Part shown: positions 1 through 36,394 of the stretch, in pieces | Layout of the letters: each line of letters opens with the position of its first letter | Position numbering within the stretch: the first letter of the stretch is position 1 | From: a virus | Lineage: Duplodnaviria; Caudoviricetes | Direction: 5' to 3' (one strand) | DNA: 36,394 nt | Virus record (IMG/VR): IMGVR_UViG_3300009786_000034 | Span: 1 to 36,394 of that record | Notes under the pieces: model-generated | What the model saw: only the letters and a program-made list of their open reading frames with translations | Databases searched by the model: none | What the model was told of the DNA's origin: nothing | Program-made: the position numbers and the translations under genes

Positions 1-518
1 AACTCACTATACTCATAAGGCTCAAAGTCAATCGTAGTAAGCCTATCCTTGAGAGGAGGGAATAATTTATCACTCTCTGTTGTTGCGAATAAAAATGTCT
101 GCCTACTAAAATCAAAGTTAAATACTTGTTGCTCCCAAGTAAATTCTTTTAAATGACTTTTCTCCGTATTAAAGATAGTAAGGAAAGCATTAGTCAAGTC
201 TTTAGGTAGGGCGTGTGCCTCGTCAAATAATATAGTTACTTCGTTATTTGCAATAAGAGGCAGGAATATTTGCTCGAAAAATGCTTCGTTGTTTTTTATT
301 GTCGAACAATTAAGCTCAAGAAATGGCCTTGGACTTCCGTCTATATTCGTCAGCTTGGACGCAAAAGCCTTGGCAAATTCAGTCTTGCCTAATCCCTTGG
401 CTCCTACGAAATTTAAAAATGGACAAATGCTTGTCTTATTAAAAGCTTTTAAATAAAACTTTAACTTGCGCTTAACATTATCTTGCCCGACTAAACCTTC
501 AAAAATTTCTTCACTCAT
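1..518 (-). CDS. ruvB: RuvB-like AAA+ ATPase (runs off the left edge of the window; not in the ORF track)
   Basis: Manual translation: MSEEIFEGLVGQDNVK..., Walker A GAKGLGKT, Walker B ILFDEAHAL, FATTESDKLFPPLKDR, IDFEPY. These parallel RuvB motifs (IGQ, GPPGLGKT, LFIDEIH, ATTR...PLRDRF). The start could also be the ATG at 521. Confidence 0.75.
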   Translation of the reverse strand, partial: MSEEIFEGLVGQDNVKRKLKFYLKAFNKTSICPFLNFVGAKGLGKTEFAKAFASKLTNIDGSPRPFLELNCSTIKNNEAFFEQIFLPLIANNEVTILFDEAHALPKDLTNAFLTIFNTEKSHLKEFTWEQQVFNFDFSRQTFLFATTESDKLFPPLKDRLTTIDFEPYEYSE

Positions 519-723
519 CATTAAACTCCGTAAGTTTGTATTCTATTTGAGGGACATCCTCTGCCTCTACGCCATCAACCTGCGCTTCAGCAATAAAAGT
601 ATAGCCTAGAGAATCTAGCCAACTTTTTTTAACAGGGACAATTCCCTTTACGCCAATATACTCACCTAGCTCTTCGTAGGTAAGCACATGGTAGACTGCT
701 GGTCTGCCTTGTTTTTTTATCAT
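511..723 (-). CDS. hypothetical protein
   Basis: 70-aa ORF directly behind a sigma70-like promoter; its stop overlaps the ruvB-like start. Confidence 0.7.
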   Translation of the reverse strand: MIKKQGRPAVYHVLTYEELGEYIGVKGIVPVKKSWLDSLGYTFIAEAQVDGVEAEDVPQIEYKLTEFNDE

Positions 724-729
724 CCCACA

Positions 730-758
730 ATTAAATGGGATAATGAGGGAAATGTCAA
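730..758 (-). promoter_or_regulatory. sigma70-like promoter
   Basis: TTGACA-17-TTTAAT, 6 nt before the ATG at 723. Confidence 0.7.
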
Positions 759-766
759 GACCTAAA

Positions 767-1018
767 TTAAAAAAAGATTAATCGAGAGACTGCCACGCAT
801 AGGCTATAAGAGTAAACGAAAAGAATTAAGCCGTATAAAAAAAATGCTAAAATTACTTCTGCCGAGGATATTTGATATTTAGTGAACTTTTTCTTGGGCT
901 TTGCCATCTTATTTGATCGTAATTTTTTTGGAATTGTACTTTGAAGTGGATGTTTATAATCTTTTTCTTTCGTTTGTTGCTTGCTCTTAAAGATTGCCTG
1001 TCCTGTAGTTAAACTCAT
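767..1018 (-). CDS. small membrane protein or duplicated gene fragment
   Basis: ATGA overlap with thyX. Contains MAKPKKKFTKYQISSAEVILAFFLY, nearly identical to the N-terminus of the 1646-2296 protein. Confidence 0.45.
   Translation of the reverse strand: MSLTTGQAIFKSKQQTKEKDYKHPLQSTIPKKLRSNKMAKPKKKFTKYQISSAEVILAFFLYGLILFVYSYSLCVAVSRLIFF
832..936. repeat. 105-bp direct repeat, copy 1
   Basis: Aligns without gaps to 2221-2325 with 9 mismatches by hand count. Confidence 0.9.
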
Positions 1019-1641
1019 AAATCAAAAGCCGTAATGGTGTGTTTGAAGGGATTATCGCCTATTTCCTTAACTAAGTCGAGCATATTCTGAGCAATCTCTC
1101 TAATTTCTTTTTGAGCCTCTGGCTTATTTCTTAAATTTAAAAAATGAACAAAACTTCTAAAATTAAACATTATATCAGACGTTATTTGAGTGTTGTACGT
1201 TCTGAAATATCGCGCAACTTCTTTTGCTCTTTCTTTAGAAAAGTTAAATTCACTAACTAAGTCTTTTATGCAGGTATGATAGTAATCCATGCCTTCTTTT
1301 GTAAAATTAGCTAATTTTCTCTGCCACTCTAACGGCAAATCATGTGGAATTAAAATTTTATCCTCCCTAAGCTCTTTGTATCTAGCCGATTCAGCATTAA
1401 CGCTTACTCCGACTCTATGTTTTAAAATATGTACGTGACTAGCAATGTCACAATCAACCAAAAAATGCAGTCCAGACTTCTCGAAAGGAGTTTCATGTTT
1501 ATGATCCGCTAAATATTTAAGTAATTTAGGTATTCTTTCTATTTTTTCTGGAGAAAGCTCCCTGCTTGTCGAAGTCCAAGCGGAACAAGCGTGAGTCTCG
1601 TCCGATCCATAATAACCAAGTAATTCAATCCTGTTTTGCAT
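1015..1641 (-). CDS. thyX: flavin-dependent thymidylate synthase
   Basis: HETPFE, KHR...NAESARY (ThyX motif variant), NFRSFVHFLNLR..PEAQKEIR. Confidence 0.92.
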   Translation of the reverse strand: MQNRIELLGYYGSDETHACSAWTSTSRELSPEKIERIPKLLKYLADHKHETPFEKSGLHFLVDCDIASHVHILKHRVGVSVNAESARYKELREDKILIPHDLPLEWQRKLANFTKEGMDYYHTCIKDLVSEFNFSKERAKEVARYFRTYNTQITSDIMFNFRSFVHFLNLRNKPEAQKEIREIAQNMLDLVKEIGDNPFKHTITAFDL

Positions 1642-1645
1642 CTAA

Positions 1646-2296
1646 CTAAAATATATATCTATAAATAGTATTTGGATATTCTTTGAGTGGAGTAAATTTG
1701 TTAGTTTGAGGTTCCATAACGAACCAACCTTTTGATGTATAAACTATACATAGTGCGTGTTTAAGATCAGGACTTGAAGGAATTCCTAGGGCTTCGGTTT
1801 TCTGAGTTACCACTATCACGCCTACAAGAATTTGTTTTGGTTGGGGAGCTTTGATAACGGCTGAGTTCAAGAGGGATTTATAGAGAAACGCATGGTTGTC
1901 ACAATCAAAGGATATATTATCTACTTTAAGATATGTACTTCTTAAAGACCACCACCATCTATTAAATTGAATAAAATAATCATATTTAATACCTATATAA
2001 TCAGGATCAAACATAAGGACTTTACTAAAAAGGGACATCATAGGCGCGTCGAAATCATGTTTTAACTCTTTTTGATTTTTCGAAGGGTAGTAATATTCAG
2101 GTTCAGGTATTGTATCAAACGATATTCTCTTGGGGGTTATATCAAATATTGTATCAGGGACGGGATTTCCGTCTTCTACTGAAGGATCTATAATCGTCGT
2201 GCAACCCATTAGTAATGAGGCGTATAAAAAAAACGCTACAATTACTTTTGCCGAGGATATTTGGTATTTAGTAAACTTCCGCTTGGGCTTTGCCAT
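1646..2296 (-). CDS. predicted lipoprotein with a papain/transglutaminase-like cysteine peptidase domain
   Basis: Basic N-terminus, hydrophobic stretch and lipobox LLMGC; FDCDNHA, HALCIV, WFVMEPQ give a Cys-His-Glu arrangement. Confidence 0.6.
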   Translation of the reverse strand: MAKPKRKFTKYQISSAKVIVAFFLYASLLMGCTTIIDPSVEDGNPVPDTIFDITPKRISFDTIPEPEYYYPSKNQKELKHDFDAPMMSLFSKVLMFDPDYIGIKYDYFIQFNRWWWSLRSTYLKVDNISFDCDNHAFLYKSLLNSAVIKAPQPKQILVGVIVVTQKTEALGIPSSPDLKHALCIVYTSKGWFVMEPQTNKFTPLKEYPNTIYRYIF

Positions 2297-2325
2297 TTTA
2301 TTTGATCGTAATTTTTTTGGAATTG
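2221..2325. repeat. 105-bp direct repeat, copy 2
   Basis: Partner of 832-936; spans the start of the lipoprotein gene. Confidence 0.9.
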
Positions 2326-2409
2326 ATTAAAGCTTGCTGTGCGATTTTTGTCACCCTTTCCGTTGTCGGGGCATTTATTTGGCTCACGGCTTTTCACTTT
2401 TAAAACCAT
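2242..2409 (-). CDS. possible small protein (55 aa)
   Basis: Manual translation MVLKVKSREPNKCPDNGKGDKNRTASFNQFQKNYDQIKW...; fills a gap but overlaps its neighbours. Confidence 0.35.
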   Translation of the reverse strand: MVLKVKSREPNKCPDNGKGDKNRTASFNQFQKNYDQIKWQSPSGSLLNTKYPRQK

Positions 2410-2717
2410 TCATATTTAATCTTTGCCTGCTCGTATTGGGGCTGTTCCTCCCAATCATCCTTGTGGTAGTCCCAAAAACGCTTGTCCCTTATGGCAAATC
2501 TAAATGCCAACATTAATATTTCTAAATAAATATCCAGCCCTGCATTGTCTTTATTTCTCGTCCAGCTAATTAGAAACTCAAACCAGCTCCATTCTTTTTT
2601 TGTATAAATAAAAGAAAGCTCTATTCGTTTATTCTTTGTAATGCCTATCGTCAAGGAGTATTGTGTCACTTCTCCATCAGCACTCAACTCTTTTTTAAAA
2701 AATTTATTCTTTGCCAT
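2400..2717 (-). CDS. hypothetical protein
   Basis: 105-aa ORF in a tightly packed co-oriented array. Confidence 0.7.
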   Translation of the reverse strand: MAKNKFFKKELSADGEVTQYSLTIGITKNKRIELSFIYTKKEWSWFEFLISWTRNKDNAGLDIYLEILMLAFRFAIRDKRFWDYHKDDWEEQPQYEQAKIKYEWF

Positions 2718-2940
2718 ATTGGTCTCCCTTCTTTTCTAGCTGTTCTTTTACTAGGTCTTCATCAAGTGTCTCGGAGATTATTTTCCATAACCAATACAAA
2801 GCGTCTCCACTCTCTTGACTGAGTCTGGACATTAGTTGCTTCTCTGGCGTCAGCACTTGATGAATTAATAATGCGCTCAACTCGTTAAGTTCTTCGGCAC
2901 ATTTAATGAAATTAAACATATCTTCTTCTGAAAGTTTCAT
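2704..2940 (-). CDS. MazG-like all-alpha domain protein (possibly degenerate)
   Basis: KCAEELNEL...QESGDAL resembles the EExxEL...ExGD pattern. Confidence 0.45.
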   Translation of the reverse strand: MKLSEEDMFNFIKCAEELNELSALLIHQVLTPEKQLMSRLSQESGDALYWLWKIISETLDEDLVKEQLEKKGDQYGKE

Positions 2941-2941
2941 A

Positions 2942-3142
2942 TTATTTGTCCTTTTCTTTTTTCCAATTTAGCACCCATTTCGCCGCCCTACTGAAGACGT
3001 ACTGATGTTCATCTGGGTTGCATTTTTCTAGCGCAACAGAGGCTCTCTCAAGCACTACCTGAGCCGTATCTATAAGCACTAATAATTCTTCTATACCTTT
3101 ATTTAACTCGTTTATTTGTCGCCTATAATCTTTGTCATTCAT
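2942..3142 (-). CDS. hypothetical protein
   Basis: Packed ORF; start at MNDKDY chosen to minimise overlap. Confidence 0.6.
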   Translation of the reverse strand: MNDKDYRRQINELNKGIEELLVLIDTAQVVLERASVALEKCNPDEHQYVFSRAAKWVLNWKKEKDK

Positions 3143-3347
3143 TTTTATTCCATCCATCCTCAAGCTCTTTTACCGAATCATAATTCTGGCTTTCTAATAA
3201 ATACTCTTTTACGAATTTAGTTGCCTCCTCAAAGGCTTCGGGGTGATATTTCCTACACCATTCCAATACCCACTTATTTGTATAAGTTTTCATTAGGTAT
3301 TCGGGCGCAATATCTACGCTATAATCTAAAGGTTTTGTTTGTTTCAT
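3135..3347 (-). CDS. hypothetical protein
   Basis: The ATG at 3347 forms an ATGA overlap with the upstream stop. Confidence 0.65.
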   Translation of the reverse strand: MKQTKPLDYSVDIAPEYLMKTYTNKWVLEWCRKYHPEAFEEATKFVKEYLLESQNYDSVKELEDGWNKNE

Positions 3348-3946
3348 TTTATTTTTACTAAGCCCCAACGCAGGAAGCTCTCTATATTAAGCAGAAAGAC
3401 AGGGAGTCTCTGCGCCCATTTTCGAAGGTTTCCAAAAACGCATACAACAGGAGCGTCCCACAAAAATCTATAAATTTTATACCATATTTGGCGCTGCCTC
3501 TGTTGGCATTTTAAATTCCAAGTATGCAAGCGGAGGTCGCATTCTTTGCGGTGCGCGTTAGGTAAGCTATTGAGCGATAAAAACTTTATATTTGAAAGGT
3601 TTCCTTTCGTAAAGAGAGCTTTAAATTCTAAATAGGAATCCTGCTCCTCGCCATAAAAAAGATAGCCAAAGACAATTTCCCCGTGATAGTCCCTTTGTTC
3701 CTTCCATGAATAATTGGTTTTAAAGTGCCCTCCGCACGTTTGTGCGCTATCTTCTACCCATTCCGTGTCTGACCTCTCTTCATAAAGTTCTCCGTCAGCA
3801 GTAATAAAAAAAGTCTTTAGTTGGTTATCAAGACTTTTTGTCTGAAACTCTTGAGTCTTCCATTCCTTATCTGGGGCAACGATGCCTTCTGCTGAAGCGG
3901 GGATAGGAAGCGTATATTCACAGATTATCGTATCAATCATTCCCAT
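3344..3946 (-). CDS. hypothetical phage protein
   Basis: Probable start MGMIDTIICE; contains FQTKSL. Confidence 0.7.
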   Translation of the reverse strand: MGMIDTIICEYTLPIPASAEGIVAPDKEWKTQEFQTKSLDNQLKTFFITADGELYEERSDTEWVEDSAQTCGGHFKTNYSWKEQRDYHGEIVFGYLFYGEEQDSYLEFKALFTKGNLSNIKFLSLNSLPNAHRKECDLRLHTWNLKCQQRQRQIWYKIYRFLWDAPVVCVFGNLRKWAQRLPVFLLNIESFLRWGLVKIK

Positions 3947-3962
3947 TCTGTTTTCTTTATTA

Positions 3963-4217
3963 TTAAAAGCTAAATTTATCTTGGTGGGTTCCTTCATATA
4001 TTTCTTCGGCTTCGTCTACTATATCAGAAACAGGAGCCTTTAGCAAGGGTTTTTTTAGAAAATTCCTCTGAGCAATGCGGATAATGAACCGCATTAAGGC
4101 AAAACCATATATTTTATTTAACTCAATAGTGTTGTTATTTGCATCGGTAACACTAAAGGTTTTTGTTTCTTCATTCCACTCAAAGGCGGCACATTTCAAT
4201 TCTTTAGTTATTTTCAT
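3963..4217 (-). CDS. hypothetical protein
   Basis: 84-aa packed ORF. Confidence 0.65.
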   Translation of the reverse strand: MKITKELKCAAFEWNEETKTFSVTDANNNTIELNKIYGFALMRFIIRIAQRNFLKKPLLKAPVSDIVDEAEEIYEGTHQDKFSF

Positions 4218-4220
4218 TAA

Positions 4221-4379
4221 TTATTCGCCATTTTCTAATCCATCGTTTTTCTTGTCATAAATATATAAAGCCAATCCCGAAAGCAATAAAAAAATAAAAA
4301 CAGGTATTAATAATACATATAATACTGCCTCTCCTAACAGGAATCCTACTCGATGATACCATTTTTCTTCTCCCGACAT
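4221..4379 (-). CDS. small membrane protein (52 aa, not in the ORF track)
   Basis: MSGEEKWYHRVGFLLGEAVLYVLLIPVFIFLLLSGLALYIYDKK...; TAATG overlap upstream and fills the gap exactly. Confidence 0.6.
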   Translation of the reverse strand: MSGEEKWYHRVGFLLGEAVLYVLLIPVFIFLLLSGLALYIYDKKNDGLENGE

Positions 4380-4573
4380 TAGTCTTTCTGACTTCTTTCT
4401 CCTTTATTTGGGTTTATTTCGTTCACAATTGAAACTACTGGAATAAATATCTCAACAGGTTTATTGTGCTTGGTGGGAGCAACAGGTACATTACATATAT
4501 AACTTATTATATATAAAGATATTACTGCAATACATATTGCTATTAATGTCTTAAGCTTCTCTTTTTTACTCAT
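4379..4573 (-). CDS. small membrane protein
   Basis: Probable start MSKKEK; one hydrophobic helix. Confidence 0.55.
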   Translation of the reverse strand: MSKKEKLKTLIAICIAVISLYIISYICNVPVAPTKHNKPVEIFIPVVSIVNEINPNKGERSQKD

Positions 4574-5180
4574 ACTTGCACCTGTCGAGACGAGCTGGGG
4601 TTTCAAAAAGGCTATCTAATTCATCCCTTACTATCCAATCTAAAACATCTTGGTCTATGGTGGTAAGCCATGTCAATGAATGGTTGCATTGCTTCTTAAG
4701 AAGAGGATCATAAATTTTTTCCTCTTGGTTTGCTGGTGCAACAATTTTTCCATCAGGAGCAGTACGGGATAAATGTAAGCATTTACCCTTGAGGGTATTT
4801 TGCACCCAATCGAGTTCATTGGGGTAGCGAACGTCTGTGATAATAGTAACTTCATCATTACGCATATTACGCTTAACCTGAGACTCAACCTTTTTGATCC
4901 AGCAATTCTCATCCTTCTTACGCATGAGTTTAGTGCCATAAGCTACTAAAAAATCTCTAATTAACGTCTTCTCTTTAAGGTCAGTAGTAAAGGCGCTGAC
5001 CCCTACCTTATCTTGCAAGAATTCATCCGTATCACTCTTTAGGGCATCTGCAAAGCTTAATCTACGTGCAATAATATCTTGCTCAAGAAAAAGCCTTCTG
5101 GCGGCGTCGCAAAAAGTATCTTTGCCGCTCTGGGCAACTCCACATAATCCAATTACTTTTATTTCAGTCTTCATTTTCAT
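4566..5180 (-). CDS. deoxynucleoside monophosphate kinase-like P-loop protein
   Basis: IGLCGVAQSGKDT, SFADALK, GT..MRK, IITDVRYPNE. Confidence 0.85.
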   Translation of the reverse strand: MKMKTEIKVIGLCGVAQSGKDTFCDAARRLFLEQDIIARRLSFADALKSDTDEFLQDKVGVSAFTTDLKEKTLIRDFLVAYGTKLMRKKDENCWIKKVESQVKRNMRNDEVTIITDVRYPNELDWVQNTLKGKCLHLSRTAPDGKIVAPANQEEKIYDPLLKKQCNHSLTWLTTIDQDVLDWIVRDELDSLFETPARLDRCKYE

Positions 5181-5225
5181 TCCATTCTACTTTACAGTCT
5201 AAATTTACATCTGATGTATCGTGTA

Positions 5226-5843
5226 TTAAGCATTGTAATACGGTACGTAAATGTTGTCATGGCTTTTATGTACCATTTCAAACTTTTGTACCAATTTAAA
5301 ATTTTTAGATTTCATATAAGAATTCATGTCAGATTCCATTGGAGCATCCTTGTACATGTTAGTCGTGAATACTTCCGCCTTAATCAGGTTAAATGCACTC
5401 AACTTATCGCCCAAACTCTTAATCACACTTAAATCCCCTCCCTGTGCGTCCACACATAAACAATCATATCCTGTCAGGTCAAAGTAATCCAATCTTTTGG
5501 GTATCATCAACGTATGCCCCAAATCTTTAAAGGTAGATTCCTTAAAATGGCCCTTAAAGTCAAAAGCAGAAGATCTGCAGGACTGTGCCGAAATATTAAA
5601 CCTCACCTCATCCACAGTATCTAAAATCAAGTCATTTATAGCCACTTGTTCAGGATAAGGCTCTATATTTTTTACAAGCTGTTTAAACACGGTATAATCG
5701 GGCTCAAACCAAAGTACATTTCTGTTGCACTGCCTGTAGCAATAACGCTCCTGACCTATATTGGCCCCCACATGCACAATTCCCCGTTTGGAATGCCTGT
5801 TAATAATACAGGCTAATGCGGGGGAAAATTCTCTCTCTTTCAT
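5226..5843 (-). CDS. FkbM-family SAM methyltransferase
   Basis: HVGANIGQE, WFEP, VDAQGGDL, AEV...MY. Confidence 0.85.
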   Translation of the reverse strand: MKEREFSPALACIINRHSKRGIVHVGANIGQERYCYRQCNRNVLWFEPDYTVFKQLVKNIEPYPEQVAINDLILDTVDEVRFNISAQSCRSSAFDFKGHFKESTFKDLGHTLMIPKRLDYFDLTGYDCLCVDAQGGDLSVIKSLGDKLSAFNLIKAEVFTTNMYKDAPMESDMNSYMKSKNFKLVQKFEMVHKSHDNIYVPYYNA

Positions 5844-5880
5844 TGTTTTCTTTTATTGTTCTCTTTTATTGTTCTCTTTT
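5842..5880. repeat. 13-bp tandem repeat x3
   Basis: attgtt(t/c)tctttt three times, abutting the FkbM start codon. Confidence 0.85.
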
Positions 5881-6061
5881 ATCCATTGGATCGTTGACAA
5901 ATAGGACTAAAACAGGCAATGTAACATAAAAATGCTACTATAAAATGCAAAATACAAAAACTATCGCCCACGAAAGCTGTTTCTACGGAAAATAAAAGGT
6001 TTATCCATAGAAAAATATAATTTAATTTCCCTCTTCCATTTAGCTTTGTCCATCTAATCAC
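5879..6061 (-). CDS. small membrane protein
   Basis: 60 aa with two hydrophobic segments. Confidence 0.5.
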   Translation of the reverse strand: MIRWTKLNGRGKLNYIFLWINLLFSVETAFVGDSFCILHFIVAFLCYIACFSPICQRSNG

Positions 6062-6244
6062 CTACGCGAAAGGATTAAGGTGATTTTGCGTCTTAACCGC
6101 TTTAGATTGGATTTGCTGGAGGAAAATCATCTTTTTTATAAAGGCTACGCAATACAAGGGGAGGGATAGTGCCGCCCCGATGGAGAGAATTAATCCTACG
6201 GCGCCAAGCCAATGCCAAAAACTACTCAGAGCTATTTCTAGCAT
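6062..6244 (-). CDS. small membrane protein
   Basis: 60 aa with a hydrophobic N-terminal half. Confidence 0.55.
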   Translation of the reverse strand: MLEIALSSFWHWLGAVGLILSIGAALSLPLYCVAFIKKMIFLQQIQSKAVKTQNHLNPFA

Positions 6245-6255
6245 AGATCCTAATA

Positions 6256-6480
6256 TTAGAGTTTGGTAATAGACACCACCCTGTCGTGCCTAAAATTTCT
6301 TACCTGATTTCTGGCGAAACAAAAAGAGCGAAACCCTACATTATTTCTACCCTCAACCTGATTGGAGATGGAATCAGATAACCGAGGTCGGCTAATCTCA
6401 TAACTCTTGACCTTCCCGTCTTCCTTACGATAAACAAGGAGGTAACGAGGCTTGAATATATTTAATAATTTATTAATCAT
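6256..6480 (-). CDS. stand-alone WYL-like domain protein
   Basis: C-terminal FCFARNQVRNFRHDRV matches the WYL-domain C..R...RxFRxDRI signature; start placed at the ATG behind the promoter. Confidence 0.6.
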   Translation of the reverse strand: MINKLLNIFKPRYLLVYRKEDGKVKSYEISRPRLSDSISNQVEGRNNVGFRSFCFARNQVRNFRHDRVVSITKL

Positions 6481-6486
6481 GCGTAT

Positions 6487-6515
6487 ACTATACAATATTT
6501 ATGACAAAGAGTCAA
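6487..6515 (-). promoter_or_regulatory. sigma70-like promoter
   Basis: TTGACT-17-TATAGT, 6 nt before the ATG at 6480. Confidence 0.75.
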
Positions 6516-6523
6516 GCATTATT

Positions 6524-6979
6524 TCAGGCATATTTACCCACAAAGTCATTGTAGATAACTTTTACTTGGTCAATCTCTATTCCTGCTCGCTTGAGAAGTA
6601 TTAGGCCTTCTATGCTTCGATAAGCCTCTCGGAAAACCACTTTTCTAATGCCTGCTTGAATAATAAGCTTAGCGCACTCCATGCAGGGAGCAATCGTAAT
6701 ATACATAGTTGCTCCATTACTGGATTGGGTTCCCTGAGCCAACTTGCTAATGGCATTGCTTTCTGCATGAAGCACCTCGTCTTTAGTTACTAAGGAGCCT
6801 TCTTCTTCTAGCTCACAGCAATTATCAAAACCTTTAGGGGTTCCATTGAAACCGTCTGAAATAATAGCCCCATCTTTGACAATGAGGCACCCTACTTTTT
6901 TTCTCTGCGCTTTAGATAATGATGACCATACATAAGCCATCCTTAAATAAGCAACATCCAGTTCGCTCTGCGTAGCCAT
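6524..6979 (-). CDS. dCMP deaminase
   Basis: KVGCLIVK, GFNGTP, HAESNAI, PCMECAK zinc-deaminase motifs. Confidence 0.93.
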   Translation of the reverse strand: MATQSELDVAYLRMAYVWSSLSKAQRKKVGCLIVKDGAIISDGFNGTPKGFDNCCELEEEGSLVTKDEVLHAESNAISKLAQGTQSSNGATMYITIAPCMECAKLIIQAGIRKVVFREAYRSIEGLILLKRAGIEIDQVKVIYNDFVGKYA

Positions 6980-6981
6980 CG

Positions 6982-7206
6982 TTAATTTCCTCTCTTGCGC
7001 GGATAAATAGGGTAAAGCTCCTCTTCTAATATATCAAACTTATTAAGCTGTCTCTCTATTCTATATATTTCATAAAAAGCAGCGTTAGCGTCTATTAATT
7101 TATTGGTGACCTTTTCGAGCTGGTTTAGCCTGAAGTAGGTGATGCCCTCGACAATGAATACTAGCATAAAGAAAAATATATAAATATCTTTAGTGTTGAT
7201 CTTCAT
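6982..7206 (-). CDS. small membrane-anchored protein
   Basis: N-terminal transmembrane helix followed by a helical tail. Confidence 0.6.
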   Translation of the reverse strand: MKINTKDIYIFFFMLVFIVEGITYFRLNQLEKVTNKLIDANAAFYEIYRIERQLNKFDILEEELYPIYPRKRGN

Positions 7207-8110
7207 CTTTTCCTAAAATTCTCTTACATTTTTTCTCCCACTCTTTGTGCTCCGTAATCCCAATAGGAAAACGCTTAGGCATTTCGGGCTTGGGCTTACT
7301 CCTAATCATGCAGGCAAAGTTACCGCGAAATTCTACGCTAGGGGAATGATGGCTAAGCCCCTCCACAACATCCACCCATATTTCGCCCCCGCAGCGCTCC
7401 CATAGACGACAAAAATAAAAATCTTCTCCTAGGTATCGGTCTTCGTGACCTGGACACGAAGTTCCTAGCCCAAAAAAATCATAATTATTAGTACAAGGGG
7501 ATTTTGTTTCCTCTCCTGTTAGCGGGTCATCCAGTATAGTGGGGCTGTCAGTATACTGGCGATCTGGAAAATGCTGTCTTATCTTTTCGAAAACGGCCCG
7601 CTTGATAAGCATCAGCCCAGTCCCTGCTTCGTTTACTTTAAGCAAGCCATTCTTTAAAACGGGGTTTTGGGGGTCATCTACGGTTAGGGTATACTCCAAG
7701 GTTCTGGCCCGCAAGGTTTTCTCGTCTATGTCGGGGTTAGCACGAACCTCGGCAATAATTTTCTTCCAGTCCATTTTCTTTTTACCATAGGCGCCAGCCA
7801 CTATATCTTTATTTGCTCCTAGTAGTCTATCGACATTTTTATAGCTAAATCCAATGTCTGAATCTATAAATAATATATGGGTGGCGTTAAACTCTTCATC
7901 ATTCAGAGCTAGTTGAACCAGCTCGTTTCGAGCTCTTGGAACTAATGTGGACCTTATTGGGTAAATAGAAAGGCCGATGCCTAGGCGGACGCACCACAGT
8001 TGAGTCTGAAGTATCCCGTGAAATGTTGCTTCTGTAAGAGTGCCATTATATAGAGGCATACAAATAGCGAGGCGGATATCAGCTGGTTCGAGATCACTCA
8101 CTTTTCCCAA
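7190..8110 (-). CDS. GT-A fold glycosyltransferase
   Basis: ARNELV, HILFIDSDI, GTGLMLIKR.VFE, GEDFYFC. Confidence 0.8.
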   Translation of the reverse strand: MGKVSDLEPADIRLAICMPLYNGTLTEATFHGILQTQLWCVRLGIGLSIYPIRSTLVPRARNELVQLALNDEEFNATHILFIDSDIGFSYKNVDRLLGANKDIVAGAYGKKKMDWKKIIAEVRANPDIDEKTLRARTLEYTLTVDDPQNPVLKNGLLKVNEAGTGLMLIKRAVFEKIRQHFPDRQYTDSPTILDDPLTGEETKSPCTNNYDFFGLGTSCPGHEDRYLGEDFYFCRLWERCGGEIWVDVVEGLSHHSPSVEFRGNFACMIRSKPKPEMPKRFPIGITEHKEWEKKCKRILGKDEDQH

Positions 8111-8658
8111 ATTTCTATTCCATTTACCTGCTTCACCATGTCTTCATAGGAAACTTGCGTTAAAAGATCGTCTCTCTCCCAGCGGGTATAATATTTATAC
8201 CTAGCGTCTCTGGAGTTTTTAGCCTTGCATTTTACAGTCATTTTACCTCCGTTGTGATCTGCAATTGCTTTTTTTGACCAATTAAAAAGGTTTTCTCGAG
8301 GAACTAAAACAAACTCGTTTTCCCTTTCAAATGCTATGTGGGTAGATTCTCCGATTAACCATCCATTTTTGCCTTGAACATTACGGTATTCTAACCAAAT
8401 CCAATCATCATTAAACTTCTTATCCTTGCGACTCGTCCTCTTGCGGGACTTCACGTCTACCTTTAATGTAAGAGGATCAACGTCCCCTTCGATTGTCTTC
8501 TTTAATATAAAATCAATATGGGAAAACATATTTGCCTTGCGGGTAGCTGTAGTCACCTCGAAAGATTTTTCTTTTGCCAACTGAACAAAAGATTTTTCTG
8601 CGTTATGCCCTTCTCGCGAACATTTCCCGCCTTTATCGTGTTTATTTACGTATGCCAT
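8098..8658 (-). CDS. PD-(D/E)XK-like nuclease
   Basis: E..F, HIDF, VDVK, WLEYRNV.G..GW. Confidence 0.55.
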   Translation of the reverse strand: MAYVNKHDKGGKCSREGHNAEKSFVQLAKEKSFEVTTATRKANMFSHIDFILKKTIEGDVDPLTLKVDVKSRKRTSRKDKKFNDDWIWLEYRNVQGKNGWLIGESTHIAFERENEFVLVPRENLFNWSKKAIADHNGGKMTVKCKAKNSRDARYKYYTRWERDDLLTQVSYEDMVKQVNGIEIWEK

Positions 8659-8806
8659 AATTAGTTTTTAAGAATCTTACATATAATAATTACCTGAAGA
8701 ACGCCTGTTATCGCTCTAGTTTCCATCGTGTCGGTTGTTCTTTTCGTCCCACGCCTTTTCCTTCGCGCTCTTTCTCTTAGGCCCATACATGACGAGCTTT
8801 TTAAGT

Positions 8807-9034
8807 TTATTCTTCCATTTTTGGCTTTTCTTCATATATTATATTTCCAATTTCTATTGCTTTACAAAAGTATCCTAGTTTAAAATGATAGTGCTGAATA
8901 AAAAATACAAGAGCCACTATAACATACGCCTCCCAGCTTGTCAATCCAAATTTCGTCCACAATAAGAATCCAATAAGGATCAAGGGGGAGAACTTATTTA
9001 GTAAGTGTTCGATGGTCGCTTGAAGAAAGCTCAT
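8807..9034 (-). CDS. small membrane protein
   Basis: Two hydrophobic helices. Confidence 0.6.
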   Translation of the reverse strand: MSFLQATIEHLLNKFSPLILIGFLLWTKFGLTSWEAYVIVALVFFIQHYHFKLGYFCKAIEIGNIIYEEKPKMEE

Positions 9035-9132
9035 TTAGTTTCCTTATATTTTTTAATTTGTTTTAATATCTCAGGGAGGAGGGGTTTGAATTCCTGCTTT
9101 GGGAAATTAAAGAGAGGTTTGAATTCTTTCAT
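9031..9132 (-). CDS. small protein (33 aa, not in the ORF track)
   Basis: MKEFKPLFNFPKQEFKPLLPEILKQIKKYKETK; sits behind a promoter and has an ATGA overlap with the next gene. Confidence 0.5.
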   Translation of the reverse strand: MKEFKPLFNFPKQEFKPLLPEILKQIKKYKETK

Positions 9133-9139
9133 TCTCTAT

Positions 9140-9168
9140 ATGATACTCTATTTCTTCGGACCTGTCAA
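9140..9168 (-). promoter_or_regulatory. sigma70-like promoter
   Basis: TTGACA-17-TATCAT, 7 nt before the ATG at 9132. Confidence 0.75.
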
Positions 9169-9170
9169 TA

Positions 9171-9198
9171 AAAAAGAGCCTCCGTAGAGGCTCTTTTT
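9171..9198. terminator. intrinsic terminator, potentially bidirectional
   Basis: AAAAAGAGCCTC-CGTA-GAGGCTCTTTTT perfect hairpin downstream of the porin-like gene. Confidence 0.85.
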
Positions 9199-9220
9199 AA
9201 ATAAACAACTGAAGGTTAGC

Positions 9221-9901
9221 TTAGAAGGCGTGCTGAATGCCTCCAAACACCGATACTGTTTCATCTGCATTAACAACGTCCTTGACATCTGTCAAGTCTA
9301 CCCCTACAAACAAGGAGGTATCCTCATTAATAGCTCTAGTAAGCAAGGTGTCCACTCCGTAATAAGTAGTCCTGTCTCCGCCTAGTTCTGTATTACCTGC
9401 ATTAGCAGATACACCTAGAGAATAATTCTCCCAGACTTCAAAACTCTGACTTAAGGAACCTTCAACAGTCGTTACGCCTCCGTCAGGGTTATGATAAACC
9501 CGAACGCTGGGGTCTAAAATAATTTCTAGCCCTAATTCAGCATAAACTTCTGTGCCATTACCTAGAACATGGTTGTCTGTGTAGTTAACTACCCCAATAG
9601 AAGTATCAATCCCCTCAAGAATCTTTACTCCAGTATGGGCTTGCAGTTGTACTTCATCCGTCCCATCCCTAGTATTTACTAGTCCTCCGATCCCGATCTC
9701 AAAACCTGCCAGATCTAGAGAAGTGTCAAACGTAGTTTGAATGCCGTCTTGACCTGTGGAAACCCCACGAAAGCTAAGTTCAGAATTATAGCTTGCGGAG
9801 AAATCCCCATGCAATTCGGCAGCGTTAATCTTTTTATAAGCAAATAGGCCCAAAAGGACTACTGCAACTACTATACCAATCTTTACGAGTTTATTTTTCA
9901 T
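9221..9901 (-). CDS. outer-membrane beta-barrel protein (TorF/TIGR02001-like putative porin)
   Basis: N-terminal signal-like segment, S.L.FRGVS motif, alternating beta-strands, EVYAELG, C-terminal Phe (GGIQHAF). Confidence 0.7.
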   Translation of the reverse strand: MKNKLVKIGIVVAVVLLGLFAYKKINAAELHGDFSASYNSELSFRGVSTGQDGIQTTFDTSLDLAGFEIGIGGLVNTRDGTDEVQLQAHTGVKILEGIDTSIGVVNYTDNHVLGNGTEVYAELGLEIILDPSVRVYHNPDGGVTTVEGSLSQSFEVWENYSLGVSANAGNTELGGDRTTYYGVDTLLTRAINEDTSLFVGVDLTDVKDVVNADETVSVFGGIQHAF

Positions 9902-9937
9902 AATATTTTTTGATTTGTAAATTAGCGAAATAGTACA

Positions 9938-10087
9938 CTACTCCGCAGAAATATCTAAAACTTTTTTCTCCAGCTTCTGAATGCGCGACAAGAGATAGGC
10001 GAGCTTTGAGCGAGTCTTTTCCTCAAGTAATTGGACGCGCTCTTCTAGTGGCCGCTTATAAAGTAAAGGTTTTTCTTTATCTTTCAT
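9938..10087 (-). CDS. small coiled-coil protein (49 aa, not in the ORF track)
   Basis: MKDKEKPLLYKRPLEERVQLLEEKTRSKLAYLVARIQKLEKKVLDISAE; TAATG overlap. Confidence 0.55.
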   Translation of the reverse strand: MKDKEKPLLYKRPLEERVQLLEEKTRSKLAYLLSRIQKLEKKVLDISAE

Positions 10088-10908
10088 TAAAACTTAAAAA
10101 TTCTTTTGCCCGCATGATCGCGATCCTTCCCTAAGTGCCATACGGGAATGGCAATTTCCACTATAGTACAAGCAGGGGTCTTCTCTGTGCGACCAACCAC
10201 TTCCCCTGTCGCCCCATCTACCGAGGGGCTAGGATTCCACTGTGACCGAAACATAACGTCCGAACCTCCACATGTAGGGTAAGAAGGGTAGAGGTTCCCG
10301 CTAGCCTTAGCTATAGAAGTAAACTCCCCAAATTTTTGAGCTTTTAGGTGCGCCTGAAATCCAGGGGTGAAGGTAAATTCTCGATTCTTTAAGTGTTTAA
10401 CCACGGCGCTTTGCAGGTTGAACATTTGAAAAAATCCACACCCAATATGACTGCTTTCGTCAATAAACTTTCCCACAACCGACGGCTGGCGAAAAAGAGC
10501 AATCTCCTGCACAGCTCGGATGTATTCCTCACGATCTTTAAATTCTACACGCTTAGACCCATATAAAATTTCCTTATTAATATGAGGGTTAGCGGAAGAA
10601 AAAACTTCTTCATAGCCCTTCGGGAAGATGACATCTGAATCGCTATGTATAATCCAGTCGTTATACTTGCTGGCCCGAAGGCCCTCGTTGATAGCAAGAC
10701 CCCTATTGAATGGGGCTCCATATTTATAAAAAAGATCAGTTGTTACTACCTCCGCCTTATTCTCTAAGGCTACCTTTTGCGTCTCGAAATCCGTAGGAGT
10801 AGTGACAATGATAACATTATCAAACTTACGACTATTAAGTGGGAGAGTATGCTTGAGAAAATGCGCATGATTCACACACGCCTCAACTAATTCGAATTTA
10901 TGATTCAT
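10087..10908 (-). CDS. GT-A fold glycosyltransferase
   Basis: FNRGLAINEG, WIIHSDSDV, GFFQMF, GGSD, VWHLG. Confidence 0.75.
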   Translation of the reverse strand: MNHKFELVEACVNHAHFLKHTLPLNSRKFDNVIIVTTPTDFETQKVALENKAEVVTTDLFYKYGAPFNRGLAINEGLRASKYNDWIIHSDSDVIFPKGYEEVFSSANPHINKEILYGSKRVEFKDREEYIRAVQEIALFRQPSVVGKFIDESSHIGCGFFQMFNLQSAVVKHLKNREFTFTPGFQAHLKAQKFGEFTSIAKASGNLYPSYPTCGGSDVMFRSQWNPSPSVDGATGEVVGRTEKTPACTIVEIAIPVWHLGKDRDHAGKRIFKF

Positions 10909-11243
10909 TAACGTACTAAATTGCGAGCTAGTTCTACGAGGGTCGCTTCCTTGACTAACTCGTCCTGAAGCTTCTCATAAATCTCATCTTCCGTGAAACC
11001 TTCCAACTTCCCCCATCTATAAACCTTTGGGTCTTGCATATAAACTCGAAGCCTATCCTCCGTGTCAATGCCAATGCTCGCATAAGTCCCGTTGTCTGCG
11101 CCGCAGACAAGTACGATCTTGTCGGTGTCGGTCCTTATAAACTTCCGTTTCAAAATCGTGTTATTAACGCTGCAATGATCCTTTAAATAAAGAAAAGCTA
11201 CTTCCACACGAGAATCTAATTTATATTTTGTACTATCTGCCAT
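10908..11243 (-). CDS. hypothetical protein
   Basis: 111-aa packed ORF. Confidence 0.7.
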   Translation of the reverse strand: MADSTKYKLDSRVEVAFLYLKDHCSVNNTILKRKFIRTDTDKIVLVCGADNGTYASIGIDTEDRLRVYMQDPKVYRWGKLEGFTEDEIYEKLQDELVKEATLVELARNLVR

Positions 11244-11244
11244 C

Positions 11245-11484
11245 TTATATGTTATCTTGCTTCTTTTTATTATCGTAAGCTAGGGTAAGGAGGTGTAGAA
11301 GCTTGGAGTCTCGAACGGGAAGGTATTCCTTACAATCTACACAGCCGCCATCCGTGCAAAAGTAAAAGGCTTTTTTAACAAAAGAATAAAGACCGAAAAG
11401 CGTTTTGGGCGCAGTTATCTCAATGAGATAACCGATACCCTTTTTGCTAATTGAAGAAACCGTCGCTTGCATTTTATTTACCAT
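11245..11484 (-). CDS. hypothetical protein
   Basis: Start moved to MVNKMQ (or 11472) to avoid a long overlap; contains C..G.C..C. Confidence 0.55.
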   Translation of the reverse strand: MVNKMQATVSSISKKGIGYLIEITAPKTLFGLYSFVKKAFYFCTDGGCVDCKEYLPVRDSKLLHLLTLAYDNKKKQDNI

Positions 11485-11959
11485 AGAGCGCGTTGAAAAT
11501 GGATTTAGACTTACTTCTAAGCCTCGTCCGACGCTCAACAGAGGCTTCTGCACGTTCTCTTTCGAGACGCTCTCTTTCTGCAGCCTTATCAATAAGTTCC
11601 TCGTTTTCATTTGAGAGCTTCCCCAGCTCCGCCAATAGCTCTTCCCTGCGGCGCTCACGCTCCTGCGCTTCCTGGCCATGATCCTCGGACTCCCTTTCTA
11701 AGTCACGCAGTTTAGAATATAACTCCGCCTCCTCTTGGGCCTCCCGCTCTCGACGCTGTTTATCAGCCTCCTCTTGATCGGGGGTGCCCCGAGCGCAAAT
11801 CAAGAACAATATTTCTTGGCTTGAGTCCTCGCTGACGATCTCTTCGCTGTACTCGACTAAATCCAGCCACTGATCCTTGTCAAGCGATACAAAATTATCG
11901 CTATCCTTTACTTGCTCAGGAAGCGAGCTATCCGTCACTAAAGCGTAATCTAGATTCAT
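11474..11959 (-). CDS. charged coiled-coil protein
   Basis: E/R-rich helical C-terminal half; preceded by the GTGTAT motif. Confidence 0.7.
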   Translation of the reverse strand: MNLDYALVTDSSLPEQVKDSDNFVSLDKDQWLDLVEYSEEIVSEDSSQEILFLICARGTPDQEEADKQRREREAQEEAELYSKLRDLERESEDHGQEAQERERRREELLAELGKLSNENEELIDKAAERERLERERAEASVERRTRLRSKSKSIFNALYGK

Positions 11960-11970
11960 AGTTCGATAAA

Positions 11971-11976
11971 ATACAC
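11971..11976 (-). promoter_or_regulatory. GTGTAW motif (putative phage promoter)
   Basis: GTGTAT 11 nt before the ATG at 11959. Confidence 0.5.
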
Positions 11977-12309
11977 CTAGGATAACAATTCTGGAACTTC
12001 GTCGTCTGCTGCCTTTGTTGTTAGCATTTCGGCTTGAGGAGTTTCAGCTTGAGGAGTGTCAGCTTGAGGAGTGTCAGCTTGAGGAGTGTCGGTCTGAGGG
12101 CGATCTTGCGATTCGTATATCACGAAATCAGGAGCGCGCTCATTCTTATCTCTGTTTTTATTAGTAAAAATTACTAATCTCACTTCCTTTTCTACGCCAA
12201 ACTCACCAATCTTAACGAAGCCCGATAAATAAGTCTGACTTTTGCCTGAGCGCTTCCAAAGTGCTCCTAGTTCACGTTTACTCCATTCGTTTTGCTTTTC
12301 TTCACTCAT
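11977..12309 (-). CDS. DUF736-like protein, possibly ssDNA-binding
   Basis: LGALWKR, YLSG, F.NK...PDF; low-complexity linker and acidic tail. Confidence 0.6.
   Translation of the reverse strand: MSEEKQNEWSKRELGALWKRSGKSQTYLSGFVKIGEFGVEKEVRLVIFTNKNRDKNERAPDFVIYESQDRPQTDTPQADTPQADTPQAETPQAEMLTTKAADDEVPELLS
12031..12099. repeat. 15-bp in-frame tandem repeat (about 4.5 copies)
   Basis: agcttgaggagtgtc units encoding (D/E)TPQA. Confidence 0.9.
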
Positions 12310-12335
12310 AATATTTCTTTCTAATGTTTTTGGTT

Positions 12336-12497
12336 TTAGTTATCAAATAATTTTCTTAAATTATCTAAATATCTTTTCTTATCGCTATCGCTCAAGGAGA
12401 TATACTCTTTCTTAATTCCTCGATAGTTTCGTCTTGCTACGGGGTCGTCCTGCAGTCCAACGATTGATCGAATTTCTTTGGCTTTTTTTTGATTCAT
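12336..12497 (-). CDS. small basic protein (53 aa, not in the ORF track)
   Basis: MNQKKAKEIRSIVGLQDDPVARRNYRGIKKEY...; ATGA overlap. Confidence 0.6.
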   Translation of the reverse strand: MNQKKAKEIRSIVGLQDDPVARRNYRGIKKEYISLSDSDKKRYLDNLRKLFDN

Positions 12498-12925
12498 TGT
12501 ATTTTAAAAGGTCCGCCAAAGTTTTTTGCAGACTTAAAAGGAGTCTTGAGCTTGGCTTTTTTGGAAAATGTGGGGGCGGCTGCAGCAGGCCGCGCCCCCT
12601 GCTTGGGAGTAGCCTTGATGACAGGAAGGGGCGGCTTGCTTAAGGGTAATTTGGGCTTAACAACCTCTTCTACTCCCGCTTCGCCTTCGACTCCCTCATC
12701 GCCTTTAGGCACTTCTATTCCGATAAGAAAAGATTGAATATAAGCCTTGATTGCTTCAAACTCACTAGGAGTTGCTGGTGTAAAAGTAGTATAAGCTAAA
12801 GCTGTGCCGCTGCCATCTAAATATGGAAGATACGCCCATATTTGGTTATACTCATTATCAAACTCAAATCCAACAAACTTATTGAGGTTTATGAGAACGT
12901 TATTTATATAAATTAAATTTTGCAT
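12494..12925 (-). CDS. hypothetical protein with a Pro/Lys/Ala-rich tail
   Basis: 143 aa: globular N-terminal half, acidic linker, basic tail. Confidence 0.7.
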   Translation of the reverse strand: MQNLIYINNVLINLNKFVGFEFDNEYNQIWAYLPYLDGSGTALAYTTFTPATPSEFEAIKAYIQSFLIGIEVPKGDEGVEGEAGVEEVVKPKLPLSKPPLPVIKATPKQGARPAAAAPTFSKKAKLKTPFKSAKNFGGPFKIQ

Positions 12926-13129
12926 TTACTTCCCTTCTTTTTCGAATAATCCCTTTAGTTTTAAGCCCGTATCCGCTAGAGAGCTATATTTGTCTATTTC
13001 TTCTATCAAATCTTTAATGGCTGTATATTTACCTTGCTCCATTGATCTTTTTAATTGTAATAATTTCTGTTCCCTCTGTGCAATAAACTCATTAACAACT
13101 GGACCAAGATATTCTGAAAGCTTACTCAT
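12926..13129 (-). CDS. hypothetical protein
   Basis: Probable start MSKLSEY. Confidence 0.6.
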   Translation of the reverse strand: MSKLSEYLGPVVNEFIAQREQKLLQLKRSMEQGKYTAIKDLIEEIDKYSSLADTGLKLKGLFEKEGK

Positions 13130-13227
13130 AATTTTTTCCTGTAAAAAAACAAAAATAAGCAAACCAAACAGAGCCTACAAAATAAAAGAAATCTAAAAGT
13201 GCCATGTCCATAATTTATTGTGGGTAT

Positions 13228-13256
13228 AGGATACTAAATTAATCATGCTTTGTCAA
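13228..13256 (-). promoter_or_regulatory. sigma70-like promoter
   Basis: TTGACA-17-TATCCT. Confidence 0.65.
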
Positions 13257-13264
13257 CAAAAAAA

Positions 13265-14203
13265 TTATACTTCCCTCCACGGGGTTGTCAAGAAGCACGA
13301 TAGGTCCTTGCCTCCTGCGTAGGAAACTGACGAAGATAAATCTTCCTGAATTTCTTGTAACTTTTCTCGATAAGTGAAATTACTACAAGGAACTTCCTTC
13401 ATTACGCCCTCAATGTGTTTTTTAACATCCTTATTATGCTCGCTAGCCGAACCAAAATATTGCTTATAAGTTTTGCCGTCCACCACAGTACTAACGGCGG
13501 GGCTATCAAGACAACGACTAAAGAGAGACCCCGCCATCACCATGTCTGCGCCCGCCACCAAAGCTTTTGCAATATCTCCATGACTGCGGATTCCTCCATC
13601 CGCAATGACTGGAATCGGTGCCCCAGCTGTACAATCTTGTACGCATGAAAACATAGGGCGAGTAAATCCCGTCTTATCCTTCGTTGTGCATACATAACCT
13701 TGACCGATTCCTGCTTTGGCGCAATCCGCGCCCCATTTTGCTAAGTCTTTGACCCCTTCGGCCGTAGCTACATTGCCTGCTATAAGAAAGGTGTCGGGCA
13801 AATGCTTCTTCACGAATTTAACCATTTCCTTCATGCCTGCACAATGTCCATGAGCAATATCAATTGTAATATAGTCTACCCGTAGGCCAAAACGCGACAA
13901 GAGTAAAACATTATCTTTATCTTCTTTTTTAACTCCCAGACTAATAGAAATAAGCTTCCATTGCGCCGCCTTCTGGCAGAACTTGATTGGGTCTACCCCA
14001 AAGCGATGCATTATATAAAAATAATAATCTTCACTTAGAGTGAAGGCATGATTGGAGTCCATAACCGACTTCATGTTGGCAGGAACAACGGGGACCGAAA
14101 AAGAATTATAACCCAGCTGAACCGTGGTTACCGCTTTAGAGCGGCTTCTTAAATCAGAATACTTGGGTAGTAATACTACATCAGAATACTTAAGTTCTTT
14201 CAT
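13265..14203 (-). CDS. guaC: GMP reductase
   Basis: PVVPANM, ITIDIAHGH, IAGNVAT, GIGQGYVCTTK..TG, IADGGIR..GDIAKAL; no CBS domains. Confidence 0.88.
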   Translation of the reverse strand: MKELKYSDVVLLPKYSDLRSRSKAVTTVQLGYNSFSVPVVPANMKSVMDSNHAFTLSEDYYFYIMHRFGVDPIKFCQKAAQWKLISISLGVKKEDKDNVLLLSRFGLRVDYITIDIAHGHCAGMKEMVKFVKKHLPDTFLIAGNVATAEGVKDLAKWGADCAKAGIGQGYVCTTKDKTGFTRPMFSCVQDCTAGAPIPVIADGGIRSHGDIAKALVAGADMVMAGSLFSRCLDSPAVSTVVDGKTYKQYFGSASEHNKDVKKHIEGVMKEVPCSNFTYREKLQEIQEDLSSSVSYAGGKDLSCFLTTPWREV

Positions 14204-14742
14204 TACCTAAATTCTTTCCTTAAAAGTCTCCATCTGTCAGAATCAATTTCTTTGCTGCCGCCATTAATGGCATGCAACATTTCAACTATTTCGTCAATCG
14301 AATTATAAATATATTTGTGTGGAAACATTCCGAGCATCCAAAGAGGCGTTGTCTGTTTTCCTCCTTCCATGCTTACGAAAACAGGTTTCTTCATTCTTAC
14401 AGCAGTCACAATCTCTTCTGCGCTGCCCCAGCTAGCTACATCTGGAACCAAATGAGCTATGATAAAATCCGATCTATCTACTAAATTTAAATCATACGAT
14501 CTAACGGTCTTCATTCGTTCTGTGACCCTATCGTATTGTTTAGTCTTCATCCAGACGTCCATTTCCTCTCTTGTGGCCTCGTCCTCCTCGACATCTCTAA
14601 TAAAAGGCTTGTTATAAGGATCAAAACAAGTGATGCCTAGAGGTTCCAGCCTTTCTGTAACATCCGATCTCCAATCTCGCCCCTCCACATATTGCATGTG
14701 ACCAACAAGATAAGTCTTGGTTTTATATAGTAAGTCCTTCAT
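14203..14742 (-). CDS. nucleoside 2-deoxyribosyltransferase-like protein
   Basis: YLVGHM, WR, FDP, DLNLVDRSD, WGSAEE; start at the ATG behind the promoter. Confidence 0.7.
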   Translation of the reverse strand: MKDLLYKTKTYLVGHMQYVEGRDWRSDVTERLEPLGITCFDPYNKPFIRDVEEDEATREEMDVWMKTKQYDRVTERMKTVRSYDLNLVDRSDFIIAHLVPDVASWGSAEEIVTAVRMKKPVFVSMEGGKQTTPLWMLGMFPHKYIYNSIDEIVEMLHAINGGSKEIDSDRWRLLRKEFR

Positions 14743-14752
14743 TATGCCTACT

Positions 14753-14781
14753 ACTTTAGCATAAAAAGAAGGATAAGTCAA
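14753..14781 (-). promoter_or_regulatory. sigma70-like promoter
   Basis: TTGACT-17-TAAAGT, 10 nt before the ATG at 14742. Confidence 0.65.
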
Positions 14782-14782
14782 G

Positions 14783-15148
14783 CTATTTGATCCTCAGTAC
14801 CTCCCATTTTACTTTTTTTTCTTTAATTAGATCTCTCACTTTGCGTTGAGTAGTGGTTAGTTGGGAATTTCCTGTCTTTACCTCCATGAATATTATTTCT
14901 TCTTCTTCAAAGATAATGAAGTCAATGGGTGTGGCTAAAAATCTAGCTTGTTTGCGATTATATTTAAAATCTTTTAATAAAGGGACAAAATGCTCGGCGA
15001 TCTGCCCCGTCCTAACTTCAGAGCTTTTCTTTTGTGAATTAAGTTTTTTAAATGCATCTGAGTGAAGGAGCCTGTCCCTTCTCCATAGCATTAATATTAA
15101 CAGACACGCGTGAAGGGCTAATAGTAATATTATTTTTTCCACTTGCAA
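14783..15148 (-). CDS. endonuclease related to archaeal Holliday junction resolvase, with an N-terminal TM segment
   Basis: GQIAEHFVP, RFLATPIDFIIF, FMEVKTG.SQL...QRKVRD. Confidence 0.8.
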   Translation of the reverse strand: MQVEKIILLLALHACLLILMLWRRDRLLHSDAFKKLNSQKKSSEVRTGQIAEHFVPLLKDFKYNRKQARFLATPIDFIIFEEEEIIFMEVKTGNSQLTTTQRKVRDLIKEKKVKWEVLRIK

Positions 15149-15300
15149 TAGTTGGGGTTTTGCGATCTTTTTTTACGCATATACTCTCGTTTTTGCTGGC
15201 GGCGCCGCTCTAAATCGGACTCATCATACTTTTTACGCGCTCGCGAGAGAGCTTCTTTGCCTTTGGGGGTTTGTGCGTATTTTTTTTGACTATCGCTCAT
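15130..15300 (-). CDS. small basic protein (56 aa, not in the ORF track)
   Basis: MSDSQKKYAQTPKGKEALSRARKKYDESDLERRRQQKREYMRKKR...; fills the gap. Confidence 0.6.
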   Translation of the reverse strand: MSDSQKKYAQTPKGKEALSRARKKYDESDLERRRQQKREYMRKKRSQNPNYCKWKK

Positions 15301-15310
15301 ATATCGTCCA

Positions 15311-17761
15311 CTACTTGGTGATTGTCTTTTTTATTTTTTTTGGAACAACTGTGACTTCGGGGCCTCTCGTTGAGATTTGAAAATCCTTTTCTCCACTCAT
15401 CAAGAAGGGGGCCAACTTATTTTCAATTTCTTCTTGAATGAGTCGTCTAATGGGCCTCGCTCCATCATTTTGTTCTTCGGTTTTTTTTGCTAAAATTGTC
15501 CGCACTCGTGGTAATATTTTAAGTTTAACATCTGATTTCCCAAGTTTTCTTTTTAAATGGGCCAGTTCTAAACTTACAATCTTTTTTAATTCTTCTTCTC
15601 CAAACTGATTGAAGACTAAAATCTCGTCAATACGATTTAGGAACTCGGGCTTGAAAAAGCGCTTAGCTTCTTTGATTACTGCCGCCGCTCCATCTTCTTC
15701 AGTTTTGGAGAACCCCATGCTTTTCGCATTCATAAGAGAAGCTCCTACGTTGCCTGTCAGGATCAAAATACAATTAGAAAAACTAACCTCTTTTCCGAAA
15801 CTATCTGTGAGCTTGCCTTCCTCCATTATTTGAAGAAGCATTTGATGAATAGACGTATCGGCCTTTTCAATTTCATCAAATAAGATAACCGAATAAGGAT
15901 TTTTCTTGACTTTTTCGGTAAGCTGGCCGCCCTCTTCATACCCTACATACCCAGGAGAAGAACCAACCAAGCGGGACCCTGAAATCTTTTCGGAATATTC
16001 AGACATATCTAATTGAATTAAGCAACCTTCTCCGCCAAAAGCTTCTTTGGCTAAAGCCTTGGCTAAATGGGTTTTTCCCACTCCGCTAGTACCTAGGCAC
16101 AAAAATGAGCCAAATGGTTTGTTCTTCTCCTTGAGGGCCGTATGCCCCCTAAGAAGAGAATTATAAATTTTAGTGATGGCTGCGTCTTGCCCTACAACAA
16201 TTTTTTGGAGACGATCATGGGCTCCAAGTAGCCTCTGAGAAGAAGAAGAATAAACAGAGTCTAGGGGAATTTTGGCTTTTTGAGAAAGAGCCTTAAAAAT
16301 ATTTTCCTCCGAAACCGAGAGCTTCCCTTTAGCTTTTTCTGACGCCCAGTCTATTAAGAGGGATTCGTATTCGCTGTATAGTTTCATTTGTTGGTGTTTA
16401 ATAGGGTTAACATCTCCAACAGCCTCGTCTTCTAAAAGCATAAGATCTTCTATCTTCTTTTCTAGCTCTCGCGCACGGGGAGGGCGCTTATAAAGCTTAA
16501 GTTTTGCCTTGGCTCCCGCATGATCCATTAAATCTAAAGCTTTATCGGGAAATCGCTTATCTCCCATGTATTTATCGCTTAAATGCACACAAAGCCGCAG
16601 TAAATCATCGGAGTATTTAATTCCATGAAATTCTTCGTAATAAGGGCGAGCTCCTTTAAGTATCTCGAGAGTATTTTCTAACGACGGTTCTTCTACTTTT
16701 ATTACCTGAAACCGCCTATCTAAAGCTCCATCTTTGGCGATGGTTTTTTTATGTTCTTCAAATGTCGTAGCCCCAATGCAAACAACCTCTCCCCTCGCAA
16801 GCGCGGGCTTTAAGAGATTAGCTGCATCCATAGTACCCTCGGCACTTCCCGCTCCCACTAAAGTATGGATCTCGTCAACAAAAAGAATGACACGCTCGTT
16901 GGTGGACGCCGCCTTGATTAGTTTTTTAAGTCGCTCTTCAAATTGTCCTCTATATTTAGTGCCCGCCACCAACAGGCCCATATCTACCCCATAAATAACT
17001 TTATTTAATAAAAATTCAGGAGCTTCTCCGCTGACGATACGCTGAGCTAAACCTTCGACAACAGCTGTTTTTCCTACTCCTGGATCTCCCAGTAGAATAG
17101 GGTTGCTCTTCTTCCTCTTACATAATACTTCCGCGACTTCCTTGACTTCTTCATCCCTACCAATAAGAGGGTCGAGCTTATCATTGCTGGCTAATTCATT
17201 AAAATTAATAGAGAACTTGGTTAAATCTCCCAACCGTAAATCATGATCCGCCGCAGGAATCTCGAGCACATCCTCCTCAGCCCCTTGCTCTAAGGGGCTC
17301 TCCGATAGGTCGTCGTCTAAAAAACGCCTTTTCATTGTCGCCGCCATCAGATTAGGGTCTACTCCTGCAGCTACAATATATTGATAAAGCGGAGAATTTT
17401 TATATTGAAAAAGTGCTAAAAAAATATGTTCTACTCCTACGTACCCGTGGTCAAGCCTTTCTGCTATCTTTACCGCAATTGTAAGCGCCTCCTGCGCCTT
17501 TTGAGAGAAAGATAATGCCGCCGTCCTCTCTCCAATAAAATTCTCGTCCTTATCAATAAGAGAAAGCAGGTAAAGCTGCAGCTCTGCTGGATCAAGCTTC
17601 ACTCCGCGAAGGGTGTGAGTAACCACGATAGCCTGCACCTCAAGGATGCCATAACACAAGTGGGCGATAGAGATAATTTCTCTATTACTCTCACGAGCGG
17701 CTAATTTAGCGATTTGTAAGGCTTCTTGCGCTCGAGGCGTAAAATTAGGCTTTGTCTCCAT
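15311..17761 (-). CDS. clpC: ClpC/ClpA-like ATP-dependent Clp protease ATPase subunit
   Basis: Double Clp-N repeat; NBD1 GDPGVGKT/LFVDEIH; short middle coiled coil; NBD2 GTSGVGKT/ILFDEIEKA; GYVG pore loop; MGF ClpP-docking tripeptide. Confidence 0.92.
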   Translation of the reverse strand: METKPNFTPRAQEALQIAKLAARESNREIISIAHLCYGILEVQAIVVTHTLRGVKLDPAELQLYLLSLIDKDENFIGERTAALSFSQKAQEALTIAVKIAERLDHGYVGVEHIFLALFQYKNSPLYQYIVAAGVDPNLMAATMKRRFLDDDLSESPLEQGAEEDVLEIPAADHDLRLGDLTKFSINFNELASNDKLDPLIGRDEEVKEVAEVLCKRKKSNPILLGDPGVGKTAVVEGLAQRIVSGEAPEFLLNKVIYGVDMGLLVAGTKYRGQFEERLKKLIKAASTNERVILFVDEIHTLVGAGSAEGTMDAANLLKPALARGEVVCIGATTFEEHKKTIAKDGALDRRFQVIKVEEPSLENTLEILKGARPYYEEFHGIKYSDDLLRLCVHLSDKYMGDKRFPDKALDLMDHAGAKAKLKLYKRPPRARELEKKIEDLMLLEDEAVGDVNPIKHQQMKLYSEYESLLIDWASEKAKGKLSVSEENIFKALSQKAKIPLDSVYSSSSQRLLGAHDRLQKIVVGQDAAITKIYNSLLRGHTALKEKNKPFGSFLCLGTSGVGKTHLAKALAKEAFGGEGCLIQLDMSEYSEKISGSRLVGSSPGYVGYEEGGQLTEKVKKNPYSVILFDEIEKADTSIHQMLLQIMEEGKLTDSFGKEVSFSNCILILTGNVGASLMNAKSMGFSKTEEDGAAAVIKEAKRFFKPEFLNRIDEILVFNQFGEEELKKIVSLELAHLKRKLGKSDVKLKILPRVRTILAKKTEEQNDGARPIRRLIQEEIENKLAPFLMSGEKDFQISTRGPEVTVVPKKIKKTITK

Positions 17762-17771
17762 CTGTTATTAT

Positions 17772-17777
17772 ATACAC
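17772..17777 (-). promoter_or_regulatory. GTGTAW motif
   Basis: GTGTAT 10 nt before the clpC ATG. Confidence 0.55.
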
Positions 17778-20362
17778 TATTTAATGTCGCTTAATTTCAT
17801 GAAAATTCTCTCATCTATTATTGAAAGGTTCTCCATAAATAAAATATCCTCTCCTTTTCGGGCAGAGAAAACAATAATGCTCTCTTTCTTTGGCATCTTG
17901 TTGTTACTTAAAAAATTGTCTACCCGATTATTCTGCTTCCAGCCCCCATCAGTTCTTTGCCTGCCATTAAGAAGCATAGCGTCTACGGAAGCGGTTTCAT
18001 CGGTTAGGGAAAATTTAATGTAATCATTTCCATTGCGGCTTCTGCGTTTAATGAGGTCCGAGATGACGGCAATAAACCGTCCTGGGGATCCCTCGTCAAG
18101 GTTAACTGAATGAAGTAAATTATCTAATTTCTGACCTTCAAAAACCTCCGTAAGGCGGTGCGTATAACTATAGCCTAGCAACTTCCTCTCGAAAAACCAG
18201 TTCGCAAACTTTTCCTGTTTTCTATTCTGATTATAAATCTCGCGATAAGGCATGTACTTTTTCTTGAAGGTGCCAAATCTTTTCTCCGACATTAAAATTT
18301 TTGCATCGTCTCCGAGTATCTTGCTCTTTAATACATCGGCAATTGAATCTAATAACTTATAACTATATTTTTCTCCTAACTCTACGAAATTTCTTTTCTC
18401 CCTATCTGTTAAAACATTAAAAGCCTGAGCCTCTAGCACTAGAAGTGAGCGGCTACCCTCTGAGCACGAAGACATGGCTCCCGCTTGAATTAGGGCAGAT
18501 AAGGTTCCGATGTTTAAGCCTGCACTTTTAGCGGTTAAAAAGATATCATATTTAGTTGCCCTGTCTGAATCCCTAAAGTCTTTAAGGTTTTGAAGAGACT
18601 TTTCACTAATCCCCTTAATGCTATTTAATCCATACCTAATATTAGAACCCTCTATAGTAAAATCCATATCGGATTTTATAAGATCAGGAGCGAAAAGCTT
18701 AATGTTAAAATGCGGTAGTTCTTGTGTGATCCTACAAATTTCATCATAGGGCGCAGGCTCAAACTTTGTCATTCGTAATAGCGAGCGGAAAAATTGAAGC
18801 GGGTATTTGAATTTTAAATAAGTAGTCCATGCCGCGAGAGTAGAGTAGGCAATGGAATGGCTTTTATTGAATGAGTAATTGGCGCTATCTTCTGCAACGC
18901 TCCATAATACATCACCGACTTCGTGAGGTAAATTATTTTCTATAATCTTTTGTTCAATCTTCTCCTTCCACAGAGACATCTCTTCAACCTTTTTCTTTCC
19001 GACAATACGGCGTAGCTGTTCTGACTCGTCAAGACTGAAACCTACTTTAACCGCCATCTTCATGAGCTGTTCTTGGTAGAGAGGAATACCTCCTGTATAG
19101 GATAGAACGTCATCAAAAAAGGGATGGATGCTTTGGGTTTCTCCTGTGGTAGCATACTTAGTATAACTATCCAAAAAATCTAAGGCACCTGGCCGACCGA
19201 TTGCAATCACCGCGCTGAGATCTTCAAGAGTCTTGGGCTTAACTTTTTTACATACTTTAAAATTAGTGTCTGCCTCGATTTGAAACAGTCCATGAGGACA
19301 GCGCAGGTCTTTTGCTAGCGGCTCAAAAACACTTTTATCGTCTAAGGAAATATCATCTACACTAATGCCAATTTCATCACACACGTCATAAATAACGCTT
19401 AAGGTTCTTAACCCTAGAATATCAAACTTAACCATTAACTCTGCCACCCAATTCATATCGTAACCGCTTACTAAGCCTCCATCACTAGTGCGTTGGAGTG
19501 GACAAATATCTTCTAGCTTTTGATGGGAAATCGCTATACCTGAAGGATGAACTCCTGTATTTTTATTAAGCCCTTCTAGCTTCTGCGCTACCTCATAAAC
19601 GTCAGTATTTTCTGCTACCCACGCCTCAAATTTCTCGCTCTCTAATACCGAATCTAATAAGGGGGCCACCTTGCCAAACTTTTTAGGGATAAAATCACTA
19701 ACAATATTGACATCCTGTTCTGAATAAAAGCCTACAATTTTACCGCACTCTTTAATGCAAAGCTTACTGCTTAGGGTGTTTAGTGTTAAAATATTACAAG
19801 TCCGCGCGGGATACCTCTGTTCAATGAACTTTACTACTTGAGACCTTTTCTCGTAGGAAATATCGTTATCAATATCCGCCAACAATGAGCCATCTAGATA
19901 AGTTAACCCATCCTTCCCTTCGATTTTCTTGGCTCGACTTTTGCTTACAAAGCGCTCGAAATATAAATCATATTTAACTGGGTCAATATTAGTGACCCCA
20001 ATCAAGTATAAAACAAGAGAACCTGCTGCTGATCCACGGCCTGGGCCTGTGGGGATATCATTTTCCTCGCAAAAGTTATGTACATCCCAATTAAGAAGGA
20101 TGTAATCTATAAAGCCAAGGTCTTCCAGAATATCCAGCTCTTCCTTGGCCCTCTCATAATAAGCGTCTTTATTTTTAAAATGATTAATCTCCCGTTTTTT
20201 AATGCCCTCCCAGCATAAACGCTTAAGAAAATCAAAGTTAGAAATGCTCTCTTCTACGCCTAAAGAAGTATAAAATCTTTTTTCTATTTTAATCTCAGGT
20301 AATCTTACTCCTGCGGGACAGGCATCCTCATAGCCTGCGAATGATTTAAAAAATTCGCTCAT
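17777..20362 (-). CDS. dnaE: DNA polymerase III alpha catalytic core lacking the N-terminal PHP domain
   Basis: GPGRGSAAGSLV, FERF, DIDND, HPSG, KFDILGL, YQEQ, YSFNKSH, C-terminal OB-like segment; ATG at 20362 overlaps the exonuclease stop. Confidence 0.93.
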   Translation of the reverse strand: MSEFFKSFAGYEDACPAGVRLPEIKIEKRFYTSLGVEESISNFDFLKRLCWEGIKKREINHFKNKDAYYERAKEELDILEDLGFIDYILLNWDVHNFCEENDIPTGPGRGSAAGSLVLYLIGVTNIDPVKYDLYFERFVSKSRAKKIEGKDGLTYLDGSLLADIDNDISYEKRSQVVKFIEQRYPARTCNILTLNTLSSKLCIKECGKIVGFYSEQDVNIVSDFIPKKFGKVAPLLDSVLESEKFEAWVAENTDVYEVAQKLEGLNKNTGVHPSGIAISHQKLEDICPLQRTSDGGLVSGYDMNWVAELMVKFDILGLRTLSVIYDVCDEIGISVDDISLDDKSVFEPLAKDLRCPHGLFQIEADTNFKVCKKVKPKTLEDLSAVIAIGRPGALDFLDSYTKYATTGETQSIHPFFDDVLSYTGGIPLYQEQLMKMAVKVGFSLDESEQLRRIVGKKKVEEMSLWKEKIEQKIIENNLPHEVGDVLWSVAEDSANYSFNKSHSIAYSTLAAWTTYLKFKYPLQFFRSLLRMTKFEPAPYDEICRITQELPHFNIKLFAPDLIKSDMDFTIEGSNIRYGLNSIKGISEKSLQNLKDFRDSDRATKYDIFLTAKSAGLNIGTLSALIQAGAMSSCSEGSRSLLVLEAQAFNVLTDREKRNFVELGEKYSYKLLDSIADVLKSKILGDDAKILMSEKRFGTFKKKYMPYREIYNQNRKQEKFANWFFERKLLGYSYTHRLTEVFEGQKLDNLLHSVNLDEGSPGRFIAVISDLIKRRSRNGNDYIKFSLTDETASVDAMLLNGRQRTDGGWKQNNRVDNFLSNNKMPKKESIIVFSARKGEDILFMENLSIIDERIFMKLSDIK

Positions 20363-20997
20363 AGCTCCACCTCCCACAACTGGCGCCTAAAAATCTTATA
20401 ATTCATCTTTACATCGTAAATAGCGTCATGAAGTTTTTTGGGGTCAAACTTTAAATCATAAGATTTACATAGCGCAGTGATACTAGCCTTCATTCCTCTC
20501 TCTCTAAAAGAAGTAAGCTTATATTGCCAAGACAAAAGGTTTTCTTTAGGAGGTTTCATTTCTTTATAAATTGCCTTGGCCACACATAGGGTGTCAATAA
20601 GATCAGAGAGGTAAGAGTAGTCGGGTTTCTTATTAAGGAGCTTCCTGAAAATAGAATGAATATAAACATCAAAACCTAATAAGTTATGGCCCAGCTTTAT
20701 ATAGGACGGGTCGTATAAATACTTTTCCAAAAAGTCTAAGACCTTTTCTGGCTCCACCGCTTCCTTCTCGTACTTGCGCCTGTTAAAGCCCGTAATTCGG
20801 GCGGCGTCTGCGGAGATATTTAAATCGTCCCACTTAATTAAAAAATCAAACTCTTTTTCTATCTCGTCTCCTTTACATAGAATAAATCCCAGTTGCCACG
20901 GTTTGTTGTCGAGGCTCGCTAGGTTGAGGTTGCACGTTTCAAAATCAAAGACCATATACTTTTGATTGGGCTTAAATCTTAGAAGTTCTTCTTTCAT
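20359..20997 (-). CDS. DEDDh 3'-5' exonuclease (epsilon/DnaQ-like)
   Basis: VFDFET, GHN..GFD, IDTL, HDAIYDV; start placed behind the promoter. Confidence 0.88.
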   Translation of the reverse strand: MKEELLRFKPNQKYMVFDFETCNLNLASLDNKPWQLGFILCKGDEIEKEFDFLIKWDDLNISADAARITGFNRRKYEKEAVEPEKVLDFLEKYLYDPSYIKLGHNLLGFDVYIHSIFRKLLNKKPDYSYLSDLIDTLCVAKAIYKEMKPPKENLLSWQYKLTSFRERGMKASITALCKSYDLKFDPKKLHDAIYDVKMNYKIFRRQLWEVEL

Positions 20998-21004
20998 CCT
21001 TAGT

Positions 21005-21033
21005 ATTGTACTATATTCCTTGTGGCTAGTCAA
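21005..21033 (-). promoter_or_regulatory. sigma70-like promoter
   Basis: TTGACT-17-TACAAT, 7 nt before the ATG at 20997. Confidence 0.75.
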
Positions 21034-21040
21034 TAAAATA

Positions 21041-21046
21041 GTGTAA
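21041..21046 (+). promoter_or_regulatory. GTGTAW motif
   Basis: GTGTAA 9 nt before the ATG at 21056. Confidence 0.55.
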
Positions 21047-21055
21047 TTCTATTGA

Positions 21056-21517
21056 ATGAGCGATATAAGCATTATAACTGGGGCAGCTGTCTGTATCTGC
21101 GGAGCCTTTGTCACGGGTTCCGTAGCGTTCGTTATTAAATCCTTAATGAATGATATTAGGCAGGCCGAGGTGACTGCGGAAAAGGGCATGGAATTTGTAA
21201 GATCTGAGCTTTTTGGTTTAAGGAAGTCTCTTGAGGCATTTAAGACGGAAGAGAGGCATAAGGATGATGATTTAAAAGTAGCTATTGATGGTACCAAGAA
21301 AGAACTAAGACAAGAAGCTAGGTCCGATAGAATGTATGTAGACCAAACTAAAGGTGAGCTCAAGAACGAAATGCAGAACTACTGGGGAAAGGCCGAAAAT
21401 GTTTTGGAGGCGCGACGACAGGATGTTTATATGATCCATAAAAAAATAGATGTAATCAAAGACTCGTTAAGCGAAAAGCTGGCCCACCTCAATTCCTCCC
21501 ATTCAAAAGAAAATTGA
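21056..21517 (+). CDS. membrane-anchored coiled-coil protein
   Basis: One N-terminal TM helix followed by a charged helical region. Confidence 0.75.
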   Translation: MSDISIITGAAVCICGAFVTGSVAFVIKSLMNDIRQAEVTAEKGMEFVRSELFGLRKSLEAFKTEERHKDDDLKVAIDGTKKELRQEARSDRMYVDQTKGELKNEMQNYWGKAENVLEARRQDVYMIHKKIDVIKDSLSEKLAHLNSSHSKEN

Positions 21518-21566
21518 TCGTTAGGTGGTCGCTAAAGTTTTCCTATGGGGATTTTTTTATTTTCAT

Positions 21567-21572
21567 GTGTAA
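21567..21572 (+). promoter_or_regulatory. GTGTAW motif
   Basis: GTGTAA 9 nt before the ATG at 21582. Confidence 0.55.
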
Positions 21573-21581
21573 CTATACTAC

Positions 21582-21929
21582 ATGAGCGTAAATGTAGCAT
21601 CCAGCGGAGTTTTTCTTGACATCACCAGTGATGCCACCAATCTAACTATTCCTATAGCCTCTATTCGATATGGGGGAGGGACGATAACCCAGGCAATAGC
21701 CACAGGAGATTACAGAGGACTCATGAGGGGAATACAGGAAAGTTACCATTATTTCATGACAGGAGTAGCAACAGGCACAAGTAACCCCGCTGACTTTAAT
21801 AAGCCTTCGTTTTTTGGCGACTCCCTTGGCGGCTACCAAGTTTATCAAAGCGATTATTTAAAAAGAACTTATCGGACTGACTTGTATTACGATATCATGG
21901 ACAGTCACACGATACCTGACGAGTCCTAA
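21582..21929 (+). CDS. hypothetical protein, possibly virion-associated
   Basis: 115 aa, G/S/T-rich; converges on the PHP gene with a 2-bp gap. Confidence 0.7.
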   Translation: MSVNVASSGVFLDITSDATNLTIPIASIRYGGGTITQAIATGDYRGLMRGIQESYHYFMTGVATGTSNPADFNKPSFFGDSLGGYQVYQSDYLKRTYRTDLYYDIMDSHTIPDES

Positions 21930-21931
21930 GC

Positions 21932-22660
21932 TTAAAGCCAGTCTTCAAAACAAAAAGAATCGCTTCCTTGATGGTCAAAATTAGGGACGTTTAAATCTCT
22001 GGTTTTAAATGTTCGATTACAAATACATTTATAGGTTTGGTAGGCAACAAAATCTTTTCTGTTTTTATAGAAAACGCTTTTAGTCTCCTCTATGCCATAA
22101 CAATTCCTATCACAATACGAATCTACTTTGTCTCCAACTAAGCCATCAAATGGTAAGCCATTGTCTTCTATAAAAAAGGTTGGGTCAGCGAAAGAGAAAT
22201 CAGGAGTGCAGTTAGCAAAAGACATGGCGTTATTAAAAATAAAAGAATCGTAAAAAGGTATAGCTAACTTAAGGTGATCTTCAGTCCATATATCTCGTAA
22301 GTATTCTTCTTTTAAAACTCCTTCTCCGTATCCAAAGGCATTTGTATAAATTTTATTTAATAACTTACATCCCTCTGAGTCTTTAGCGAAAACTATAACT
22401 TTGTGTTGACATGCTTCTTCATTGTCTGGCGCATTTGAAAGAGAAATTCTTAATCCAAACCTTAGTTCGAAACCATAAGTCTCGCATTTTTTACGGGCTT
22501 CGAGGAATCCAATTAAAGAATCTTCTACTAAAGCTACCTCCTTAAGGCCCCCTTCTTGGGCCAAGGCAAAGATGCTACGTTTCTTGGTGCGTTCATTAAT
22601 CTCTTCAAGAGTTAAAATACTGCGACCAATTGAATAGTGGGATTTAAATAGAGGAATCAT
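21932..22660 (-). CDS. stand-alone Pol III alpha PHP-like domain
   Basis: LFKSHYSIGRSIL, VALVED..GF, RFGLRI, HKVIVFAKDSEGCKLLNKIYT parallel the DnaE N-terminal motifs (H.HS.YS, A.TDH, I.G.E, HL.LLAK...GY.NL). Confidence 0.8.
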   Translation of the reverse strand: MIPLFKSHYSIGRSILTLEEINERTKKRSIFALAQEGGLKEVALVEDSLIGFLEARKKCETYGFELRFGLRISLSNAPDNEEACQHKVIVFAKDSEGCKLLNKIYTNAFGYGEGVLKEEYLRDIWTEDHLKLAIPFYDSFIFNNAMSFANCTPDFSFADPTFFIEDNGLPFDGLVGDKVDSYCDRNCYGIEETKSVFYKNRKDFVAYQTYKCICNRTFKTRDLNVPNFDHQGSDSFCFEDWL

Positions 22661-22666
22661 TGTGAT

Positions 22667-23062
22667 TTAAAGAATACCAGATTTTGGCAAACTGGTCAAG
22701 TATTTAATTTGGTCTCTCAACTGGCTATCCATGGGAAAGGGCAGCTCATCCCCCCGAAAATAAGCATAACCCACATGCTCTACATCTAAAACAGGATAAT
22801 ATCTAAAGAGGCTAACGTGATAAAAAAGGCAAAAATCTTTATAGACAGCGCTTCTTTGAAGATCGTCCTCGACCAAGGTGATCCTAGTCTCCTCATAGAG
22901 TTCTCTTATAGCAGCATGAACCATTCTTTCTCCGCTTTCCACGCCGCCCGCTGGCACAGACCAGTAAGAAGGCAAGACGCTAGCAGAGGGAGCTCTCTTA
23001 CATAATAAAAATTCATCAGCATATCTTAATAATACCCCTACAGCTTTATATCTTTGATTCAT
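22667..23062 (-). CDS. NUDIX hydrolase
   Basis: GGVESGE....AAIRELYEETRI Nudix box. Confidence 0.9.
   Translation of the reverse strand: MNQRYKAVGVLLRYADEFLLCKRAPSASVLPSYWSVPAGGVESGERMVHAAIRELYEETRITLVEDDLQRSAVYKDFCLFYHVSLFRYYPVLDVEHVGYAYFRGDELPFPMDSQLRDQIKYLTSLPKSGIL
22671..22699 (-). promoter_or_regulatory. sigma70-like promoter inside the 3' end of the NUDIX gene
   Basis: TTGACC-17-TATTCT, 10 nt before the PHP gene ATG. Confidence 0.6.
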
Positions 23063-24141
23063 TAACTCAAATCGAACTCGTCTTTCTTATTCCAGTGTGG
23101 GCAACCTTCATATTCTCTTAACTCTATACTGTCCCCTTCTTCTTTAAGAGCCTCCAAGGACAACTCGTCCCCCTCAAAAACACCACGCTTGACTTCTCCA
23201 GCCGAATTAACTAAGGCATAATAAGACATTGGACGTCTAAAGGGACAAATATAAGCTGGGATTTTATTTCCATTTTGATCTAGCAAATGCTCTCCTCTAA
23301 ATTTCTTAAACCCCTCCTTGCCGCAGGAAAGAGGCCCCCCAAAGGAACCATCCTTTGGGTAGGGTTTTGTTGCCGCAAAACTAGCTACGGCTTTCGTGGG
23401 TGTGTAATCATTAAGGTATTTAGTGATCTCCGTTAAGTGGTACTCAAAACCCTCTAGCTCTTCGTCTCCAATCGATTCCATCTCGAGCAAACCTTTTTGA
23501 GGCGTTCCCAATAAATCCTCGCCAAGAGGAAAGCGAAGAAACAAAAACTCGGAATTTCTTTTCTTATATTTGGGGTATAATTTTTTAATAGCCAAAGAAT
23601 ACATTAAGTCTTGAAGGTTATCTGTAAGGTCTTTACCCTTAAATACTTGCTTGCTGGTTTTGAAGTCGCGAATAACAGCGTGTTTGTTATAGAGAAACAG
23701 CTTATCAATAAAGCCTTTAATTCTATAATTTTTATCTCCATCCTCCACGACTAGATCGAAATCCTTTTCTGAAATCGCCTCCTTGGGCTTGGTCTTAACT
23801 CCTCCAAAAAAGTCATACTTTAAACCCTTGAGGGCCATCTCATCCATATCAACTAAAGCTTCTTCGTAATTAACTCCTAGGCGATTGGCGTGGATAGTTA
23901 CCAACCTCTCAAGAGCGTTGGAAGCATAAATACTTCCTTCCTTTAATGCCTTCTTCAGGTGAAAAGCATGCTTTTCTGCCCCAAGTAATTCAAAAACCAA
24001 ATGGCAAATCCAGCCCTTAGAAGCCCCTTCGTTGGTCGCTTCTGGGAGCTTTAAGATATACTTGCAAAAATAAGTCCAGCTACAATTTTGTGCGGTCTTA
24101 ATTCTGCTGGCCGAAAGAGGGGTTAATTTTTGTTTACTCAT
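23062..24141 (-). CDS. PD-(D/E)XK nuclease, RecB/AddB/Cas4-like exonuclease
   Basis: LSASRI...C, G..CH..FE, GFIDKL, DFKTSK, Q..MY, C-terminal Cys residues. Confidence 0.82.
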   Translation of the reverse strand: MSKQKLTPLSASRIKTAQNCSWTYFCKYILKLPEATNEGASKGWICHLVFELLGAEKHAFHLKKALKEGSIYASNALERLVTIHANRLGVNYEEALVDMDEMALKGLKYDFFGGVKTKPKEAISEKDFDLVVEDGDKNYRIKGFIDKLFLYNKHAVIRDFKTSKQVFKGKDLTDNLQDLMYSLAIKKLYPKYKKRNSEFLFLRFPLGEDLLGTPQKGLLEMESIGDEELEGFEYHLTEITKYLNDYTPTKAVASFAATKPYPKDGSFGGPLSCGKEGFKKFRGEHLLDQNGNKIPAYICPFRRPMSYYALVNSAGEVKRGVFEGDELSLEALKEEGDSIELREYEGCPHWNKKDEFDLS

Positions 24142-25180
24142 TGAGGTATTTAATGTTATTCATTATGTTTTTTGACAACTTTCCTTTTTTAAGTAGGGTT
24201 TCTGCCGCCGATCGAATATGGACTCTTTGCTGTGGAAGATCAAGGGTTGCCAACTTCTTTTGCCAGACTAAAAAATCTTCATTATCCATGTCTCCAAAAT
24301 CATTCTTGGTGGGTAGGCAAATGCGAAGGGTAGCAGCATCAAAGTGTCCCAGCAACTTCAAATAATTCTTAATGCAGGCATTTAACCCTCGGTTTTCTTC
24401 TTTGGAATCATCGTTATTAAATGCAAAAATAATTTCATCTATACCAAGCCCAGAAAGAAAGCACGTTAAGGCAGGGGAGACCTCTAGGCCAAAGGTTGAT
24501 AGAGCGTTTTTGATTCCTCGGTCATGCAAGGAAAGAAGGTCTCCAACGCTTTCAACTAAAATAACAGAGCCCGCTTCCATGATAAAATCAACTACTGATT
24601 TCCCCTCTCTATCTTTTAGGTAGGCGGGATAAATCCACTTAGATTTTCTTCCTATATGTTTCCATTTGGGCCTATTGTCGCTAGAAATCATATCTCTTCC
24701 AGCAAAACCATGAATCTGTTGGTGTTGGTTAAAAATCGGGAACACAAAACGCTTATTCATTTGACCATAGGTTGCAAAGCCTCCCATGAAAAATTTTAGG
24801 GTACTATCGGAGATTCCTCGGTCATTATAGAATTTATAATGAGGAAGTAATTTGGAGAGCACGTCAGAGGGGTAAATCTCATCCATTTCAAGCTTATCAG
24901 TGGGCTGCCTTTTTTCTTTAAGCTGGTCTAGGTCGGAGTCTTTTAAGTATTTTTGTAAAGCCTGTTTGTTATTTGTGCCCAGTGTCTTTTTGATTAAAGC
25001 CTCAAACTTTGAATAGGGAGTGTCTTGCACATAGTCTTTCCATACTCCCGTGTCTTTATAAATCTGGAGGGCGGTTTTATTATCGCCATCCCTAAACATG
25101 GCGTTAGTCTGCCAATATTGGCCCCTATCGGTCAATTTATAACCCAAAGATTCTAAAACTTCTTTTACGTCAACGCTCAT
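24134..25180 (-). CDS. dnaG: DnaG-type DNA primase
   Basis: RGIS, RFVFPIFN, GFAGR, PKW; TOPRIM ILVESVGD, STFG, FNNDD. Confidence 0.8.
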   Translation of the reverse strand: MSVDVKEVLESLGYKLTDRGQYWQTNAMFRDGDNKTALQIYKDTGVWKDYVQDTPYSKFEALIKKTLGTNNKQALQKYLKDSDLDQLKEKRQPTDKLEMDEIYPSDVLSKLLPHYKFYNDRGISDSTLKFFMGGFATYGQMNKRFVFPIFNQHQQIHGFAGRDMISSDNRPKWKHIGRKSKWIYPAYLKDREGKSVVDFIMEAGSVILVESVGDLLSLHDRGIKNALSTFGLEVSPALTCFLSGLGIDEIIFAFNNDDSKEENRGLNACIKNYLKLLGHFDAATLRICLPTKNDFGDMDNEDFLVWQKKLATLDLPQQRVHIRSAAETLLKKGKLSKNIMNNIKYLNE

Positions 25181-26691
25181 AATAGATCAGGGATGTCGTC
25201 TAAAATCGCCTGTTGGGGACGCAGATTGACAAGGTTTAAGGCATCTACCATATCCTGAAGATCTCCACGTTCTTCAATGGAAAAATTATCCATTTTTAAG
25301 TTAATATAATTATTCCGCTTGGAGCCATCGGGCATTTCAATAGGCTGAATGGCTCGCTGAAAATTAGAACCTAAATGCCTGGACTTTAAACAAGATAACT
25401 GGTGGGTACCGAAATCATCAGGCTCTTCCTGTATTTGATCGAGCGTTTTCCGCCTTAAGTGAAACATGTGAGAACAATACTGAATGATGCGGTCAGAAAG
25501 AGAAACCACACTTTCGTCATCTATTGTATTCTCTGCACGACGATTGGTAGTAATTCCATAACGATTACTCTGAACGCTGGTAATCATAGAAATAAGCGGG
25601 CCATCATCTCCAAGTATCTCTTTCTGAATCAAATTCTTAAATTGAGTAATCATATCTCCAACCACCTGCCACTCGCCCTGATTCTTATTTTGGGCTTGAT
25701 CTGTGGTTTTAATGTAATCAAAACTAAAAATCAAAGGGTTTCCTCTTCCTACTTTGGAATAATAAAATCGACGTATAACATTAGTCATCTCGTCTACGCT
25801 AAGGCCTGCAACATTATAATAATAAAACTTAAAGTTCTTAATTGTCTTCCATACCGCCCTCACTCGCCGAACAAAATCTGCATTATTTCTCCAAAGCCCC
25901 GTTTCTAAATAATGAATAGGAACCTTAGAAAGGGCGGCACACTGCCTCATTGTCAACTCTTCTTGTGACATTTCTCCATTATCAAAATGGAGAACGGGGA
26001 CATTATCATATTTCTCCGAAACTTTAGTAACAAAATCCAAGCAAAAAGTTGTCTTTCCTACTCCCGAACGAGCAACAACCACGGAAATATTCCCAGGCCT
26101 TAAAAGAGAACCATAAAGTTCGTTTAATCTCTCATACGGACCCATGAAACCAAATTCGGTCTTCGGGTTATCTCCGCGCTCCTCAATAAAGCCCTCCATA
26201 GAGTCATAAATATTATGGGGGGTATCATTAGAATGATAAAGGTCGATCTGTTTATTAAAAAGCGAATCGGCATGCTGGATTATCTCATCAAAAGTATGGT
26301 TAGAGCCCAGACTTTTCATTTTATTGGCTACGTCTATGGCGGCCAGGCGAATGGAGCGTCGGACACTAACTTTTTTAAGCTCTTTGGCAGCGTTAAGGAC
26401 TCCATCTTTAGAAATTTTCCGCAAACCTAAAGAGTGTATGTACTGCCCTACATCAACATTATCTTTGAAGGAGATGTTAAAGTCTTGTACTTTTTGAGCG
26501 ACAACCACTTCATCCACATGCTCTCCTCTCTCCAAGCAATTCTTTAGTATTTTGAATATCGTAGCATGTACTTGGCTGGACTGCGTGGAGAAATCTCCTT
26601 CATTTATAAATGGAGCTAACTCCGCATAAACAGTAGGGTGTTTAATTAATCCTGCTAAGAGATGTCTCTCAAGTTCCTTCGACTCAATCAT
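25177..26691 (-). CDS. dnaB: replicative DNA helicase
   Basis: N-terminal E..LL...DF...H..IF; Walker A ARSGVGKT, EMS.EEL, FDYI, Q.NR, K.RH. Confidence 0.88.
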   Translation of the reverse strand: MIESKELERHLLAGLIKHPTVYAELAPFINEGDFSTQSSQVHATIFKILKNCLERGEHVDEVVVAQKVQDFNISFKDNVDVGQYIHSLGLRKISKDGVLNAAKELKKVSVRRSIRLAAIDVANKMKSLGSNHTFDEIIQHADSLFNKQIDLYHSNDTPHNIYDSMEGFIEERGDNPKTEFGFMGPYERLNELYGSLLRPGNISVVVARSGVGKTTFCLDFVTKVSEKYDNVPVLHFDNGEMSQEELTMRQCAALSKVPIHYLETGLWRNNADFVRRVRAVWKTIKNFKFYYYNVAGLSVDEMTNVIRRFYYSKVGRGNPLIFSFDYIKTTDQAQNKNQGEWQVVGDMITQFKNLIQKEILGDDGPLISMITSVQSNRYGITTNRRAENTIDDESVVSLSDRIIQYCSHMFHLRRKTLDQIQEEPDDFGTHQLSCLKSRHLGSNFQRAIQPIEMPDGSKRNNYINLKMDNFSIEERGDLQDMVDALNLVNLRPQQAILDDIPDLL

Positions 26692-26698
26692 GTATATA

Positions 26699-26726
26699 AG
26701 AATATACTATATTGAGAAAATGTCAA
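26699..26726 (-). promoter_or_regulatory. sigma70-like promoter
   Basis: TTGACA-16-TATTCT, 7 nt before the dnaB ATG. Confidence 0.65.
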
Positions 26727-26729
26727 GAA

Positions 26730-27011
26730 CTATGATTCCTCAATACCCTCGTCTCCGTCCATTCCCATATCAATACCAAACACCGAGCTTGTGTCTTCGG
26801 CCTCTTGCAAATAGGACTCCATAGCTTTTCTGAGCCCAAACTCTACTATCTTGCTGCCATACCGAGCATAAATTAAAGGTGAGCCGTCTTGAGTCAAATA
26901 TACCAACAGCACCCCTCTAACACTCTCTATTGGGCCTGAAAACTCATATATTTTATCAAAAAGCTTACTGGGCACCTCAAACTGGGGCAGATCTTCTGGA
27001 TCGAAATTCAT
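26730..27011 (-). CDS. hypothetical protein
   Basis: 93 aa with an acidic tail; GTGTAA motif upstream. Confidence 0.75.
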   Translation of the reverse strand: MNFDPEDLPQFEVPSKLFDKIYEFSGPIESVRGVLLVYLTQDGSPLIYARYGSKIVEFGLRKAMESYLQEAEDTSSVFGIDMGMDGDEGIEES

Positions 27012-27023
27012 AGTTATTATATA

Positions 27024-27029
27024 TTACAC
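27024..27029 (-). promoter_or_regulatory. GTGTAW motif
   Basis: GTGTAA 12 nt before the ATG at 27011. Confidence 0.5.
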
Positions 27030-27032
27030 TTA

Positions 27033-27443
27033 TTAAAGTAAAACCCCATGTTTTTTAAAAAAAGACGGAGTTAATTCCTTGAGGTTGTAAATTTCAAGGA
27101 GCTGAATATTGTTTATTTTACAAAATTTTAATTTATTCTGGTCTCTTCGTAATTGATTGATATAATTATACTTGTTTCCTCCGTGAAAAAAGGGGGTATA
27201 CCTGCGGTGCTGCTCGCCCTGTACCTCTATAGCTATTTTTTTATTTGCATTATAAAAATCCAAGGACATCTTAGTGCCTGCAACGGGAAACTCCTCGAAG
27301 ACTACCTGATTGTGCCAGTATTTTTTAAGAAAGTCTTTTGTGCTCTTTTGTATTTTACTCCTGCTCTTTCCCTCCCAATCAATTAAATATTTTTTTGCAT
27401 TGGATATATTTCTGACTGCTCCTACGAGAGTTTTGAATTTCAT
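27033..27443 (-). CDS. Vsr/DUF559-like endonuclease
   Basis: LDFY...IAIEVQGEQH...RD..K..FC...I.LLEI. Confidence 0.78.
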   Translation of the reverse strand: MKFKTLVGAVRNISNAKKYLIDWEGKSRSKIQKSTKDFLKKYWHNQVVFEEFPVAGTKMSLDFYNANKKIAIEVQGEQHRRYTPFFHGGNKYNYINQLRRDQNKLKFCKINNIQLLEIYNLKELTPSFFKKHGVLL

Positions 27444-28534
27444 TGAATAGAATCTACTTCTTCCTTAATTAAGTTAAGTAAGAAATCCCTAAAAGCTCCA
27501 TTCTTCTCTAGATAGTCTATTAATTTCGGTTCCCCTTGTATTTTTTCGATGTATTCTATACCTTTCTCTTGGCATTTTTCAGCAATATCTTTATCTAATG
27601 AAATCCATGCGCCCTTCTTTTCTAGAAATCCCCATAGATAAGCAAGCTCTATCACCTCCTTCTCTAACCACACAGAAGTTCCCCCCGTTCGCCCATAACG
27701 AATAGGATATCTTACGGAAGCTCCTGTTTTTTCATTAACACTTTTACGAAAAATAATCTTGCAGATATGCCCAATAGGATTACCTTTGTCCTCCAGTTTT
27801 GAGGCGCTTGGATTCTCAAAAATGATGTCATTCATATATCTTTCTTGAAACTCCAAGATAAAATTAGCATAATGCTTGATTGCATTTCCTCCTGCCTGTT
27901 TGGTCTTGGGGCCGCCTCTCGCAGCATAAGGGTTCGTGGCTACTTCTACTCGAACTTGGGAGGTTAAAATCATCATGTGATTAAGTTTTAAAATAGGTAA
28001 AACCATTTTCTTTAAAAAAACAGAGGTAATTAAAGCTCCGCCCGCTACCTGTTCGCTATCCTCAAAAGGTTTATCGTAATCATTTTGCCGACAGAGGGCA
28101 TCTACGCTATCTACGATAAAAAGATATTTTTTCTCATCTTTATTTTGAAGAACAAGCATGCGAATTAATTCAAACACTTTCTCGAAGACGTTACAGTCAA
28201 ACTTAAAAAACCTTTCTTCGGAAGTATCTACTCCCGAGCGCTTCATTAATTCTGGACCCAACCTGCCTTCGCTTTTCACATATACCACCATCCCCTTGTC
28301 TCCGAACTGATCCTGAAAGCGTTTCGCAACAGCTAAAGCGCACGATGTTTTCCCTCCCTCATTTACTCCAGTAAAACGATGTACTCCCGTAGGTAGACCT
28401 CCTCCTAGTGCAAGGTCTAGATTCAAGCTTCCTGTCGGCACTTTATAATCAAGCTCTTCATGATCATTATAATGAAATTTTTTATTATCCTTGTCCGCGA
28501 GGAAAGCCTTGATCTTATCTAGTGTGTCGCTCAT
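27440..28534 (-). CDS. recA: RecA/UvsX-like recombinase
   Basis: TGSLNLDLALGGGLP, GVNEGGKTS, IVDSV, SQVR, GGNAIKHYA; start MSDTLDK. Confidence 0.88.
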   Translation of the reverse strand: MSDTLDKIKAFLADKDNKKFHYNDHEELDYKVPTGSLNLDLALGGGLPTGVHRFTGVNEGGKTSCALAVAKRFQDQFGDKGMVVYVKSEGRLGPELMKRSGVDTSEERFFKFDCNVFEKVFELIRMLVLQNKDEKKYLFIVDSVDALCRQNDYDKPFEDSEQVAGGALITSVFLKKMVLPILKLNHMMILTSQVRVEVATNPYAARGGPKTKQAGGNAIKHYANFILEFQERYMNDIIFENPSASKLEDKGNPIGHICKIIFRKSVNEKTGASVRYPIRYGRTGGTSVWLEKEVIELAYLWGFLEKKGAWISLDKDIAEKCQEKGIEYIEKIQGEPKLIDYLEKNGAFRDFLLNLIKEEVDSIQ

Positions 28535-28535
28535 T

Positions 28536-28880
28536 TTAGGTTGACAAAAAGTCTTTGATTGTTCTTCTTTGTTTTTCAATGTTTGCATCTTCTCCTTCTT
28601 TTATATCGCTTAATTTATGAATTACGGGCGATGGTATTTTATAATTATACTCTCCAAACTTCCTTTTTACAAGCTTTTTCCAATTAGTGCTAGCTAAAAT
28701 AGCTAAGCTGTCAAACTTTTGGCCAAAATCTACATTGCTCCAGAAGCATTGATCAGGGAACTCTTTTAAAAATCTATTAAGAAGGGTCATCTCCTTCTTC
28801 CAAAAGGGCCGCTTATTGGTCTTGGGTTCGTTGATATGACGTTGAATGATTTGTCTTTTATTAAGGCATTTATTTTTCAT
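28536..28880 (-). CDS. hypothetical protein
   Basis: 114 aa, first gene behind a promoter. Confidence 0.75.
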   Translation of the reverse strand: MKNKCLNKRQIIQRHINEPKTNKRPFWKKEMTLLNRFLKEFPDQCFWSNVDFGQKFDSLAILASTNWKKLVKRKFGEYNYKIPSPVIHKLSDIKEGEDANIEKQRRTIKDFLST

Positions 28881-28890
28881 TGCAACACCT

Positions 28891-28919
28891 ATACTATCAC
28901 AACCTATCCCTTATGTCAA
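28891..28919 (-). promoter_or_regulatory. sigma70-like promoter
   Basis: TTGACA-17-TAGTAT, 10 nt before the ATG at 28880. Confidence 0.7.
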
Positions 28920-28941
28920 GGACGATAATCTAATTTAAAGC

Positions 28942-29958
28942 CTAAAAATCATCCTCTAGGGAGCCTGACTGCTGGTATTCCCTCACCCTTCTTTCAAAGA
29001 AGTTAGTCATAGCCTGCGTATCCACTACCTCAGATAACCAAGGAAAGGGGTTATGGTCGCTCGGAAATCTATAATCCAACCCTACCGCTCCTAATCGGCG
29101 GTTTCCTATATAATGCATATAGTCTACAAACATATCGGCATTTAATCCAAGGATTCCTGTGGGTAATACATCTTTTGCGTAAGCTACTTCTAGTTCCACA
29201 GTTTTTTTCATGTGCTCTGTGAACTCCTCTTGAATAGCTTTCGTCCAAATCTTAGGGTTTTGATCTATTAAAGTATTAATAAGATAAGTCCCAAACTCAA
29301 TATGCAAGCTCTCATCTCTCAATGTATATTTAATTTGATCGGAGACTCCCTGTAATTTATTCTGCCTGCCCAGTGCCAATAGCATTGCGAAGCCAGAGAA
29401 GAAAAAAGTTCCTTCACATATAATATAATAAGTAAATAGGTTCTTAAGTAATTCCTTCTTGCCTTCTAGTGTGCTGGTGCTAAAATCATTTCTAGTTAAG
29501 TCGCTCGTAATGTTTATTAAAAAATCATCCTTGGCTTTAATAGAGGGGATGGTTTCATAAGCCCGAAAGACCTCATCTACATCGAGATCGAGACTATCGC
29601 ATATGTACACAATAGTGAGGTTGTGCAAGCTCTCCTCGTAAGCCTGCCTCAAAATATACTGGCGACACTCTGGGTCTGTAATATATTTAAATGCAGAAAG
29701 AAGTAAATTGTTTCCAACCAGAGACTCGCTGCCAGCAAAAAAACCCAAACATCTTTTTACTAAAAGCTTTTCATCGTTAGAGATTTCTCCATTCTTCCAT
29801 TGAGCTATATCCTCTTGCATGGATATCTCTGTAGGCATCCAATTATTAGCGCAACCCTTAAGAAAGAGATCCCATGCTAATTTATGTTTATGAGGGAGTA
29901 TCCTATTGACTCCCGCACTATTCTCGCTTACTAAATCCCCTGATTTTTCTTTACTCAT
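28942..29958 (-). CDS. nrdB: ribonucleotide reductase beta subunit, class Ic-like
   Basis: W.P.EI, FFAGSESLV, EESLH, EG.FF.GF, RDESLH, NFFERRV.EYQ. Confidence 0.93.
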   Translation of the reverse strand: MSKEKSGDLVSENSAGVNRILPHKHKLAWDLFLKGCANNWMPTEISMQEDIAQWKNGEISNDEKLLVKRCLGFFAGSESLVGNNLLLSAFKYITDPECRQYILRQAYEESLHNLTIVYICDSLDLDVDEVFRAYETIPSIKAKDDFLINITSDLTRNDFSTSTLEGKKELLKNLFTYYIICEGTFFFSGFAMLLALGRQNKLQGVSDQIKYTLRDESLHIEFGTYLINTLIDQNPKIWTKAIQEEFTEHMKKTVELEVAYAKDVLPTGILGLNADMFVDYMHYIGNRRLGAVGLDYRFPSDHNPFPWLSEVVDTQAMTNFFERRVREYQQSGSLEDDF

Positions 29959-29964
29959 CGCGCT

Positions 29965-29993
29965 ATCTTATACTACTTCGCACTAAAATACAA
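29965..29993 (-). promoter_or_regulatory. sigma70-like promoter
   Basis: TTGTAT-17-TAAGAT, 6 nt before the nrdB ATG. Confidence 0.55.
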
Positions 29994-29998
29994 GCTTT

Positions 29999-30424
29999 TT
30001 ATATATCCGCATAAGCCGTAAGTATACGAGAGTGAGGATTGAAGATACGAGGGGTAGGGCTAACCTGACGGTAGTACTTCTGCACTCTTTGTATGAGGGC
30101 TACAGTTACGTCCGTATTTATTTCAAATAGAAAATAATGAACCCTCATTATTTTTTGGGACAAGGCTGAGTAAAGGGCGCTTATATAGGGTTCGGGGTCC
30201 TCCTTTATCTTAATGAAAAACAAGGCGGGAATTTGTAAAGTATCTATCTCACTCATAACCTCCTCCAAGTGCTTAAGCTCTAGAACAGAGGTGAGGCTGG
30301 CGCTTTCGTGGGCGCTCAGGAAGCCCTGGTTGAAAATATTGAAAGCCCCTTTTTCTCCTCCAAAGGCATGAAGAAGCTTCTTGTAGCTCTTGAGTGCGCT
30401 ATAAATTAATGGTGCGCGATTCAC
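29999..30424 (-). CDS. hypothetical protein coupled to clpP
   Basis: GTG at 30424 overlaps the clpP stop (GTGA). Confidence 0.65.
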   Translation of the reverse strand: MNRAPLIYSALKSYKKLLHAFGGEKGAFNIFNQGFLSAHESASLTSVLELKHLEEVMSEIDTLQIPALFFIKIKEDPEPYISALYSALSQKIMRVHYFLFEINTDVTVALIQRVQKYYRQVSPTPRIFNPHSRILTAYADI

Positions 30425-31143
30425 TTTAACTCCCCTCTTATCTCGTCTACAAGACCGAGCTCTAGGGCTTCGTCCGAAGAGATCCACCAGTCTTTTCTGT
30501 CCCAGTTTCTTTTTATTTTAACCTTACTAAGGGTAGATCTTTTTGCAAAAATATCCAAGATGCGAGCTTCAATTCTTTTTATCCATGCTACTTCATCTTC
30601 AATTTCAAACGTTTTGCCGACAGCGCCAAAGGCTGCTCGATGAATCATAAGCCAAGCCTGATGCCCAATCCACCGACGATCTCCTGCCTGCAATAAAATA
30701 CCTGCCATAGAAGCCGCCATTCCTAGAGAGCCTGTAGTGACACAATGCCCGCGAGAACGGAGCTCTTGAATGAAATCAAATAAAACAAACCCGTCAATAA
30801 TCGAACCTCCTCCCGAGGAAAAGACAATTTCAATGTCACAGTTAGGATGCCTTCGTGACCACTGGGTTAACTTATACATACACTTGTTGACATTTGCTTT
30901 GTCTACCCCCGTATTAAAGCGGTAAACCATGTTCTCCTCGTCATGAGCTTTGTCTCTCCCCCAGTCTTGCTCTTTTTTCTTAGCCTCTATCAAGTTCATT
31001 CGTGCCATGTATTCGCTTTGATCTGCTTGCGCATTAATCTTGCGTGTTTCTGCTTTGAGTTTCAAGGTCTCCGCCTCAACCCTAAGTGTTTCGGCCTTAA
31101 TTTTAACTAACTCTTCTTTGGTTTTTTTTACGTCGTCTGGCAT
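30421..31143 (-). CDS. clpP: ClpP-like serine peptidase with an N-terminal heptad extension
   Basis: SSGGGSIIDG, GMAASMAG (Ser), LMIH (His), RKDWWIS..EALELGLVDEI (Asp). Confidence 0.88.
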   Translation of the reverse strand: MPDDVKKTKEELVKIKAETLRVEAETLKLKAETRKINAQADQSEYMARMNLIEAKKKEQDWGRDKAHDEENMVYRFNTGVDKANVNKCMYKLTQWSRRHPNCDIEIVFSSGGGSIIDGFVLFDFIQELRSRGHCVTTGSLGMAASMAGILLQAGDRRWIGHQAWLMIHRAAFGAVGKTFEIEDEVAWIKRIEARILDIFAKRSTLSKVKIKRNWDRKDWWISSDEALELGLVDEIRGELK

Positions 31144-31201
31144 TATTATAATAATAAGAGTGGCGGCTGGTTTTTAAAGCTAAAAGAACTTTTTATTTTG
31201 C

Positions 31202-31207
31202 GTGTAA
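31202..31207 (+). promoter_or_regulatory. GTGTAW motif
   Basis: GTGTAA 8 nt before the ATG at 31216. Confidence 0.55.
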
Positions 31208-31215
31208 CTTTATAT

Positions 31216-31524
31216 ATGTTAGTATCTATTAGCGCTCATCTTACAGAGCCTCCCAGCAGAGTTACGTGTTTTCGGGATGTAACATTATATTCTTCTTGTT
31301 TTTTAGATAATGAAAATCTTTTAGAATGCGACCCCTCTTGCCAGGATTTATATTGGCGGTGGCTCAAACGATATGGAGCATGGGATTTCGTTAAGGATAT
31401 TGTTCCTCCAAATTACCCTGTAAACATTTCAATCCGAGAGCGCGGAGGATCTATTAGCATTCCTCGATTAGGGTGTAGAAATTTAAATTCTGTTATAGCA
31501 AAGCTAGAGTCTTACTCTCGTTAA
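31216..31524 (+). CDS. hypothetical protein
   Basis: Fills the gap between clpP and the tmRNA 3' end; start moved to the ATG behind the motif. Confidence 0.6.
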   Translation: MLVSISAHLTEPPSRVTCFRDVTLYSSCFLDNENLLECDPSCQDLYWRWLKRYGAWDFVKDIVPPNYPVNISIRERGGSISIPRLGCRNLNSVIAKLESYSR

Positions 31525-31526
31525 AA

Positions 31527-31960
31527 TGGTGGAGATGGCGGGAGTCGAACCCGCGTCCTTGTGTAGATCTATAATTTATCTCGTTACAAGTTTGTCCTGC
31601 TTTTTTATGTTGTTGCAAACTCAACATTCAGTTTCATTTATTTGTCTCCGAATACTCAGCGAACTACAGTTTATGAATATGAATAACTTTTTCTGTTTTT
31701 GCAGATGTCGTCCCCACCTTCTTTTATCTGCGTCCAAGAGGCGAGGGGCAGCTTATGCTGCAACAGCCAGCTGACGCGCAACGCTCTTACGAGCTGCAAC
31801 CTTGAGAGTTGCCACCTTCTTAGAAGGATTGAAGCGGTCAAGCAGACCTTTTACAAGTTTAGAATTGGCACTTATGTATAAGCCTAGGCTTTTTAAGGAG
31901 CCAGCCCACTCCTACTTGCAATAAAAAATTTAGCTAACAAGTCGAATCCTTGTCATCCCC
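31527..31960 (-). ncRNA. ssrA: tmRNA (434 nt)
   Basis: 5' GGGGATG pairs with 3' CATCTCC-A-CCA including the G3:U wobble; GGATTCGAC; T-arm GCGGG-TTCGACT-CCCGC; pk1 AGGAG/CTCCT plus TGGGCT/AGCCTA; helix 2 pairing; tag ORF. Confidence 0.96.
31753..31869 (-). other. tmRNA tag reading frame (38 codons)
   Basis: ATAAGT-GCC resume context after pk1; ANSKLVKGLLDRFNPSKKVATLKVAARKSVARQLAVAA*; stop codon in the loop of hairpin GCAGC-ATAA-GCTGC. Confidence 0.85.
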
Positions 31961-31982
31961 ATATCAAATAACTAAAAAGAGT

Positions 31983-31988
31983 TTACAC
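31983..31988 (-). promoter_or_regulatory. GTGTAW motif upstream of the tmRNA
   Basis: GTGTAA 22 nt before the mature 5' end. Confidence 0.5.
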
Positions 31989-31991
31989 TAC

Positions 31992-32906
31992 TTACTTATA
32001 AATGTCAAGCTTCGGCTCCCTCTTAATGAGAAAAGGAAACTTAGTTAACTCGGTTGACGAGCTTCCCTCGCCCCCGTTTTTAAGGCCGCTATCCTCTACC
32101 GCAATTTTTTCAAGATTCTCTAAAGAAGGAGAGTCAATATTGGGATCAAGAGCCCAAAGCACATCGTTTTCCTTTGCCCAGCGCTTCATGCGTCTAATTG
32201 GGACCGTTAAATTAAAACCCTCTCCAGCCCCTCTTACAAGCATGCCTACATAACGACCATCGGTAAGAAACACTCCTCCTCCCGAGGAGCCTGGGAACGC
32301 GGTAACAGTAGTCTGGTCATACTCTCTTTTCCCGTGGATTCTGCCTACTTGAGAAACAATACCTGTCGTCATTGAATTTGCCCCCATCTGACCCAATAAA
32401 GAACCTACGTGAAAAAGGCTCGTCCCAATCGGAATGATGGCGTCGTCTTTATTAAGATAAAATCTAGCGCTTTCTTTTGAATAATCTTTGGCTCTCACCA
32501 TTAGAAGGGCTAGGTCATGTCCGTCATCTGCATTGGAATATTTAATTACCATTGCGTCCATCTTAATCTCTCCAACACGCCTGCCCTCTGCCACCAACTC
32601 TTTGACAATCTGTGCGTCCTTAAATTCTACAACCTTTCGTGGGCGTCCGTTTTCATCAATAACATCCCTGACGGTTCTGAGGTTATCCACTACATGGCCC
32701 GCCGTCCAAACGAAAGTGACTTCCTCCCCTTCGATTTCTCTTACGATAAGAACTCCCGAGCCTTCTGACTTACTCCACTTCCCCTCGGACTTAATAGTAA
32801 CGGAAATGTCTTGAAGAAAATTGGCGACTCGTTTTCTATTTTTTAAATCCTCTCCAAAAATAGGATTAAGGCTTACAAATAGCAATAATAATGTAATGTA
32901 TTTCAT
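31992..32906 (-). CDS. exported trypsin-like (S1) serine protease without a PDZ domain
   Basis: Signal peptide; GSGV, TAGHV, DLALL, PGSSGGG catalytic triad motifs. Confidence 0.88.
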   Translation of the reverse strand: MKYITLLLLFVSLNPIFGEDLKNRKRVANFLQDISVTIKSEGKWSKSEGSGVLIVREIEGEEVTFVWTAGHVVDNLRTVRDVIDENGRPRKVVEFKDAQIVKELVAEGRRVGEIKMDAMVIKYSNADDGHDLALLMVRAKDYSKESARFYLNKDDAIIPIGTSLFHVGSLLGQMGANSMTTGIVSQVGRIHGKREYDQTTVTAFPGSSGGGVFLTDGRYVGMLVRGAGEGFNLTVPIRRMKRWAKENDVLWALDPNIDSPSLENLEKIAVEDSGLKNGGEGSSSTELTKFPFLIKREPKLDIYK

Positions 32907-32935
32907 GCTTTATAATATTCACGGGCTGTCTGATT

Positions 32936-34405
32936 TCAAAACTTTTGCACCTTTTTCGTAATTCTTCCTACTAATTTTTTAAAATTAGAATTATTGTCGC
33001 TTTTATTCTCTTCGGTTTTTTTTCTTACTAGGTTAATTTGTCTTCTATTGTGTCTTGCTATCTTTTGTATTTTCTTAAACTCTGTGCGAGCCGCCTTATA
33101 AAAAATCAAACCATGCTTGTCGTTAGTTATTTTTTTTTTATCTTCCTGTTTTTTATAGAAATTAATTATATCTTTTATCTCTTCTTCGTCTGGGAGCTGC
33201 GACTTTAATGCTTGAATTCGATCTAGCGCTTCTTCTACGTCTCTACTATCTGCCACTTCTTTAAGCTGCTCTTCTAAATGAATAACTTTTTTCTTTATAT
33301 TATTAACTCCAGCATCAGAAGCCTCTTGTGGTATTGCACCAACTGACTTCCCTGTGTTTAGCCCTTGTACTGCCGCCAAGATAAGAAGGATAGCTAGAGG
33401 ATCGAAAACAAAAATCAATACAATAATTACCAGCCTTACCGCTTTGTCGAATTTAATTTCGCTGCCCCCTAAGTCTTCAAATAGTTTGGCTATATATTTG
33501 ACGGGGCCAACTTCTGCTTCTAGGGTACGAACTTTTTCATCAAAGATAATCTTACTGACTTCAAGGTCATTGATCCTGTCTGTCGTTTCGTTGATTAATG
33601 TATTGTATTTTTCTATTTCTTCTTTCGCTTCTGAGTGACCTCCTCCCCTTGCCTGCTGAAATTCTGCTATTTTTGTGCGAGATTCTTTGGTCTCTGTGTC
33701 TGCCTTCTGCCTATGTACATTAATCTTGCTCTCTCCTGCTTGGATGCTAGACTGAATGGACGCACGCTCTTCTTCTTGTAGTTCTTTAAGCGCTTGCAGT
33801 TTTTGTTTTTTATTAGAAAATAAACCCCCTGATTCAGCTTCTAAAGTGGCTGCTGCTGTATCAAGCTCCCTGCGCCTCTCTGCTAATTGATCAATCCGAT
33901 CTTGTTCAAACTGCACATCTTTATTTAATTGAGAATTAAGTTGTTCAATTCTTTTCTCTTCTCTCTGTATGTCTATTAAGTTAATATCCTTAGAGGAGGT
34001 TAATCGCTTTTCTTCTTCGACAATATAAGACTCCTGTCTAGTGATGAAGTGCTTCTCTCTCAAAACCTTCTCCTCTATTTGTTCTACTGCCGCCATTTCT
34101 TTTTCGGTAAGATAACTATGTTCGATATGAGCTTTAGATAGGAAGCCGAAAATTCCCATACTGGTAATGAGTATAAGTATTACTACGGCCGCCGTCAGGT
34201 AGCCTTTTATTAATTTATTAGCTGTACGCCAATTTCTATGTAACCAAACTGCCGCAACGATTTTGCCAATTTCTAAGACAGAACCCATGGTGATTACGGC
34301 AATGCTAGCACCAGGAAACATGGTGGCCAAGCCTAGAATACTAAAATAAGCTCCTGTAGCTGATATGCTAAGGGCTGAAATGAGTACTAGTATATAAAAA
34401 TTCAT
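32936..34405 (-). CDS. multi-pass membrane protein with a long coiled coil
   Basis: Three N-terminal TM helices, a long coiled coil, a fourth TM helix (IFVFDPLAILL) and a basic tail. Confidence 0.8.
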   Translation of the reverse strand: MNFYILVLISALSISATGAYFSILGLATMFPGASIAVITMGSVLEIGKIVAAVWLHRNWRTANKLIKGYLTAAVVILILITSMGIFGFLSKAHIEHSYLTEKEMAAVEQIEEKVLREKHFITRQESYIVEEEKRLTSSKDINLIDIQREEKRIEQLNSQLNKDVQFEQDRIDQLAERRRELDTAAATLEAESGGLFSNKKQKLQALKELQEEERASIQSSIQAGESKINVHRQKADTETKESRTKIAEFQQARGGGHSEAKEEIEKYNTLINETTDRINDLEVSKIIFDEKVRTLEAEVGPVKYIAKLFEDLGGSEIKFDKAVRLVIIVLIFVFDPLAILLILAAVQGLNTGKSVGAIPQEASDAGVNNIKKKVIHLEEQLKEVADSRDVEEALDRIQALKSQLPDEEEIKDIINFYKKQEDKKKITNDKHGLIFYKAARTEFKKIQKIARHNRRQINLVRKKTEENKSDNNSNFKKLVGRITKKVQKF

Positions 34406-34425
34406 AGCGCCGTTGCCATGAAGGT

Positions 34426-34650
34426 TTATATTTCGTAATAAGCTACTTGTCCTGCGGCCGCTGGGGTAAAGGTGTCACAAATGAGAGGGGATGGAAGAGC
34501 AACTGGCCCTGCGGCGCTGGATGTCACTCCATCTACAATGACATCTCCCGCTATTAAAATAGCCGTGATATACAGCTTTTTTTTAGAGGATGCCGTAACG
34601 GCGGTGCCATCGGTGACTAATTTACTGGGGATTGTATGTGAGGTTGCCAT
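34426..34650 (-). CDS. hypothetical small beta-rich protein
   Basis: 74 aa, A/T/G/V-rich. Confidence 0.6.
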   Translation of the reverse strand: MATSHTIPSKLVTDGTAVTASSKKKLYITAILIAGDVIVDGVTSSAAGPVALPSPLICDTFTPAAAGQVAYYEI

Positions 34651-34651
34651 G

Positions 34652-34798
34652 TTATTTTTCTTTCTTTGTAAATTGACTTAAACATACAGCAATACGCTGC
34701 TTTATATCTGAAAATTCTTTCTTCATGTCGTCGTTACTGATGCAGCGATCCATGAATTTTGACTTGTCTTCGTCTTTGTTTTTTGTTGGTAAAGGCAT
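34652..34798 (-). CDS. small phage protein (48 aa, not in the ORF track)
   Basis: MPLPTKNKDEDKSKFMDRCISNDDMKKEFSDIKQRIAVCLSQFTKKEK; GTGTAT motif upstream. Confidence 0.7.
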   Translation of the reverse strand: MPLPTKNKDEDKSKFMDRCISNDDMKKEFSDIKQRIAVCLSQFTKKEK

Positions 34799-34807
34799 TT
34801 TAAGGGT

Positions 34808-34813
34808 ATACAC
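34808..34813 (-). promoter_or_regulatory. GTGTAW motif
   Basis: GTGTAT 9 nt before the ATG at 34798. Confidence 0.55.
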
Positions 34814-34884
34814 TTAATATAGGTAATAAGCTATGTATGAGATAGTATAAATAGCTTTTTGTTTTTCAATTAGCGGAAATTTTA

Positions 34885-35358
34885 TTAAACACAATTTGGG
34901 GGATCGTCGCCATCTATAGAACAACCAAAGGCAATCTCTGTGCACGGGTCGCAGCACTCGCAAACTAACGTACACTCCGTATCATTAGAGCCGTCCCAGT
35001 AAGTGCCCAGGGGACCGCACTCGCTCGCTTCATAATCATCTTTGGTGTAGACTCCCCCTGCGCTAGCCTCAGGGTCAACACTCCAAGCCCCATTCACCCC
35101 GAGTGAGTCGGAGTAGTAAAGCCTCGTAGTCCAACAGTCTGACGTACACCCACATTGATAATAATAACACTCGGACTCAGTACCCTGATAAACATACGTG
35201 TACCCTAGGATTTCTACCACCGCAGGTATTTGGACACTTTCCTCATTATAAGCACAATAACATAGGCGAGGGCAACCACATGACTCACACGGGCCATCTT
35301 GGCAGTCATCGCAGCATTCGTCATCATTATTAACGAAATTTTTTATATAGCGAGCCAT
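34885..35358 (-). CDS. cysteine-rich acidic protein
   Basis: 20 Cys in 157 aa; starts 2 bp downstream of the repeat-protein stop. Confidence 0.7.
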   Translation of the reverse strand: MARYIKNFVNNDDECCDDCQDGPCESCGCPRLCYCAYNEESVQIPAVVEILGYTYVYQGTESECYYYQCGCTSDCWTTRLYYSDSLGVNGAWSVDPEASAGGVYTKDDYEASECGPLGTYWDGSNDTECTLVCECCDPCTEIAFGCSIDGDDPPNCV

Positions 35359-35360
35359 TA

Positions 35361-36394
35361 TTATACCACGCTAGGTTTAACCAAGAAATCGCCTGTAAAG
35401 ATTTGTCCAGTTCCTGTACAAACCTGTATCCCTGTGAGCCACTGTAATCCTAGGCAGTCTAAAATCATTTCTTCCGCATCTATCCATTCCATAGACTCTG
35501 CGGGCCCAGCTAAAAGACTGCACGAGGTTCCTCCTTCAGGAACGATACAATCCCCAGAAACCACAATGTATTCCTGGCCGTCGATACTCTCGGTATAAGT
35601 AGTGGTGCATCCTGTGCCCGTGATCGAATAAAGCTCCAAGTAGTTTTTACAAGCGGACTTCCCGTCAGCGCCTGTGATATTATAAAAGTCTTTTGCTAGG
35701 TTGCTCTGGTCAAAAGAGGTGCTCCCCGTTTCTGTCGGGTACTCTCCCCAGTTGCCAGTTAAGGGGGTGCAACTACCCGATATATAGACTGTATTGCCTT
35801 CCTTAAATGTCTCGATGCAACATCCTGTACCAGTAACGATGAGGGATCCGCCGTCATAATGCGTGATGATTATCTTATCGGCCTCCTCCGTTACGACCAC
35901 GTCCCCTCCTCCTGTTATCGTTTTGAATTGAAAATCATAAGCGCAATCGTCCCCTGTAATGCCGCTCAAAACTCCTGCGCCTTCCCCAATATTCTGTCCC
36001 GTAATAGAGGTGGTTCCTGAGATATAAAGAGTACTTCTAAAGGTGCCATCTCCCACCTCGTCCAGCCTAATGGAAGTTTCAATACAGCCCGTTCCTGTTA
36101 CGGAAACTAAATCGAGGTAATGATTGGGATCACATCCATCAGCTATACCCGCACTACCCGTCAGGTTATAAACTCCCCAAAGGAGATTGGTGTCAATCTT
36201 TTGGTTGGAATTAAGGGAGTCAATGCCTGTCACTTGTGGCATCGGCCAATTACCCGTTACCCCTTTGTTCATTCCTGAAATATAAAGAGTACTTCTAAAG
36301 GTGCCATCTCCCACCTCGTCCAGCCTAATAGAAGTTTCAATACAGCCCGTTCCTGTTACGGAAACTAAATCGAGATACTTTTCACAGGTGGCGG
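35361..36394 (-). CDS. Thr-Gly/Cys-rich repeat protein, putative tail-fibre or virion protein (start lies beyond the window)
   Basis: Frame is open to the window edge (...ATCEKYLDLVSVTGTGC); repeated YL(D/E)L.S(V/I)TGTGC...Y(I/V)SG modules. Confidence 0.7.
   Translation of the reverse strand, partial: ATCEKYLDLVSVTGTGCIETSIRLDEVGDGTFRSTLYISGMNKGVTGNWPMPQVTGIDSLNSNQKIDTNLLWGVYNLTGSAGIADGCDPNHYLDLVSVTGTGCIETSIRLDEVGDGTFRSTLYISGTTSITGQNIGEGAGVLSGITGDDCAYDFQFKTITGGGDVVVTEEADKIIITHYDGGSLIVTGTGCCIETFKEGNTVYISGSCTPLTGNWGEYPTETGSTSFDQSNLAKDFYNITGADGKSACKNYLELYSITGTGCTTTYTESIDGQEYIVVSGDCIVPEGGTSCSLLAGPAESMEWIDAEEMILDCLGLQWLTGIQVCTGTGQIFTGDFLVKPSVV
36014..36377. repeat. 106-bp intragenic direct repeat (36014-36119 and 36272-36377)
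   Basis: 258-bp offset; 3 mismatches, all at synonymous third positions. Confidence 0.9.

What the first reader, a model, noticed from the sequence alone, without database searches (positions are those of the whole stretch)
15311..32906. Candidate phage-encoded tag-and-degrade system: tmRNA + ClpP + ClpC
Seen: an intact tmRNA (31527-31960) lies about 380 bp from a ClpP-like gene with a full catalytic triad. A ClpC-like unfoldase with an MGF docking loop lies at 15311-17761. The tmRNA and clpC are both preceded by the GTGTAW motif. Established: tmRNA tags stalled peptides for Clp proteases, and phage ClpP genes are usually prohead proteases beside portal/capsid genes, none of which are adjacent here. 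Inference: the phage brings its own trans-translation and proteolysis arm. It could rescue ribosomes stalled by anti-phage RNases or tRNA cleavage, or reroute tagged proteins to a phage protease. No smpB is seen in the window, so host SmpB is presumably used.
Basis: partly seen in the sequence, partly recalled or inferred. Interest (0 to 1): 0.88.

Follow-up and report, generated by a model that had tools for sequence, protein, structure and literature searches.

The report
Marine phage tmRNA with long tag
An uncultured marine phage carries its own ribosome-rescue RNA (tmRNA), which would add an unusually long 38-residue tag kept under protein-level selection, but the nearby ClpP-like protease and the ClpC unfoldase are inherited separately in related phages, so the three genes are likely not one phage-run tag-and-destroy machine and likely rely on host SmpB and host ClpP.

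Summary
All three genes are real: an intact tmRNA, a ClpP-like protease with its triad, and a ClpC with an MGF loop. The window is a tailed marine phage, likely of Verrucomicrobiota. The three-gene system is not supported. Of 15 near-complete tmRNA-bearing relatives, 15 have ClpC, 0 have ClpP and 0 have SmpB. A sister phage group has ClpP plus tmRNA without ClpC; another has ClpC without a detected tmRNA. The '380-bp gap' holds a conserved opposite-strand gene, and the closest relatives place clpP 4-19 kb away. GTGTAW is a general phage upstream motif, absent before clpP. ClpC keeps its ClpP-docking loop where no phage ClpP exists, so it likely uses host ClpP; the phage ClpP lacks the usual docking-pocket residues. 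What stands out is the tag: 59 distinct tags of 19-41 residues, charge -11 to +12, pN/pS 0.17, against 8-16 residues in likely hosts. Tag type does not follow the ClpC tree. Phage G already has tmRNA plus ClpXP in print, and this scan found the same long-tag tmRNAs on other DNA. New variant of a known kind.

The parts
31527..31960 (-). One-piece tmRNA gene, 434 nt, intact tRNA-like ends
   Evidence: Rfam RF00023 111.8 bits, model 1-374; acceptor stem, G3.U, ACCA; related RNAs in 107 of 117 new viral loci
31753..31869 (-). Tag reading frame, 38 codons plus stop; basic (net +8), ends LAVAA. Resume codon placed by position and consensus, not by experiment
   Evidence: in-frame purifying selection across the family
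31983..31988 (-). GTGTAA upstream motif of the tmRNA (general phage motif, likely a promoter element)
31992..32906 (-). Trypsin-like serine protease with a hydrophobic N-terminus, directly upstream of the tmRNA in the window's subgroup only
   Evidence: PF13365; adjacent in 5 of 70 tmRNA loci; absent beside the tmRNA in L003 and L110 of the same tag group
31216..31524 (+). Conserved 102-aa gene of no known family between tmRNA and clpP; travels with clpP in the closest relatives and occurs elsewhere in both phage groups
   Evidence: tblastn 59-62% to L295-L298, hits in many other loci; no atlas hit
31202..31207 (+). GTGTAA motif upstream of the 102-aa gene (points away from clpP)
   Evidence: kept in L295, L296, L297
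30421..31143 (-). ClpP-like accessory protease: 57-residue N-terminal helix plus ClpP fold, intact triad, docking-pocket residues replaced
17772..17777 (-). GTGTAT upstream motif of clpC
   Evidence: present before clpC in 20 of 27 relatives
15311..17761 (-). ClpC-type AAA+ unfoldase, core gene directly after dnaE, both ATPase domains intact, MGF ClpP-docking loop

Best explanation
The window holds three separately inherited host-takeover genes of a marine phage: a tmRNA that would use host SmpB to free stalled ribosomes and add a long tag likely read by host Clp proteases, a core ClpC unfoldase predicted to dock on host ClpP, and an accessory ClpP-like protease that likely works without an ATPase partner. 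Shown: the genes, their intact motifs, their separate distributions, selection on the tag frame, and the exchange of tag types between phages. Inferred: charging by host alanyl-tRNA synthetase through G3.U; delivery with host SmpB; degradation through the host-like hydrophobic, Ala-ending C-terminus; docking of phage ClpC on host ClpP. The 10-30 extra residues most likely tune how host proteases or adaptors handle tagged products, and are swapped as alleles; they are not matched to the phage's own ClpC.
For: The window's own ClpP as query: 0 of 5 complete records. Among 44 ClpP-bearing records: tmRNA over cut-off 14, ClpC over cut-off 2; among the 3 near-complete 3 and 0. ClpC-only group: tmRNA 0 of 17; its 94% complete record also lacks ClpP. 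Order: clpP within 10 kb in 2 of 70 tmRNA loci, clpC directly upstream in 6 of 70; 18.5-19 kb and 4.2 kb tmRNA-clpP distance in the closest relatives. ClpC: [VIML]GF loop in 114 of 114 homologs and a hydrophobic-GF loop in 28 of 28 tmRNA-bearing records, including all 15 near-complete ClpP-less ones. ClpP-like: Glu105 (68 of 70), Val/Ile107 (69 of 70), Glu/Asp127 (55 of 70) align to S. aureus Tyr61, Tyr63, His83 (that these form the ATPase pocket is recalled). Tag: pN/pS 0.17 in frame, 0.95 and 1.45 in the other frames, 0.19 for the extension alone; ends LAA in 41 of 59 tags. Decoupling: G059 and G064 have 80% identical ClpCs but 20-aa (+1) and 34-aa (-9) tags; G052 and G064 share 30 of 34 tag residues but only 42% ClpC identity. 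Long acidic tags also occur in the ClpC-less group.
Against: All three genes do co-occur in the window's subgroup (window and G002), whose tags end AVA or VAA rather than LAA, and the 6 clade-A ClpPs form one branch, so a local partnership is not excluded. Every near-complete tmRNA record examined has ClpC or ClpP, though both sets were found through one of the genes. tmRNA and clpC share the GTGTA motif (32 of 84 and 20 of 27). All records are metagenome contigs, none circular; absences rest on completeness estimates and on a first-pass filter. The ClpC-only group has just one record over 90% complete. The host is inferred. No function was measured.
Confidence: 0.55

Rival explanations
1. Hybrid protease: the phage tmRNA and phage ClpC are a working pair. 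ClpC docks on host ClpP and grips the long tag in a sequence-tolerant way, so tagged products are rerouted from host ClpXP. The ClpP-like gene is a bystander.
For: ClpC in 15 of 15 near-complete tmRNA records; clpC directly upstream of the tmRNA in 6 of 35 loci with at least 9 kb on both sides and within 10 kb in 13; shared upstream motif; invariant docking loop and pore loops; the class-I ATPase ClpA binds the E. coli tag (PMC9382460, passages).
Against: ClpC is a core gene, so co-occurrence is expected; ClpC persists without tmRNA (0 of 17); long tags persist without any Clp ATPase; tag type jumps across the ClpC tree and tag charge does not correlate with N-domain charge (rho -0.08, n = 28).
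Confidence: 0.25
2. One reading: phage tmRNA, phage ClpC and phage ClpP form a self-contained tag-and-degrade system.
For: All three intact in the window and in G002; triad invariant; precedent for the gene set in phage G (tmRNA, ClpP, ClpX; PMC12484599, passages); subgroup tags end AVA/VAA.
Against: ClpP absent from 15 of 15 near-complete ClpC + tmRNA records; ClpC absent from near-complete ClpP + tmRNA records; intervening opposite-strand gene; adjacency not kept; pocket residues replaced and a 57-residue N-terminal helix present; no GTGTA before clpP.
Confidence: 0.08
3. The long tag is not mainly a degradation signal. The phage tmRNA replaces or shields a host tmRNA attacked by a defence system, or its tagged products clog or inhibit host proteases, and the extension varies because it is the surface the host recognises.
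For: Extreme between-lineage change (charge -11 to +12) with within-lineage purifying selection; allele exchange across phage lineages; defence systems predicted to target tmRNA exist (CoCoNuTs, PMC11090510, passages; a prediction in that paper).
Against: The C-terminus stays host-like (LAA in 41 of 59; all 59 end in Ala), as expected for a working degron. No defence system was linked to this host or phage here.
Confidence: 0.12

Closest known systems
Bacterial one-piece tmRNA-SmpB trans-translation (Rfam RF00023; E. coli ssrA read by ClpXP/ClpAP)
   Same: Full-length Rfam match, G3.U acceptor stem (77 of 77 distinct family members parsed), encoded CCA (74 of 77), tag ending in hydrophobic and Ala residues.
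   Different: Phage-borne, no smpB (0 of 42); tag 38 residues and basic here, 19-41 in the family, against 11 in E. coli (PMC9382460) and 8-16 in 32 Verrucomicrobiota loci.
Phage-encoded tmRNAs: Bacillus phage G, mycobacteriophage Bxz1 group, huge phages, Streptomyces and Stenotrophomonas phages
   Same: A large tailed phage carrying ssrA; phage G also carries clpP and clpX (PMC12484599, PMC4131195, PMC7162821, passages; annotations).
   Different: Those tags are short (11-13 residues); phage G's clpP and clpX are adjacent, here clpP and clpC are 12.7 kb apart and not co-inherited; no sequence match beyond the 3' 32 nt.
ClpC-ClpP of Bacillus subtilis and Staphylococcus aureus (PDB 3j3s, 6em8); phage family phrog_4871
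   Same: Double N-domain, two intact AAA+ domains, short M-domain, docking loop.
   Different: About 42% identical to cellular ClpC, below every NCBIfam cut-off; N-domain GTEH motifs degenerate; no cognate clpP in most carriers; sits after dnaE in the replication module.
Mycobacteriophage 'ClpP-like protease' (Gaia gp118, clusters with Klein, Faith1) and phrog_94
   Same: Best named match, 39.6% over 98% of the length including the long N-terminal extension; lies far from the head genes (gene numbers 86-152 in those records).
   Different: Different host phylum; I found no paper on its function in the library. RefSeq copies label it 'head maturation protease', which the gene position does not support.
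Mollicute long ssrA tags read by Lon (Mesoplasma florum)
   Same: A lengthened tag; precedent that tag length changes with the protease that reads it (PMC9382460, passages).
   Different: Mollicute tags end NYAFA and the hosts lack ClpXP; here the ClpX-type end is kept and the extension is swapped between phages.

Membership tests
tmRNA (RF00023) | Full-length match above the gathering score | tested here: met
   111.8 bits against 47, model 1-374
tmRNA (RF00023) | Alanine-type acceptor stem (G3.U) and CCA end | tested here: met
   window; 77 of 77 and 74 of 77 distinct relatives, 20 of 111 loci not parsed
tmRNA (RF00023) | Tag reading frame with resume codon, stop and hydrophobic/Ala C-terminus | tested here: met
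   resume codon placed by consensus
tmRNA (RF00023) | Is charged, binds SmpB and tags proteins in vivo | not testable with these tools
   only exact-match contigs in RNA libraries
ClpC (class I Clp ATPase, ClpP partner) | Two AAA+ domains with Walker A/B, pore loops, arginine fingers | tested here: met
   core residues invariant in 114 of 114 homologs
ClpC (class I Clp ATPase, ClpP partner) | [LIVM]GF ClpP-docking loop in D2 | tested here: met
   MGF 682-684; 114 of 114
ClpC (class I Clp ATPase, ClpP partner) | Short M-domain (not the long ClpB coiled coil) and double N-domain | tested here: met
   colinear alignment with B. subtilis ClpC over residues 6-790; Clp_N hit
ClpC (class I Clp ATPase, ClpP partner) | Intact N-domain GTEH (phospho-arginine) sites | tested here: inconclusive
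   first site degenerate, second keeps Glu in 94 of 114 but Thr in 4; role of these residues recalled
Housekeeping ClpP (TIGR00493) | Ser-His-Asp triad and ClpP fold | tested here: met
   70 of 70; model pLDDT 88.9 and fold matches
Housekeeping ClpP (TIGR00493) | Score above the family cut-off | tested here: not met
   73.7 bits against 308.6
Housekeeping ClpP (TIGR00493) | Aromatic ATPase-docking pocket and short N-terminal loops | tested here: not met
   Glu105, Val107, Glu127 at the Tyr61, Tyr63, His83 positions; 57-residue N-terminal helix
ClpP-type head maturation protease (NF045542, phrog_94) | Score above cut-off | tested here: not met
   82.9 bits against 120; phrog_94 hit has no cut-off
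ClpP-type head maturation protease (NF045542, phrog_94) | Sits between portal and capsid genes and is present in all clade members | tested here: not met
   0 of 15 near-complete relatives; in G070 beside phoH, 5.5 kb before the terminase; another gene after the terminase in G034 resembles S77 head proteases, a lead only
   needs biochemistry

The most novel reading that the evidence does not exclude
These phages rewrite the output of the host's ribosome-rescue pathway: a phage tmRNA writes a private 19-41-residue tag, exchanged between phages as alleles under host pressure, and a phage ClpC seated on the host's ClpP barrel reads it, creating a hybrid protease that takes control of which stalled products are destroyed during infection.
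Probability: 0.2. Interest if true: 0.8.

Novelty: new variant of a known kind. Interest (0 to 1): 0.42.

Why it matters
Phage tmRNAs are known, but what they do for the phage is largely untested. Here the tag is two to four times the host length, is demonstrably selected as protein, and flips between strongly acidic and strongly basic versions. That gives a ready panel of 59 natural tags for asking what a phage gains by changing the trans-translation signal. A phage ClpC that keeps a ClpP-docking loop without its own ClpP points to capture of the host protease. If the tags proved orthogonal to E. coli proteases they would be useful degrons, as the Mesoplasma tag is. The three-gene machine that made the finding exciting is not supported, which lowers the score.

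Tried and rejected
Complex prediction of two ClpP-like chains (64-240) with ClpC D2 (505-800): no answer, score 0.01, not evidence either way. Charge complementarity between tag and ClpC: none for N-domain, linker or C-terminus; M-domain rho -0.41, P 0.03, one of four tests on related sequences, not accepted. The careful ClpC tree did not finish; the quick tree was used. Host search by a tmRNA pattern in cellular genomes: 46 of 50 hits were chance; 4 were phage-type tmRNAs on contigs binned into unrelated genomes, so they do not name the host. nhmmer scores of the phage model did not separate Verrucomicrobiota tmRNAs from other bacteria. Pfam head-protease families S77 and S78 were not found in 5 complete records; the S77 control was silent, so this is inconclusive. 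ARAGORN missed the window's tmRNA and mis-called tags at low threshold. Lack of RNA cover over other genes in the four runs is not used; the deep 31-nt pieces at the CCA end carry mismatches and belong to other organisms. A structured RNA in the tmRNA-clpP gap was considered (conserved 190 nt) and rejected: it is a protein-coding gene (no Rfam hit). Cellular origin of the contig rejected. No cultured close relative in the phage collection. Paper searches with no result. Supplements were not read; those of PMC7162821 and PMC12484599 may list further phage tags or clpC genes.
Full report
What the window is. The 55 main ORFs scanned include DnaE, DnaB, primase, RecA, NrdB, ThyX, dCMP deaminase and GMP reductase, almost all on one strand. 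No whole genome is held. The DnaB finds 597 viral relatives, 80 kept, on contigs up to 184 kb. One complete relative, G034, has a terminase, tail genes, rIIA/rIIB and PhoH, so this is a tailed phage. Ten sequencing runs hold half or more of the tmRNA-clpP region, all marine or seawater metagenomes. The host is likely Verrucomicrobiota: the ClpC start (NFTPRAQ) matches Verrucomicrobiota ClpC in 7 of 10 loci read; these score up to 661 bits against 609 for B. subtilis (a different tool); G034 carries DUF1549/DUF1553 and DUF1501 genes, and the only 2 of 120 listed DUF1501 homologs with an organism name are Verrucomicrobiota; phage tag ends such as EELALAA match their tags. None of this is proof.

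The observation. Three points change. The 384 nt between tmRNA and clpP hold a 102-codon gene on the other strand, 59-62% identical in the closest relatives and widespread in the clade. GTGTAW is not enriched overall (14 against 19.3) but sits within 45 nt upstream of 7 of 53 genes against 0.5 expected (I widened the last base after looking). It precedes clpC in 20 of 27 and the tmRNA in 32 of 84 relatives, but not clpP. So it is a general phage motif, likely a promoter element. A trypsin-like protease lies directly upstream of the tmRNA.

Do the three genes travel together? A pattern from the phage tmRNA found 118 viral loci; 107 of the 117 new ones are related tmRNAs. All 5 DnaB-found contigs over 100 kb are among them. 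The window's ClpP found nothing in 5 complete records. G070 of that group has ClpP beside phoH and no Clp ATPase among the ORFs scanned. All three genes occur together only in the window's subgroup (window, G002). There clpP is 4.2 kb or 18.5-19 kb from the tmRNA. Across 70 tmRNA loci clpP is within 10 kb in 2 and clpC directly upstream in 6.

ClpC. Walker, pore-loop and arginine-finger residues are invariant and the [VIML]GF loop is present in 114 of 114 homologs. A hydrophobic-GF loop is present in all 28 tmRNA-bearing records with ClpC, including the 15 near-complete ones without clpP. A docking loop kept without a phage ClpP is best explained by use of host ClpP (inference). In 8 of 10 Verrucomicrobiota loci a recalled McsB-like motif lies beside clpC; the phage N-domain keeps only part of the GTEH motifs.

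ClpP-like protein. The best named match is the mycobacteriophage Gaia/Nebkiss 'ClpP-like protease', 39.6% over the full length. The model shows a 57-residue N-terminal helix on a ClpP fold. Positions matching S. aureus Tyr61, Tyr63 and His83 are Glu, Val/Ile and mostly Glu/Asp; from recall these residues line the pocket for ATPase loops. It is mostly found in phages without a Clp ATPase, so it likely acts alone. It is not the clade's head protease, since 15 near-complete relatives lack it; the 538-aa gene two places after the G034 terminase resembles S77 head proteases, a lead only.

The tag. The window's tag reads ANSKLVKGLLDRFNPSKKVATLKVAARKSVARQLAVAA. In 104 of 112 loci a tag could be read: 59 distinct peptides, 19-41 residues, net charge -11 to +12, all ending in Ala, LAA in 41. 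In 29 disjoint same-length pairs pN/pS is 0.17 in frame and 0.95 and 1.45 in the other frames; for the extension without the last 7 codons it is 0.19 (binomial P 5e-11; pairs are not fully independent and RNA structure may contribute). The acceptor stem keeps G3.U in 77 of 77 distinct sequences with compensatory changes. The 30 best-scoring of 93 Verrucomicrobiota matches plus 2 others have 8-16-residue tags, a sample biased to canonical RNAs. The sister group has 30-35-residue acidic tags. Tag type does not follow ClpC: 80% identical ClpCs go with 20-aa and 34-aa tags, and near-identical 34-aa tags go with 42% identical ClpCs. Exact-match contigs of 151-211 nt from the tmRNA occur in 3 of 4 seawater RNA libraries laid, at depth 2-3, one covering the tag; a fourth has 203 nt of clpP. 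This is weak support for expression, since DNA carry-over is not excluded.

How it most likely works. The phage makes its own tmRNA, likely from the GTGTA promoter. Host enzymes would mature and charge it, host SmpB would deliver it, and stalled products would receive the long tag and go to host Clp proteases through the host-like end. Phage ClpC would sit on host ClpP and change substrate choice as part of the core programme, with or without the tmRNA. The ClpP-like gene is an accessory passenger. I put this at 0.55, a tmRNA-ClpC-host ClpP pairing at 0.25, a non-degron role for the extension at 0.12 and the full phage system at 0.08.

What is known. Phage tmRNAs are in print (PMC4131195 and PMC7162821, passages; PMC4383926, first part of the text). 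Phage G has tmRNA, ClpP and ClpX, with a 13-residue tag (PMC12484599, passages). Mollicute tags are longer and read by Lon (PMC9382460, passages). CoCoNuT defence systems are predicted to target tmRNA (PMC11090510, passages). I found no paper on long, selected, exchanged phage tags or on a phage ClpC in nine searches (listings only, except the papers named); the library lacks most subscription papers and no supplements were read. This scan has reported the same kind of tmRNA beside ClpC on other marine phage DNA and a similar set in jumbo phages; those notes are unchecked and not counted as support.

Verdict. Real genes, no three-part system. The long, selected, exchangeable tag is a new variant of a known kind. 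Interest 0.42.

Noticed in passing
   Followed up: partly
window 31992-32906 (-); L299, L300, L310, L313, L329, L355: Trypsin-like protease with a hydrophobic N-terminus; in the sister group it often lies 1-2 kb from the ClpP-like gene, in several loci with tRNA genes nearby.
   Followed up: partly
window 17777-22660 (-): DNA polymerase III alpha is split: a separate PHP gene (21932-22660), an exonuclease (20359-21033) and a PHP-less DnaE, with two + strand genes inserted between; the split is shared by relatives.
   Followed up: no
window 32936-34405 (-): 489-aa membrane-anchored coiled-coil protein with no Pfam or PHROG hit, conserved upstream of recA in most relatives and often next to the tmRNA.
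   Followed up: no
L548:4796-8774 (G034): Phage-borne DUF1549/DUF1553 and DUF1501 genes, typical of Planctomycetota and Verrucomicrobiota, with many homologs on phage-sized contigs.
   Followed up: partly
L088 / G001:26845-29264: clpC of a close relative appears in two pieces; a frameshift or assembly error, not examined.
   Followed up: no
L218, L237, L248, L251: Phage-type tmRNAs on contigs binned into four bacterial genome assemblies of unrelated taxa; three of these genomes also show a separate ordinary tmRNA.
   Followed up: partly
L562-L566 (G070): Sister-group phage carries a large set of glycosyltransferases, proline dehydrogenase, ornithine cyclodeaminase, aldehyde dehydrogenase, a signal peptidase and two sigma-70 genes.
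   Followed up: no
window 35361-36394 (-): ORF with an internal repeat of about 70 residues rich in Thr-Gly-Cys motifs, running off the window end; probably a virion fibre protein.
   Followed up: no

What the first reader, a model, noticed from the sequence alone, without database searches (positions are those of the whole stretch)
31753..31869. tmRNA tag is exceptionally long (38 aa) and strongly basic
Seen: the tag reads (A)ANSKLVKGLLDRFNPSKKVATLKVAARKSVARQLAVAA, with 6 Lys, 3 Arg and only 1 Asp. It keeps a canonical AN start and a hydrophobic -AA end. Established: typical tags are about 10 aa with an acidic/polar N-terminal part (E. coli ANDENYALAA). Inference: the inserted basic, amphipathic segment may be a private degron or adaptor site, or may give tagged products nucleic-acid or membrane affinity. 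The extra codons account for most of the extra RNA length.
Basis: partly seen in the sequence, partly recalled or inferred. Interest (0 to 1): 0.85.

Follow-up and report, generated by a model that had tools for sequence, protein, structure and literature searches.

The report
Phage tmRNA with swappable basic tag
An uncultured large marine phage carries its own ribosome-rescue RNA (tmRNA) whose tag frame is 38 codons long, positively charged and conserved as a peptide, and its relatives carry long tags of very different charge, so these phages likely retune how the proteins left on stalled ribosomes are destroyed.

Summary
A standard tmRNA (RF00023, 31527-31960, minus strand) has a 38-codon tag with 6 Lys, 3 Arg and 1 Asp. 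The resume signal and the stop-codon hairpin sit at their canonical places, so a shorter true tag is unlikely. Sixteen viral contigs keep a 38-residue basic tag. Among ten close alleles there are no indels in the frame and dN/dS is about 0.27. Identical RNA contigs cover only the tmRNA in four seawater metatranscriptomes. The tag belongs to a wider phage family (104 loci) whose called tags are 19-41 residues long with net charge -11 to +12; none is of normal length and all end hydrophobic. These phages also carry a ClpC unfoldase (11 of 11 near-complete genomes), but tag type does not follow the ClpC tree, which argues against a private tag-ClpC pair. Best reading: a working rescue RNA whose C-terminus is still a Clp degron and whose extension is an exchangeable targeting segment (inferred). 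The host is unknown, so host tags were not compared. The scan found similar long phage tags before on other DNA (e1-9573147, e1-6174770).

The parts
31527..31960 (-). Standard one-piece tmRNA gene, 434 nt; 7-bp acceptor stem with G3-U, encoded ACCA end
   Evidence: RF00023 111.8 bits; stem and end read out
31753..31869 (-). Tag reading frame: 38 codons plus TAA, net charge +8
31870..31875 (-). Resume signal (U85/A86 equivalents at 31874 and 31873)
   Evidence: sequence; conserved in alignment A2; PMC2481249
31885..31913 (-). Compact pseudoknot 1 (nearly invariant, so no covariation support)
31748..31761 (-). Hairpin with the stop codon in its loop, compensatory changes
31980..32008 (-). Sigma-70-type promoter-like site TTGACA-17-TAAACT, starting inside the 3' end of the upstream protease gene
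   Evidence: 10 of 12; similar site upstream of 6 of 11 alleles; function not shown
15311..17761 (-). Phage ClpC-type AAA+ unfoldase with N-domain, both AAA domains, pore loops and an MGF ClpP-docking-type loop; context gene, link to the tag not shown
30421..31143 (-). ClpP-like peptidase (best PHROG label: head maturation protease); next to the tmRNA here but not in relatives

Best explanation
This is a phage-encoded tmRNA with a real, selected 38-codon basic tag; it likely rescues ribosomes stalled during infection using the host's SmpB, and the tagged products are likely still destroyed through the hydrophobic C-terminal end, while the basic extension likely acts as an exchangeable targeting segment that sets which Clp unfoldase takes the product and how fast. 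Shown: gene, frame, purifying selection, RNA contigs, tag diversity in relatives, ClpC in the clade. Inferred: aminoacylation, tagging in vivo, degradation, and the role of the extension.
For: Intact tRNA-like domain, resume signal and stop hairpin. 38-residue basic tag in 16 viral contigs and 7 of 13 metagenome matches. Mean dN 0.121 against dS 0.453, dN below dS in 44 of 44 scorable pairs of 45; 0 of 12 gap blocks fall in the frame. An allele only 34% identical keeps length, charge and the L-x3-L-x2-RF pattern. Tags use CGY for Arg in 131 of 149 codons against 132 of 444 in 33 window genes. RNA contigs with no differences lie only on the tmRNA within 19.4 kb in 4 of 4 runs laid. All 65 distinct family peptides end in LAA, MVA, AVA, MAA, VAA or VAV although length and charge vary. 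The C-terminal ALAA is what ClpX and ClpA read (PMC3985003); ClpC takes the ssrA degron at its pore, not its N-domain (PMC12583610); a 27-residue Mycoplasma tag is a working degron read by a different protease (PMC8403727). No SmpB in 5 of 5 complete clade genomes.
Against: No tagging or degradation was measured. Opposite charges in relatives show that no single binding site explains the family's extensions. Half of the 38-residue alleles end in VA or AV and not AA. The +1 frame has no stop in 3 of 12 alleles. The codon counts and dN/dS pairs are not independent. RNA depth is only 2-3, comes from contigs, and the runs were chosen with a 1.1-kb stretch holding this gene. The host is unknown.
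Confidence: 0.5

Rival explanations
1. The tag is a functional cationic peptide, not only a disposal signal: on short nascent chains the product is mostly tag, which would bind nucleic acid, ribosomes or membranes, or occupy a host protease or adaptor.
For: Length fixed at 38; purifying selection along the whole insert (dN/dS 0.16-0.21 for the two halves); 5-residue periodicity of basic residues (0.84 and 0.85 at lags 5 and 10 against 0.33-0.63 at other lags); codons typical of highly translated genes; alleles move between phage backgrounds.
Against: The degron-like end is kept in every family member; acidic tags replace basic ones in close ClpC relatives (L385 and L389); no Pfam, NCBIfam or PDB match; amphipathy is not beyond shuffles.
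Confidence: 0.2
2. Private lock and key: the extension binds the phage's own ClpC and routes tagged proteins to a phage ClpC-ClpP.
For: ClpC in 5 of 6 basic-tag records and 11 of 11 near-complete family genomes; the only tmRNA found among 47 records fetched by a ClpC query was a basic 38-mer; ClpC monophyly of the basic-38 phages is not rejected (p-AU 0.058); ClpP-like gene beside the tmRNA in the window.
Against: ClpC also occurs with 19-21-residue and acidic tags. ClpCs of acidic-tag and of basic-31 phages are not clades (p-AU 0.0002 and 1e-53). No correlation of tag charge with any of five ClpC regions in 34 pairs (p 0.088-0.76). ClpP-like gene in only 1 of 5 complete genomes and labelled head protease.
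Confidence: 0.12
3. The long basic tag was taken unchanged from a host lineage in which such tags are normal.
For: Long chromosomal tags exist (27 residues in M. pneumoniae). Host tags could not be sampled.
Against: The pseudoknot-1 20-mer occurs once in 185,579 species genomes, on a contig identical in its tmRNA to a phage allele. Four tag classes sit on one backbone family, which points to change within phages.
Confidence: 0.1
4. Only ribosome recycling matters; the insert is a tolerated expansion kept by RNA folding or by the need for an open frame.
For: The tag region folds somewhat better than shuffles (z -2.0); four 15-nt units share 5-10 of 15 bases, as from old duplication.
Against: Only 1 predicted pair inside the insert shows a two-sided change; amino acids are conserved through synonymous change, and a 34%-identical allele keeps exactly 38 residues.
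Confidence: 0.08

Closest known systems
Standard one-piece bacterial tmRNA (SsrA, Rfam RF00023; E. coli)
   Same: tRNA-like domain with G3-U, pseudoknot 1, U85/A86-type resume signal, stop in a hairpin loop, hydrophobic Ala-rich C-terminus.
   Different: Phage-encoded; 38 codons against a most frequent length of 10 (PMC11915505); basic and not acidic; missed by ARAGORN at default settings.
Mycoplasma pneumoniae extended tag read by Lon
   Same: Long tag (27 residues) that still works as a degron (PMC8403727).
   Different: Chromosomal and tied to loss of ClpXP; here viral, longer, basic and still ending in AA or VA.
Described phage tmRNAs (Bacillus phage G, mycobacteriophages, DS6A; Streptomyces phages)
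   Same: tmRNA carried by a large phage (PMC4131195; 79 unique phage sequences in PMC11915505).
   Different: Annotated Streptomyces phage tags are 11-13 residues; DS6A lacks the tag frame. No cultured relative of this phage was found.
ClpC-ClpP of Bacillus subtilis and Staphylococcus aureus
   Same: The window's ATPase has these as best solved relatives and the same domain order.
   Different: Phage-encoded; no adaptor identified; no link to the tag shown.

Membership tests
Standard tmRNA (RF00023) | Full-length match above the gathering score | tested here: met
   111.8 bits against 47, positions 1-374
Standard tmRNA (RF00023) | Acceptor stem with G3-U and CCA end | tested here: met
   11 of 11 alleles
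Standard tmRNA (RF00023) | Resume signal after pseudoknot 1, open tag frame, stop in hairpin loop | tested here: met
Standard tmRNA (RF00023) | Present as RNA | tested here: inconclusive
   Identical contigs confined to the gene in 4 of 4 RNA runs, depth 2-3, contigs only
Standard tmRNA (RF00023) | Alanylation and SmpB-dependent tagging | not testable with these tools
   No SmpB in 5 of 5 complete clade genomes, so host SmpB is inferred
ssrA degron | C-terminal hydrophobic ALAA-like end | tested here: met
   Window ends AVAA; family ends listed
ssrA degron | Degradation of tagged protein by a AAA+ protease | not testable with these tools
   needs an assay
Phage-private tag and ClpC pair | Tag type co-varies with the ClpC | tested here: not met
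Phage-private tag and ClpC pair | Direct binding of tag to ClpC | not tested
   The complex predictor was not available
Histone-H1-like pentapeptide repeat proteins (Chlamydia Hc2; resemblance recalled, from no call) | Profile match | tested here: not met
   No Pfam family up to E 10 for 3 tags; periodicity alone is present

The most novel reading that the evidence does not exclude
These phages use tmRNA as an expression device: every ribosome stalled on broken mRNA is made to produce a 39-residue phage peptide, and the peptide allele (basic 38, basic 31, acidic 34-41, short 19-21) is swapped between phages as an effector in conflict with host proteolysis or defence.
Probability: 0.15. Interest if true: 0.8.

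Novelty: new variant of a known kind. Interest (0 to 1): 0.52.

Why it matters
Why phages carry tmRNA is open. A family in which the tag is never of normal length, is selected as a peptide, flips charge and moves independently of the phage's ClpC says that the tag itself matters, beyond ribosome recycling. Natural allele pairs on near-sister ClpC backgrounds (L385 acidic 34, L389 near-neutral 20) make this directly testable and could supply new degrons.

Tried and rejected
Downstream resume codon: the only in-frame site with T-5/A-4 inside the tag (Gly8, read by eye) is not kept in L149 and would still give 31 residues. ARAGORN at lowered thresholds gives wrong tags in the pseudoknot region. 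Exclusive pairing of ClpC with the basic tag looked strong after and fell. Conserved tmRNA-ClpP adjacency: absent in L082, L084, L087, L088, L227. A relaxed pseudoknot-1 scan added no member; 13 of 13 new matches had no Rfam hit. Host assignment failed: no cultured relative by DnaB, no organism names among the nearest ClpC or porin homologs except one bin label; the Verrucomicrobiota cluster for the porin is a weak lead only. The one genome-collection hit is a phage-like contig in a bin with three tmRNAs; the 9 of that bin's relatives that were read have 9-10-residue tags but are not shown to be hosts. No plasmid match. The AlphaFold model of the tag (helices 2-12 and 15-37, pLDDT 74, pTM 0.31) carries little weight. 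No tag-like decoy among 70 window frames. Lack of RNA cover on flanking genes is a weak hint only.

Full report
Observation. The window is a fragment of a large dsDNA phage: a near-twin contig is in IMG/VR, the replication genes match PHROGs, and 3 of 3 complete relatives tested carry a large terminase. Rfam finds one RNA, a full-length standard tmRNA at 31527-31960 on the minus strand; ARAGORN finds none. Both ends are fixed by anatomy. The resume codon has T at -5 and A at -4, the positions that set the frame in E. coli (PMC2481249, abstract and passages), 15 nt after pseudoknot 1. The stop lies in the loop of a hairpin with compensatory changes. The acceptor stem has G3-U and an encoded ACCA. 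A TTGACA-17-TAAACT site lies 20 nt upstream.

Conservation. Pattern scans gave 12, then 14 viral contigs with the 38-residue tag. Of 13 metagenome matches, 12 were scanned with Rfam and 7 are tmRNAs, all with this tag. Two more contigs, fetched by a ClpC query and so found independently of the tmRNA, carry an allele 34% identical that is again 38 residues with net charge +8. Across ten close alleles, mean dN is 0.121 and dS 0.453; dN is below dS in 44 of 44 scorable pairs, and the one pair dropped had dS 0 and dN 0.024. Variable columns are 23 third, 13 first and 9 second positions; none of 12 gap blocks in alignment A2 falls in the frame. The +2 frame has 3-5 stops in all 12 alleles, the +1 frame none in 3 of 12. 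Tags use CGY for Arg in 131 of 149 codons, TTC in 72 of 100 and GGY in 52 of 59, against 132 of 444, 94 of 454 and 229 of 542 in 33 window genes; AAC is not enriched. That these are codons of highly translated bacterial genes is my own knowledge, and the sequences are related. The AN start and AA end are not invariant. The second half has a 5-residue period of basic residues and may come from duplication of a 15-nt unit (inference).

Expression. Twelve runs were listed and four seawater metatranscriptomes of four studies were laid. Each holds contigs of 151-211 nt with no difference from the tmRNA, one of them spanning the tag, and nothing else in 19.4 kb is covered at 95% likeness. Depth is 2-3 and contigs cannot prove transcription, so this is supportive only.

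The wider family. Tags were called in 101: 66 of 19-21 residues, 14 basic of 38 (15), 11 basic of 30-33 (one a miscalled 20-mer) and 10 acidic of 34-41. Net charge runs from -11 to +12. None is near the most frequent length of 10 (PMC11915505, passages). All 65 distinct peptides end in three hydrophobic residues, 44 in LAA. On a tree of 80 backbones without the tag (11 loci left out for want of a call by that script), basic-38 and long-acidic tags are each one group, and basic-31 needs 2-5 changes. A more distant phage group found through the ClpP-like gene has another backbone and acidic tags of 30-35 residues (13 of 46 records, lengths counted by hand) and separates from the window's clade on a DnaB tree.

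ClpC and ClpP. The window encodes a ClpC-type ATPase with intact motifs. It is in 5 of 6 basic-tag records and 0 of 17 records of the distant group, but also in 28 of 48 family records of all tag classes, 11 of 11 near-complete, and in a complete genome with a 19-residue tag. In 34 tag-ClpC pairs, tag charge does not correlate with the charge of five ClpC regions. ClpCs of acidic-tag and basic-31 phages are rejected as clades, those of basic-38 phages are not (a 21-row subset). The groups were defined by tag, but the tests were run after I had seen the tree; four of the six acidic rows are also in the backbone tree, and they fall in two separate starred ClpC clades. So tmRNA alleles are likely exchanged without their ClpC. 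The ClpP-like gene is in 1 of 5 complete genomes, and SmpB in 0 of 5.

Mechanism. I commit to a working rescue RNA that uses host SmpB, with the C-terminus as a Clp degron and the extension as an exchangeable targeting segment (0.5). Published support: C-terminal ALAA is read by ClpX and ClpA (PMC3985003, passages); ClpC takes the ssrA degron at the pore (PMC12583610, passages); a 27-residue tag degrades via Lon in M. pneumoniae (PMC8403727, passages). Rivals are a functional cationic peptide (0.2), a private ClpC pair (0.12), inheritance from a long-tag host (0.1) and tolerated expansion (0.08). The host was not identified, so the host comparison is open; earlier scan notes point to Verrucomicrobiota with short tags, which I did not test.

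Known and new. Phage tmRNAs are known (PMC4131195, passages; PMC11915505, introduction, methods and first part of results). Eight full-text searches (listings and abstract starts) showed no paper on long or basic phage tags; subscription journals are mostly missing. The one supplementary file of PMC11915505 gave no hit for five terms, and its sequence database was not seen, so such tags may be listed there. The scan's own notes record similar tags on other DNA. Verdict: a real, selected, unusual variant of a known system, function untested; interest 0.52.

Noticed in passing
L116-L128 (G004, G007-G009, G012, G014, G016-G018, G023, G030, G033, G039): A second marine phage group with a different tmRNA backbone and acidic 30-35-residue tags; no ClpC in 3 of 3 near-complete genomes. 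Several have an A3-U acceptor variant (5' GGGAGCG).
   Followed up: partly
L334, L347, L350, L358, L361, L390, L401, L411, L331, L313: Basic 31-33-residue tags that look like a duplicated form of the 20-residue basic tag, scattered on both trees.
   Followed up: partly
L385 and L389 (G133, G173): Near-sister ClpC proteins with an acidic 34-residue and a near-neutral 20-residue tag: a natural pair for swap tests.
   Followed up: partly
L108:323-738 and L148:256-669: T-arm sequences that depart from the usual tmRNA T-stem-loop.
   Followed up: no
L304, L325, L345, L348, L357, L359, L366, L367, L376, L403: D-loop region reads GGATTTGA in place of GGATTCGA in many family members.
   Followed up: no
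window 9221-9901 (-): Predicted TorF/Gcw_chp-like outer-membrane porin with a signal peptide, common in viral clusters.
   Followed up: partly
window 31992-32906 (-): Trypsin-like serine protease directly upstream of the tmRNA, also in L082 and L084; its 3' end holds the promoter-like -35 box.
   Followed up: no
window 35361-36314 (-): ORF with an internal repeat of its first 17 or so residues (near residues 1 and 88) and no Pfam or PHROG match.
   Followed up: no
window 21056-21929 (+): Two small unknown genes on the opposite strand inside the split DnaE region (PHP domain 21932-22660, exonuclease 20359-21033, catalytic part 17777-20377).
   Followed up: no
L093-L096 (G001): A genome bin holding three tmRNAs, one identical to a phage allele: likely misbinned phage contigs.
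   Followed up: partly
L169/L171 (G072) and L434 (G128): ClpC genes interrupted by stops or a frame change.
   Followed up: no
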